Part shown: one piece after another, positions 1 to 64,000 of the stretch | Layout of the letters: every line of letters begins with the position of its first letter | Position numbering within the stretch: the stretch's first letter is position 1 | Source: Thalia democratica | Taxonomy: Eukaryota | Assembly (NCBI GenBank): GCA_965202585.1 | Contig: OZ241832.1 | Coordinates: 65,100,001 to 65,164,000 of the forward strand | Reading direction: 5' to 3' | DNA: 64,000 nucleotides | The notes under the pieces: generated by a model | What the model saw: the letters and a program-made list of their open reading frames with translations, nothing else | The model's database searches: none | What the model was told of the DNA's origin: nothing | Position numbers and translations under genes: made by a program

Positions 1-1147
1 TAACTATAGACTTAGCTTAGTTTTACAAAAAGTTTTAATCTTTTGCTATTTTAATTTTTATGTTATTTTTGGTAAAAAAATGTTTTGCTTTAATTTTTTT
101 TTAATTTCGGTCAAACAGGTATATTTTTATTAGTTTATTAAACGACAACAAATACGCTCAAAATATTAAATATTTTCTCTTAAGACTTGGTGAACAAAAC
201 AACCTTTCAGATTTCGAGTTCGTTTCACCTCCTGGACTGGATACCTTTTAACGTCTTGTCAGAACAACAATAAATTGAATTTATAATTTAAACTATTTAT
301 TTGAATAAGAAGTCAAACATTCTATTTAGATAAAACTTTATTATTAACTGATGATCTATACTTTTGAGTGAAACATTGTTTGGAAAACAAAATATTAAAA
401 TATTAATAGTCAAACAAATGTTATAAATAGAGTTTACACACTTTTTAACAAAACAGAAAAGTTTTTAGGGCATATTCTAACTCTGTAAAGAAAAAGATCA
501 TAACTTTTTTTCTAAAATCTGTTCAACTTTTTGTCATAAAGATAATAAAATGAAAACATAATTAAAATAATACTTTCTACTATATGATTTTAAAATATGT
601 AATATAATTAGCTGTTTTGTGTAATACGTGGTAAAAAATGTATAATAATCTTTTAAACTATTTTAGTGATTATTCTAAAACTATAGCTTTAAGATACTTT
701 TTTACTAGTTAAAGTGTTACGGATGTTTCGTATCGAGTTTATTATTTTTAAAAGTATGCTAGATTTTTAGTGTTATTTTGGTTTCTTATAACCATTTTAA
801 AGAAAATAAAATCAATATAACATGCTTTTTTAATGTTATAAGGTAGTATTTTAACACTTTATATAAATTTAGTAACTACTTAATTAAATTACTTATAATT
901 ATTAAAATAATGAAACAAAATATTCAGTTTTAGTTTAAAGTTGGTCTGAAAACATTAATTTATGGGAAATAAAATTAATGTTATTTTTAATATACCCAAA
1001 ACGATTATAATCGTTAAGTTAATTTCTACATGTTTGAATTGATTTGATGTTCTAACAGTTATATTATTTAGGTTTATTTAAAAGTTAACTCTAAACTATT
1101 TTCAAAAATATTTTAAACAAACTTCACTTTTTTTTTTCTTTTTTTAG

Positions 1148-1192
1148 ATCTGAGCAAGGTCTTCAAAGACTGTGAAAAATGTTCTACCATTG
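1148..1192 (+). other. Candidate 45-nt spliced exon of a plus-strand transcript
   Basis: Long polypyrimidine tract ending TTTTTAG at 1147, 45 nt of sequence, then GTAATA. Exon and splice dinucleotides are identical in copy B (32154-32198). One frame is open (LSKVFKDCEKCSTI). Confidence 0.35.
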
Positions 1193-1379
1193 GTAATATG
1201 CTTTAAGTTTCAACAAAATACTTTGTTTCGGTCGATTTAAATAATGTTTTCATAAAAAAATCTCAATTTTTTGTAATTTACTACAGTTCTTAAAATTTCA
1301 ATCTCGTTTAAAATAGTTATAGAAACTAATCGTTGTTACTAGCTTATGGTAGCATATCATTAACGTTTTGTTAAGTGAA

Positions 1380-1597
1380 AAAAAATTCAAACCAGAATTT
1401 TCTAGAAGAACTTTATAAAAACACCAGTTTGTATATCGAGAATTAATTTTTTTGGCAGCATTAAGGTTCAGAGGTTAAAATTCTTTCAATTACTCTTTAA
1501 AATGAAATAAGTTAGTCTGCCATAGATTGAAGGAATCAAAGTCCACTTACCACACACATGGATATTAATGTTTTGGATCACAGTCATTGTAAGTCAA
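1380..1597. repeat. Unassigned ~200-bp dispersed module (also ~6760-6925, ~17750-17950, ~32391-32600)
   Basis: Shared string gagaattattttt..gcattaaggtt.agaggttaaaa...gtctgccatag.ttgaagg.atcaaa.tccacttaccac...attgtaagtc occurs in four places. Confidence 0.8.
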
Positions 1598-3129
1598 AAT
1601 ATGTATGAAACTTATTGCTGTTATAAAAATTAAAGTTTTTGTTCATCAATAAAAGTTCAAAATGTTTAGAATTGTTTTCTAATTTGAAATTAAATTGTTA
1701 TCATAATGATCTTCAAAGACTTTTTTCCAGAAATATTTAAACACATTTAAAATCTGTGATAAAGTATTTTTATGTTTTTAATAATTTTACTAAAAAATGT
1801 CTAAAAAAGTTTAACACAGTAGAAATTAAAATAACTGAAATTAAATTCTATTTCTGGTAAAATATTATTGAGGTCATGATTAAAAAGTAAGAAATATAAT
1901 ATATTAAGCAACTGAAACCCATTTTGACAGAATTAAATATTAATTGTTTTACTATTTTCAAGCACATATGACTGGTGTCTTTAAATAGTTAAACTTCATA
2001 AGGTTTTACTCAAATTTACAATTTATAAGTAAAGTTGAAATGTCATATTTGAAATGTTATATTTTCCACTCATCTAATATATTTTATTGCAAATAACAGT
2101 AAAACAAAAATTTAGTTAGTAATACTGGTTATAGTTTTAGCTTTTTTGTAAACTTATGCAATTATCAAAATCATATGTATTATGTGTTACAATCATATTT
2201 CAAGAATTTTTTTTGATGAATTTGAAATATATAAATATTATTGTGTAACAAAATTCAAAAATTTAAACACAATACGACAAAGTCAAACAAAATGAAGGTC
2301 CAATTATAAACTGGGTATCCATGTCAAATTCCAATTTGTTGTCAAAGCTACAAATTTAATTGTTGATATTACTATTAATATTATACTTTGATTATTATGC
2401 ATTGTCATTGAGGTGGATTGAGCTCTTCAACGTCATAGATCTTACCTACTGCAGGTGGATTGGAGTCTTTTTCAACAATTTTGAAGAATTCAATATACAT
2501 CTTTGGGCCATTGCCTGCCCTTTTTCATTTTATACATCTTAAAGCATTAAAAATGCAGATTTTAAAGTTAGCATTTATATGCTAATGTACCTAAGAGCTA
2601 CTTCTAAAAAATATTCTGTTATTCATTTCATAAATAAACATAATTTTGAATGTGAGCTATTTAAATTAATTACTAGGAAGACAATTATAATTTTTAATGC
2701 TAAGCAAAGTAGCTCATGTGGTCTCACCAACAAAAAGTGAATAAGATCTGAGCTAATTTATTTAAATTAATTGATCTTTATATTTTTGTATGATGAAATT
2801 TTTTACTACTACAGTACATTTTATTCCTGAATTATGGAAATATTTTTGCCTTACACAGTGTTTCAAGCATCTAATAAGACATAACATTGTGAAATTTTAC
2901 TGTGCATGTCAAGATGCAAGACAATTTATACTTTTTTTTTGATGTTGTGTAACTTAAACTGCTGTTACAGAAGTAAAACAATCTCTTATAAACTAATAGC
3001 CAAAATGTTAGTTTGTACAAAATAGACTCTTAAAGTTTATTAAGTGTAATTATTTTCCCACAGTTACATACAAGTTCTTCTGTTTTATCAGAATTGAAGA
3101 ATAACTTGTCAATTTAGTTTAATAGATTA

Positions 3130-3564
3130 TTAACAATGTAAAATCTGAAAAGAAAGTAACTTCAGCCCTGCAGTACCATAAAATTCTTGTCCTATTCTCC
3201 CATAACCCTTAAGCTTGCATACTGTATTCCCCGCCACTATGCTATTCGACGTCAGTATCATAACCTGATGCGGACTCAGCCCCACAACCCCTGCATTTGT
3301 ATGCACACCAGTAACGTGCAGTCTCGCAGAAGCACTGGGAGCCTCCGGGAGAGGAGGGCCCCTGACATTTTGACTGCTCGCTAAAATCGTATCAATCCCA
3401 TTATTTGCTCGAGCAACTACGTAATCGTGGGTTTCAACGAACCAGCTGATATAATCCTCCCTCGCCTGACCATCCAAATTGCTGATTCCTCTCAGGTTGT
3501 TCTCGAACTGGGTCATATATCTGCCGTTAGTAGAAGCAACTACCTTAGCACTCTCAGCTGCACT
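3130..3564 (-). pseudogene. GC-richer inserted coding fragment of unknown origin (candidate endogenous viral or foreign fragment)
   Basis: 128-aa ORF 3130-3516, open 16 codons further upstream (SAAESAKVVASTNGRY). Hand counts of two 60-nt lines gave 42% and 63% G+C, well above the background. Absent from copy B. Confidence 0.55.
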
Positions 3565-4294
3565 TTACTATAACCATTTTACTTTTCTCAGATTGTTGAT
3601 AAGATTTTACATGAAGAATAACTCCTTGTCAATTTAGTTTAATAATTTATTAACAATGTAAAATCTGAAAAGAAAACAAGTATAAACATAAACACTAAAA
3701 TGAGCTATAGTCTAATTATCCTACAAGAATATTGAATTCTGCAACTAGAATCTTTTTACTTCTGACAAAATAAGTTGTGAAAAAACCAATATATTTTTTT
3801 TGTGAAAATGTTGGTGATCTTCATTATCTTTTAAATTTGTATCATCATGAGGCTTTCTGTGAAACCATTTGGCTTAATAAATTATGTGAATTTTAATCTC
3901 AAGAGTAATTTTCATTTCTAACAAAAATACTGCTTTATCTATCAGTGTTTTTTTTTGGGTAACCTGTTTCTGATAACTTTTAACTTTTATACACCAAATA
4001 CAGTTAATATATATTTCACTTTAATTTGGGTAAAGTTACCCATTTCAATCTAAATTTGTTTCTTTTTATACTTTCTTCAAATGCCAAATATCTATATATA
4101 AGTTTTGTGTTTACTTATAAACAGAAATCTTAGACTTTCAATCAATTTATAGCTTATTTTACTGCAAATAAAAACCTTGTTATCCTTTAGTTTAGATGCA
4201 TTTTACTTATTAAATTTATTGTTTCCAGAGAAACTTTTTCACATTGTATTTAAAGCTGTAGCAGTACACATGAGACTCTAAATTAAAAAAAACC

Positions 4295-4810
4295 TCTTTT
4301 TTATTAAATATTTTAAATCTCCCCACATCCTTTCAACCTTCTGGGTATGAACCCAAATGTTAAGAGGGTGTACAAAACCTACCGCATAATTAACTTTAAA
4401 ATGAAAAATTTATTTAAATTACGCTTATTCTAGAAGTTAAGCTATTTCTTTTTATTTTTCTATTGAAGACAATTAGATTGTTAATATTATTACACAAAGC
4501 TTATATTTAAATATTATTTGAACTAATAGAGTATTAAAACTATACAACCTCAATTTAAGGTTTGGTGCCCTAGGATATAAATATGAATTTAAGGTTGCAA
4601 ATATTCAGCTAACTATAGAAACGTCATTGCTACTAAGTAAATTTTCTATATTGTTATTGGCCACAGCTGTCTGATATAATAGTAGTGCTCAATATATTTA
4701 ATAATTACTGGCTCCAACGTCTCCCTATCTGTCCTTCCCTCCATTCCCATACAATGTATAAAACGTTTACTGCTACAACTCCATACCGCCAAATACCCAG
4801 TGATGGGTCC
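4295..4810 (-). mobile_element. Merlin (IS1595/ISXO2-like DDE) transposase fragments
   Basis: Minus-strand translations WVFGG...DRETLEP...STTIISDSC (4655-4810) and HFKVNYAVGFVHP...HTQKVERMWGDLK (4295-4405) match the Merlin motifs WVFGG / GTTIISD / H.TVNH...HTQ.IER.W. Confidence 0.8.
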
Positions 4811-4829
4811 TTATAAGTGTTTTAAATGG

Positions 4830-5110
4830 TTTACTTTTGCAAGGTGATATTTTTGCTTGGAACATAACTTTTGCATGCAGGTTGATTAAATGCTTCTATG
4901 TAATACCAAATCTAACAAAAATTTTTAAGTTTTGAAAACTGAAAATCGTATAAATTATTATAACTACAAACTACCTTGCAGTGACTTTTAGTACAGCTAT
5001 AGTTTTTTATTCCTTGAAGGATTGGTCCTATTATATGTAAGAAGGTGCCCTTCGAATACTATTTTGTTGTGTTTGCCTACACAAGGTACTTCAGTAGAGT
5101 ATTTACTCTA
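4830..5110 (-). mobile_element. Intron-containing fragment, possible FLYWCH/WRKY-like zinc finger of a transposase (copies at ~14690-14790, 21430-21680, 35310-35595 and in each tandem unit)
   Basis: IVFEGHPLTYNKTNPSGNK..YRCTKSHCK (with a frameshift in an A run), then a ~75-nt GTAGTT...TTTTTGTTAG intron on the minus strand. Confidence 0.4.
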
Positions 5111-5394
5111 TAAAAGGGAAAACACTGAAATTTTTGATATATTAAAATTTTTTGAATGTATCATTAAATAAATATATCTTTCTTTGTTGAGTTTATTTAC
5201 AAACTAATTAAAAGAATGATAAAGTCTGTAATACAAAACATAACTAAAACTAGGTAAATACTTCTACAATCATGTTGTGGTAAAAACTTTGTTGATCCTA
5301 TTTCAATTGGATCCTTGTTCAGTCAAACTTGATTGTTGAAAGCAGGTTTTCATCAGATGTGTGTTTGTGTTGTTTAAAAATACCTTTTTCTTTT

Positions 5395-6700
5395 TAAAGT
5401 GCAGGATGAGAATTGTTTAGAATTTAATATATTATTTTATTTCATTATATTTTGTAAAAGAGCTACACTCTTCCATCAAAAATTTTTATTTTTAAGAATT
5501 TCATTATCAATATTTGCTTTTGAATTACCATTTTTTGTGTGCTACAAAAGATTCTGTTAGAATTTGGAAACACAGAATTAATCGCTTTAGTTATAGAATA
5601 TTCTTAATCACTGACAAAAATTAATTTGTAGATTGCCAATCTTTTAAATAAAAAGTTTCATCTGCTATTTCTTGCAAGGTTTTATCTATGGTTTCAAAAA
5701 AATAAATAAAAACATCAATTTTCAGGATGCTTGAAAAAAAATTAGTCCTATAAAAGAAGCAAGGTCTTTTGAAATTGTTTGATACAGCTTTATATTTGTA
5801 TAACTTAATGTAGTAATATAAAACTATGACCTATCAAAAGTCATATCAACTTGGATAAGACATTTATATTTTGGGTTTGTAATAAGCTTGTATAGGCCAT
5901 AAAAACTATCTTTAATATATAATACGACAGATTACAATTCTTACTTACATTTGTTTAAAATGTTTCTTTTGAACAAAGTCATCATTACCAGCCTTTTTAC
6001 TTAGATTACAGATTTGTTCAACCACATTTCTGTCAACCAAACGGTTTTTTTTTGGTTTTTTCCCTACTCCCTTTGTTACATCTGTACATTCCTCTTTTTA
6101 TGTCATAACTGAATTTAAAAGTATTTGTAAGTTTAATGATATTTATATTTAATAAAAAAATTATTGAGTAGTTTGTAAAACAAGTAATTACTCGCATGGT
6201 TTGCTGCATTTTGGACACAGAGCTCCTTTTGACAAAACTCTGTGTTTTTGAAGAAACTTTCTGGAGAATTCTGGGCGTCAAATAATACTATTCTTATTAA
6301 GGGGTTGTCTATACAAAAACAGTTCATAATAAAATTATACTTTAACTCTATGGCTTCTTACTAATTAGTTTTTATCTTTAAAAGTGTAGAGAAAAGTTAT
6401 TTGTATTGGTACTATGTTACCAAGCAATGTTTTTAATTTTTATAAGTTAATGTAGTAATATAAACTCTTCTTACCTATCGAAAGTCTTATCAACATGGAT
6501 TAGACATTTATAATTTGAATTTGTAACAAGCAAAACAGGTCATATAGACTATTCGTAAAATATAATACAAAATAAGGCAATTCACTTTTACATTTGTTTA
6601 CAATGTATATTTGCACAAAGTCCACATTACCAGCTTTTTACTTTGATCACAAATTTCTTTGACCATATTTCTGCCAACCAAACGGGTTTTTTTAGTTTTT
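5395..6700 (-). mobile_element. Mutator/MULE transposase family 2 catalytic-core fragments
   Basis: ...SVVLY...IQVD(K/M)TFD..FYITTLSY (first Asp) and FVSD[Q/*]EYSITKAINSVFPNSNRIFCST (second Asp plus CxxH region), with stops and frameshifts. A second first-Asp piece lies at ~6420-6700. Confidence 0.8.
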
Positions 6701-7039
6701 TTTGTATGATAATACATATCATGTTTAGTAATAAACTTATCTATAATCAGATATTTCCAGTTTGTTTATTGAGAATTATTTTTTTGGTAGCATTCAAGTT
6801 CACAGGTTAAAACTACATCAATTACTCTCTAAAATTAAATAAGTATGTCTGCCATAGGTTGAAGGTATCAAAATCCACTTACCACATGGGTATTAATATT
6901 TTTGCTGATAGTAATTGTAAGTCATGTTATTATTTCTATTATTTTTCTGTTCGAGATGCACAGTATGGATCTTGAGCAGGTGCATTGTCTTTTATAGTTA
7001 TTTTCATCTTATGTTTTAAATATTCTTCTGTGTAAAATA

Positions 7040-7950
7040 TGTTCGCATAATCTCCTTAGTCTTATTGACTCTCCGAATACAATTGGTTTGTAAATGGAGC
7101 ATGGATGGTGTGACTTTCCATTTACAAATACACAATTTTTGCTGTTGGTTTTATATAGTTTTTTACATAAAAGCTGCCCTTTTCTGTTTAGTCAATGACG
7201 TGGTTGACATCCAAAATATTTCAGTTTAGTATATTGCAACATTTTTTATAAGGTTTTGGAACATGGTGGTAATTCTAGATAAGAAAGTGTTGCCTAAAGC
7301 CCAATTCATTCTTTTTGGTGTTTCTCTTTTTTTTTGTTTCAACTTGTTCTGGGTTTAATTTATGAGTTTTAAATGTTGGGTAGATTTGTCCTGGGTTATC
7401 ATTTTTTAAATATTTAGCTTTTTGGCCTGTTATTTTTGACAGTATTCCACTTATGTTAATTTTTTCCAATTGTGTGAAATAATATGATTTCATCTATTCA
7501 ATAACCTTCATCACTTATAAAAACAGTTGGTTATTTACCTTCTGCTTCACTTTTGTATTTGAAAGTGTTTGTCAGTCAATTAGGTAAAATGTTGTTTACT
7601 ACCACATTTTTTACTTGAACTTTTTAAAATTTGGACAGTTTTCAATCTAATACTCCTGACTTTTTTTTATTTATGACATGTTGTTGTATGGAACTTTATT
7701 TTGGATGTTAATAATTTTCATTACATTCAAATTCAAGTATAGTTTGAATGTGTTCAACAGGATTCTAGTTGATGAATTTATTTTAACCACATATTTTATA
7801 TTTAGAAAATTCCAAATATTTGTAACATCTCTTTTTGACTTGAAGTATTTGTGGTACTTGTGGTAAAATTCAACATTTAAATTTCTTTGTTTTCATTAAC
7901 ATTTGTTTTTCAAATTTATAAATATCACGTTATCAAATTTATAAATATTA
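7040..7950 (-). mobile_element. Penelope-like retroelement family A fragment (RT N-terminus and thumb, internally deleted)
   Basis: NPGQIYPTFKTHK (ORF 7275-7493) and FVNGKSHHP.SIYKPIVFGESIRLRRL, both typical PLE RT motifs. Confidence 0.8.
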
Positions 7951-9230
7951 CTGCTATCATCTGGTGCTTCCATAAAATTCACCAGAAATATGCTTATAAG
8001 TCATATATTTGTAATTCTTTTATAACAACTATTGCTTGAAAGATATAGTCAAACCATACATAATGATTTGTATTGTCTTATATTTAAAGGAAAATGTTTT
8101 GGAAACTCATGCCTTCTAAGTTGAGGAATATTTTAGGAGTTACACTAGTTTGTGAAGGTTTTCAAGAAATGTTGTATATATATAGTTCTTTCATTTCCTA
8201 CCTAAGAGTTGAAGAAATTCTTTAACATGTTCTTTTTAAAAATTTTCTGACATCACAGAGTTTTGTTTCACACTCTAAAAAAATATAATTTAATTCAAAA
8301 TCAATAAAACATTTTTGTTACATAAATCTAATAATACCAAAGTTTTTATTGACAAACTTTTGTTTTTAAGGTAAAGTTGATAAATTTAATTGACTATCAT
8401 GGTAGTTTCTGTTTTTTTATGGTCAACTTTGAAGTAGCAATTAGTAAAATTTCAACTGTTTGTCTTTCACTTTACTATTTTAATATTATAACTTCAAGCA
8501 CAGCTTTTGGTTGGTTGGGTACCATATTCTCAGTTTTTATTTTTATAAACCTTTTGCAACTTATTATTAACAGATTATTGATTTTAGTATATAACTTTTT
8601 AGTACTACATATATTATACAAAAATCTAAGACAGGATTCATTCAAAAACATCTTTTATTGGAGCAAAGAACAAATAAAATATATTTTGGCTAACACTTAT
8701 CAACTACTTTTGTTAGCAACTAATTTTAAGATTAAATATTGAGTAAATAAATAGATAGAGGTTACATTACGAAAAACAAACAATTAACAAATTGGCATAA
8801 TTAAGCAATAATTAATTAGAAATTCACAATTCATAACTACATATTTATAAATATTTAATCAGGAATTTAAGTAAGATAAGCAACAATAACAAAACCAACA
8901 ATAAAATAAGCAACAAATTTAAACAAAAAAGAAATTCATAACATCTTATAAAGATTAGAATTATAAACGTATTGTTGCTTGCACAAATTAGGTTTAAACG
9001 TTTTTATAAATAAAGATTCTAAACCACTTAAGGTGATAATCATTACGAGCTTTACTTATAATTGAAAAATTACTATCACTATAGTTCTTTGCACAATCTG
9101 AATTGTTTAATAAGTGTTCGGCAATCGCCGATGATATTATTCATTTTGTTTGTATTTTATTTCACAAAGTTTTTCAAAACTATACTAGTAAATTAATTTT
9201 CAAGTGGTAAATGTATAATGAATTTGAAAA
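7950..9230. repeat. Unassigned degenerate segment duplicated at ~49310-50560
   Basis: Collinear similarity by eye. Broken minus-strand frames plus an A-rich (UTR-like on minus) stretch at 8750-9000. Confidence 0.75.
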
Positions 9231-9479
9231 AAAAAAACATAACCAGGTAGTGTAAAGGTTGCCTTTATGTTTACAATAGATTTTTTGATATTTTCAAATT
9301 GACAAAACAGTAACTGTCTTAGTTTTAGGTCTTGCAGTTTCCTTTACAGCTGACTTAATTCAAAAGTTAGTGTTTTCTACTAAATTAATTAAAACAGGCT
9401 TGTTTAGCTTTAAATAAATGTATGGTTGTAAAACATATCTGAAAATTAAGTCCAAACTTTCATTATTATACCTTTTTTC

Positions 9480-10760
9480 TTTTTAAATTGCAGGATGAGA
9501 ATTGTTTAGAATTTAATATATTATTTTCAATTTCATTATATTTTGTAAAAGAGCTACACTCTTCAATCAAAAATTTTGATTTTTAAGAATTTCATTATCA
9601 ATATTTGCTTTTGAATTACCATTTTTTTTGTGTGCTACAAAAGATTCTGTTAGAATTTGAAAACACAGAATTAATCACTTTTGTTATAGAATATTCTTGA
9701 TCACTGACAAAAATTAATTTGGAGATTGCCAATCTTTTAAATAAAAAGTTTCATCTGCTATTTCTTGCAAGGTTTTATCTATGGTTTAAAAAAAAATTAT
9801 TACTTCAAATTTTAGGATGCTTGAAAAAAAATTGGTCCTATAAAAGAAGCAAGGTCTTTTGAAATTGTGCGATACAGCTTTATATTTGTATAACTTTATG
9901 TAGTAATATAAAACTCTGACGTATCAAAAGTCTTATCAACTTGGGTAAAACATTTATAATTTGGGTTTGTAATAAGCTTGTATAGGCCATAAAAACTATC
10001 TTTAATATATAATACGACAGATTACAATTCTTATTTACATTTGTTTAAAATGTTTCTTTTGAACAAAGTCATCATTACCAGCCTTTTTACTTAAATTACA
10101 GATTTCTTCAACCACATTTCTGTCAACCAAACGGTTTTTTTGTTTTTTTTTCTACTCTCTTGTTACATCTGTACATTCCTCTTTTTATGTCATAACTGAA
10201 TTTAAAAGTATTTGTAAGTTTAATACTATTAATATTTAATAAGAAATTTATTGAATAGTTTGTTAAAAAGTAATTACTCGCATGGTTTGCTGCATTTTGG
10301 ACACAAAGCTACTTATGGCAAAACTCTTTGTTTTTGAAGAAACTTTCTAGAGAATTTATTGTCTTCTCTTTGGGCGTCAAATAATACTATTCTTATAAAG
10401 GGGTTGTCTATACAAAAACAGTTCATAATAAAATTATTCATTAACTCTATAGCTTCTTACTAATTAATGTTTATCTTTATAAGTTTAGAGAAGTTGTTTG
10501 TTTTGGTACTATGTTACCAAGCGATGTTTTTAATTTTTGTAAGTTAATGTAGTAATATAAACTCTGACCTATTAAGAGTCTTGTTGACATGGATAAGGCA
10601 TTTATAATTTGAATTTGTAACAAGCCAAACAGGTCATATATACTATCCTTAAAATATAATACAGACAAAGGCAATTCACTTTTACATTTATTTAAAATTG
10701 GACTCATGTCATCATTACCAGCTTTTTGCTTAGATCACAGATTTTTTCAACCACGATTCT
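9480..10760 (-). mobile_element. MULE family 2 transposase fragments (second copy)
   Basis: Paralog of 5395-6700. Contains SDQEYSITKVINSVF.NSNRIFCSTQ and VDKTFD motifs. Confidence 0.8.
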
Positions 10761-10779
10761 GTCAACTTAACGGTCTGAC

Positions 10780-12050
10780 AAAAACTCATTTTTAGGTTTG
10801 TTTTCTCACATTTCTATTAAAGGCAGAACCCATTGCAGCAATAATTTTATGGGCTTAGAACTTATAGTTGGTTAATAGTGTTGCAATTGTTTGTGGAAAT
10901 TAATATGCCACTAAAATATTTGGGTTCTCTTTTGTTCTTTGTGAGTTTTAAAAGTTTTGAAAAGTTTGTTGTCCAAAGACTTATATTCTCATTAACTTTT
11001 CTTGCCTTCTTCATTGGAGCTCCAAACCGATCTTTCCATTCTGCTGTGATTTTAACCATATTTTCAACTAAAGCTTAACAAAAGCAAGACTTTAAACATT
11101 TATCTTTTAAAATCTTTATTGCTTCTAGATAATCACTGTCACGTTTGCACAATCTCCTTAGTCTTAATGACTCTCCGAATACAATTGATTTGTAAATGGA
11201 GCGTGGATGGTGTGACTTTCCATTTACAAATACACAATTTTTAGCTTTTGTTTTATATAGTTTTTTACATAAAAGCCGCCTTTTTCTGTTTAGTCAATGA
11301 CGTGGTTGACATCCAAAATATTTCAGTTTTACAGTAGTTTATTGCAACATTTTTTATAAGGTTTTGGAGCATGGTGGTAATTCTAGATAAGAAAGTGTTG
11401 CCTAAAGCCCAAATCATTCTTTTTGGTGTTTCTCTTTTTTTGTTTCAAATTGTTCTGGTTTAATTTATGAGTTTTAAATGTTGGGTAGATTTGTCCTGGG
11501 TTATCATTTTTTAAATATTTAGCTTTTGGACCTGTTATTTTTGACAGTATTCCACTAATGTTAATTTTTTCCAATTTTGTAAAATAATATGTTTTCATCT
11601 ATTCAATAGCCTTCATCACTTATAAAAACAGTTAGTTATTTACCTTTTGCTTCACTTAGCATTTGAAAGTGTTTGTCAGTCAATTAGGTAAAATGTTGTG
11701 TACTACCACATTTTTTACTTGAATTTTTCATAATTTGGACAGTTTTCAAATCTAATACTCCTGACTTTTTTTATTTATGACATGTTGTTGTATGAAACTT
11801 TATTTTGGCTTTTAATAATTTTCATGATAGCCAAATTCAAGCATAGTTTGAATGTGATCAACAGGATTCTAGTTGATAAAATTTATTTTAACCACAGATT
11901 TTATATTTAAAAAATTCCAAATGTTTGCAACAACTCTTTTTGACTTGAAGTATTTGTGATACTTATGGTAAATTTCAACATTTTAATTTCTTTATTTTCA
12001 TTAACATTTGTTTTTCAACGTTATAAATATCACAGTTATCATCTGGTACT
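10780..12050 (-). mobile_element. Penelope-like family A fragment (longest copy)
   Basis: PGQIYPTFKTHK (11383-11598), thumb HP...SIVFGESLRLRRLCKRDSDYLEAIK (11070-11230), and post-RT EWKDRF...WTTNFSKLLKLT (10862-11059). Confidence 0.85.
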
Positions 12051-12129
12051 TCCATAAAATTAACCAGAAGTTTGATTTTAATTCATATATTTGTAATTCA
12101 TTTATAATTTATATTATTTTTGAAAATCA

Positions 12130-12480
12130 AGGATCATTGATGTGCCGGCTCAATGAAAAAGCTTTGCCTCCGAGAATAGTTGATGAAGAGCCATTATTTT
12201 ATGTTGGTGTAGAAAGAGGTATCAGTACACTAGTCCCTCAACATTTTTCGTAAAAAAAAATCTTACTATATTGTCTTTAAGGTCCCCTTATAGCCTCTCA
12301 ATTGTCTGTGTGTAAATCCACGGGTTTCTAAGACCCACAAATCCCGTCGCATGATTAACCGTTTGGTGGATGTAGTTTAATGTTTTCCCATCCACCAAAT
12401 TTGCTTCAACAATTGAAAATTAAAGCCGCCACTTTTTAAGAGTTACACTTTTTAATTAAAGATTTGTTTTTTGATTTTGC
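12130..12480 (-). mobile_element. Merlin transposase C-terminal fragment (second family)
   Basis: YIHQTVNHATGFVGLRNPWIYTQTIERL*GDLK. The Trp codon is mutated to TAA. Confidence 0.8.
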
Positions 12481-13264
12481 TAATCAAACAATAAACCAAG
12501 AATCTCTTTTGGAGTTTGTTAGTTTTACTTTCGATTCGACAACTTCACATCCACACTGAAAACAGACTTCACAGTCTGTCAAATTGTTTGGTGGTCCACC
12601 AATCAAAAGTATGTCTATAGCAATTTAATTGCGATATTCATTTTATGTCTAGTCTTAATTGTCGTTTTTAGCAGTTATTCGGCATACTGTCAAAAGCTTA
12701 TTTTGTATAAATGTTTTATTTTAAGTTTATAGTTTAATAACAACTTACACCTTCTATAAAGTATATAATTAAAAAACCTACATTTATTATAGCAAGCTCG
12801 GCATTGTTATTGTGATCTTCAGGTAATAGTTCTTGCATATAGACTCTTAAGCCTATGTTTACGATGCAAACTAAGTTTCCAAGATAACTTAGAATTTCTC
12901 TATTATTTTCTTCCACTTTTAAAGGACTCAAAGCCGTCAAAAATTGTTTAGGCTTGTTGATATACTGAAAATAATTTTTACATTTTACTTAACTTTAAAA
13001 CTTGTATTTAAAATAAACAAAGTTTAAACTATTTAATTATTATTTTAAGTACATCCAATGGCTCACCACTAAACGTGGAGTGAATACTTTTATCAAAAAT
13101 ATTACTGTATCAGCTTTCATCATTTCTTCAAAGGTGTTGTCTTCTAAATATCCACATAAAGCATGGTTTTTGATTCTCCTTTCATGCACAGATATAAAAC
13201 ATGTATCTGTATTAATAAAAATTCAATAAGATTTGTGGTATTGTTTTAATAATGTGAAAAGTTG

Positions 13265-14340
13265 TTAATGTTTATTTTTGAGAGCAAACAACGTATTTAA
13301 TAAAATTATTATTTTGATATCTTCTTTTATAATAAAAAATACGTACTACATGATCCTCATTTCAGTACAACTTTACGGACTTGGCTTCCTTGCTTGTTTT
13401 GTTTATACAAAAGGCAATCTCATCTTCTTCATCTGCTGGATTGTCTTTGTTAACAGGATGAATGCTATTATCAAACACTTGATGGTTTCTCATGTAGAGA
13501 ATTTCGTTATCACAAAAGGTTTGATCATGTTAAGAAAAGTAATAAATGACTTAAAATTATTACTAATAATCTATACTTCTTCGTGCTGCTTCTATAAAGC
13601 TTCCAATTTCCCAAACTTTTCTTCTTTTTGTGAAATCATTTCTAGCTTCTTCTCGATCCGGATGGCATAATTGGTGATTTTTAAGATAGGAAAAAAGGAC
13701 TTCTACAGCTTGGTTGCAGAAGCTTCAGTTTTACAATTATATTGTAGGGTGCAATTATTTTGCTTCTAAAATTACTTGTACAACTGTATGATATTTTAAT
13801 TGTGTTGCGGTTGAATATTTTATTATATAAGTGGTTTTCATCAAAGCACTGAAATTATAAAATGATCTCCAAATATGACCTACATAGGTTAGTTTCCAAC
13901 TTTATGAGAATGTTTTTTCAGTTGTTTGTAATTCAACAGAATCGCGAAAATACATTTTGCTGGTAATTGTATCTGAAAATCTGCAGTTAACTAATAATTT
14001 TGCTTCACCCAATACACCAACAATCTCATCTTCTAAACCAAAACAAGCTTAAAGCCCAGGCTTAGGCTCTGTTTAGTATTAATAAAACTTCTTTTAGGCA
14101 CAACTTCTTATTGTTTCTGGTTTAGATTTTTTTCCCCTTGTAGTATTTTCCAACTTAATTTGTTTTCATTTTTTGATTTTTGTGTTTATTTTGAAAATTC
14201 GGTTGCTTACTCGAACATGATTAAGTATTTGTTACTGATCGTTCTTACAATTTCAACAGTACTCCCAGAGCAACAAAATTTTTAAATTATCTGATTTCAT
14301 AGAAACAATCATAATATAATTGTTAAATTTTATTTGAACC
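13265..14340 (-). mobile_element. Degenerate coding remnant, possibly NOF-FB/MULE-like transposase (paralog ~52170-53240)
   Basis: Broken minus-strand frames. The right end carries a degraded FDATGSTV motif shared with 22620-22740. Confidence 0.35.
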
Positions 14341-15171
14341 GGATTTATTGCTTCCATACGCAAATCTTTGTATTTTATTGGTGCATTAAACGTTGTTCTG
14401 GACCTCAGAATTTTTGGTAAAAGGCAGCTTTTGTCTTGCAGAAAGCGGTATAAATTGTTGTAGTGTCTTTCCTGCCTCGAGGTTGACTCCCAGAAGACAT
14501 GCCTTTAAGGCCATTTCTGTAAAATAATATTTTTGTTAAGTTATTATTTGTGTTATATAATATGAAATCATATGGAGGGTGATTTTGTTTTACATGAACA
14601 TGTGTGACTTAGAAGTTAAGATTTTTTTATTGTGATTAAAAATAATATTTTTGCATAGCGTCACCTTTCTATGAAAGCTCACTTTTAAATAGGTTACTTT
14701 TGCAAGGTAATGTTTTGCACGCAACATCACTTTTACATGCAGGTTAATTAAATGTTTCTAGGTAGTACCAAATCTGTAACACAAAATTTTAAGCTAATTT
14801 ATATATATTTTTTATTTAATTACAGACAGTAATGAAAAATAGAAAACAGTAATTTCATTTTTAGAATGAAACATAACTCAACTCTTTTTTTTTACTTTAT
14901 ACTTTTTTTTAATAATAAACACCAACAAAAAAATACTCATTCAACTTAATACAATCAACTGTTAAAATTTTAATATTAATTTATTTTTCAAATTAAAACA
15001 ACCCACCATTCAATGTATATAAAATAAAAAAAATGTGTGGCTCATTGTCGCCAACTTCTGCTATGTCCTCGATTTCATCTGAAAAATACTACAAAAAAAA
15101 TCAATACTAAAATAGTTACACAATAAAACAGTAAATATTTACCTCACTTAATTAAAACACCTAAGGTAAGT

Positions 15172-15760
15172 TCACAGGTCATTTCTTTTCTTAGATATAT
15201 CTTTAGTTTCTAAATTTAATTGGTGGTTCCTTGAAATTTGTTTGGCAAGTTCACAAGCAAAGACACCACAGCTGTTACAGTCTGTTTGCTGAGGTGTCTC
15301 AGGATATTCAGGCCCATTCACATGCTGGTATATTGGAAATAAAATTAGTGGTTCTGATAAACTTCCTGACATCATCGCACAACAACCATTATAATCAAGA
15401 CCACAATTTTTGATAAAAATATTATGATTCTATCTCTAACATTAACAACTGCAAAGCCCCAGTGGCCATCATTTTTAGTTCTTGCAAAGTTTAAGGCAAA
15501 CAAAATTAAATCCAATCCTTTAAAGACACTTAACTTTATCAAGGCTGTAAGGAACACTTAATTTTTGGTTGTTTTTAAATGTTTGATAGTTAACGGAATC
15601 TTCAAAAAAAATATTTATTTTACTGCTATCTGGAACTAATTGAAAATATGCATTAATAACCTCGTCGTTTAACCACTTTCAGTGTTTTAATACCTTTGCC
15701 TGTCATTGTGCAGTCTTGAATTTATTTTATTTTACAATTTTTTATTCATAGTTATTTGAT
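15172..15760 (-). pseudogene. Ulp1/SENP (peptidase C48) protease domain remnant, probably transposon-borne
   Basis: WLNDEVINAYFQL, GHWGFAVVNVRDRII (catalytic His) and PQQTDCNSCGVFAC (oxyanion Gln and catalytic Cys) occur in the correct order with frameshifts. Confidence 0.85.
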
Positions 15761-16554
15761 AGATTTGTTCTAAATAATAAAAGTGTTTAATAGTTTGGGA
15801 AATTTTGAAATAGTTATGGTCGTTGTGTAAACTTTTATAAGTTGTTTCAGGTGTTTCACTTATGGCAGGATAAAATTTATCAGACACAGACTTCACCTTA
15901 GGGGTCGAAAAATAAATAGATTTCTTATTTTTTACACTCTGTTCATAGCATCTTTTTTTGCTCCAACGTTCTTGAACAACATTGAAGCTAATGCTGTCTA
16001 GCTACGTTTTATTTTGCTGATGGTAATTGCATTATTTAAACAAATCAGTCTTTCTTTTCTTCTGTCACTAAGAACAGAGTGTAACTTTTTAATCAAATCA
16101 GTCATACTATATCTCTTATGTATCTGTGTTTGAAAATTCATTTAAGCTATCGCCTTGGCTTTCATTATCAATATCATTTAAAAAAGAAAAATTTAAATTT
16201 GGATTTTCAATTTTGGAGTTTAGTACATTTAAACTATTTGTAAAAAGTTCAGATTGATATTCTGAAAAAAAAACAACAATATGAAAAAAAAGTTCACTAA
16301 GTTGTTTAAAATTCTTTATCATTCACAGAGAAACTTATTGAAGCTGTTTCTGTTTGAATGAATTAAACTCCAGTTTTATCTGCAGATTTTTTAGTTCGAT
16401 TTTATTTGGAGAATGTAACATGGGTGTTGCAATGCAAGATTTCATTTGTCTTCTCATCAAATGCTCCTTAAAGTTTTTTTTGGATCCTTAGACTGTTCCG
16501 TCTTTGTAAGAACGAATGGTTTAATCTTTTTTACATAGGATGTCCACATTTTAC

Positions 16555-16615
16555 ACTTTGGAAGACCCATAAGACTCCCAATGGCAACACCATAAGTTTG
16601 TCTATAAATACATTT
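16555..16615 (-). mobile_element. Penelope-like RT motif fragment
   Basis: RQTYGVAIGSLMG resembles the PLE RT motif Q..G.AMGSP.G. Confidence 0.5.
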
Positions 16616-16669
16616 GGTACTTTATTTTTGCAAGACTAAAAATTAGTCTTATCGTATTGTTTATTTAGG

Positions 16670-16920
16670 TAGTCTCTTCTATCGGATTTGACAATCGCGA
16701 TTTTTTCAAGCATACAAGCACAACAAATATTGTGCGGGTTTTCAGCTTTACCAATGTGATAAATTATTTCCCAGTATATTTTAAAGTTAGTGTACTTATT
16801 ATTAAGTTTGCAGATGTATTTTTTGATTTTTCTGTGCCGTTTTCTTTGTAAATTTTAAACTCACTGATGTGGTTGTGTTAACTTTGTTTTTGAGTTTGCC
16901 ACCCGTAGAGCAATAGTTTA
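16670..16920 (-). mobile_element. Penelope-like (family B) GIY-YIG endonuclease C-terminal fragment
   Basis: NHISEFK...KYICKLNNK..NFKIYWEII...CCACMLEKIAIVK...YLNK resembles the PLE consensus KYIWxLK..I.W.I...C.LC..EK..I...LLNK. Confidence 0.6.
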
Positions 16921-17129
16921 TTAAATTGTTTACCAAGCTGATTTTTGTTTTATAAAAATTCATTGAGCTTTAATTTCAGCTTGGTGGCAGCCTCTTTAAA
17001 CATGTCTCCTTTCCACTCTGGGTATTCCCCTTTTTGTGGCAGCCATGGTTTACATCCTTGCTGAGCAGCTTCTTTTTCGTCATCCCGTTATACCATGTGT
17101 CATCATCTGAGTTTGAAATTTTTTTTAAG

Positions 17130-17700
17130 TTTAATACTAATTATATTTAAAAAGAAATTTTTTGAGTAGTTTGTAAAACAAGTAGTTACTCGCATGGTTT
17201 GCTGCATTTTGGACACAGAGCTCCTTTTGGCAAAACTCTGTGTTCTTGAAGAAACTTTCTGGAGAATTTATTGTCTTCTCTTTGGGCGTCAAATAAAATA
17301 TTCTTATTAAGGGGTTGTCTATACAAAAACAGTTCATAATAATATTTATACATCAACTCTAAAGCTTCTTACTAATTAATGTTTATCTTTATAAGTTTAG
17401 AGAAGTTGTTTGTTTTGGTACTATGTTACCAAGCGATGTTTTTAATTTTTATAAATTAATGTAGTAATATAAACTCTGACCTATCAAAAGTCTTATCAAC
17501 ATCGATAAGACATTTATAATTTGAATTGGTAACAAGCAAAACAGGTCATGTAGACTATCCTTAAAATATAATACAAAATAAGGCAATTCAATTTTACTTT
17601 TGTTTACAATGTATATTTGTACAAAGTCAACATTACCAGCTTTTTACTTTGATCACAGATTTCTTTGACCATATTTCTGCCAACCGAATGGTTTTTTTAG
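17130..17700 (-). mobile_element. MULE family 2 fragment (N-terminal piece and first-Asp region)
   Basis: Paralog of 6130-6700. Contains CLIDVDKTFDRSEFYITTL. Confidence 0.75.
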
Positions 17701-17949
17701 TTTTGTTTGTATGATAATACATATTATATTTAGTAATAAACTTATCCAAAATAAGATTTTTCCGGAAGAACTTTATAAAAACACCTGTTTGTTTATTGAG
17801 AATTATTTTTTTAGTAGCATTAAGGTTAAGAGGTTAAAACTGCATCAATTACTCTCTAAAATGAAACAAGTTTGTCTGCCATAGGTTGAAGGTATCAAAA
17901 TCCACTTACCACATGGATATTAATATTTTTGATGATAGTAATTGTAAGT

Positions 17950-18860
17950 CATGTTTGCACAATCTCCTTAGTCTTATTGACTCTCCAAATACAATTGGTT
18001 TGCAAAGGGAGCCTGGATGGTGTGACTTTCCATTTACAAATACACAATATTTTGCTGTCGGTTTTATATAGTTTTTTACATAAAATCTGCCTTTTGCTGT
18101 TTAATCAATGACGTGGTTGACATCCAAAATATATCAGTTTTACAGTAGTTTATTGCAACATTTTTTATAGGGCTTTGGAGCATGGTGGTAATTCTAGATA
18201 AGAAAGTGTTGCCTAAAACCCTAATCATTCTTTTTGGTGTTTCTCTTATGTTTTTAGTTTTAACTTGTTCTGAGTTTTATTTATGAGTTTTAAATATTGG
18301 GTAAATTTGTCCTAGGTTATAATTTTTTAAATATTTAGCTTTTGGACCTGTTATTTTTGACAGTATTTCACTTTTGTTTATTTTTTCCAATTGTTTGAAA
18401 TAATATATTTTCATCTATTCAATAACCTTCATCACTTATAAAAACAGTTGTATATTTACCTTCTGCTTCACTATCAGTATTTGAAAGTGTTTGTCAGTCA
18501 ATTAGGTAAAATATTGTTTACTACCACATTTTTTACTTGAATTTTTCATAATTTGGACAGTTTTCAAATCTAATACTCCTGACTTTTTTTATTTATGACA
18601 TGTTGCTGTCATTTTGAACTTAATTTTGGCTTTTAATGATTTTCAATTCAAGCATAGTTTGAATTAATCAACACGATTCTAGTTGATAAAATTTATTTTA
18701 ACCATATATTTTATACTTGAAAAACTCCTTATGCCTGCAAAATTTCTTTTTGATTTGAAGTATTTATGATACTGTTGGTAAATTTCAACATTTTTTATTT
18801 CTTTATTGTCATTAACATTTTTTTTTAATGTTGTAACATACTACAGCTATCATCTGGTGC
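17950..18860 (-). mobile_element. Penelope-like family A fragment (third copy)
   Basis: Paralog of 7040-7950 and 11140-12050, with the same RT N-terminal and thumb motifs. Confidence 0.8.
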
Positions 18861-19699
18861 TCCAAAAAATTATTTAAAATTCTGCTTAAGACGTAGTCAA
18901 ACCATATATAATGACTTAAATTGTCTTATACTTAAAGGAAAAGAATTTGGAAGCTCATCCCTTCTGAGTTAAAAGATATTTTAGGGGTTACACCAGTTTG
19001 TGGAGAAATTAAAGAAATATTTTATTTTTGAAAAGATCTTCAAGCTCATACCTAGGAGTTGAAGGAATACTTAAACACCTTCTTTTTGAATTTTTCTGGC
19101 ATTGCTGATGTTCTACCTTCTAAAAAAGATAAAGTTCAAAATCTATAAAAAATGTTCGATACATACATCTAATAACACCTAAGTTTTTATTCACAAATGC
19201 AAGTTTTGTTTTTAAGGTTATGTAATGTGACTGTGCCCATCACCATAGCACTTACAGGATTACAAAAGTTGATGCATCCACAGCTCCATCAGTGGCATTT
19301 TCAACATTGCTAACAACTTTACAACACTTTTCACTAACTTTACTGAAATTAAAAGTTGATGCATCCACAAGTAATCACAAGAATTGAAGATTTTTCAGGA
19401 CTTTTCAATATCTATAAACTGAATGTCTACACTCTTCTTAATCTTTTTAACCACTTCCAAAGGTTTTAAAGTGCATGATCCTGTGATAGTCTTGATTTTA
19501 GCATTTGCGCTTTCTGCTGAAATGTTGGTGAGTGGTTTTTTATTTGGGAGTTTGAAAATAAATAGTTTGAAATAAGAAGGAGTTAATTAAATATTATGAG
19601 ATGCGACACTGTTCATCCTGGTAACATAGTCCACTGACATGATCCGTAATTGGTTTTATTTTGGTCCACTTTGAAATAGCAATTAGTAAACTTTAAAAT

Positions 19700-19980
19700 G
19701 TTTGTCTTGGAAGTTCACTACTTTAATATTATTGGAAGGAAAATTGAGGAAACAAAGCTAAAAAAATTCTATTTTACAACTATTATCACGTCATTATGGC
19801 ATTACTTTTAGTTACAAAGTTATTTTCCTGGTGGCTGTTTATAACCAGGCAGTATTTACCAGTATTGTACTATTTTTATTACTTTAGCCCAAATTGTAAT
19901 ATCTCTATCAACAACCTGCTGTGATTCTAACCATCTTGTGTCAAAAAATAGTAAAGGAATTGTTCTTTTAAGCAGTTTCA
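19700..19980 (-). mobile_element. hAT-like transposase fragment (paralog ~54620-54900)
   Basis: PLLFFDTRWLESQQVVDR.ITIWAKVIKIVQYW..LP..KQP...D..IVVKLNFFSFV resembles the P.xF..TRW.E region of invertebrate hAT-related transposases. Confidence 0.55.
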
Positions 19981-20149
19981 TTTACATTATATCTTCAAGT
20001 TTCACAACTTTTATTTTTATAAATTATCTTATTTCCAATTTCGCATTCAATCCAATACATTGTTGTAGACTTCATATCTGTCCAAGGTTTTTTTATGTAA
20101 TAACTTGGGGTGGTTTCTCCTAACAACTCTTTCTCTTTTATTTTATTGA

Positions 20150-20790
20150 ATCTTTTGTATTCTTCTTCTACAACTTTTTAGATTTTGTTGTTAAAGTTAG
20201 TATTAGAAAAATTACAGCTTGAATTTTTCTGATATAAGTTTAAATTGCAATAATCTGCATATTCATTCTTGTGATACATTCCAGTGTATAAATATATCTT
20301 CATACAGAGTTTAAGAATTGAATTGTCTTTTTATTTATACTTTTTGTAAAAATTAATGTTTGATTTTATTAAATTGTAAGTTATGTTCTTGCTTATATGT
20401 AGATAGCATCTAAACTTTAAACTGTCAGAAATATTTTGTATACAGAGTTTATTAGAGCTTGTTCTCCATCTTTCACAAATGATAGTTTAGAAAAATCAAA
20501 TTCAGGAAATAACTTTGTGTTTATATTTGTTTTAATGAAGTTGAAAAAATGATCATAGTCCTCTTCTTAAGCATTTTTATGTAGAAAACATGGACCTAAA
20601 AACACAGGATTAGAATTATTATCTCCCAAGATAACTTTGTTGTTCTTAAAATTCTTACGAAGTGTGCTCCTAAGTTGAAATTTCTGTCTACACTTCAACA
20701 GATCTAAGATCTTTTGAACGAGTTACCATGTTCAGAAACTGATCTTTTGTAACAAGGACAATAGGAGAAACGTTATTATGTACATTATTA
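20150..20790 (-). mobile_element. Mutator/MULE transposase family 1 catalytic-core fragment
   Basis: VDRNFNLGAHFV (first Asp), PVFLGPCFLH, and FVKDGE.ALINSVYKIF.DSLKFRCYLHISKN (second Asp plus CxxH). Confidence 0.85.
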
Positions 20791-21974
20791 AATACCAGGT
20801 TATTAAATTTTACTATTTATTTACTATAACCAAATTTTTAACACTTATTATAACAAATGTAATATTTCCAATGTTTCGTTTATGGCAGTATTGTTCACAT
20901 TGCATAAATAAAAAATTGAAATAATATATTTTGTAATATATTGAAATAAATAATATATGTTCAGTTTGCTATTTAGTGTTGTATTGTGTGTTGCTATACG
21001 TTTTTTCAGCTGATTGACACTTAGTCCAATGTATATTTTTGATGAATTGTCTGTTTTTATTGTTGCCTGGTAAATTACATTTTCTGCCCTACATTCTCCT
21101 TCTTACAGGGGGTATGTTTGTTTCTTTCTGCAGATTTTCATTAACAAAAATAAGTACACATAACTTGTTTTTCTAAAAGCTGTTCAAAAATTTAGATAAT
21201 TTTCTTTTTAACTTCGTTAACAGTTATAAAGATAGTTTTTTTTTCTCTAGAAGCTGCTCTTTGAAATATTCTAGCTTTTGTAGTGTCAGACATTACAACT
21301 TTTTCAATGAGATTAACTGCTTTACTACAAAAAAAAAACGACCTACAATTGTGAATAAACACTTTTTATTGTATGTTCAGCTACAGTAAAAGATTATTTT
21401 TCTACATTAAAGTATGTGCTACATCTTTTGTTTTAAAAATTTAAGTTTTGAAAACTGAAAAACATATAAATTATTATAACTATAAACTACCTTGCAGTGA
21501 CTTTTAGTACACCTATAGTTTTTTATTCCTTGAAGGATTGGTCCTATAATGTGTAAGAAGGTGCCATTTGAATATTATTTTGTTGTGTTTGCCTACAGTA
21601 GGCACTTCAGTAAAGAAATCACTCATTTAAAGTATTTACTGCAAATTGACTCTATAAAAGGGTAAATACTGAAATTTGTAATGTATTATTATTTTTTATT
21701 AAGGCTATTATTTTAAACTAACATCAAATCATACATCCAGCTTACTAAAATCACTTTTATTATTTTCCATAATAATAAGATAGCAAAAAGTTTGTAACAC
21801 TTAAAATTTGTTTATTTTTAAACATTTGTTTATAAGCTGTCCAATAATTTTACTGAGCTCATGTTTTGTAAAAGTTTTTCTCACTTATTTTTCAACATGT
21901 AAGGCTTTTTGCATTATAGTTGTGGAAAAAGCCCACTGCCACGTCAAAATTGTCAGATGATTTTGTCCAGATAA

Positions 21975-22545
21975 ATTTTTTCCAATATTAGTTTTTACTG
22001 AATTGCTAAAAGAAGGGTTGTACCAGATTACATTTCTTTTTCTTTTATGTTTTTTATTAGTTTTAGGTTGTTGCTGAGGTTTTTCGAATTCTCTCAAAAA
22101 TATTTTTCGAATAATCTAAAAGAATTTCTTCTTCACTATATTGTTTGTTTAAGCGTCGATTAATTATCTTTGAAATTTGTTTTCTGATATTTTAGGATGG
22201 CTTGATTGTTTGTTAACAAACATAATTTTTGCGTTTTGCTTTTTATAAGGCATAGAAGAGATATCATTCAACTTAGATTAACATCTAGGAAGTCATTTAT
22301 CACTAGTGGCAATTCCACAGTAACCCCATAGATTTGGAGAAGTCATGAGTTTGTTTTTTAGCCTTTCAACATTAAAGCCAGAAGATTTATATAATACAGC
22401 TAGACCATCGTCTCTGTACAACCCAACTCTATTTAAACCAAAGATATCTTTTGTTCTATATTTAACCAAAGATGTTTTATTTATTTTTGTTCTATATTTG
22501 GGCAATCTTTTAAACTTATTTAACCAAATCTGAAGAGACTCTGTA
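21975..22545 (-). mobile_element. Penelope-like family B reverse transcriptase fragment
   Basis: VGLYRDDGLAV (catalytic YxDD), DFLDVNL...PYKKQNAKIMFVNKQSSHPKNI (thumb) and RKRNVIWYNPSFSNSVKTNIGK. Confidence 0.9.
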
Positions 22546-22559
22546 GTTAGATCATCTGT

Positions 22560-22740
22560 AGAGTGTTCAGTAAATGGGAGAACTGAGTTTGAATTACTCA
22601 GAAATGATGAAATATTTGTATTTATTTTACACATTGCAACAGTACTCCCAGTAGCATCGAAACTTATTGATATAAAATTATCTGATTTCCTAATAGAAAG
22701 CAAAATTTTCATTGCCTCACTTTTCTGGCTAACCATGGTA
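22560..22740 (-). mobile_element. NOF-FB/MULE-like transposase first-Asp fragment
   Basis: ISISFDATGSTV. Degraded copies lie at ~14250-14340 and ~53170-53270. Confidence 0.45.
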
Positions 22741-24529
22741 ATGGACTTTCTAAGTTTTTAAACTGGCTAGTTTTGAGAATTATTTTTGTAGTAGTTTTTA
22801 AAGAACTCATCATATTTGCACTCACTACGTTGATTAGCAATTTTTTCTGAAATTTACCCGGCCTTGAATGCTTACATGTTTTATAAAATAAAGCGATTTT
22901 CGTGTAAATAATATAAATATTTTCGTTACCTTGAAACTTGATTGACCTTGAGGCATAAAAAACCCATAGACAAGTACTTATTACATTTTATTTTTCATAG
23001 TAGTTGTTTTTTGGCTGATCGAGTTTGACGTAAAAGTTGTCTAAACACTACAATAAAACAATTAAAAAACACCTCTTTAATAAGTTTTTATTTTATTGAA
23101 TATCCAGATACTTCTACCACTGTTTGGGAGAATATTAATACAACGAAAGTTGCTTTTAATTATATTTAGTTTCTTTTTTAATCACATCGAAACATACCAA
23201 ATAAAAATAAATAAATTTAATAAATTCATTGTGTTTATGAACATACTTTAATGACATAACAAACAAATTTTAATCTTACTTGTTTGTATATACATATTAT
23301 GATAAATAATTACTGGTTAGTCAATATGCTATTGTAAGTTTCTTAAAATAATTTACATGAGCACTAAAAAAGCTTCTTAGAAAAAGAAGACAAAGATTAT
23401 TCTTAATAATCTTTGTAATTCTTTATAATCATAGTATGTATATAACACAGACTAAAATCTTAAAACATAACTTACAAAACAATAAATCAAAATTACTGAT
23501 TAAACAAGGTATTCTTGTAAGTTCCTTTAGAGAATTTTGAGCATTAAAAAAGCTTCTTAGAAAACAAATGACAATTAATTCTTTGCAATCACTGTAATTC
23601 AGTCACTTTATTGGCATCTATATAATATAGACTAAAATCTTCAAGCGTAACTTTTAAAAAAAAAATTCTAAATAAATAATTCTAAAAAAAATTCTAAATA
23701 ATAGGTAAAATAATAATAATGACAACTATGACATAACACATTTATTTTTTAAAGTTACACATTAAGATCGATAGAAACTAAATCTATTTTAATTAATAAA
23801 GTTGCATGAAATATTTTAAAGACGACGTCTACTTTTACTGTTTTACTTTTTGTTTAAATTAGTTTGAAACATTTAAAACATATATACATGTTTTTTTAGA
23901 TTGTTTAATTGGTTTGGTTCGTGTACTTGAGAAACTAAGAACTTAACTAATAAGTTTTATTTTTATTAAGTATTTTACGTTAGTTTATTACTATAATAAT
24001 TTCATTAAGATATTAAAACAAAAATTGCTAGTACTTAAACAAACTAAAAAACATCCTTTGATTTGTTCACACTTTTATTAAAAACGACTTCAACGTTTCA
24101 GTTGAAGTAAAATTAAACTTTCAAAGAAAGTATTAATAAAGTAAACGATGACTTACTAACACAACTATAAATACTTGCTAGATCTGAATTAAGATTGAGG
24201 TTTTTATTCACTTTACAGCAGTCTTAATTTTATTTGAAAAGTATCTAGATCACAGACATATTCTTCTGACATTAAAATAAAGAAATAACACAAACTGGTT
24301 TTTTTGACGTTTTATTAAGTAAATTGACATAAAATTTAAATTCCTAATATTGTACTTAAACAGTTAAAAATCATCACTTTAAAAGTTTTAACTTAATTTA
24401 AAAACAAAATATTTTATTTACTGATTAAAAGCATATTCATTCAAAATAAAAGCTCAAATATTTATACAGCCAAGATTGCATTGTATTATACTTTTAGTTT
24501 CTTTTTAATTAAAACGAAACAAACTATTT

Positions 24530-24715
24530 CAAAATAAATTAAGTAATACATACATCGTTTTTTGAGCATACTTTAGTGACGTAATAAACAAACGTTAAAG
24601 TATATCATTTGTATATATATATATTAAGATAAAACAACTGATGAATCAAGGTGCTCTTGTAAGTTCCTTTGAAGAATTTGCTTGAGCGCAAAAAACATTT
24701 CTAAGAAATAAAAAG
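24530..24715 (+). promoter_or_regulatory. ~150-200 bp repeated element with CRE/ATF-like TGACGTAA core and (TA)n
   Basis: TTTAGTGACGTAATAAACAAAC with its core at 24577-24584. Homologs have cores at 60208-60215 and 61137-61144, and an inverted one at 26060-26067. Regulatory function is inferred. Confidence 0.35.
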
Positions 24716-25987
24716 GGCAAATTGTTTGTCATTATTTTAACAAGATCGCTTTATTGTTATCATTATAACATTATATAGTCTAATAATGTGGACTGAGTTC
24801 TGATCATCGTTTGGGATTCGGTGTTGGTGCCTTCGACGCTTTTGATCCTGACTGTCTATCTATCCCACCCACATCGCCCTAAACTTCTTCATTCAATTTA
24901 TATTTATTGTGTAAGCTAGTGTTTGTGGGTGCAAAAAAAATTATCTTTTACTTGACAGCTTCTTTAGTTGAAAAGTTAAACATTACCTCAATGCAAAGTT
25001 GCATTATTGTGTTGCTTACTTGCAAACTTGTTTTTCGACAAACTTGCAATGCATTGCAATTGAATTTTTAAAAACTGAATCTGAATATAAATTTTACTTG
25101 AATGCTTGCGTTTGTAAAAGACGTCAGAATACCATGCCTTTGTTGATGAGAGCTTTACTTCAGTAATTTTCATTGAAAAACTTATAACATCAAAAGAATT
25201 AGACACAAAAGTGATTTAAAGGTATCACATTAGACCAGTAAAAAATAGCTTTTGTTAATATTAAATAGATATGTACTTTTTTATAAAAGCAAGTATTTTT
25301 AAGCTTAGTTTCTATATTTGTTAAACATTTTCAATAATTCATACTTCTATATCATTCAAATCATGTTTATCAAAATTAAATAATATCCATGAGAGTCTAC
25401 TAATTGAAACTTAAACGCTTTAGTTTATTACTTGTAAAAATAAATAAAAAGTAGTGCATTTTCCTTTTTTAATTTAACCCTAACATAAAACTTTTTGTTA
25501 CTTAATTGGCTTAAAACGTCTGTATAAGTCGTTATCATTAAAAAAAAGTTGTTTATTCATTCTTTAAGTTATTTTTGTATTTTTTTATTAAAAATATTTA
25601 ACAAAACTTAGATATACTTGTAAAGTATATGATACTAAATGTTAACAAAAAGTAATTTTACTGGTTTAATCTAATAACTTTGAATCACAGCAGTGTCTAA
25701 TTCTAAATATGTTATGAAGTTACTAAATTAAAATGATGACAAAATATAAACTTCTTTTTATTTATAAGAAACTTTATTATTACTCAAGCAATTTTTTTTA
25801 GAAACTTTAAGTAATATTTTATGTTAATTTATAATTAACTTACAACTGTTGTTTTTTATGAGTTTGTTATTAAAAATGTTTCAATAAAAAACAGAAACCA
25901 AACTTAAAAAATAATTATTTTTATATAAAAATACGTTTTTACAAAATGTTAACAAAAATTTTCTTTTACTGATTTACTGCAATAACT

Positions 25988-26135
25988 TTGAGCACCTTGT
26001 TTAGGTATTAATTTCATTGTTATATATATATATAATTAGTTAACTTTAATATTTGTTTGTTACGTCACTATAGGATGTACATAAATACAATGAACGTAAC
26101 TGCTTAATTTAATTTTACACATTATGTTAATTTTT
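25988..26135 (-). repeat. Inverted copy of the TGACGTAA element
   Basis: The reverse complement reads ...ttcattgtatttatgtacatcctatagtgacgtaacaaacaaat...tatatatat...caaggtgctc, matching 24530-24665 and 61090-61215. Confidence 0.75.
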
Positions 26136-29100
26136 TCAAAAAAAGTATCTAGGTATATAAGATAATTCTATTCTCACTATACAAATTTTAAAGCTTAAAT
26201 TTTTTAAATACTCTTCTAATCTGTAGTTAAAAACGTTTAATTTTTCAATAAAGTTAAACTTACTAAAGTAATGTTTTTAATTGTCAAAACTTAATACTTA
26301 AACAAATTTTATGTAAATTTACTTATTAAAACGTTTGAAAAAAAATGTGTTAATGCTTTTATTTCAGTTTTTCATTAATATATAACTAGTTAAATGATGC
26401 TTTGTAGATAAGTTAAAATAAAGTCTACTGAAAATTTTTGAAAATTCTTCAATATTTATTAAAAATCAAGCAAGTATTTATAGCTGCTTTAAAAAGTCAT
26501 CGTCCGTGATAATGTTATTAAAATAATATTTTTAAACATGTTACATATCATTTTTATTAAGACATGTTAAGTTTGGAAACCTTTCATAAAACCTAGGATA
26601 AGTTTTCAAAGCCAGTGGTCACACTGTCAAAACACTATTATTTTCATTTTAAATAGTATTTTTAAGATAAACAAGTATCAGCGTATTTTGTTCACCCTTA
26701 ATCTATAACCTTAAATCACTAAACATTCACTTTAAAACAAACGATGCTAAACAGTAAAACTTTCAGTTTCATTTTTATGGCACCGACTTGTTTTTGTAGA
26801 TTTAGTTCGTTAACTAGAAATTTTTTTATAACCCCAAGTGTTCAGTCAGGTTTTCCTGATACCAACTTAATATTATTTAAGTTTTGCAAAAGTTTTTCTT
26901 CACCACCTTCTTGTTTGTTATAAGTTGAACAAAAATTGTAATAAAAATTAATAACTGCAAATATTGCCATATCCATTACTAACAACATTACGTAATTGTT
27001 ATTTGCATTTAACTTTTTATTGATTTTCACATTAATTACAAATAAACTGTTAAATAAACTAGCAAAAATTAAGCTTAAGTTTCAATAACAACTAAAAAGT
27101 ACTATAAAATGTTTTTAATCACATGTTTAAGTACGTATACCACTCTAAAAACACTTATAACATAATAAATAAGTGAAAATTGTTTCAAAAAAGATAAAAA
27201 CTTACATATTTTACAACAAATCCTTCAAAAATAACAACAATAGAACAATATTCAACATCTGCCAAACAGTAAATATTAACTTTGATAAGTGAGATAAATT
27301 ACTTAATCGAAAACTTAACAACTGTATTTTCTAAACAGGACATAAATAGTAATAAAAACTATTAATATTCAATTCACTAAAGTTAGCAATAAAAAAGTAA
27401 TAAACATGTGCAAAACTCTAAAAGTAATTAACAAGTTACCAAAAATTTTTTTTTTGTTAAAAACAAACTTTAATTTTTCAGTATACAGACTAATTTGTCG
27501 CTTACGCACTACTAATCTTACAATCTAGCTCAAAATAAACTTTTTTGTTATACCAAACAGAAACTTGATTGTTTATTTACAAACTGATACATGTAGCTTC
27601 TTATCTAACACATACTATGACGTAGGTTAATTACGTGTTTAATATCCGCTTCTATAATAAACCTAAAAACAATATAAACCAATATAATAGTTTTAGTGTT
27701 AAGTGGTGTTATTAATATATGTAAGGTGTTTGTCAAGCTTTAAATACAAACTAGCTTATTCGAACCTTTTTCGTTAAATTCTAATGAAAGTTAAACTAAA
27801 ATTAGAACTAAAACAATTAAAATGAAGGTAAAAATTTTGAAACAGTATATGATATAAATGTTTAGTGCTATTTAGGCTTAAAACAAAAAAATGTCATTTT
27901 AACAAAGTTAAGCCTAAACCAAACAGTCCTTAAACTGTTAAAGTAAGTATTTAGAATACTTTTTTATTTAGCTCTCATAATTTTACCATTTTATTGCTAT
28001 TTGTTTAGTGTTAACACAAATACTATGCTAAAATATTTGCGAGCCATGATAAAACTTATTGTCGAAGAAAAATGATTTCGTATATCAATTGTTTTTATAA
28101 AGAATTTCTGACTACATAAACTGAATACACTTGGTCTTATGATGCAAATCTTTTACAAATTAAATTTTTAAAATGAGAAACACTTTTACAAATATTATAG
28201 CTTTATATGAGTACTTATTTAAAAGTATGAGTTTTATTAAAATATCTTAAATAGTACTTAGTAGTATAACTTACCTAATTTAATTTACAGTTAATATTCG
28301 ATTGTTTGCACAATTAATACTAATATTCTAGTTTTAATACTCTATGTCTTTTTTTTTTCTTTCGAATTTTGATATACATTTTATATACATAACTTAGAAA
28401 AAGAAACTTAATAACTATAAAAGAACATTTTTTCTATAAAAAAATTTTAAGTAGATTTTTTAAAACAACTAACAACTTTTAGTGTTAGAAGTATATAAAA
28501 ACAATCAAGTAAAGAAAGTTTAGACTTCAAAGCGTTGTTTAGTTTCTTTGTATAAATTAATTTTCTTCAGTCACTGTGTCGTTTAGTTTAAATTTTGAAA
28601 GGAATAACATTTTTGTATACAAACAACTTTTTACCTTTTTTTTTTCTAAACTCTGACGTTCAAGAATATAATTTTAGCATTAATTATTTTTTAATTTAAC
28701 GAAAATTTGAATAACTTATTTAGTTTTAAACTAAATTATTTTTTATATAACGTATATATGCACAACTACCAAATTCAATCTAACACTTAAAGTTCAGTTA
28801 ACATTTTAACTAAACTACTTCATTTAAAAATTAAACATCAATGATTTAACAATATTTTAGATTTCTACAGCTCAAACAAAAAGAAAAAAAGTGTTTTAAA
28901 AACTAGTCTACACTTGCTTGAATTTTAAATAATGACATAAGTATTATTTTTAAATATAAGAACTTCTACTACCTTCTAATATAGCCTTTACAAACTGCTT
29001 TATATTAACATATTTTTACAGTTATGACCTATTAAAAATTATGATTATTACAAAACTAATTTTCTATTCAAGTAATACTTTTTTATAATTATAGTCATAA

Positions 29101-32100
29101 AGTTATAATTTTAAAGCTGTTTTAAATACAGTTATGAAACTTTTACTTTCTTTAAGTAAATATAAGTAGTTTTAAAGCAATTTAAAGCACATAAGTCATA
29201 TGACTTACTTTCATTAATAAAAAAACATTCAAAAACAAACAAAGATTTACAATATCTTTTCAAAATAACTGTAAAACTTTGCTTGTTACAAAAAAGAAAC
29301 AAATTAACTTCAACTGTATAACTCAATAACAACATTTATAGTTACTGCTTAAAGAAAACTAGCAACCTAATGTTATTACAAAAAGTAGACTATTAAAATT
29401 GAAAAAAAAAAACTAATTAACTGGTTTTACAATTTACACTTCTAATTTGAAATACAGTTATTGTTTTAGTTGTAAAATGTAAGTATACCTACATTTAAAA
29501 AATTATACTTAATTACTATAACACATAAACATTTACAATTTAGTGCATACTGCATACTGTTTAAATTGATTCATTTGTTTTTGTTTTAACATCTATTTCA
29601 TTCTATAACGGTACAAACTCAATTTTTTTTTATTTTTAGTTTGATATATTCAACTTTAAAAATTTATAGTTCTTATTTTAAAACTGCTAAATCCGTTTTC
29701 TAATTCTTAAAATTTTTCTGTCGAATTCATATATAAAAAAATGTTTAGAAGGAATTTTTTCTAAAGGATTTTGTAATGGTAAATTGCTTTAGTAAAATTA
29801 CAAAAATCTTGAAAGAATAAACATAAAAAATGCTAATGATACTATCAATACTCTCTGTAAACAAAATAATATTAAAAAAAATTATACTTTTTTAAACTTG
29901 TTTTCATCATAAATATAGAAAAATGTCATTAATTTTTCATTTATTAATTGATTTAAATTATTAAAAGAAGTCTTTATTTTTTGGTACTTTAAAAATACTT
30001 ACTAAATTTATGTATGTACCTTAAAGTAAAAGAAATTACTGATTGAAAAATAAATAAATCACTTATAAAATAAATTAAAAATACTTCAAATTTAACAAAA
30101 TTAGAGAATTTGTTGTAACTTTCAAAAATATTTGAAAAAATGTTAAGTATTTACAGCTATATCTGCTACTACTAATAATGTTTTTTCAATTAAAAAAATA
30201 CGTCAATAATATATAGAATTATTTAATAAGCTAATTTTGCTCACTTCCTCAAAATTATGTAAATCATAATAAATGTTTAGATTTATTTTTGTAACAGACT
30301 GAAATAAAACTATCAGATATTAGTTTTGTTTGTTTATCGAAAACTTAAACAAAAGTTTCGAAGACTTTGGAAAGTAATAAATATTTCTACAAGTAAAAAA
30401 AATTCAAAAGCTATTTCAAATCTTTAAATTACAAATGTTATTTTATTTTTGTATAGTTGTAAAATAAAGTGTTTTTTATTTATACAAATAATATAAAAAA
30501 TTAAAAATTACATCAAAATAAGATTTTACATTCTAAATAATAGATAATTCGTATATTGTTTATTGAACGACAAAATAACGCTCAAAAAGTTTGGTCCAAC
30601 GACCTGGTGCACAAAAAAAAACCTTTCGGTTATCGAGTCATACACCAAAACAGTTTAATGTCATGTCCAGGAACATACTTTTTATCAAGAAGTTTAAAAA
30701 AATATTAAAACTTCTAGAGTATTAGTGTTAAGTAATTTTTAATTAAAAATTAAACATCAGTAAAGGAAACAACTAAAATCAAAGTAAGAAGGTAAAAAAA
30801 AAAATGTCTAAGAAGCAAACTTTTATTGGAAGTATATTATTTTATTTATTTACTATAGAAATTATATCTTCATGGTATTTAACTTATTGAAAAATTATAA
30901 ACTTAAGAGTTTGTTTTTTGAAATTTAACTTGTAAGTGGTTGAAATTTCTAAGCCTTAGTAATAAAGCTCAAACATTTTATATTAAAAAAGAACAGGCTA
31001 TTTATTGAAGAACTAACTATAGACTTAGCTTAGTTTTACAAAAAGTTTTAATCTTTTGCTATTTTAACTTTTATGTTATTTTTGGTAAAAAAATATTTTG
31101 CTTTAATTTTTTTTTAATTTCGATCAAACAGGTATATTTTTATTAGTTTATTAAACGACAACAAATACGCTCAAAATATTAAATATTTTCTCTTAAGACT
31201 TGGTGAACCTTTCAGTTTTCGAGTTCGTTTCACCTCCTGGACTGGATACCTTTTAACGTCTTGTCAGAACAACAATAAATTGAATTTATAATTTAAACTA
31301 TTTATTTGAATAAGAAGTCAAACTTTCTATTTAGATAAAACTTTATTATTAACTGATGATCTATACTTTTGAGTGAAACATTGTTTGGAAAACAAAATAT
31401 TAAAATATTGATAGTCAAACAAATGTTATAAATAGAGTTTACACACTTTTTAACAAAACAGAAAAGTTTTTAGGGCATATTCTAACTCTGTAAAGAAAAA
31501 GATCATAACTTTTTTTCTAAAATCTGTTCAACTTTTTTGTCATATAGAGAATAAAATGAAAACATAATTAAAATAATATTTTCTACTATATGATTTTAAA
31601 ATATGTAATATAATTAGCTGTTTTGTGTAATACGTGGTAAAAAATGTATAATAATCTTTTAAACTATTTTAGTGATTATTCTAAAACTATAGCTTTAAGA
31701 TGCTTTTTTACTAGTTAAAGTGTTACGGATGTTTCGTATCGAGTTTATTACTTTTAAAAGTATGCTAGATTTTTAGTGTTATTTTGGTTTCTTATAACCA
31801 TTTTAAAGAAAATAAAAACAATATAACATGCTTTTTTAATGTTATAAGGTAGTATTTTAACACTTTATATAAATTTAGTAACTACTTAATTAAATTACTT
31901 ATAATTATTAAAATAATGAAACAAAATATTCAGTTTTAGTTTAAAGTTGGTCTGAAAACATTACTTTATGGGAAATAAAATTAATGTTATTTTTAATATA
32001 CCCAAAACGATTATAATCGTTAAGTTAATTTCTACATGTTTGAATTGATTAGATGTTCTAACAGTTATATTATTTAGGTTTATTTAAAAGTTAACTCTAA

Positions 32101-32153
32101 ACTATTTTCAAAAATATTTTAAACAAACTTAACTTTTTTTTTTCTTTTTTTAG

Positions 32154-32198
32154 ATCTGAGCAAGGTCTTCAAAGACTGTGAAAAATGTTCTACCATTG
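32154..32198 (+). other. Candidate 45-nt exon (copy B)
   Basis: Polypyrimidine tract plus AG ... GTAATA; exon identical to 1148-1192. Confidence 0.35.
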
Positions 32199-34774
32199 GT
32201 AATATGCTTTAAGTTTCAACAAAATACTTTGTTTCGGTCGATTTAAGTAATGTTTTCATAAAAAAATCTCAATTTTTTGTAATTTACTACAGTTCTTAAA
32301 ATTTCAATCTCGTTTAAAATAGTTATAGAAACTAATCGTTGTTACTAGCTTATGGTAGCATATCATTAACGTTTTGTTAAGTGAAAAAAAATTCAAACCA
32401 GAATTTTCTAGAAGAACTTTATAAAAACACCAGTTTGTATATCGAGAATTAATTCTTTTGGCAGCATTAAGGTTCAGAGGTTAAATTCTTTCAATTACTC
32501 TTTAAAATGAAATAAGTTAGTCTGCCATAGATTGAAGGAATCAAAGTCCACTTACCACACACATGGATATTAATGTTTTGGATCACAGTCATTGTAAGTC
32601 AAAATATGTATGAAACTTATTGCTGTTATAAAAATTAAAGTTTTTGTTCATCAATAAAAGTTCAAAATGTTTAGAATTGTTTTCTAATTTGAAATTAAAT
32701 TGTTATCATAATGATCTTCAAAGACTTTTTTCCAGAAATATTTAAACACATTTAAAATCTGTGATAAAGTATTTTTATGTTTTTAATAATTTTACTAAAA
32801 AATGTCTAAAAAAGTTTAACACAGTAGAAATTAAAATAACTCAAATTAAATTCTATTTCTGGTAAAATATTATTGAGGTCATGATTAAAAAGTAAGAAAT
32901 ATAATATATTAAGCAACTGAAACCCATTTTGACAGAATTAAATATTAATTATTTTACTATTTTCAAGCACATATGACTGGTGTCTTTAAATAGTTAACCT
33001 TCATAAGGTTTTACTCAAATTTACAATTTATAAGTAAAGTTGAAATGTCATATTTGAAATGTTATATTTTCCACTCATCTAATATATTTTATTGCAAATA
33101 ACAGTAAAACAAAAATTTAGTTAGTAATACTGGTTATAGTTTTAGCTTTTTTGTAAACTTATACAATTATCTGTATCATGTGTTACAATCATATTTCAAG
33201 AATTTTTTTTGATGAATTTGAAATATATAAATATTATCTTGTAACAAAATTCAAAAATTTAAACACAATACGACAAAGTCAAACAAAATGAAGGTCCAAT
33301 TATAAACTGGGTATCCATGTCAAATTCCAATTTGTTGTCAAAGCTACAAATTTGATTGTTGATATTACTATTAATATTACTATACTTTGATTATTATGCA
33401 TTGTCATTGAGGTGGATTGAGCTCTTCAACGTCATAATCTTACCTACTGCAGGTGGATTGGAGTCTTTTTCAACAATTTTGAAGAATTCAATATACATCT
33501 TTGGGCCATTGCCTGCCCTTTTTCATTTTATACATCTTAAAGCATTAAAAATGCTGATTTTAAAGTTAGCATTTGTATGCTAATGTACCTAAGAGCTACC
33601 TCTAAAAAATATTCTGTTATTCATTTCATAAATAAACATAATTTTGAATGTGTGCTATTTAAATTAATTACTAGGAAGACAATTATAATTTTTAATGCTA
33701 AGCAAAGTAGCTCATGTGGTCTCACCAACAAAAAGTGAATAAGATCTGAGCTAATTTATTTAAATTAATTGATCTTTGTATTTTGGTATGATGAAATTTT
33801 TTACTACTACAGTACATTTTATTCCTGAATTATGGAAATATTTTTGCCTTACACAGTGTTTCAAGCATCTAATAAGACATTAACATTGTGAAATTTTACT
33901 ATGCATGTCAAGATGCAAGACAATTTATACTTTTTTTTTGATGTTGTGTAACTTAAACTGCTGTTACAGAAGTAAAACAATCTCTTATAAACTAATAGCC
34001 AAAATGTTAGTTTGTACAAAATAGACTCTTAAAGTTTATTAAGTGTAATTATTTTCCCACAGTTACATACAAGTTCTTCTGTTTTATCAGAATTGAAGAA
34101 TAACTCCTTGTCAATTTAGTTTAATAGATTATTAACAATGTAAAATCTGAAAAGAAAACAAGTATAAACATAAACACTAAAATGAGCTATAGTCTAATTA
34201 TCCTACAAGAATATTGAATTCTGCAACTAGAATCTATTTACTTCTGACAAAATAAGTTGTGAAAAAACCAATATATTTTTTTTGTGAAAATGTTGGTGAT
34301 CTTCATTATCTTTTAAATTTGTATCATCATGAGGCTTTCTGTGAAACCATTTGGCTTAATAAATTATGTGAATTTTAATCTCAAGAGTAATTTTCATTTC
34401 TAACAAAAATACTGCTTTATCTATCAGTGTTTTTTTTTGGGTAACCTGTTTCTGATAACTTTTAACTTTTATACACCAAATACAGTTTATATATATTTCA
34501 CTTTAATTTGGGTAAAGTTACCCATTTCAATCTAAATTTGTTTCTTTTTATACTTTCTTCAAATGCCAAATATCTATATATAAGTTTTGTGTTTACTTAT
34601 AAACAGAAATCTTAGACTTTCAATCAATTTATAGCTTATTTTACTGCAAATAAAAACCTTGTTATCCTTTAGTTTAGATGCATTTTACTTATTAAATTTA
34701 TTGTTTCCAGAGAAACTTTTTCACATTGTATTTAAAGCTGTAGCAGTACACATGAGACTCTAAATTAAAAAAAA

Positions 34775-35295
34775 CCTCTTTTTTATTAAATATTTTAAAT
34801 CTCCCCACATCCTTTCAACCTTCTGGGTATGAACCCAAATGTTAAGAGGGTGTACAAAACCTACCGCATAATTAACTTTAAAATGAAAAATTTATTTAAA
34901 TTACGCTTATTCTAGAAATTAAGCTATTTCTTTTTATTTTTCTATTGAAGACAATTAGATTGTTAATATTATTACACAAAGCTTATATTTAAATATTATT
35001 TGAACTAATAGAGTATTAAAACTATACAACCTCAATTTAAGGTTTGGTGCCCTAGGATATAAATATGAATTTAAGGTTGCAAATATTCAGCTAACTATAG
35101 AAACGTCATTACTACTAAGTAAATTTTCTATATTGTTATTGGCCACAGCTGTCTGATATAATAGTAGTGCTCAATATATTTAATAATTACTGGCTCCAAC
35201 GTCTCCCTATCTGTCCTTCCCTCCATTCCCAAACTATTTATAAAACGTTTACTGCTACAACAATCCATACCGCCAAATACCCAGTGATGGGTCCT
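34775..35295 (-). mobile_element. Merlin transposase fragments (copy B)
   Basis: ORF 35128-35349 contains HHWVFGGMD...DRETLEPVIIKYIE. HTQKVERMWGDLK lies near 34800. Confidence 0.8.
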
Positions 35296-35588
35296 TATAA
35301 GTGTTTTAAATGGGTTACTTTTGCAAGGTGATATTTTTGCACTGAACATAACTTTTGCATGCAGGTTGGTTAAATGTTTCTAGGTAGTACCAAATCTGTA
35401 ACAAAAAAATTTAAGTTTTGAAAACTGAAAAACATATAAATTATTATAACTATAAACTAACTTGCAGTGACTTTTAGTACACCTATAGTTTTTTATTCCC
35501 TGAAGGATTGGTCTTATTATATGTAAGAGGGTGCCCTTCGAATACTATTTTGTTGTGTTTGCCTACACAAGGTACTTCAGTAGAGTGT

Positions 35589-35849
35589 TTACTCTATAAT
35601 TCTTTTGTCGCTTTTAAACTTTGAGAAAAAATACCTCAATTTATTAATGTTATCTTCAACCTTCCACGCCTCTTCTAATTCTAGATCGCCGACTTCTTCT
35701 GCGTTAAATCCGGTAAAGAAACTAACACTGGAAATCTTACCACCATAAAAAAGCTGATCCGCTGACAGTCGACGACTCTCACTTTTTGTCTGAATCATTC
35801 TAATGATATTAAACATAGTTGGATCATTAGTATTATTCTCCATAATCAA
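35589..35849 (-). CDS. 86-aa ORF of unknown function inside a 422-bp insert (tandem unit 1); probably a captured gene/transposase fragment
   Basis: From the ORF track. The last residues and the stop codon come from the insertion target, so it is unlikely to be a complete gene. Confidence 0.25.
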   Translation of the reverse strand: MIMENNTNDPTMFNIIRMIQTKSESRRLSADQLFYGGKISSVSFFTGFNAEEVGDLELEEAWKVEDNINKLRYFFSKFKSDKRIIE

Positions 35850-36756
35850 ATTTAAACAAAATGTTCTGGCAATTAATCACCGTTCTTTTTGTCTTCTTTG
35901 ATCAAATTTAAATAAATTATTCTAACAATCAATTTATTATCTTTAACTCTTTAGTCAAATTCAAATGCGAAGCTATCTAACAATTATTTTATTTGGCTCC
36001 AATGAATACTTTTTTAAATAAAAGAGAAAACACTGAAATTTTTAATATATTATAATTTTTTGAATGAATCATGTTGTGGTAAAAACTTTGTTGATCCCAT
36101 TTCAATTGGATCCTTGTTCAGTCAAACTTGATTGTTGAAAGCAGGTTTTCATCAGATGTGTGTTTGTGTTGTTTAAAAAAATTTTCTTCTGTTGTTTCAA
36201 AATTTTCCATAACTGAAACCAAACTTTCATCATTAGAATCTACTTTCAATGACTAGTAATTTTTACAATAGAATATAAATTCTAATTATTCACTTTTATA
36301 AATTCAAATGTTTCTCAGGTATATGTTCAATTTTTTAAGAGCTTCATACTTTCTTTTTATCTCTTTTGCCTTATAAAAATTAAGCATACATTTTTTGATA
36401 TTAGGATCTAATACCAAATGATTTCTCTTTATTACTTGACATCCTAATTTTTTTGATGTTTCTCAGGTACATAGGTAATTGTTTTATAACAGTTTTATAC
36501 TCTGTGGTTATTCATTACTTAAAAAAGCTTTATTAATGACATTTAGAAAATCAGCAGTACTATGGCTTAAAATCATGTTTTAATATACAATATTCTTTAA
36601 GCTTGTTTAAGACTTACTTTTCATGTTTCCAAAATACTTTTAGTACACCTATAGTTTTTTTTTTCCCCTGAATGATTGGTCTTATTATATGTAAGAGGGT
36701 GCCCTTCGAATACTATTTTGTTGTGTTTGCCTACACAAGGTACTTCAGTAGAGTGT

Positions 36757-37017
36757 TTACTCTATAATTCTTTTGTCGCTTTTAAACTTTGAGAAAAAAT
36801 ACGTCAATTTATTAATGTTATCTTCAACCTTCCACGCCTCTTCTAATTCTAGATCGCCGACTTCTTCTGCGTTAAATCCGGTAAAGAAACTAACACTGGA
36901 AATCTTACCACCATAAAAAAGCTGATCCGCTGACAGTCGACGACTCTCACTTTTTGTCTGAATCATTCTAATGATATTAAACATAGTTGGATCATTAGTA
37001 TTATTCTCCATAATCAA
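36757..37017 (-). CDS. 86-aa ORF, tandem unit 2
   Basis: Near-identical copy. Confidence 0.25.
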   Translation of the reverse strand: MIMENNTNDPTMFNIIRMIQTKSESRRLSADQLFYGGKISSVSFFTGFNAEEVGDLELEEAWKVEDNINKLTYFFSKFKSDKRIIE

Positions 37018-39090
37018 ATTTAAACAAAATGTTCTGGCAATTAATCACCGTTCTTTTTGTCTTCTTTGATCAAATTTAAATAAATTATTCTAACAATCAA
37101 TTTATTATCTTTAACTCTTTAGTCAAATTCAAATGCGAAGCTATCTAACAATTATTTTATTTGGCTCCAATGAATACTTTTTTAAATAAAAGAGAAAACA
37201 CTGAAATTTTTAATATATTATAATTTTTTGAATGAATCATGTTGTGGTAAAAACTTAGTTGATCCCATTTCAATTGGATCCTTGTTCAGTCAAACTTGAT
37301 TGTTGAAAGCAGGTTTTCATCAGATGTGTGTTTGTGTTGTTTAAAAAAATTTTCTTCTGTTGTTTCAAAATTTTCCATGACTGAAACCAAACTTTCATCA
37401 TTAGAATCTACTTTCAATGACTAGTAATTTTTACAATAGAATATAAATTCTAATTATTCACTTTTATAAATTCAAATGTTTCTCAGGTATATGTTCAATT
37501 TTTTAAGAGCTTCATACTTTTTTTTTATCTCTTTTGCCTTATAAAAATTAAGCATACATTTTTTGATATTAGGATCTAATACCAAATGATTTCTCTTTAT
37601 TACTTGACATCCTAATTTTTTTGATGTTTCTCAGGTACATAGGTAATTATTTTATAACAGTTTTATACTCTGTGGTTATTCATTACTTAAAAAAAGCTTT
37701 ATTAATGACATTTAGAAAATCAGCAGTACTATGGCTTAAAATCATGTTTTAATATACAATATTCTTTAAGGTTGTTAAAGACTTACTTTTCATGTTTCCA
37801 AAATACTTTTAGTACACCTATAGTTTTTTTTTCCCCTGAATGATTGGTCTTATTATATGTAAGAGGGTGCCCTTCGAATACTATTTTGTTGTGTTTGCCT
37901 ACACAAGGTACTTCAGTAGAGTGTTTACTCTATAATTCTTTTGTCGCTTTTAAACTTTGAGAAAAAATACGTCAATTTATTAATGTTTTCTTCAACCTTC
38001 CACGCCTCTTCTAATTCTAGATCGCGACTTCTTCTGCGTTAAATCCGGTAAAGAAACTAACACTGGAAATCTTACCACCATAAAAAAGCTGATCCGCTGA
38101 CAGTCGACGACTCTCACTTTTTGTCTGAATCATTCTAATGATATTAAACATAGTTGGATCATTAGTATTATTCTCCATAATCAAATTTAAACAAAATGTT
38201 CTGGCAATTAATCACCGTTCTTTTTGTCTTCTTTGATCAAATTTAAATAAATTATTCTAACAATCAATTTATTATCTTTAACTCTTTAGTCAAATTCAAA
38301 TGCGAAGCTATCTAACAATTATTTTATTTGGCTCCAATGAATACTTTTTTAAATAAAAGAGAAAACACTGAAATTTTTAATATATTATAATTTTTTGAAT
38401 GAATCATGTTGTGGTAAAAACTTTGTTGATCCCATTTCAATTGGATCCTTGTTCAGTCAAACTTGATTGTTGAAAGCAGGTTTTCATCAGATGTGTGTTT
38501 GTGTTGTTTAAAAAAATCTTCTTCTGTTGTTTCAAAATTTTCCATAACTGAAACCAAACTTTCATCATTAGAATCTACTTTCAATGACTAGTAATTTTTA
38601 CAATAGAATATAAATTCTAATTATTCACTGTTATAAATTCAAATGTTTCTCAGGTATATGTTCAATTTTTTAAGAGCTTCATACTTTCTTTTTATCTCTT
38701 TTGCCTTATAAAAATTAAGCATACATTTTTTGATATTAGGATCTAATACCAAATGATTTCTCTTTATTACTTGACATCCTAATTTTTTTGATGTTTCTCA
38801 GGTACATAGGTAATTATTTTATAACAGTTTTATACTCTGTGGTTATTCATTACTTAAAAAAAGCTTTATTAATGACATTTAGAAAATCAGCAGTACTATG
38901 GCTTAAAATCATGTTTTAATATACAATATTCTTTAAGCTTGTTTAAGACTTACTTTTCATGTTTCCAAAATACTTTTAGTACACCTATAGTTTTTTTTTC
39001 CCTGAATGATTGGTCTTATTATATGTAAGAGGGTGCCCTTCGAATACTATTTTGTTGTGTTTGCCTACACAAGGTACTTCAGTAGAGTGT

Positions 39091-39351
39091 TTACTCTATA
39101 ATTCTTTTGTCGCTTTTAAACTTTGAGAAAAAATACGTCAATTTATTAATGTTATCTTCAACCTTCCACGCCTCTTCTAATTCTAGATCGCCGACTTCTT
39201 CTGCGTTAAATCCGGTAAAGAAACTAACACTGGAAATCTTACCACCATAAAAAAGCTGATCCGCTGACAGTCGACGACTCTCACTTTTTGTCTGAATCAT
39301 TCTAATGATATTAAACATAGTTGGATCATTAGTATTATTCTCCATAATCAA
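39091..39351 (-). CDS. 86-aa ORF, tandem unit 4
   Basis: Near-identical copy. Units 3 (~37925-38184) and 5 (~40258-40517) carry a 1-bp deletion. Confidence 0.25.
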   Translation of the reverse strand: MIMENNTNDPTMFNIIRMIQTKSESRRLSADQLFYGGKISSVSFFTGFNAEEVGDLELEEAWKVEDNINKLTYFFSKFKSDKRIIE

Positions 39352-41423
39352 ATTTAAACAAAATGTTCTGGCAATTAATCACCGTTCTTTTTGTCTTCTT
39401 TGATCAAATTTAAATAAATTATTCTAACAATCAATTTATTATCTTTAACTCTTTAGTCAAATTCAAATGCAAAGCTATCTAACAATTATTTTATTTGGCT
39501 CCAATGAATACTTTTTTAAATGAAAGAGAAAACACTGAAATTTTTAATATATTATAATTTTTTGAATGAATCATGTTGTGGTAAAAACTTTGTTGATCCC
39601 ATTTCAATTGGATCCTTGTTCAGTCAAACTTGATTGTTGAAAGCAGGTTTTCATCAGATGTGTGTTTGTGTTGTTTAAAAAAATTTTCTTCTGTTGTTTC
39701 AAAATTTTCCATAACTGAAACCAAACTTTCATCATTAGAATCTACTTTCAATGACTAGTAATTTTTACAATAGAATATAAATTCTAATTATTCACTTTTA
39801 TAAATTCAAATGTTTCTCAGGTATATGTTCAATTTTTTAAGAGCTTCATACTTTCTTTTTATCTCTTTTGCCTTATAAAAATTAAGCATACATTTTTTGA
39901 TATTAGGATCTAATACCAAATGATTTCTCTTTATTACTTGACATCCTAATTTTTTTGATGTTTCTCAGGTACATAGGTAATTATTTTATAACAGTTTTAT
40001 ACTCTGTGGTTATTCATTACTTAAAAAAAGCTTTATTAATGACATTTAGAAAATCAGCAGTACTATGGCTTAAAATAATGTTTTAATATACAATATTCTT
40101 TAAGCTTGTTTAAGACTTACTTTTCATGTTTCCAAAATACTTTTAGTACACCTATAGTTTTTTTTTCCCTGAATGATTGGTCTTATTATATGTAAGAGGG
40201 TGCCCTTCGAATACTATTTTGTTGTGTTTGCCTACACAAGGTACTTCAGTAGAGTGTTTACTCTATAATTCTTTTGTCGCTTTTAAACTTTGAGAAAAAA
40301 TACCTCAATTTATTAATGTTATCTTCAACCTTCCACGCCTCTTCTAATTCTAGATCGCAACTTCTTCTGCGTTAAATCCGGTAAAGAAACTAACACTGGA
40401 AATCTTACCACCATAAAAAAGCTGATCCGCTGACAGTCGACGACTCTCACTTTTTGTCTGAATCATTCTAATGATATTAAACATAGTTGGATCATTAGTA
40501 TTATTCTCCATAATCAAATTTAAACAAAATGTTCTGGCAATTAATCACCGTTCTTTTTGTCTTCTTTGATCAAATTTAAATAAATTATTCTAACAATCAA
40601 TTTATTATCTTTAACTCTTTAGTCAAATTCAAATGCGAAGCTATCTAACAATTATTTTATTTGGCTCCAATGAATACTTTTTTAAATAAAAGAGAAAACA
40701 CTGAAATTTTTAATATATTATAATTTTTTGAATGAATCATGTTGTGGTAAAAACTTTGTTGATCCCATTTCAATTGGATCCTTGTTCAGTCAAACTTGAT
40801 TGTTGAAAGCAGGTTTTCATCAGATGTGTGTTTGAGTTGTTTAAAAAAATTTTCTTCTGTTGTTTCAAAATTTTCCATAATTGAAACCAAACTTTCATCA
40901 TTAGAATCTACTTTCAATGACTAGTAATTTTTACAATAGAATATAAATTTCAATTATTCACTTTTATAAATTCAAATGTTTCTCAGGTATATGTTCAATT
41001 TTTTAAGAGCTTCATACTTTCTTTTTATCTCTTTTGCCTTATAAAAATTAAGCATACATTTTTTGATATTAGGATCTAATACCAAATGATTTCTCTTTAT
41101 TACTTGACATCCTAATTTTTTTAATGTTTCTGAGGTACATAGGTAATTATTTTATAACAGTTTTATACTCTGTGGTTATTCATTACTTAAAAAAAGCTTT
41201 ATTAATGACATTTAGAAAATCAGCAGTACTATGGCTTAAAATCATGTTTTAATATACAATATTCTTTAAGCTTGTTTAAGACTTACTTTTCATGTTTCCA
41301 AAATACTTTTAGTACACCTATAGTTTTTTTTCCCCTGAATGATTGGTCTTATTATATGTAAGAGGGTGCCCTTCGAATACTATTTTGTTGTGTTTGCCTA
41401 CACAAGGTACTTCAGTAGAGTGT

Positions 41424-41684
41424 TTACTCTATAATTCTTTTGTCGCTTTTAAACTTTGAGAAAAAATACGTCAATTTATTAATGTTATCTTCAACCTTCC
41501 ACGCCTCTTCTAATTCTAGATCGCCGACTTCTTCTGCGTTAAATCCGGTAAAGAAACTAACACTGGAAATCTTACCACCATAAAAAAGCTGATCCGCTGA
41601 CAGTCGACGACTCTCACTTTTTGTCTGAATCATTCTAATGATATTAAACATAGTTGGATCATTAGTATTATTCTCCATAATCAA
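41424..41684 (-). CDS. 86-aa ORF, tandem unit 6
   Basis: Near-identical copy. Confidence 0.25.
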   Translation of the reverse strand: MIMENNTNDPTMFNIIRMIQTKSESRRLSADQLFYGGKISSVSFFTGFNAEEVGDLELEEAWKVEDNINKLTYFFSKFKSDKRIIE

Positions 41685-43299
41685 ATTTAAACAAAATGTT
41701 CTGGCAATTAATCACCGTTCTTTTTGTCTTCTTTGATCAAATTTAAATAAATTATTCTAACAATCAATTTATTATCTTTAACTCTTTAGTCAAATTCAAA
41801 TGCAAAGCTATCTAACAATTATTTTATTTGGCTCCAATGAATACTTTTTTAAATAAAAGAGAAAACACTGAAATTTTTAATATATTATAATTTTTTGAAT
41901 GAATCATGTTGTGGTAAAAACTTTGTTGATCCCATTTCAATTGGATCCTTGTTCAGTCAAACTTGATTGTTGAAAGCAGGTTTTCATCAGATGTGTGTTT
42001 GTGTTGTTTAAAAAAATTTTCTTCTGTTGTTTCAAAATTTTCCATAACTGAAACCAAACTTTCATCATTAGAATCTACTTTCAATGACTAGTAATTTTTA
42101 CAATAGAATATAAATTCTAATTATTCACTTTTATAAATTCAAATGTTTCTCAGGTATATGTTCAATTTTTTAAGAGCTTCATACTTTCTTTTTATCTCTT
42201 TTGCCTTATAAAAATTAAGCATACATTTTTTGATATTAGGATCTAATACCAAATGATTTCTCTTTATTACTTGACATCCTAATTTTTTTGATGTTTCTCA
42301 GGTACATAGGTATTTATTTTATAACAGTTTTATACTCTGTGGTTATTCATTACTTAAAAAAAGCTTTATTAATGACATTTAGAAAATCAGCAGTACTATG
42401 GCTTAAAATCATGTTTTAATATACAATATTCTTTATGCTTGTTTAAGATTTACTTTTCATGTTTCCAAAATAATAGCTTACATATTTTACAAATTTACAT
42501 TTTATCTCTTACCATAAAACATTCATCAAAAGTGATCATGCTTTATCACTTGACTTCCAAAGATGAACTTTGCAGTGCTCAACTTATTAAGACTCAAAGG
42601 ATTGCTCAAAACAATCTACTTTTTTACCTTTAACAAAGTATACATTATAACTATCCTGTTAAGGATAAATATCTATTTTTGTGTGAAGTCCGCAATGTTT
42701 TTATACGATGAATGAGTTCCCATTTGGATAACAAATAGTTTTCTGATTCTAAATTGTTTTAAAAACAAAGATTGCCTTTGTACTGGTTTTAATTAAAATT
42801 GTACTTATTTTATTTGAAAGCTAAATATTTCAATTGTGTAAGCTTTCATTTTGTAAACTCACATTTATATCTTTTATACCTACTCCCACAAAATTTAATA
42901 GTTATCACATTATACCCTTTTGTGTATGCAAACATGCTATTTCTACAACCAGTATGATGTAAGAACTAAAATTTCAATTGACTGCTATATGAGTGATTCT
43001 CTTACATGAATGAAGCAATGCCTGAACATTTTTGTTGCTTCTATTAAATCAAACCAGTTGTAATTTTTTCTTTTTGTACAAGGCTAGACTTATTGAACAT
43101 ACAGTATACTAAAAAATGTTTATATACTTAAACAAGTATACTTGACTTAAAATTATTTTTTTAACTAATATTATGTTTTAACAACCAAACAGTGGAGTTG
43201 CCACATACAATTTGTTCATCTCTAGCTACGCTATCTTCAACAACTTGTCTTTGACTATTGTTTATTTTCGGATTTTTTTTCCTATTTTGGAATTAAGTG

Positions 43300-45130
43300 T
43301 TTTGAATGAGACTCTTTATTTTTGTGTAATATTTTCCTTTCCTAGGAATAAATACACTCGACGTAGGTATTAAGGTCAGTTTTTCTGTACACCTATAAAA
43401 AAGTATTAAGAAAAGAAACATTTTACTCATTGTAAATATGTGTTTAGTACTACCACTAAAATGCTTGCATCGAAAAAATGGTAATTTTTTTTCTAGATTC
43501 TTCTACTTTTACATGTTTATATTTGAAAGCCAGCCACAATACGGGTTGTGCTTACTAAATTACCACTTAAATATATTTTATCTTTTTAGGTTAATTACAT
43601 AAACTAAATATTATTCTTGATCAAAATAAAATTTATTAATTGGAACTATTTAGATTATTTACAGTTCAAAATATTTTCAAATACTTTCTTTTGCTTTAAC
43701 TTTCAATAAGTTGAGTGGCAGTGCACATAGTTCCAACAATATTTTTATTTGAAAAAATTATTTATTTGATAATTTTTCATTGTTTTTAAAGTTACTTCTT
43801 CCTTTTTTACAATAAAATTCTTCATCATTCACAGGAAAACTTATCAAACCTGTTTTCTGTTTGAATGAATTCAATACCAGTTTCATAAACATAAATTTGT
43901 GTTTAGTTTATAAAAACCTAATATGGTTGTTGCAATGCAAGATTTAATTTTTCTTCTCTTCAAATGTTCCTGTTATAACAATATTAGCAATTTATAAAGC
44001 ATTACTTTTTTTTCGTATGAACAAATACACACTATGTAGGTTTTAAGATCAGTTTTGCTGTACAAATATACAACTCTTTTATGAAAAAAGCTTACAATTT
44101 AATCATTGTGAATTTATGTATTTTATATAACTAAAATGTTGGCAATGAGCCAAGGCCCAAGAAAAAGGTATTTGTTTTTCTGGATTTTTCTATTTTGATA
44201 TGATTATTTTTTAAAATATCAAAAACAATATTACACCAATCTTACTTTACATCATTAATTTAAAAATTGAAAGACTTTTTTACGTGATCTTTAGAAACTG
44301 GCCATTTTATATAATATCAATGGTCCTAAGATTTTAAAATTTTGACTTTTTAGCTTTGTCAAAGCTTGAAATTTAATTTTCAATGTTTTCTTCTTCTGTT
44401 TCACTTTCACTTGTTATACTTTCGTTTGTTAGACCTTCAGATTCGTTATTTTCTTCAGCAACTATTTTTCTTCTACTCTTATTGAATGTCTTTAGTGAGA
44501 CTCCATTTTTGTGTAAAATTTTCCCTTATATGAATAAGTACACTCAGTGTAGGTTTTAAGGTCAGTTTTTATGCACAAATATAGAACTTGTTCATGAAAT
44601 ACTAAATAAAAACTACATTTTGTGTATTATGAATATTTTGTATTTATTTTTATTACAACTAGAATGCAGGCAATAAGCCAAGGCTCAAAAAGATGGTAAT
44701 TGTTTTTTTCAATTCTTCTATTTTAACATGATTATTTCTAAAAGCCAGCGCACAATACAGGTTACTTACTTAATCATTATCAGGTGAATTTGTTTTTCCT
44801 TTCTAGGTCAATTACATGAAGTAATTATTATTTTTGATCAAAATGAAATTTATTAATTTTTTTTTGAGCTATTTTGATCAAATATAGCTATTTTGATATT
44901 TACAATTCAAAATTTTTTTTAAATACTTTCTTAGGCTTTAACTTTAAATAATTCATAGTGGCAGTGCACCAAGTTCCAATTTTTATTTGATAATATAATT
45001 TATTTGAACACTTTTTCACTGTATTAAAGTTACTTCTTCCTTTTCTTTTCAAGGAATTTTTCATCATTTACAGGGAAACTTATAGAACCTGTTTTCTGTC
45101 TGAATGAATTCAACTCCAGTTTCATCTCCA
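43300..45130. repeat. Old degenerate internal duplication cluster
   Basis: 43440-43910 resembles 44660-45125. The motif tacact..gtaggt.ttaag.tcagtttt..gtac recurs at ~43350, ~44030 and ~44540. Confidence 0.65.
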
Positions 45131-45259
45131 AAACCAAATACAACAAACAAAAATACTTTTTAGTAATTTTTCATAGCCATGGTTGTCACTACAAATATAT
45201 GGTTGTAAAATAAATCTGAAAATTAAGTCCAAACTTTTGTTAATATACCTTATTCTAAT

Positions 45260-45785
45260 TAAAATGCAGGATGAGAATTGTTTAGAATTTAATAACATTT
45301 TATTTCATTATATTTTGTAAAAGAGCTACACTCTTCCATCAAAAATTTTGATTTTTAAGAATTTCATCATCAATTTGCTTTTGAATTACCATTTTTTTGT
45401 GTGCTACAAAAAGTTCTGTTATCGCTTTTGTTATAGAATATTCTTGATCACTGACAAAAATTAATTTGGAGATTCCCAATCTTTTAAATAAAAAGTTTCA
45501 TCTGCTATTTCTTGCAAGGTTTTATCTATGGTTTCAAAAAAATAAATATAAACATCAAATTTCAGGATGCTTGAAAAAAAAATTAGTCCTATAAAAGAAG
45601 CAAGGTCTTTTGAAATTGTGCGATACAGCTTTATATTTGTATAACTTAATGTAGTAATATAAAACTCTGACCTATCAAAAGTTTTATCAACTTGGATAAG
45701 ACATATATAGTTTGAATTTGTAACAAGCAAGAATAGGTCATATTGACTGTCCTTAATATATAATACAAAAGATGGCAATTCACTT
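45260..45785 (-). mobile_element. MULE family 2 transposase fragment
   Basis: ORF 45461-45778 contains IQVDKTFDRSEFYITTLSY...FETIDKTLQEIADETF, followed by SDQEYSITK. Confidence 0.8.
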
Positions 45786-46550
45786 TTACATTTATTTAAG
45801 ATGTATCTTCACACAAAGCAGATCATATAAAGAGTTAACAAAGTTTTCATAATATTCATTATCAACATTCCTTAGTTCAAAATTGCAAGCAGGAAAACAA
45901 TAATTAATTTTAAACATTTCTTTAATATTAAGAAGATGTAATTTAGTAGAATTTTCAAGTTCTTCAATTAATTTTAAAGGTCTAAGCAATTGATCATTAA
46001 GGAGCTGCTTAATTTTCTTATTTACACTTTCAGCATTATTATGTTTATAGAGTGCATGTACATGGAGTATTACATGTAAAATTTTTAATTAAACGATCAC
46101 AACATGGATCTTAATTTTATGAAATATTTGAAATGTATAGCATTTAATTGATTCATTACTATTTATGTATTCTGAAAAGTTTGAAATTAAATGAAAATTA
46201 TCATGAAGTTTATTTATGGTCCTGCAGTAAGATGATTTTTTACCATTAGTTTAAGTTTTTTTTTAAAATTAGTTTTATGAGAGATACTTTTTGGTACTTG
46301 TAAATGGCAAAAATACATATCTATGTTATTAGAAGTCTCATTTAAAGAACTTACAATACTTGCTTCCTAGTCAGTGCAAAATGAAAATAATTGGTTAAAG
46401 GTTTGATTTATGTTTTGTTTTACAAAATCTCTCATTAATACTTTAAAGTGAAATCAGGTTTTCATCAGAAGTTTGTTTGTTTTGTTTTAAATAAAATCTA
46501 GTTTGTTGTCATCAATTTTTATACATTTTTGATGAATCTCAACAAAGCTT

Positions 46551-46630
46551 GTTCCCTCTTCCGGATCAACAATTCCCTCTTCTGCGTCAACAATTCCCTC
46601 TTCCGGATTAAAAATTCCTTCTTCTGGGTA
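46551..46630. repeat. 21-bp minisatellite, ~4 copies (PEEG-type peptide repeat on minus strand)
   Basis: aattccctcttccggatcaac-like units. Translates as PEEGIFNPEEGIVDAEEGIVDPEEGT. Confidence 0.85.
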
Positions 46631-46639
46631 TTTTTCATT

Positions 46640-46900
46640 TTTGAGGCTGAAAAGACCGCAGTCAATAGTAGTGCCCAATTTAAAATGTTTAACAATTATT
46701 GGCTTCCAATGTCTCCCTATCTCATTTTTCTCTTTTTTCATTAAATTCATACCTTTTTACTTAAAAATGTTTATCATTAAAAGATTAAGGAAAAGTTGTT
46801 AATAAACTTTTACCGCTGCCAAATACTCAGTAAAGAATTCTTTGAGTTGCCGTCCTCTATGATACTTTGCTGTGCTGAACTTTTTAGAAAATTCATTTGA
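46640..46900 (-). mobile_element. Merlin transposase fragment (third variant)
   Basis: FSTAKYHRGRQL resembles DESKF.K.KY.RGR. The segment ..IIVKHFKLGTTID resembles .IIxxHIxxGTTIISD. Confidence 0.65.
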
Positions 46901-47489
46901 TTTTGTGTGTGGTGGAGTGTTGGATTTTAAATTATTTTTTTGTTTATGTAATGATTTATTTTTGGAGTAAGGTCTTATAGCCCCGGGTTTTAGTTTCAAT
47001 TTTAGTTTAAAAAATTAAAACAATGGCAGTCTATACCTGTATTACAATGTTGGAAACGTTCATTATCTAAAATTATTATTTAATTATGATATTTATAGTT
47101 TTACTAGAATACACCTTTCTACTTCTTACACCTAAAATACTATAATTATTATAATTTATATTATTATTGAAAAAGAAATCTTTTTTAAATTTTCTAAAGC
47201 TGTTTTTATCTAGGTTATAGCTACTAATTTCTTAATCCGGTAGTTTAGAGATTACCTTTGGGTTTACAATATATTTTTTGATATCTTTAAATTGAAAAAG
47301 CAGTAACTATCTTAATTTTTGGACTATAATTTTAGGACTTGCAGGTTCCTTTACAGCTGACTTATTCAAAAATTGGTGTTTTCTGCTACATTGTTTAAAA
47401 ACAGGCTTGTTCAGGTTTAAACAAATATATGGTTGTAAAACAAATCTGAAAATTAAGTCCCAACTTTTGTTAATATGCCTTTTTCTTTT

Positions 47490-48760
47490 TAAAGTGCAGG
47501 ATGAGAATTGTTTAGAATTTAATATATTATTTTATTTCATTATATTTTGTAAAAGAGCTACACTCTTCCATCAAAAATTTTTATTTTTAAGAATTTCATT
47601 ATCAATATTTGCTTTTGAATTACCATTTTTTGTGTGCTACAAAAGATTCTGTTAGAATTTGAAAACACAGAATTAACCGCTTTTGTTATAGAATATTCTT
47701 GTTCACTGACAAAAATTGATTTGGAGATTCCCAATCTTTTAAATAAAAAGTTTCATCTGCTATTTCTTGCAAGATTTTATCTATGGTTTAAAAAAAATAA
47801 ATATAAACATCAAATTTCAGGATGCTTGAAAAAAATTAGTCCTATAAAAGAAGCAAGGTCTTTTGAAATCTGCGATACAGCTTTATATTTGTATGACTTA
47901 ATGTAGTAATATAAAACTCTGACTTATCAAAAGTCTTATCAACTTGGATAAAATATTTATAATTTGGGTTTGTAATAAGCTTGTATAGGCCATAAAAACT
48001 GTCTTTTTTTATATAATACAACAAATTGCAATTGTTATTTACATTTGTTTAAAATGTTACCATTACCAGCCTTTTTACTTAGATTACAGATTTCTTCAAC
48101 CACATTTCTGTCAACCAAACGTTTATTTTTGGTTTTTTCTCTACTCCCTTTGTTACATCTGTACATTCCTCTTTTTATTTTATAACTGAATTTAAAAGTA
48201 TTAGTAAGTTTAATGCTATTTATATTTAATAAGAAATTTATTGAGTAGTTTGTAAAACAAGTAATTACTTGCATGGTTTGCTGCATTTTGGACACAGAGC
48301 TCCTTTTGGCAAAACTCTGTGTTGTTGAAGAAACTTTCTGGAGAATTTATTGTCTTCTGTTTGGGCGTCAAATAATACTATTCTTATTAAGGGCTGTCTA
48401 TACAAAAATAGTTCATAATAAAATTATACATTAACTCTATAGCTTCTTACTAATTAATGTTTATCTTTAAGAGTTTGGAGAAGTTGTTTGTTATGGTACT
48501 ACGTTACCAAGCGATGTTTTTAGTTTTTATAAGTTAATGTAGTAATATTAACTCTGACCTATCAAAAGTCTTATCAACGGGGATAAAACTTTATAATTTT
48601 AGTTTGTAACAAGCAAAACAGGTCATATAGACTATCCTTAAAATATGATACAAACAAAGGCAATTCACTTTTACATTTATTTAAAATGTATCTTTGGACT
48701 AATGTCATCATTACCAGCTTTTTACTTAGATCACATATTTCTTTGACCACATTTCTGTCA
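47490..48760 (-). mobile_element. MULE family 2 transposase fragments
   Basis: Paralog of 9480-10760. Contains FIQVDKTFDKSEFYITTL. Confidence 0.8.
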
Positions 48761-49330
48761 TCTTAACGGTTTGACAAAAACTCATTTTTAGTTTTGTTTT
48801 CTCACATTTCTATTAAAGGCAGGACCAATTGCAGCAATACTTTTATGGGCCTGGATCTTATAGTTGGTTAATAATGTTGCAATTGTTTGTGGACATTTAT
48901 ATGCCACTAAAACATTCGGGTTCTATTTTGTTCTTTGTGAGTTTTAAAAGTTTTGGAAAGTTTGTTGTCCAAAGACTTATATTCTCAGTAAGTTTTCTTG
49001 CCTTCTTCACTGGAGGTCCAAACCGATCTTTCCATTCTGCTATGAATTTAACCATATTGTCAACTAAAGCTTAACAAAAGCAAGACTTATAACATTTATC
49101 TTTTAAAAACTTTATTGCTTCTAGATAATCACTGTCACGTTTGCACAATCTCCTTAGTCTTAATGACTCTCCGAATACAATTGATTTGTAACTGGAGCGT
49201 GGATGGTGTGACTTTCCATTTACAAATACACTTTTTCTTGCTGTTGGTAATTTCAACATTTATAATTTCTTTACTTTCATTAAAATTAGTTTTTCAATGT
49301 TTTAAATATCACGATTATCATCTGTTGCTT
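48760..49330 (-). mobile_element. Penelope-like family A fragment (thumb and post-RT region)
   Basis: ORF 49071-49259: FVNGKSHHPRSSYKSIVFGESLRLRRLCKRDSDYLEAIKFLKDKCYKS. Confidence 0.85.
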
Positions 49331-51079
49331 CCTTAAAATTCACCAGAATTTTAATTATTATAATTCATTTATTTGTAATTCTTTTATAACAAATATTGCT
49401 TGAAAGATATAGTCAAACCATATATAATGATTTGTATTGTCTTATAGTTAAAGGAAAATGTTTTGGAAACTCGTACCTTCTAAGTTAAGGAATATTTTAG
49501 GAGTTACACTAGTTTGTGAAGGTTTTCAAGAAATTTTGTATATATATTGTTCTTTCACTTCCTGCCTAAGAGTTGAAGAAATTTTTTAACATGTTATTTT
49601 TAAACTTTTTAAGACATTACTGAGTTTTGTTTCACACTCTAAAAAAATAAAATTTAATTCAAAATCAGTAAAACATTTTTGTTACATAAATCTAATAATA
49701 CCAAAGTTTTTATTGACAAATTTTTTGTTTTTAAGGTAAAGTTATTAAATTTATTTGCCTATCATGGTAGTTTCTGTTTTTTTTGGTCCACTTTGAAGTA
49801 ACAATTAGTAAAATTTTAACTGTTTGTCTTTCACTTTACTACTTTAATATTATAACTTTCAAGCACAGCTTTTGTTTGGTTGGTACAATATTCTCAATTT
49901 TTATTTTTATAAACCTTTTGCAACTTATTATGAACAGATTATTCATTTTAGTATATAACTTTTTAGTACTACATACATTATACAAAAATCTAAGACAGGA
50001 TTCATTCAAAAACATCTTTTATTAGAGCAAAGAACAAATAAAATCTATTTTGGCTAACACTTATCAACTACTTTTGTTAGCAACTAATAGAGGTTACATT
50101 AGAAAAATCAATCAATTAACGAATTAGCATAGTTGAGCAAAAATTAATTAGAAATTTACAATTCATAACTACATATTTATAAATATTTAATCAGCAATTT
50201 AAGTAAGATAAGCAACAATAACAAAACAGACAATAAAATAAGCAACAAAAAAAAAAGAAAAAGAAATTCATAACAACTTATAAAGATAAGAATTATAAAG
50301 TATTGTTGCTTGCACAAATTAGGTTTAAACGTTTTTATAGATAAAGATTCTGGTGATAATCATTACAAGCTTTACTTATAATTGAAAAATTACTATCACT
50401 ATAGTTCTTTGCACAATCTAAATTGTTTAATAAGTGTTTGGCAATAGCGGATGATATTATTCTTTTTGTTTATATTTTATTTCACAAAGTTTTTCAAAAC
50501 TATACTAGTAAATTAATTTTCAAGTGGTAAATGTTTAATGAATTTGAAAAATAAAAGTTTGGCTAGTAAACAGTTTACAAAAAGAACTTAAATTATGACG
50601 TAAGAATAAATTTATTAAAAAATCTTTCTATAATATTACTTATTTTTTATAAATTATCTTATTTACAATTTTATATGCAATCCAATATACTGTTGTATAC
50701 TTCATAACTGTCACATGTTTTTTTCAAACAACTCTTTCTCTTTTATTTTATTGAATATTTTGTTGTCTTCTTCAACAACTTTTTAGATTTTGTTGTTAAA
50801 GTTGATATTAGAAAAATTACAGCTTGAAATATTTTTTTGATATAAGTTTGATTATATTAGCCATAATCTCCATATTTATTCTTGTGATACAGTCCAGTGT
50901 AATAAGTAATTATGTTTAAAAATATTCAATTCTGTGGTTAATTTAATCTCATCGGGTAAAGAGGGGTAACTCTGAAAGATTTATTCTCCAGCCTACATGT
51001 TTAAACACTTTTTAGAAAAGTGATTTTATTTCTTAAAATGTATAACTTTGACTAAGCAAATTTTAAAAAATAATTAAAC

Positions 51080-51170
51080 TGTTTGTTTGTACCTCAATAA
51101 CCTGTACCCCACAGTTTATGCCGTCAAGTTGTGGATTATGCTTTATGCCTACTACCTTAAACTTCTTAAA
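51080..51170 (-). pseudogene. Possible second Ulp1/C48 protease catalytic-Cys fragment
   Basis: KHNPQLDGINCGVQV resembles Q.DG.NCGV. Confidence 0.4.
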
Positions 51171-51794
51171 ATTTTTGCTTGCTTGACATTCTTAATCTAG
51201 TACTCTGTTGTCTGAATATTAAAATTTAAAAAAATGCTAAACAATAAATTCATTATTTTAAAAATATGAAAAAAGAGTCACAGTTATTAGGTCAGATTGT
51301 CAGTATATGTCACATCTGCTGGTATAAAGGACAATGCACTTAGTTGCCTTATCCAGCAAAACTTAAGCTCAATTAGGTATTTGATCTAGGAATGTGCGTT
51401 CAGTATATACCTGTAGGACTTTTTATGGGCAGAATTAATTGCAGCAGCTTGGAAAAAATATTTATTTTTGATTTTGATGACATCATATTTTTTATTTATC
51501 ATTATTCAAAATGTATGTGAATGAGTACTATTATAAGAAGGTTTTTGAACGTATTTATATACCATTTGCAACTTAAGTTGCAAATGGTATATAAATATGT
51601 GAATGAATTATTAATGAGATCTTTAAAATGTTTATTTCTAATTTGTTCACTAAATGCCTGGAATTGATGATATGAGAAAGAATGGTTATGCTTAATATTC
51701 TGTGCGCACGCTTTGGTTTAATATACATGAATTTTTCATCTTTATTTTTAATAATTTTCAAATTTTTTTGAAAATAAGTACATAAGCAGTTTAA

Positions 51795-52150
51795 AAATCA
51801 AGGATCATTGATGTGCCGGCTCAATGAAAAAGCTTTGCCTCCGAGAATAGTTGATGAAGAGCCATTATTTTATGTTGGTGTAAAAAGAGTAATCAGTACA
51901 CATGTCCCTCAACATTTTTCGTAAAAAAAAATCTTACTATATTGTCTTTAAGGTCCCCTTATAGCCTCTCAATTGTCTGTGTGTGAATCCACGGGTTTCT
52001 AAGACCCAGAAATCCGACTGCATGATTAACCGTTTGGTGGATGTAGATTAATGTTTTCCCATCCACCAAATTTGCTTCAACAATCGAAAATTAGTGTCGC
52101 CACATTTTCAAAGTTATACTTTTAAATTAAAACATTTGTTTTTTGATTTT
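51795..52150 (-). mobile_element. Merlin C-terminal fragment (paralog of 12130-12480)
   Basis: YIHQTVNHAVGFLGLRNPWIHTQTIERL*GDLK. Confidence 0.8.
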
Positions 52151-54619
52151 GATAATCAAACAATAACAATTAATGTTTATTTTTGAGAGCGAACAACGTA
52201 TTTAATAAAAAGTTTATTTTGAAATGTTCTTATATAATAAAAAATACGTACTACATGATCCTCATTTCAGTACGACTTTACAGACTTGGCTTCTTTGTTT
52301 GTTTTGTTTATACAAAAGGCAATCTCAACTTGTTCATCTGCTGGATTGTCTTCTTTAAAAGGATCAATACTATCATCAAACACTTGATGATTTCTCACGT
52401 AGAGAATTTTGTTATCACAAAGGTTTGATCGTGTTAAGAAAAGTAATAAATGACTAAAAATTATTACTAATAATCTATACTTCTTCGTGCTGCTTCTATA
52501 AGGCTTCCAATTTCCCAAACTTTTCTTCTTTTTGTGAAATCATTTCTAGCTTCTTCTCGATTCGGATGGCATAATTGGTGATTTTTAAGATAGGAAAAAG
52601 GGCTTCTACAGCTTGGTTGTAGAAGCTTCAGTTTTACATTTATATTGTAGGGCGCAATTATTTTGCTTCTAAAACTACTTGTACAGCTGTATGATATTTT
52701 AATTGTGTTGCGGTTAAATATTTTATTATATAAGTGGTTTTCATCAAAGCACTGAAATTATAAAATGATCTCCAAATATGACCTACATAGTTGAGTTTCC
52801 AAATTTATGAGAATGTTTTTTCAGTTGTTTGTAATTCAACAGAATCCCGAAAATGCATTTTGCTGGTTATTGTGCCTGAAAATCTGCAGTAAGCTAATAA
52901 TTTTGCTTCACCAAATACACCAACAATCTCATATTGTAAACCAAAACAAAATTAAAGTTCAGGCTTAGGTTCTGTTTTGTATTAATAAAGCTTCTTTTAG
53001 GCACAACCTATATGTTATTGTTCCTGGTTTAGATTTTTTTCTTTGTATTATTTTCAAACTCAGTAGTTCTTGTTTTTATTTTTTGATTTGTGTATTAATT
53101 TTGAAAGCGGTTGCTTGTTTGTACTGTAGGTAATTACTTTAACATGATTAAGTATCTGTTACTGATCTTTCTTATAATTTCAACAGTACTCCCAGAGCAT
53201 CAAAACTTTATAAAATTTCTGATTTCATAAAAACAATCAAAATTTTTCACTGACTCACTTTTCTGACAAACTATGTTTAAGGAAGAATATTTTCAACAAG
53301 CTTTATTTTTTTCAATTGATGCTGAAAAAACACATTTTTACATTTCTTTACAAACTCACACTGTACAAACTCTACTATAAATTATCCAAGTATTTTGTTA
53401 AGAATACAGTTGGTGTTGCATATTAGTAATTTTATCACCAAGATGGTTTAATTTTGTTAGTTTAACATCAAATCATACATCTAACTTACTTCAATCATCT
53501 TCATCATTTCCCATAATAATAACATAGCAAAAAGTTAATAACACTTTTTCTTGCTGTTGCATATTTTGAAACGTTTGTTTACAAGCTGTCTAGTAATTTT
53601 ACCAAGATCATTATTTGTGAAAGTTTTTCTAAATTTTTTTTTCAACGTGTAAGGCTCTTGATTTTTCACCATTTATTTATTAAGATTAAAAATCTTGTTT
53701 TTGTTTATATTAACAGTGATCATTTTTGAAATACATGGCTTTAAAGTAGTATACTATTAATAATTTTAACTAAGTACTTTGAGTTACTAGGGTGATATCA
53801 AACTTTGTGGTAATACTTCATTCTTTCAAATGATAAGTCAGGAATAGAAAGCGGTTTGCTAGTTGAAAAGCGGTTATCAGTTTGAGGAAAAAGAGGCATT
53901 GACGACTATGCATTAACACATGGCATCAGGCATGAAGAAGCCACTGCCATGTCAAAATTTTTAGATGTTTTTGTCCAAATTTATCATATCATACTATTGT
54001 TTGGCATGTGAACACTATTTGAAGTCTTTGTGTAAATAGACATCAGACTTTTTAGCTCGTTGCGAGCAAATTCTTTTGAGTTTATTTTTTGATTGGGATT
54101 TAAGTTCCTCACAGCTTTATCTAGGCCACGGTACTTTGTAGTATATAGACAATTAAGGCTTTTTGCTTGGATGTAAGAATATATCCAAATTTCTTCATTA
54201 AGTTTTTAAGCATGATTATAATGCTTTGAACTTTTATTCAATATATTTACTTCCAAAGGTTATAAAGTGGTGACTTTTGCTATACTGACATTAAAAGTTG
54301 ATGCATCCACAAGTAATCCACGGAATTCAAAACTTTTCAATGTCTATAAACTGAATTTCTACAATCTTCATAATCAATCCAAATTTTTTAAAGTGTATGT
54401 TCCTGTGATAGTCTTGATTTTAGCATTTGCGCTTTCTGCTGAAATATTGGTGAGTGGTTTTTTATTTGGGAGTTTGAAATTAAATAGTTTGAAATAAGAA
54501 GGAGTTAATGAAATATTATGAGATGCAACACTGTTCATCCTGGTAACATAGTCCACTGACATGATCCGTAGTAGGTTTTATTTTGGTCCACTTTGAAATA
54601 GCAACTAGTAACTTTTAAA

Positions 54620-54900
54620 ATGTTTGTCTTGGAAGTTCACTACTTTAATATTATTGGAAGGAAAATTGAGGCAACAAAGCTAAAAAAATTCAACTTTACA
54701 ACTATTATCACGTCATTATGTCATTACTTATAGTTATAAAGTTATTTTCCTGGTGGCTGTTTATAACCAGGCAGTTTTTACCAGTGTTGTACTATTTTTA
54801 TTACATTAGCCCAAATTGTAATATCAACAACCTGCTGTGATTCTAACCATCTTGTGTCAAAAAATAGTAAAGGAATTGTTCTTTGAACCAGTTTCATATA
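54620..54900 (-). mobile_element. hAT-like transposase fragment (copy B)
   Basis: Paralog of 19700-19980 with the TRWLESQQV motif. Confidence 0.55.
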
Positions 54901-55059
54901 CATTATATTTTCAAGTTTCACAACTTTTATTTTTATAAATTATCTTATTTTCAATTTCGCATTCAATTCAATACATTGTTGTAGACTTCATATCTGCTCA
55001 AGGTTTTTTTTTATGTAATTACTTGGGGTGGTTTCTCCTAACAACTCTTTTATTTTATT

Positions 55060-55700
55060 GAATATTTTGTTGTCTTCTTCAGCATCTTTTTAGATTTTGT
55101 TGTTAAAGTTGATATTAGAAAAATTACAGCTTGAAATTTTTCTGATATAAGTTTGATTACAATAATCTGCATAGTCACTCTTGTGATACAGTTCAGTTTC
55201 ATAAATAAATTTTCATATAGAGTTTAAGAATTGAATTGTCTTTTTATTTGTACTTTTTGTGAAAAATTAATGTTTGATTTTATTAGATTGTAAAATATGT
55301 TCTTGCTTATATGTAAATAGCATCTAAACTTTAAACTGTCAGGAAATATTTTGTATACTAAGTTTATTAGAGCTTGTTCTCCATCTTTCACAAATGATAG
55401 TTTAGACAAATCAAATTCAGGAAATAACTTTGTGTTTATATTTGTTTTAATGAAGTTGAAAAAATGATCGTAGTCCTCTTCTTAAGCATTTTTATGTAGA
55501 AAACATGGATCTTAAAACACAGGATTAGAATTATTATCTCCCAAGATAACTTTGTTGTTTTTAAAATTCTTAGGAAGTGTGCTCCTAAGTTAGTCCTGCC
55601 TACACTTCAACAGATCTAAGATCTTTTGAACGTGTTATCATGTTCAGAAACTGATCTTCTGTAACAAGGACAAAAGAAGAAACGTTAGTATGTACATTAT
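55060..55700 (-). mobile_element. MULE family 1 fragment (copy B)
   Basis: ORF 55224-55409: FVKDGEQALINLVYKIFPDSLKFRCYLHISKN. Confidence 0.85.
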
Positions 55701-56589
55701 TAAATGCCAGGTTATTAAATTTTACTATTTATTTACTATAACCAAAATTTTAAAACTTATTATTAACAAATGTGATATTTTCAATGTTTCGTTTATTGCA
55801 GTATTGTTCACATTGCATAAATAAAAACTTGAAATTAAAATGATATATATTTGTCGTTCATTTTGCTATATTTGTTGTATTGTGTGTTGCTATACGTTTT
55901 TTAAGCTGATTGACACTTAGTCCAATGTATATTTTTGATGAATTGTCTGTTTTTATTGTTGCCTGGTAAATAACATTTTTTGCCCTACATTCTCCTCCTT
56001 ACAGGGGGCATGTTTGTTTCTTTCTGCAGGTGTTCATTAACCAAAATAGGTATACATAGCTTGTTTTTCTAAAAGCTGTTCAAAAGTTTAGATAACTTTC
56101 CTTTTAACTTTGTTAAAACAGTTATGCAGGTAGTGTTTTTTCTCTAGATGCTCTTCTTTGAAATATTCTAGCTTTTGTAGTGTCAGACATCACAACTTTT
56201 TTGATAAGATTAACTGCTTTACTACCAAAAAAAAAAAACGATCTACAATTGTGATTACGCATTTTTTTCTATGTTATGATAAAAAAGTGTTCTTTTTAAA
56301 TCATACTTTTTACCAAAAATAAGTTAAAAGTCTTACTTACCAGTGTAACATATTTCAACAAAATCAACTGCTTTACTACAAAAAAGTACCCTGAAAAACT
56401 GCAGTAACCACGTTTTATTCTATCTTCAGCTTCTCTAAAAGTTAATTTTTTTACATTAAAATATGTGCTACATCTTTTGAACTAAGAGTTTTTTAAAGTA
56501 ATTTTAAAGAAATAACTTGTTTAAAGAAAATTGTTTTTGTTGTATTTTTTAAAAACCGTCTAAGTAGCCGTATTTTTTCATTATTGTTT

Positions 56590-57030
56590 CATATTCATCT
56601 TTTATCTTTAAAAAGTTTCTTCTTTACTAGATCGTTTGTTTAAGCGTTGATTAGTTATGTAAGGAATTTGCTTTATGATATTTTTAGGATGGCTTGATTG
56701 TTTGTTGACAAACATAATTTTTGCGTTTTGCTTTTTATAAGGTATAAAAGAGATATCATTCAAGTTGAGCTTCACATCTTGGAAGTCAGTTATCACTAGT
56801 GGCAATTCCACAATGACTCGTAACCCTATAGATTTGGAGAAGGCATGATTTTGTATTTTTGGCTTCTTAACTTTAAAGCCAGAAGAGTTATATAATACAG
56901 CTAGACTTTTGCCTCTTTACAATTCAACTCTAATTAAACCAAAGATATATTTTGTTCTATATTTAGCAAAATATGTTTTATTTATTTTTGTTCTATATTT
57001 GAGCAATCTTTTAAACTTATTCTGAAGAGA
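56590..57030 (-). mobile_element. Penelope-like family B RT fragment (copy B)
   Basis: ORF 56608-56811 DFQDVKLNL..ISFIPYKKQNAKIMFVNKQSSHPKNIIKQIP. Paralog of 22130-22545. Confidence 0.85.
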
Positions 57031-57300
57031 CTTGATTGTTTGATCATCTGTAAAGTGTTCAATAGAAGAGGTCCAAACTGAGTTCGAATTACTCCAACAT
57101 GATAAATGTATTTTTCTTACATATTGCAACACTGTTTTGATTTTGCAAATGTTTCTGAAATTTACCTAGCCTTGATCTTTTATAAAATATAGTGGGATTT
57201 TCTTTGCCTGGAAGCTTGATTGACCCTGAGGTATAAAAACCTATATACAACTACTTGTTTCATTTTATTTTCGATAGTTGTTTTTTGGCTGATCGAGTTT

Positions 57301-57836
57301 ATTTCACATCGTGAAGACATTCTCAGCAAACTTCCTTGAAAGAAATTTGATTTGGAAGCTGCTTTGCAAAAATACCCAGTCATGTACTGGGAAAACACCG
57401 ATCTTGTGCAAGAAGTGGAAAGATTCAACAAGTTAGTTGTTAAGTTATTTGTAAAACATTGTTTAATTAATTATTAAAAATAAGTTTTTTTATTTACTAG
57501 TTTAAATTATGTACAAAACTCCTTATTGTTTATTATTTGTTACCAGTCTTTGTTGTATGTATAAAATGTTTATAAAATATTGTATTAAATTAAATTGTCA
57601 CAACTTTTAATTATTATAATGAAAATTGTAATGTTTTTAGATAATCTTTAATTTTTTTAATGTTTTTGAATTGTTAACAGTTTGCTGAGAGTAATCCGAG
57701 TGACGCTAATAAACCTGAGGAAGGCGATCAGAAGTTTGGTCGTCATGAACAGCGAGTTGGAAGCCCTGGTTGGAAAGTCTCATAATAGGGAAAGTACCTG
57801 ATGTGTGGATGAAGCGCTACTAACTTGAAACCTATG
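57301..57836 (+). pseudogene. DNAH12-like: Axonemal dynein heavy chain C-terminal domain fragment: two exons (57301-57431, 57681-57836) and intron
   Basis: Exon 1: [38 protein letters not shown]. GT at 57432, AG at 57679-57680. Exon 2: LLRVIRVTLINLRKAIRSLVVMNSELEALVG(fs)SLIIGKVPDVWMKR..NLKP. The spliced RFN-N-LL frame matches DNAH12/7/3-type sequence from memory. Contains a stop and frameshifts. Confidence 0.85.
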
Positions 57837-58329
57837 TGTATTTATTTTAGTCGTATTAAATCTTTGAATATAAAACTAAGCACTTTGAATTGTTGTTTTA
57901 TTTTGCCCGAATAGGTATAAGGATCAGGTATATATATATATATATATTAAAATCTTAAATAGTATTAAATATATTATATAAGATTTTTAAAAGAGGTTAC
58001 TAATTGTCACTAAAAGTATGTAGAAAATTAAATCTAAAAATTGCACCAAGTATGTACAACAAATTGACCTTATAGAGTTGTTCAACATAAGTCTGCATCA
58101 TTTAAGAAACAATATATTTCAACAGGCATGGTTCGGCCGTTTTAAATATCATTTAAAAAAGTTAAGTTTTATCAGCAAGTCTACTGACTACAAATAAAAT
58201 CTTAAAGTTGTAAAAACCAGCGCTTCATACTACCAATTAGTTCAGTCTGAGTTTTTCTAGTTAGTCAAAATAAATGCACTATATATTTTCATTAACATTT
58301 AAAAAGTAGATCATTCAATTAAATTGTCT

Positions 58330-58577
58330 CAATACCTGAAACTACAGTTCCGTGTTACAGTTCTTGAAAGTGTCAAGTCAGATACAATTTTTAAATACAA
58401 ATTTTTCGTTATTGTAATAGGTTTTGCCCCTTTGCAGATATTTAAAAACATGTTTGCCCCCATTTTAGCCATCGCCTGTTTAAAAGTCAGTTACCATTTT
58501 TGGTCATACTGATTAACACCCCTAATGGTGAAAAATAATTTTAAAGGGGCAATACTGCCTATTTTTTGAATCCCTGC
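58330..58577 (-). mobile_element. Possible hAT-type non-autonomous element end
   Basis: The minus strand begins CAGGGATTC and has repeated GGGGCAA/TTGCCCC subterminal motifs. No second end found. Confidence 0.25.
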
Positions 58578-60109
58578 AGTATTAAATTAATATAGTAAAG
58601 GAAGTGTAGAAAATAAAGAAAAATTATTTAGAGATATATCTTAAAAAGCTTTAGATTAGTCTAAACACAACAAACTTAGTCTCAATTAATTACAAACTAT
58701 AATACCAAAAAAATTTTAATCTGTGTTTAGCGTATAAAGTTGTGTTTCAAGCTAATAATATAATCAAACCGAAGATTTTTATGGATATTAGTTGCCTGTT
58801 GTAAATTTACAGTTATTTAGGAACAAAGATATAAACTTAAGAAGCCTTTCCACTTATATTAGTATACGCATTGTTTTAATATTATATCTTAACATCCATG
58901 TATATTAGTATGATTTACGGCCTAATTAAAATCGATTACTTCAGAAAACTGTTGACTTGAGGCTTTTAAGATAAAATGAATGTCATTTAAAAGATTTGAA
59001 GGTTACAGAACAAGGTATTGCACATAAATTTACAGTTTAAAAATAATAAAAGTAGTGCTTTTTACTGGGTGATCATTAGTTTACTATTTTAAGGTTACAA
59101 TAGTTCAGTCTCAGAACTTAAAAAAAAACATAATATTTAACATAGCTAAATTGTGTACTGTTGTTTATAAAGACAATATAAATCTTTTTAGAATTTTTAA
59201 TTAAACGTTTGTTATACTCTGTTTATCTTTAAATATTTATCATGTTTGTAAGAAACTTATTATTTAAAATGTTTCAATGAAAATCGCTGAGCTTTTACTC
59301 AATTTATATTATACATGTTAAAAGCTTTTTTATCACAAGTAAAATAATTACTTACTACAGTGACATTTTAAACAAAAATTTGCTTTTCCAGACAATAATA
59401 GTAACTAATAATAATAAATAAAATAAACTCAAAACGAAAACTGTTTATACAATAATTCTTTTAATTATTAATATTAATAATAATAACTTTTGAACATAAT
59501 ATAGAGTAGATCAAAAATATTTCCATATTCCAACGCTTATCAAATGCAAGCACATACATTAATTAAATGTACACAGAATTATGTTTGGAAAACTGAATAA
59601 CATTAATGTATATCTTAAAAGTTATTTTAAGTATTTTTAGCCAAAACAGTCTATTATGTGTCATAAATAAAATTTAATACCTTAAAACTCTTACTTTAAC
59701 GTTGAACAACGAACTCTATATAACTATTACAGTGTTATTTAAAAAAGAAATATTTAGAAGTTAGTGACTTTAGCTCTTTATTTATGACAATTTTGTTAAA
59801 GAAGCCAACCAAATACAACACTTTACTAGACATAGTGACATTTCAATTTATATATCTTTTCAATTGATCTTGCTTATAACTTATTTTTTCTTGTTTAAAA
59901 TCTATGCAAAGTTTTATTAACTTTAGGGTAAAATACTTTTTCTCAAATAAGTCATTTAAAAACGACTTATCTTGAAAATATGATCACAGACAGTACAACT
60001 TTTTGATTAATTAAACATTAAAACGATTCAAATAACTTTGTAGAAATTAGAAACTATAAAGTATAACAAAAACTTGCTGCTTAGGTAAAAATTCTTAAAA
60101 TATAACTTA

Positions 60110-60340
60110 ATTAAAAAATTTTTGTTTCTTTATTTTTACTAAAACGAAACAAACTATGTTCAATAATAATTAATTAACTATACATTGTATTTATGAACAT
60201 CCTTAAGTGACGTAACAGACAAATACTAATGTTTATTATTTATATATATACAAAGATGAAACAAATATGTAAAGTAAAAAAACTTAGTTCCCTTAAAGAA
60301 TTCTCTTGAGCACTGAAAAAGTTTTTTTAGAAACAGAACA
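60110..60340 (+). promoter_or_regulatory. TGACGTAA element copy
   Basis: aagtgacgtaacagacaaa, core at 60208-60215. Confidence 0.35.
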
Positions 60341-61059
60341 ATTTATCTTTATAACTATTTTAGTTTATTTATTAGTTACTATATAAAATTCTTAAACGTA
60401 AATTGAAAAAACTAAATGTATAAATAAATAAAATAATAATAATGATATCCACATACCTATTGATTTGAAATATTTTTTTAATGTTATATATTTAGATTGA
60501 TGAAGACTAAATCTACCTTCAGTAAAAATAAACATTACATTTTTAAACAACGTCTACTTCTATTGTTTTACTTTCTATTTAAGTTTAATTAAATTAAATT
60601 TTAGAAAATAAAATTGTTTACATTTTTCAAATTTATTTTTGAAATCAGTAATTGTATCCAACAAACTAGAAGTGTAACTAAATAATTTTTTCTTTATTAA
60701 ACTATTTTACGGTAATTTATTACTAGAACAGTTTTATTAAGGTTGTAAAAGAAAAATTGCTAGTATTTGCACAAAGTAAAAAAAAATCCTTTAACTTGTT
60801 CACTTGTTTAATAAAAACAACGTTAATGTTTCAATTGAAGTGAAATTAAATTTTCAGAAGAATATATGATCACGAACCATCACTTACAAACGCAACGATA
60901 AATACTTGGTTGATATTACTAAAGATTGAGTAATTTTATTTCCACTTTAACTTACATAGAAAATAATATATTTCTACTACTGATTATAAGAATATTTAAA
61001 CAAATTAAAAGTTTAAACATTTATATAAGGAATTTGCATTAGATTATTTTTTAAACTAT

Positions 61060-61260
61060 TTTTGAACTATTTCAAAATACACATTATGGCAAATAAATTA
61101 AGTATTACATTCATTGTATTTTTGAACATCCTTTAGTGACGTAATAAACAAACGGTAATGTTTATTGTTTGTATATATATATTAAAATAATATAGTTGTT
61201 GAATCAAGGTGCTCTTGTAGCTTCCTTTGAAGAATTTGCTTGAGCACTAAAAAAACCTTG
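61060..61260 (+). promoter_or_regulatory. TGACGTAA element copy (counterpart of 24530-24715)
   Basis: ctttagtgacgtaataaacaaacg, core at 61137-61144, followed by (TA)n and caaggtgctcttgta. Confidence 0.35.
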
Positions 61261-64000
61261 AATAAAAACAATGACAATTTATATCTAATTATCGAGCATG
61301 ATCACTTTATTGTTATCATTAAAACATTATTTAGTCTAATATGTAGACGAAATTATGATTATCGTTAGGGGTCTAGCATTGGTGCCTTCGGAATTTTTGT
61401 TCCTGACTGTCTGATTGATCTATCCCACCCACACCGCCCTAAAACTTCTCAATTTAATTTATTTTTATTGTGTAAGCTAGTGTTTGTGGTTAAGTCACTA
61501 AAATTTATTTTTTGCTCAACATTTCTTCAGTTAAAAAGTTAAAAAATTAATTTAATGAAGTTGCATTATTTTGTTGATTCCTTGCAAACTTGTTTTTCAA
61601 CAAACTTGTAGTGCATTGTAACTGAAATATTAAAAACTGAATCTAAATATAAACTTTACCTGAATGCTTGCGTTTGTAAAAGACGTCAGAATAAAATACT
61701 TTTGTTGATGAGAGCTTTTCTTCAGTCATTTTCATTGAAAAACTTATAATAATCTTGAAACATCAAAAGAATTAATCACAATAGTGATTTAAAGCTATCA
61801 CATTGGACCAGTAAAAAGTAGTTTTTGTTAATATTAAGCAAATATGTACTTTTGTATAAAAGCAAGTATTTTTAAGCTTAGTTTCTGTATTTGTTAAACA
61901 TTTTATAATTCATACTTATATATCATTCAAATCATTTTTATCAAAATTAAGTAGTATCCATGAGAGTCTACTAATTGAAACTTAAACGCTTTAGTTTATC
62001 TTTAAAAAAAAATAGTGCATTTTACTTTATTTATTTAACCCTAACATAAAATGTTTCGTTACTTAATTGGCTTAAAACGTGTGTATAAGACGTTATCATT
62101 AAAAAATAAGTTGTTCATTTATTATTTAAGTTGTTTTTGTATAATTTCATTAAAAATGTTTAACAAATACAGAAATAAACTTAGAAATACTTTTAAAGTA
62201 TATAATACTAAATGTTAACAAAAAGTGTTTTTACTGGTTTAATCTAATAACTTTGAATCACAGTAGTGACTAGTTCTGAATATGTTATGAGTTAAAATTA
62301 AAATGATGACAAAATATAAACTTTTTTTTATTTATAAGAAACTTTATTAGTACTCAAGCAATTCTTTTTTGGAAACTTAAAGATTAACTTATGTTAATTT
62401 ATAAGTACTTACAATTGTTGTTTTTTAGGAGTTTATTATTGAAAATGTTTCAACAAAAAACAGAAACTTAACTTAGAAAATAGTTGTTTTTATATAAAAA
62501 TACGTTTTTACTAAATCTTAACTAAATGTATTTTTTACTGATTTACTGCGATAACTTTGAATCACTGTAGTGTCAAATTCTTTTTATGTTATTAAGTTAC
62601 TAAATTACAACGTTTTATTGTACTAAAATATAAATTTTAACCTAAAATTTAAGAAAACAAAAATACGTTAAAAAGCAGTATTAAGTATATTTAAAACTTA
62701 TTCAATAAAACTTAAGTTACAAAAAGTGTTTAAAAATCTACTATTTAGTTTCTATTATCTTTAATTAAAGTACATTATACTGATAGTAATCCTAAACTGG
62801 ACAAAGAGCTAGTTACTCAAGTTTAACTAACTACATTTTATCTTATTAAATTATGAGTAGTCCGAACATATTAAAGAAATGTTTAAGTTTTATTCACACA
62901 TTGTTACAAATAATCTTCATTCGTAAATTATTCTTTACTAAATTTTATTAAACTTACTAATTTAATCCATGAAAATACTGTAAGTTAAACTTAGCTCTTT
63001 ATGAAAAAAACTAAAGTTGTAGTTCTACTTTTTAAACAGTATATACAAAATAGACAATGCAATAACCAAATATTTTATTCTCGTCAGTGGTAGATGGCAA
63101 TAAAGGAAAAAACAAACTTCAACTTGTATAGTAATATTAGCAACCATCATAGACAAATAATAATTACATACAAAGTTGATGACACAAAATTAATCAAAAT
63201 ACTTAGTATTATCAGAGTTAATTAAGTACAAACATATAAACACAAACAAAAGCGCTGAATAGATAAAGCAACACCATAACCCTATTACTTTTGCCTACAA
63301 AGGGTAGGTTTTCTATTCCAAATATTTACAGCCTCCATTTTTACACTTTTTTCGAAAAATGTGCACATCAGATTGCGAAATCTAAGTTATAACCAATAAC
63401 AAGTTTAGATTTAGTATAAAGAGGAGTAACATTAGAAATGGTATATAATCAATGTAATTCTAATAACTAAGTTTTAACTTTAGCCAGCAAATAAAACTAG
63501 TTCTAGTTTTAGTCACTTTAAAACAACAGTTTTACTGTTTAGTTTTACTTTTATCAATAAACTAAACTAATTTAAAAAAAAACTTTTGGTTTTATTTAAA
63601 TAAAAACATAATTTAACTGTTTAGTTTTAGTTTTACTCGACTAATAAGAGAGGTTTTGGTATAAGTAACTACATGATTTAATTATTCAACACTGTAGTTT
63701 TATTTTTTTTTTATAAAATTACTATATCTGTTAGTTTTAGTTTTAATCAGCTTACAATAGATGTTTTACAGTAAAGTTTTAGTTTTAGTGGCTTTATTAC
63801 AGTGACTTAACTACGTTTTCAATTTAAACTTCAGTTTTATCTGCTTAACATACTTTTAGTAACTCTATGTTTAACTCATATTACTTAAATCAATTTTATA
63901 TTTGTTATCAATTTACATCTATGGTTTAAATAAAGAGAAAATTATAAGAGTTGAAATGAATTATAAAATCTTTTACAATGTTTATGAAAAAAAAACAGTA

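Follow-up and report, generated by a model that had tools for sequence, protein, structure and literature searches.

A probable direct duplication of Penelope-like element debris in Thalia democratica, with a young left tract

The DNA analysed here, hereafter the window, is a stretch of 64,000 nucleotides from Thalia democratica (GCA_965202585.1, OZ241832.1:65100001-65164000). It contains two neighbouring copies, A and B, of a stretch of ~31-37 kb that is built mostly from decayed Penelope-like retrotransposons. The arrangement is best explained, with a probability that we put at roughly 0.7, as an old direct tandem segmental duplication into two copies, followed by recent homogenisation of the left 4.7 kb.

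Results

Two collinear copies in direct orientation

Self-BLASTN aligned window positions 1-5113 with 31014-35599, and the recurrence of the window start at 31014 proposed in a first-pass annotation is thus real. The two segments of this match (1-3155 with 31014-34157, and 3612-5113 with 34094-35599) are ~98% identical when gaps are counted, and 99.0% and 98.1% identical over aligned sites. All of the block pairs listed in that annotation were recovered on the plus strand with an E-value of 0, namely 9240-11250 with 47233-49246 (90%), 7861-9236 with 49245-50556 (88.5%), 19338-21377 with 54280-56275 (90.4%) and 22119-22641 with 56610-57131 (83%), the last having a weak extension (22811-23026 with 57120-57300) at 70%. 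Further collinear pairs, absent from the earlier list, match 5370-5968 with 45237-45809, 12119-12494 with 51790-52166, 13265-14315 with 52170-53243, 23662-24215 with 60385-60949 and 24387-25991 with 60946-62560. The anchors between A and B, comprising the young tract, pieces of repeat J and of a tandem array, two copies of repeat family U (U1 with UB1 and U2 with UB2), blocks Z and P and the spacer, all lie in the same order and orientation. With weak matches included, BLAST alignments between the copies cover about two thirds of A and slightly more than half of B. The apparent reordering of 7861-9236 and 9240-11250 does not reflect a rearrangement; it arises from a head-to-tail tandem of family U (~4.1 kb) in copy A.

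Both copies had been described as ending in a paralogous AT-rich spacer. The paralogy is confined to ~23.05-25.99 kb and 60.0-62.56 kb, where BLAST and alignment place the shared spacer at 23050-25991 in A and 60015-62560 in B with 12-29% divergence, and the homology stops at 25991/62560, beyond which identity in a global alignment drops to random level. An extension to 26422/62989, obtained by BLAST with relaxed scoring, was overturned by the same alignment. The spacer at 23050-25991 is made of old short repeats in both orientations; a satellite was ruled out, as TRF shows only tiny microsatellites. Neither 25992-31013, an AT-rich stretch of 20-23% GC, nor 62561-64000 has a partner within the window, and 62561-64000 bears no resemblance to 25992-27400.

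Divergence classes and the young tract

Computation of divergence for each block confirmed the view that the blocks are of very different age, with significantly heterogeneous classes of 0.86%, 7.3% and 12-29%. The lowest value belongs to the young tract, from 1 to ~4630, in which A and B differ at 36 of 4180 aligned sites. Six middle blocks from three repeat families have a pooled divergence of 7.3% and are homogeneous (chi-square 4.16, 5 df, p=0.53); the segment 4750-5113 fits this class (6.0%, p=0.42). The right-hand blocks diverge by 12-29%. Tests against the six middle blocks set the young tract apart (p=1e-52), and likewise the right-hand blocks (p=5e-5 to 4e-67), so that the homogeneity of the middle does not extend to the left tract or the right-hand blocks, and more than one event or rate is indicated.

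The change from the young to the older class falls inside one unbroken alignment, with 36 differences in 4180 sites before ~4630 and 22 in 364 after 4750 (Fisher p=1.6e-10), and only two 2-bp indels are present across the step from 0.86% to 6%. A sharp change of this kind in a continuous alignment, at ~4630-4750, is the expected trace of gene conversion or unequal exchange, in agreement with the mechanism first suggested for the locus, and it points to a conversion or unequal-crossover boundary rather than a transposon end. The young tract occupies 1-4700 in A (change-point 4630-4750) and 31014-35200 in B (change-point at ~35113-35236). The near identity originally claimed for the first ~4.6 kb holds to about 4630-4750, interrupted in A by a 445-bp insert and a second copy of its 63-bp flank. 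Since the match starts at base 1, its left end is imposed by the edge of the window and does not mark where a unit begins; the tract's left edge and the flanks of the window lie outside the 64-kb view. No LTR or TIR of its own was found for the young tract, only chance AT-rich matches, which rules against its being a transposon with terminal repeats.

One contig from Tara Oceans, L006, contains a 658-bp portion of the young tract that is arranged differently and mixes A-type, B-type and 5 private variants. This contig is the sole hint of further copies, and given its existence the young tract could belong to a mobile or multi-copy repeat.

Blocks Z and P and the Penelope-like elements

The recognisable debris is mostly remnants of Penelope-like elements (PLEs) of the Hydra clade on the minus strand, accompanied by fragments of Ulp1, MULE and LTR elements. 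A PLE profile was built from 22 relatives of 606-792 aa, and pieces of the window match it with E-values of 1e-24 to 1e-6. All 11 of the 11 profile matches with E<0.01 lie on the minus strand, as do the Ulp1, MULE, LTR and P0007-like pieces.

The best preserved remnant is block P, a decayed PLE on the minus strand. In copy A (19338-23026) it contains pieces of a putative PLE-type reverse transcriptase (RT) at 22757-21888, including the motif GLYRDDGLAV, and a GIY-YIG domain at 20851-21102 (23.5 bits, above the Pfam cut-off of 22.6), and is interrupted by a J copy at 21435-21697. The GIY-YIG domain lies downstream of the RT pieces on the same strand, and the same order is found in copy B and in the relative P0046. 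Copy B of the block (54280-57300, minus strand) retains RT and thumb at 56611-56916, GIY-YIG at 55861-55998 and a weak MULE-like piece at 55227-55481. P matches the profile only from about position 334 onward, corresponding to a 5' truncation. Block Z, also on the minus strand, holds a PLE fragment at 13684-13854 (profile positions 512-547) in copy A (12119-14315), where it is interrupted by 770 A-only bp (12495-13264), and another at 52470-52757 in copy B (51790-53243).

A search returned 3843 relatives, the full-length members being ~720 aa with weak RVT_1 matches, one of them with a C-terminal GIY-YIG match; P relatives occur in other DNA at 80-86% identity. The relatives used for the profile score 20-22 bits on Pfam RVT_1, short of its cut-off of 29.6, and YRDD and DKT motifs are present in their alignment. 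The relatives located by word search lie on ENA contigs, those sampled being from marine or Tara Oceans metagenomes; the only relative with a name is a chimeric gene model of Ptychodera flava, and exact-pattern scans of JGI metagenomes gave no match. An alignment of 12 full-length relatives shows D117 K118 followed by a consensus T, an RW motif, C584-N-C586-x5-C592, C681/C684 and C711-x-H713, with no conserved cysteine between VVY and YIG. Hydra-clade PLEs are described as having DKT in place of DKG, RW(K), a CxCX5C linker, no CCHH in the GIY-YIG domain, and CxxC/CxH near conserved E and N (Craig et al. 2021, PMC8557442). The motifs match this description; they were read in the relatives, the window copies being too broken to show all of them. 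No hammerhead ribozyme was found with Rfam at gathering score or at E<=1; the copies are truncated and decayed, so that this absence is weak evidence. Pfam returned only the GIY-YIG, a sub-cut-off Ulp1 and a weak MULE domain, and profile searches of NCBIfam and PDB returned none.

Repeat family U

Five copies of family U, all on the minus strand, are present in the window at similar mutual divergence. Copy A carries U1 (5370-9236, alpha subtype, with a weak PLE thumb match at 7012-7191), U2 (9240-12115, beta subtype, truncated, with a weak PLE thumb match at 11078-11293) and U3 (17098-19226, alpha subtype), which lies inside a 5-kb A-only stretch (14316-19337). Copy B carries the fragment UB1 (45191-45818), the positional partner of U1, and UB2 (47233-50556, beta subtype), the positional partner of U2, which is without ~700 bp present in all three A copies. 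The first two copies abut head to tail, U1 reaching 9236 and U2 beginning at 9240. PLEs typically show partial tandem (pseudo-LTR) arrangements and 5'-truncated copies (PMC8557442), and the U1-U2 junction fits such partial tandems; the match of family U to the PLE profile is weak (E 0.003-0.7).

U2 and UB2 share one structural subtype against U1 and U3, with 105 informative sites versus 1-2. Within copy A the U copies diverge by 4-11%, about as much as A from B. Pairwise distances among the copies are star-like, only the alpha and beta subtypes being informative, and consequently a transposition burst is not separable from local duplication for U alone.

Copy-specific insertions, repeat J and a 1167-bp array

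Copy A alone carries a 445-bp insert at 3159-3603 (minus strand) with 47% GC against a background of 26%. It is flanked by a ~63-bp direct duplication (3096-3158 and 3604-3670), of which B has a single flank copy, and its 144-aa frame is 54-64% identical to an ORF beside a Ty3/gypsy-type pol on a Tara scaffold (L002). A solo-LTR-like fragment of ~110 bp at 5159-5268 (minus strand) matches the short LTR of the retroelement on L002 with 92-98% identity; it too is confined to A, and the site is uninterrupted in B. The A-only stretch 14316-17097 (minus strand) contains an Ulp1/C48 peptidase fragment at 15175-15429, just below the Pfam cut-off (20.0 versus 20.7 bits), and a PLE C-terminal fragment at 16639-16854.

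Repeat J (plus strand) forms the end of the shared left block at 4820-5153 in A and 35304-35650 in B. With ~93-94% identity between them, these two copies belong to the old 7% class; further copies at 14683-14793 and 21435-21697 match at 81-89%. Copy B alone contains a tandem array (35470-42472, plus strand) of 6.0 units of 1167 bp, each composed of a J tail, a B-only insert of ~420-470 bp, 127 bp in common with A 5268-5394, and 443 bp that are B-only. A 95-aa frame on the minus strand of the ~420-470-bp insert has no match in Pfam. The units differ from each other at 6-16 positions (0.5-1.4%), from which the array would be of about the same age as the young tract. The gain and loss of cassettes first ascribed to the copies is seen in that pieces of 0.1-7 kb have been gained or lost in both; these are decayed transposon fragments and not functional modules.

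Composition of the window

The window has a GC content of 26% and a CpG observed/expected ratio of 0.47, with CA/TG in excess. A RIP-mutated fungal isochore was ruled out by this CpG depletion with CA/TG excess, and by a CpA+TpG ratio of 1.08, which indicates no depletion. No ORF of >=150 aa, tRNA, Rfam match, N run or gap was found in the 64-kb window. The window is AT-rich, CpG-depleted, gene-free animal DNA consisting chiefly of decayed transposons.

Discussion

In the preferred reading, a unit now of ~31 kb (A) and ~36.6 kb (B) would have been duplicated in direct tandem, with B occupying 25992-62560 and A beginning ~5 kb to the left of the window; on the two-copy model, 25992-31013 would form the left-hand portion of unit B, with its counterpart in the sequence preceding the window. 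The middle of the unit (A 4.75-21.4 kb) has diverged as one piece to 7.3%, and insertions and deletions in both copies, together with one tandem amplification, then followed. The left tract, of at least 4.7 kb, was homogenised recently (0.86%), presumably by gene conversion, or by unequal crossover between misaligned units. The excess divergence on the right could stem from an older first duplication whose middle was overwritten by a second exchange, from low-complexity sequence decaying faster, or from the pairing in part of non-orthologous copies of old short repeats. Several observations tell against a two-copy duplication. Few element-element junctions are common to A and B, and the case accordingly relies on the order and orientation of the blocks and on their equal divergence. 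The right-hand blocks also look significantly older, which calls for an extra assumption. On the same side weigh the U copies within A, which differ from each other about as much as A from B, the unseen flanks, and the other arrangement of part of the young tract on L006.

The two units in view might instead belong to a macrosatellite-like array of at least three, in concerted evolution by repeated unequal crossing-over, with A a hybrid from a crossover at ~4.7 kb, sharing recent descent with B in its left part and with a unit to the left of the window in its right part. The divergence step is exactly the signature of such a hybrid, the existence of three divergence classes points to exchange on more than one occasion, the B-only array shows the locus to be prone to tandem amplification, and the 658-bp portion of the young tract on L006 is a third version, in which A-type, B-type and 5 private variants meet. 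This contig may, however, derive from another individual or a dispersed repeat, and the dissimilarity of 62561-64000 and 25992-27400 runs contrary to a third in-register unit after B, which is a weak argument. The tandem multi-copy family of >31 kb initially proposed is supported as regards two direct adjacent units; only these two are seen, and a two-copy duplication fits them equally. We regard the larger array as rather unlikely, at well under half the probability of the two-copy duplication. More doubtful still is a variant in which the macro-repeat locus evolves in concert and its one-way transposon remnants would suit a duplicated uni-strand (piRNA-type) small-RNA cluster growing by unequal exchange. 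Having all recognisable fragments on one strand does recall uni-strand piRNA clusters of the flamenco type, or antisense transposons in a long intron, a likeness drawn from sequence alone in which several fragments do not count independently, having arisen by tandem or duplicated copying, and to which a preference of PLEs for inserting in the same orientation may also contribute.

It is very improbable that no large duplication took place and that insertions of the same families (U, Z, P, J and spacer repeats) fell independently into the same order by chance, the young tract being two recent copies of a mobile element. The blocks are indeed transposon-derived, PLEs insert in tandem and nested, the five U copies have similar mutual divergence, P relatives at 80-86% identity exist elsewhere, and part of the young tract is known in another arrangement. 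Against this, order and orientation agree at six anchors or more (~1 in 720 for order alone), three families sit at the same 7.3% (homogeneity p=0.53), U2 and UB2 are of the same structural subtype at matching positions, and the homology continues beyond the young tract, itself devoid of terminal repeats, at the old level of divergence. An assembly artefact, in which a false tandem was assembled from two haplotypes or from two distant repeat copies, or in which the young tract was put in the wrong place, seems just as remote. Repeat-rich regions and PLE tandem structures trouble assemblies (PMC8557442), and the 99% tract and 99% array are readily misplaced sequence; yet the window is free of N runs and gaps, outside the young tract A and B are 7-29% diverged and separated by numerous indels of 0.3-7 kb, far beyond allelic variation, and the alignment passes from the 0.86% into the 6% zone without a break.

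As in known tandem segmental duplications altered by conversion or crossover, the copies are direct, adjacent and tens of kb long. They share a collinear, evenly diverged backbone and a much younger tract that ends abruptly inside continuous homology, and each carries indels of its own. The present case departs from these in having no gene, only transposon debris, in only two copies being in view, and in a right part more diverged than the backbone. Macrosatellites and higher-order tandems similarly have a large unit in direct tandem, nested tandems (here U-U at ~4.1 kb and the 1167-bp array) and patchy homogenisation, whereas only two units are found here, 7-29% diverged over most of their length and differing in length by ~5.6 kb. 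The likeness to Hydra-clade PLEs (Craig et al. 2021, PMC8557442) lies in P remnants that carry, on a single strand, putative RT pieces and, C-terminal to them, a GIY-YIG, in relatives of ~720 aa on contigs of 2.6-3.9 kb with DKT, RW, CxCX5C, no CCHH and CxxC/CxH, in 5'-truncated copies and in the head-to-tail arrangement of U1 and U2. The window copies differ from such elements in being broken by stops, frameshifts and insertions, in yielding no hammerhead ribozyme and, for U, in the weakness of the profile match.

No function is apparent for the structure itself, which is best seen as a by-product of recombination between repeats; it reflects the ordinary evolution of a repeat region. Its significance beyond annotation is little, and for annotators and assemblers a mis-assembly is worth checking at the 99% tract and the 1167-bp array. 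The locus provides a small, clean example of how repeat-rich DNA grows, as segments are duplicated, homogenised in patches whose boundary can be dated, and amplified locally in tandem. It also adds Hydra-clade Penelope-like elements to an AT-rich marine genome that is also present in Tara Oceans metagenomes.

Collinearity of the two copies

Block pairs between copies A and B, two neighbouring direct copies of a stretch of ~31–37 kb, were checked by self-BLASTN of the window. The first-pass annotation had the window start recurring at 31014, and this is borne out by alignments of 1–3155 with 31014–34157 and of 3612–5113 with 34094–35599 (99.0% and 98.1% identity at aligned sites, respectively). 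Every other coordinate pair it had given was also recovered, in direct orientation: 9240–11250 with 47233–49246, 7861–9236 with 49245–50556, 19338–21377 with 54280–56275 and 22119–22641 with 56610–57131. Further direct pairs from the same search (5370–5968 with 45237–45809, 12119–12494 with 51790–52166, 13265–14315 with 52170–53243, 23662–24215 with 60385–60949, and 24387–25991 with 60946–62560) complete a chain in which all anchors are direct and their order is identical. The blocks had been described as reordered, and this does not hold. The single apparent reordering is an effect of repeat family U (~4.1 kb), of which U1 (5370–9236) and U2 (9240–12115) lie head to tail in copy A, so that the single fuller U copy of B (47233–50556) aligns partly with the end of U1 and partly with the start of U2.

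The near-identical left block (hereafter, the young tract; A 1–4700, B 31014–35200) is real, but window base 1 is not established as a unit start: the match is bounded there by the window, and more of the young tract may lie to the left. Both copies had also been said to end in a paralogous spacer; homology is present there but stops at 25991/62560, beyond which identity in a global alignment falls from 82–83% to the level of unrelated AT-rich sequence. Segments 25992–31013 and 62561–64000 are therefore partnerless within the window, and the simplest geometry places unit B at 25992–62560 (36.6 kb), with unit A, of ~31 kb, extending from ~5 kb outside the window on the left to 25991.

Divergence classes and the edge of the young tract

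The proposal that the blocks differ in age is supported by divergences of 0.86% at the left (36 differences in 4180 sites), 7.3% in the middle and 12.4–29% at the right. The middle value is pooled from six blocks of families U, Z and P (P being a decayed Penelope-like element, PLE), which cover ~7.3 kb of aligned sites and are homogeneous (chi-square 4.16, 5 df, p=0.53). The left tract and the right-hand blocks (22119–22641, 12.4%; 24387–25991, 14.9%; 23662–24215, 29%) each depart from this class (p between 5e-5 and 1e-67). The higher right-hand divergence could reflect an older first duplication, quicker decay of low-complexity DNA or mismatched old copies of short repeats.

Differences between A and B are spaced one per 100–400 bp as far as 4629, followed by 22 within 4750–5113 (change-point at A 4630–4750, B ~35113–35236; Fisher p=1.6e-10 for the step), and the boundary is crossed by just two 2-bp indels. 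Divergence past it is 6.0%, indistinguishable from the 7.3% class (p=0.42), so an old homology runs beneath and beyond the young tract. Such a step inside an uninterrupted alignment agrees with the unequal exchange or gene conversion that had been suggested; it is what gene conversion leaves behind, or an unequal crossover yielding a hybrid unit. A recently inserted element ending at the boundary does not fit, since the old homology continues past it, and no terminal repeats belonging to the young tract were found. A repeat of ~200–300 bp, which marks off the alpha subtype of U (U1, U3) from beta (U2, UB2), lies at 6688–7031 and 17659–17955 and is present too inside the young tract at 1394–1596 and 32400–32601.

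Pieces private to either copy

As had been proposed, each copy has gained or lost pieces. Copy A alone carries a 445-bp insert (3159–3603; 47% G+C versus 26% in the background) flanked by a 63-bp direct duplication (region 3096–3670) that is single in B. The two flanks each differ from the single B sequence by one change of their own, and this speaks for insertion in A with a target duplication of unusual length. A frame of this insert shares 54–64% identity with an unnamed ORF of Tara scaffold L002. The ORF follows closely on the 3′ LTR of a Ty3/gypsy-type element, and the LTR of that element corresponds to a second A-only piece, solo-LTR-like, of ~110 bp (5159–5268; site intact in B). The LTR-like and ORF-like (3172–3561) pieces are collinear and oriented as on L002, where they are ~100 bp apart versus 1.6 kb in the window; the intervening 1.6 kb is common to B at ~98% (99.9% to 4629), B having neither piece. 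Also private to A are 770 bp within block Z (12495–13264), 5 kb containing U3 (14316–19337) and a copy of repeat J within P (21435–21697).

In copy B alone, an insert of ~420–470 bp precedes a tandem array (35470–42472; 6.0 units of 1167 bp), which starts ~230–360 bp right of the change-point interval. Units differ at 6–16 sites (0.5–1.4%), which makes the array similar in age to the young tract. Each unit holds a 95-aa minus-strand frame, intact in four of the six, for which there was no Pfam match. Other B-only stretches are 42473–45190, 45819–47232, 50557–51789, 53244–54279 and 57301–60014; the second contains a 21-bp minisatellite (46552–46624, 3.5 copies) encoding a PEEGI-type repeat within an 89-aa minus-strand frame.

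Composition and transposon fragments

The window has 26% G+C; CpG occurs at 0.47 of its expected frequency and CA and TG are in excess, a signature of CpG methylation in a eukaryote and not one of fungal RIP. It contains no N runs, no ORF of at least 150 aa and no tRNA that could be found, Rfam returned nothing at its gathering score or at E≤1, and the sequence is repeat-derived, non-coding DNA.

On the minus strand, P retains reverse-transcriptase pieces (22757–21888, including GLYRDDGLAV) followed by GIY-YIG (20851–21102; 23.5 bits versus a Pfam cut-off of 22.6). A search of 1.84 billion representative proteins with P0005, an intact relative of metagenomic origin that has a locus 80–86% identical to the window in DNA, returned 3843 relatives, the full-length ones of ~720 aa. 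Among eight of these scanned, RVT_1 was weak in three and GIY-YIG lay near residue 610 in one. An alignment of 12 full-length relatives displays DKT, an RW motif, a C-x-C-x5-C linker, and CxxC and CxH near the C-terminus, with no conserved cysteines inside GIY-YIG. This combination is exactly the diagnosis that Craig et al. 2021 (PMC8557442) give for the PLE Hydra clade, most of whose known members come from cnidarians; hemichordates, molluscs, echinoderms and arthropods contribute a few families. A profile from 22 longer relatives (606–792 aa) gave 11 matches to the window with E<0.01, all on the minus strand, in both copies of P and of Z, at 16639–16854 and, once and weakly, in U2; fainter hits to the same profile region come from three other copies of U (E 0.02–0.7). 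The U1/U2 junction agrees with the partial tandems that, with 5′ truncation, are typical of PLEs (PMC8557442). No hammerhead ribozyme was found in the window with Rfam.

An Ulp1/C48 cysteine-peptidase fragment (15175–15429, minus strand, A-only; Pfam E=7e-4, narrowly missing the cut-off) was probably left behind by a DNA transposon with such a domain, and a weak MULE fragment lies at 55227–55481 on the minus strand. Across 5000–23000 and 35000–57500 there is an excess of T on the plus strand (AT skew −0.1 to −0.18), and every recognisable transposon-derived coding fragment (PLE, Ulp1, MULE, the LTR piece and a frame resembling protein P0007) lies on the minus strand. Same-orientation nesting of PLEs, location in a long intron or a uni-strand small-RNA cluster are possible reasons for the bias.

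Origin of the two copies

Equal divergence across unrelated families, in common order and orientation, is as predicted by one duplication of the middle segment. Independent transposon insertions with no macro-duplication do not predict it, and are very improbable; we give assembly error just as little credence. The reading we prefer, with a confidence of about 0.7, is that a transposon graveyard underwent tandem segmental duplication; the middle segment would have been duplicated as a single event, later indels would have arisen in both copies together with the 1167-bp amplification in B, and a recent conversion or unequal exchange would have covered at least 4.7 kb at the left.

A variant of this duplication, in which the copies belong to a longer array evolving in concert, is considerably less likely, and here the evidence comes from outside the window. 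Two contigs from Tara Oceans and other ENA data (L004 and L005) match the array unit at 99% identity, so the source species or a very close relative lives in marine plankton; two exact-pattern scans of JGI metagenomes gave no match. In a third contig, L006, the ORF part of the array unit runs directly into young-tract position 2406/33405, an arrangement absent from the window. Over 658 bp, L006 has three variants in common with A, six with B and five private, indicating a third version of the young tract, or at least of part of it. This contig is the sole support for more than two copies, and could equally be another individual or a dispersed repeat. Its junction (L006:1–823 against 33405–34061 and 38003–38152) gives one continuous 81-aa frame, P0184, which in the window stops at the junction point; this suggests that the window holds two separated parts of one ancestral element or gene. 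The observation itself is real but ordinary.

What the first reader, a model, noticed from the sequence alone, without database searches (positions are those of the whole stretch)
1380..57300. Library of co-oriented transposon fragments: candidate uni-strand piRNA-cluster-like transposon memory locus
Seen: more than 25 fragments from unrelated superfamilies (two Penelope-like families, two or three MULE families, three Merlin variants, hAT-like, Ulp1) all read on the minus strand. Each is about 60-1300 bp, they abut directly, and none has intact termini. Established: random insertion gives mixed orientation, while Drosophila flamenco-type uni-strand piRNA clusters are enriched for antisense TE fragments. 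Inference: a plus-strand transcript here would be almost entirely antisense to many mobile elements. DNA transposons dominate, the pieces are mostly catalytic-domain coding segments, and the whole library is duplicated as a >31 kb unit, a combination that may be a distinct architecture.
Basis: partly seen in the sequence, partly recalled or inferred. Interest (0 to 1): 0.9.

Follow-up and report, generated by a model that had tools for sequence, protein, structure and literature searches.

The report
Duplicated array of co-oriented transposon fragments
This is a stretch of decayed transposon pieces that all point the same way, mostly because a handful of founder pieces were copied side by side many times; whether it also feeds a small-RNA defence cannot be decided from sequence.

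Summary
The core observation holds. Every transposon-coding remnant I could detect lies on the minus strand: 14 MULE, 11 Penelope-like and 1 Ulp1 fragment, with none on plus. The window does hold two colinear copies, A (1-26.5 kb) and B (31.0-62.6 kb).

The fragments are not about 25 independent insertions. 46 kb of the 64 kb is repeated inside the window. In the two fragment arrays every repeat is direct: a 1167-bp unit x6, a composite ~4-kb unit x5, and the A/B pair. The computed fragments collapse to 9 sequence classes, or 5-8 possible founders. The chance of uniform orientation is therefore 0.06-0.008, not 2^-25.

Only 16% of the region is demonstrably transposon-coding. The Merlin and hAT calls could not be confirmed with any tool.

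Best reading: an old transposon graveyard enlarged by repeated direct local duplication and deletion, so that orientation is largely inherited.

A uni-strand piRNA source is not excluded (about 0.25), because the founders still all share one strand. No feature that defines such a cluster could be tested here. If it is one, it would be a new member of a known kind. Interest is low to moderate.

The parts
1..26503 (.). Copy A of the large colinear duplication. Its left end is cut by the window edge.
   Evidence: Self-BLAST colinear blocks against 31014-62560 at 98% to 72% identity.
31014..62600 (.). Copy B of the large colinear duplication.
   Evidence: Block pairs: 1-3155/31014-34157 at 98.1%; 3612-5113/34094-35599 at 97.9%; 19338-21377/54280-56275 at 90.4%; 24387-25991/60946-62560 at 83.3%.
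26504..31013 (.). AT-rich spacer (20-23% GC) with no repeat elsewhere in the window, no strand skew and no coding signal.
35470..42472 (-). Tandem array of six 1167-bp units at about 99% identity. Copy A has only about 410 bp of the unit (4984-5394). Each unit carries an 86-95 aa minus ORF of unknown family.
   Evidence: Self-BLAST offsets of 1166-1167 bp; ORFs; no Pfam hit.
5370..9236 (-). Composite repeat R, copy A1: a MULE-R core, a partial repeat of that core, and a Penelope-like thumb piece.
9240..12115 (-). Composite repeat R, copy A2, head-to-tail with A1. The junction at 9236/9240 cuts MULE-R inside its ORF.
   Evidence: the MULE ends at L003 position 1866.
17098..19226 (-). Composite repeat R, partial copy A3.
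45191..45817 (-). MULE-R copy B1. It holds the longest open piece, 115 aa at 45464-45808.
   Evidence: Representative search, best E 3.2e-20. The long hits carry Pfam MULE / Transposase_mut.
46888..50556 (-). Composite repeat R, copy B2, with the most complete MULE-R (46888-48048).
   Evidence: 80% nucleotide identity to L003 1046-2191.
19338..20722 (-). Second MULE family (F3), copy A, 5'-truncated.
   Evidence: tblastn and HMM hits; about 30% aa identity to MULE-R.
54280..55728 (-). MULE F3, copy B.
   Evidence: Pfam MULE E=1.3e-3 for 55227-55481; HMM E=7e-12.
21971..22757 (-). Penelope-like family a (RT C-terminal part to linker), copy A. It breaks inside the ORF, with the same 5-bp deletion and the same break point as contig L003.
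   Evidence: 80% nucleotide identity to Tara contig L001.
56564..57131 (-). Penelope-like family a, copy B.
   Evidence: 86.5% nucleotide and 80% aa identity to L001.
20851..21132 (-). GIY-YIG endonuclease piece of a divergent Penelope-like family (b). The copy B counterpart is 55861-56004.
   Evidence: Pfam GIY-YIG E=7.1e-5, 23.5 bits against a cut-off of 22.6; 31-37% aa identity to L001.
13684..13854 (-). Penelope-like linker piece. The copy B counterpart is 52470-52757.
   Evidence: tblastn E=1.2e-4; jackhmmer.
16639..16854 (-). Penelope-like endonuclease C-terminal piece, present in copy A only.
   Evidence: jackhmmer from L001 ORF3, positions 166-228.
15175..15678 (-). Ulp1/SENP-type cysteine protease domain, frame-shifted, present in copy A only.
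   Evidence: Pfam Peptidase_C48 E=6.6e-4, 20.0 bits against a cut-off of 20.7. All 11 best PDB hits are SENP1/2, with E from 0.034.
4219..4895 (-). Merlin-like piece 'a', UNVERIFIED. The copy B counterpart is 34701-35379.
   Evidence: Rests only on motif reading from memory. About 50% aa identity to piece 'b'. No database support.
12291..12624 (-). Merlin-like piece 'b', UNVERIFIED. The copy B counterpart is 51962-52090.
   Evidence: Same as for piece 'a'.
3156..3611 (-). GC-rich insert (46% GC) present in copy A only, with an unbroken 144-aa frame, flanked by a direct duplication of about 60 bp.
   Evidence: No relative found.

Best explanation
The locus is an old, decaying transposon graveyard in an AT-rich eukaryote, whose relatives turn up in marine plankton metagenomes. 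It grew mainly by repeated direct local duplication and deletion, not by many separate insertions. A few founder elements landed here and were truncated: two MULE families, two Penelope-like families, a Ulp1 domain, and probably two Merlin-like elements. Unequal exchange or replication slippage then copied composite blocks head-to-tail at several scales. These are the 1167-bp unit (x6, about 1% diverged), the ~4-kb composite R (x5, about 5-13% diverged) and the 31-37 kb A/B pair (2-28% diverged). Deletions trimmed the copies. Because such events keep orientation, two dozen fragments now share one strand, and they abut at arbitrary internal break points without termini. SHOWN: the duplications, their direct orientation, the shared break points and the family identities of MULE, Penelope-like and Ulp1. 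INFERRED: the molecular mechanism of duplication, and that the locus has no selected function.
For: 46,077 of 64,000 bases have another copy in the window. Self-similarity gives 120 direct against 11 inverted HSPs, and none of the inverted ones lies inside the two fragment arrays. Duplicated blocks span junctions between unrelated families: R combines a MULE piece and a Penelope-like piece, and the A/B copies are colinear across all families. All eight MULE-R pieces start at the same internal position (L003 about 1058) but end at different points (1201, 1614, 1664, 1866, 2191). This indicates one truncated founder that was copied and then trimmed. The A1/A2 tandem junction at 9236/9240 cuts the MULE ORF. 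The MULE-R copies are nearly equidistant at 92-95% identity. The 24 fragments tested collapse to 9 nucleotide classes. The pieces of Penelope-like family b are non-overlapping parts of one protein, scrambled in order but not in orientation, as expected from tandem copies followed by deletions. The six-unit array at 99% identity shows that the process is recent. Penelope-like elements are known to form 5'-truncated partial tandems (PMC8557442).
Against: After collapsing duplicates, 5-8 founder classes from at least four unrelated families still all lie on minus, with a chance of 0.06-0.008. Duplication alone does not explain this unless older duplications have decayed past detection. About eight short non-colinear patches of 110-260 bp are also all direct. 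The A/B identity is very uneven, so the history is not simple. Lack of function cannot be shown from sequence.
Confidence: 0.55

Rival explanations
1. A uni-strand piRNA cluster. A promoter to the left of each array drives a long plus-strand transcript that is antisense to the MULE, Penelope-like and other elements and is processed into piRNAs. Selection keeps insertions antisense, and duplication enlarges the repertoire.
For: All detectable coding remnants are on one strand, and 5-8 founder classes still share that strand. The region is made largely of dead fragments from several families. Each array is preceded by a duplicated AT-rich block, 1-1380 and 31014-32400 at 98% identity, that could hold a promoter. 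Duplicated uni-strand clusters exist (PMC10495008). TE co-orientation is used to find such clusters de novo (PMC10643416).
Against: No expression, promoter or small-RNA evidence is available. Most of the co-orientation is inherited through duplication. Uniformity is 100%, whereas flamenco is 79% antisense (PMC10495008). The fragments are old: stops about every 30-50 codons, 5-17% divergence between copies, and only 80-86% nucleotide identity to the most intact relatives found. Long perfect matches to active copies may therefore be rare. AATAAA on the plus strand is not depleted beyond what composition predicts. Only 16% of the region is recognisable TE coding sequence.
Confidence: 0.25
2. The arrays lie inside a long plus-strand host transcription unit, for example a large intron. 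Selection there removes sense-oriented insertions that bring splice or polyadenylation signals, leaving antisense ones. No defence function is involved.
For: The orientation is uniform relative to one strand, and strand skew is confined to the arrays. Antisense bias of intronic elements is a general observation, which I cite from established knowledge and did not test here.
Against: No plus-strand exon-like ORF with a Pfam match lies anywhere in the window. The skew is explained by the purine-rich sense strands of the elements themselves. The bias reported for intronic DNA transposons is modest, not total.
Confidence: 0.08
3. The mosaic, or parts of it, is itself a mobile or copied composite. 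It could be fragments captured by a MULE or a Helitron-like element, or joined by reverse-transcriptase template switching between transposon mRNAs. Either route gives same-sense pieces without termini.
For: An unrelated contig (L003) carries the same broken Penelope-like fragment, with the same 5-bp deletion and the same break point. It lies about 650 bp upstream of a more complete MULE-R in the same orientation, and the flanks differ from those in the window. The pieces are mostly coding segments. Penelope-like elements can retrotranspose other sequences in trans (PMC8557442).
Against: The two pieces are arranged differently in the window and in L003. No terminal repeats, no poly(A)-like 3' end and no ribozyme were found. 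The order of pieces does not fit a single cDNA. The other locus rests on one short contig.
Confidence: 0.08
4. An assembly artefact: collapsed or expanded repeats, or haplotypes placed in tandem.
For: The 99% tandem array and the 98% block are of the kind that assemblers mishandle.
Against: Most A/B blocks differ by 10-28% and by many copy-specific insertions, far beyond allelic difference. The window holds no N runs.
Confidence: 0.04

Closest known systems
flamenco-type uni-strand piRNA clusters (Drosophila; flam-like loci across the genus)
   Same: A region tens of kb long, made of dead transposon fragments that lie predominantly in one orientation. Local and whole-locus duplications are known there too (PMC10495008, PMC10643416).
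   Different: Flamenco is dominated by Gypsy/Ty3 LTR elements, includes full-length and nested insertions, and is about 79% antisense rather than 100%. It is defined by a promoter, a long precursor and piRNAs, none of which could be examined here. In this locus the recognisable pieces are MULE, Penelope-like and Ulp1, and most are copies of one another.
Partial-tandem, 5'-truncated insertions of Penelope-like elements
   Same: Head-to-tail, same-orientation arrays of truncated Penelope-like pieces (PMC8557442).
   Different: The repeated units here are composites that also contain MULE sequence. No pLTR or hammerhead ribozyme is detectable. The break points lie inside ORFs.
Segmental and tandem duplication of transposon-rich DNA (transposon-derived higher-order repeats)
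   Same: Direct repeats at nested scales (1.17 kb, about 4 kb, 31-37 kb), shared internal break points and graded divergence.
   Different: Nothing that I could test. This is the category the locus fits best.
Fragment-capturing transposons (Pack-MULEs, Helitrons)
   Same: Several unrelated coding fragments side by side. One broken fragment recurs at a second locus next to a MULE.
   Different: No MULE terminal inverted repeats or Helitron ends were identified. The captured material would be other transposons rather than host genes.

Membership tests
Uni-strand piRNA cluster | Region enriched in transposon fragments | tested here: met
   MULE, Penelope-like and Ulp1 remnants cover 9.0 kb of 55.9 kb. 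The rest is unclassified repeat.
Uni-strand piRNA cluster | Strand bias of independent insertions, antisense to the cluster transcript | tested here: inconclusive
   All 26 fragments are on minus and none on plus, but they form only 9 nucleotide classes, or 5-8 founders. The chance is 0.06-0.008. The direction of any transcript is unknown.
Uni-strand piRNA cluster | Discrete promoter and a long single-stranded precursor transcript | not testable with these tools
   No RNA data and no eukaryotic promoter model. The organism is unknown.
Uni-strand piRNA cluster | 24-32 nt, 1U-biased, PIWI-bound small RNAs from one strand | not testable with these tools
   No small-RNA data.
Uni-strand piRNA cluster | Fragments similar enough to active elements to guide silencing | tested here: inconclusive
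   The best outside relatives are 80-86% identical in nucleotides. The species' own active copies are not available.
MULE (Mutator-like) transposon | Mutator-type DDE transposase domain | tested here: met
   Relatives of piece 45464-45808 carry Pfam MULE / Transposase_mut. HMM hits go down to E=8e-30. Pfam MULE E=1.3e-3 on 55227-55481.
MULE (Mutator-like) transposon | Long terminal inverted repeats and target-site duplication (an intact element) | tested here: not met
   No inverted repeat lies within 1.4-23 kb or 32-57 kb at E<=1e-5. All copies are 5'-truncated at one shared point.
Penelope-like element | Reverse transcriptase followed by a GIY-YIG endonuclease | tested here: met
   GIY-YIG is above the Pfam cut-off. 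Pieces are colinear with the Tara contig L001, whose ORFs carry the DK(T) and YxDD-type motifs upstream of GIY-YIG. The RT itself gave no Pfam or PDB hit, so the RT call rests on motifs.
Penelope-like element | Pseudo-LTR with a hammerhead ribozyme (intact canonical element) | tested here: not met
   No Rfam match at E<=0.1 on either strand.
Ulp1/SENP (C48) protease domain | C48 catalytic domain | tested here: inconclusive
   Pfam gives 20.0 bits, just under the 20.7 cut-off. All top PDB hits are SENP1/2 but weak, with E from 0.034. His and Gln/Cys motifs are visible in adjoining frames.
Merlin (IS1595-related) transposon | IS1595-type DDE transposase domain | tested here: not met
   No hit in Pfam, NCBIfam, the protein collections, the metagenome scans or plasmid tblastn. 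Only a motif resemblance recalled from memory remains.
hAT transposon | hAT transposase or dimerisation domain | tested here: not met
   No Pfam hAT-family hit among about 70 minus-strand and 60 plus-strand ORF pieces.
Tandem / segmental duplication | Direct repeats whose units span junctions between unrelated sequences and share break points | tested here: met

The most novel reading that the evidence does not exclude
The two arrays are a working uni-strand piRNA source in a non-model, probably marine, AT-rich animal. It would be built chiefly from DNA-transposon (MULE, possibly Merlin) and Penelope-like coding fragments rather than LTR elements, and enlarged by tandem and segmental duplication instead of by trapping new insertions.
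Probability: 0.2. Interest if true: 0.5.

Novelty: already known. Interest (0 to 1): 0.22.

Why it matters
The case is mainly a caution. A long run of same-strand transposon fragments looks like strong statistical evidence for a uni-strand piRNA cluster. Here most of the run is produced by direct local duplication, so the fragments must be collapsed to independent events before any orientation test is run. If small-RNA data later show plus-strand piRNAs from this locus, it would illustrate a cluster that grows by duplication and targets DNA transposons and Penelope-like elements. That would widen the known range of such clusters but would not establish a new kind of system.

Tried and rejected
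1. Pfam on about 70 stop-free minus-strand pieces gave only three transposon-domain hits. The pieces are too short and too decayed for single-piece domain search.
2. The word-indexed protein search gave six short Tara fragments for the 154-aa piece. It gave nothing for the MULE piece or the Merlin-like piece.
3. Merlin verification found nothing in Pfam, NCBIfam, two metagenome scans or plasmid tblastn.
4. Pfam and PDB searches for the Penelope-like RT pieces and the L001 ORFs gave no significant hit.
5. Looking up window ORFs as called genes, to identify the organism, found nothing on record.
6. For the GC-rich insert, searches of plasmids, E. coli genomes, viral contigs, prokaryotic genomes, PDB and Pfam were all negative.
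7. AATAAA is not depleted on the plus strand beyond what composition predicts.
8. There are no tRNA genes and no Rfam families.
9. I considered and set aside a single clean 31-kb duplication (identity is too uneven), haplotype mis-assembly (divergence is too high), and R being one transposon (it is a MULE plus Penelope-like composite).

Full report
MATERIAL. The window is 64,000 bases with no N and 26% G+C. It has no tRNA gene and no Rfam match at the gathering score or at E<=0.1. Everything points to repeat-rich eukaryotic DNA. The organism is not known. The nearest outside relatives of its transposons are short contigs from marine metagenomes, several of them Tara Oceans (PRJEB4352), at 80-89% nucleotide identity.

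The fragments are too decayed for domain search on single stop-free pieces. About 70 minus-strand pieces gave only three transposon-domain hits in Pfam:
- Peptidase_C48/Ulp1 at 15175-15429 (E=6.6e-4)
- MULE at 55227-55481 (E=1.3e-3)
- GIY-YIG at 20851-21102 (E=7.1e-5, above the curated cut-off)

I therefore fetched relatives and mapped them back on both strands.
- MULE. A full HMMER search with the 115-aa piece 45464-45808 found 26 relatives (best E 3.2e-20). Seven of the ten longest that I scanned carry Pfam MULE and/or Transposase_mut. tblastn with these gave 158 HSPs in 12 intervals, all on minus. An HMM built from them hit 27 of 2789 stop-free pieces drawn about equally from both strands, and all 27 were on minus.
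- Penelope-like. Tara contigs L001, L002 and L005 are more intact relatives of one Penelope-like family. tblastx gave 66 HSPs, all in minus sense. jackhmmer from the L001 ORFs pulled 15 pieces, all on minus.
- Ulp1. The 11 best PDB matches to the Ulp1 piece are all SENP1/2, though weak.
- Plus strand. None of 60 plus-strand ORFs of 55 aa or more hit any Pfam family at E<=0.01.

Three annotation-free measures agree.
- ORFs of 50 aa or more number 122 on minus against 46+-6 in shuffles. On plus they number 114 against 76+-7.5.
- Of 63 sliding 2-kb windows, 28 reach z>=3 on minus and 3 on plus.
- The excess of T over A on plus is confined to the two arrays and absent from the spacer and tail.

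No inverted repeat of terminal-repeat size lies inside the arrays. So 'same strand, several superfamilies, no intact termini' stands for two MULE families, two Penelope-like families and Ulp1.

WHAT DOES NOT STAND.
- Merlin and hAT could not be confirmed by any tool. The Merlin-like pieces at 4219-4895/34701-35379 and 12291-12624/51962-52090 resemble each other at about 50% aa identity. Their family name rests only on motifs I recall from memory.
- Only 9.0 kb of the 55.9-kb region (16%) is demonstrably transposon-coding, or 20% with the unverified Merlin-like pieces.
- The fragments are not independent. This is the most important point.

ANATOMY. 46,077 of the 64,000 bases have another copy within the window. 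Self-similarity gives 120 direct against 11 inverted HSPs. The inverted ones all lie at 23.2-26.5 kb or 60-62.6 kb, outside the arrays. Three nested scales of direct repetition are visible.
1. Six 1167-bp units at about 99% identity occupy 35470-42472. Copy A keeps only about 410 bp of the unit.
2. A composite unit R of about 4 kb is made of a MULE core, a partial repeat of that core and a Penelope-like thumb piece. It occurs at 5370-9236, 9240-12115 and 17098-19226 in copy A, and at 45191-45817 and 46888-50556 in copy B.
3. Copies A (1-26.5 kb) and B (31.0-62.6 kb) are colinear across all families. Identity is 98% over the first 5 kb, about 90% in the middle, and 83% falling to 72% at the tail, with many copy-specific blocks.

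The break points tell the same story.
- All eight MULE-R pieces begin at the same internal position (L003 about 1058). They end at different points (1201, 1614, 1664, 1866, 2191), as expected for one truncated founder that was copied and then trimmed.
- The head-to-tail junction between R copies at 9236/9240 cuts the MULE ORF.
- The MULE-R cores are nearly equidistant at 92-95% identity.
- The pieces of the divergent Penelope-like family are non-overlapping parts of one protein: thumb, linker, GIY-YIG and the endonuclease C-terminus. They are scrambled in order but never in orientation. Tandem copies followed by deletions would leave exactly this pattern.

HOW MANY INDEPENDENT EVENTS? The 24 computed fragments tested collapse to 9 nucleotide-similarity classes.
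- Two of these classes are adjacent parts of one MULE copy.
- Four may come from one Penelope-like element.
- That leaves 5-8 possible founders.
- The chance that n founders share one strand is 2^-(n-1), which is 0.06 to 0.008. This is suggestive, but far from the 2^-25 that the raw count implies.
- If the unverified Merlin-like pieces are counted, the figure falls to about 0.004-0.002.
- About eight short non-colinear patches of 110-260 bp are also all direct. This fits remnants of older tandem copies, but I cannot prove that.

A SECOND LOCUS. Contig L003 (2.5 kb, 25.7% G+C) holds the same broken Penelope-like fragment as window 21958-22090. The two are 89.5% identical, with the same 5-bp deletion and the same loss of homology at the same point. 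In L003 the fragment lies about 650 bp upstream of a more complete MULE-R with a 301-aa ORF, in the same orientation and with otherwise different flanks. Broken pieces are therefore propagated beyond this locus. This keeps a 'composite or captured unit' reading alive at low probability.

INTERPRETATION.
- Best supported (about 0.55): the locus is a transposon graveyard enlarged by repeated direct local duplication and deletion. Orientation, abutting fragments and missing termini are by-products of that process. Penelope-like elements add their own tendency to form truncated partial tandems (PMC8557442).
The founders still share one strand, and a duplicated AT-rich block precedes each array. 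But none of the defining features could be tested: promoter, long precursor, strand-biased 24-32 nt 1U small RNAs (PMC10643416). The fragments are old and only 80-86% identical to the best relatives found. Total uniformity is more typical of duplication than of a trap, since D. melanogaster flamenco is 79% antisense (PMC10495008).
- The 'distinct architecture' argument is weak, because duplication of flamenco is already known in D. simulans (PMC10495008).
- Minor rivals: antisense bias inside a host intron (0.08), a mobile or captured composite or template-switch product (0.08), and assembly error (0.04).

VERDICT. The feature is real but ordinary in kind. The decisive data are small-RNA and stranded long-RNA maps, together with a genome-wide, duplicate-collapsed orientation analysis.

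Noticed in passing
window 3156-3611 (ORF 3133-3564, minus): A 456-bp insert present only in copy A. It has 46% G+C against about 25% around it and one unbroken 144-aa frame, and it is flanked by a direct duplication of about 60 bp (3098-3155 / 3604-3668). No relative was found in Pfam, PDB, plasmids, E. coli genomes, viral contigs or prokaryotic genomes. It looks recent and foreign. It could be a captured gene fragment or an endogenous viral piece, but its origin is unknown.
   Followed up: partly
window 35470-42472: Six 1167-bp tandem units at about 99% identity, each with an 86-95 aa minus-strand ORF of unknown family. Copy A keeps only about 410 bp of the unit (4984-5394). This is a very recent expansion, or a collapse in the other copy.
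   Followed up: partly
window 23200-26500 and 60100-62600: The only inverted repeats of the window, for example 24145-24623 against 26503-26021 at 69%. They lie just past the high-coordinate end of each array and are part of the A/B duplication at 72-83% identity. They could be a foldback-type or terminal-repeat element, or an inverted truncated Penelope-like copy.
   Followed up: no
L003 1-2502 (ENA ERZ27291330): A metagenome contig with the same base composition. It carries the same broken Penelope-like fragment (same 5-bp deletion, same break point) next to a more complete MULE-R with a 301-aa ORF. This shows that such composites exist at other loci or in related organisms.
   Followed up: partly
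window 48000-54000: This is the one stretch where the ORF excess over shuffles is slightly larger on plus than on minus (z up to 4.0). The plus-strand ORFs are hydrophobic and T-rich. They hit nothing in Pfam or in the MULE and Penelope-like profiles, and they lie opposite minus-strand Penelope-like pieces. They are probably antisense ORFs, but that is not proven.
   Followed up: partly
window 46552-46624: A 21-bp unit repeated 3.5 times inside an 89-aa minus-strand ORF (46490-46756), in a block specific to copy B.
   Followed up: no
window 1-5113 versus 31014-35599: This block is 98% identical between copies A and B, while the rest of the duplication is 72-93% identical. That suggests recent gene conversion or a second, younger duplication. 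The similarity starts at window base 1, so copy A continues to the left of the window.
   Followed up: no
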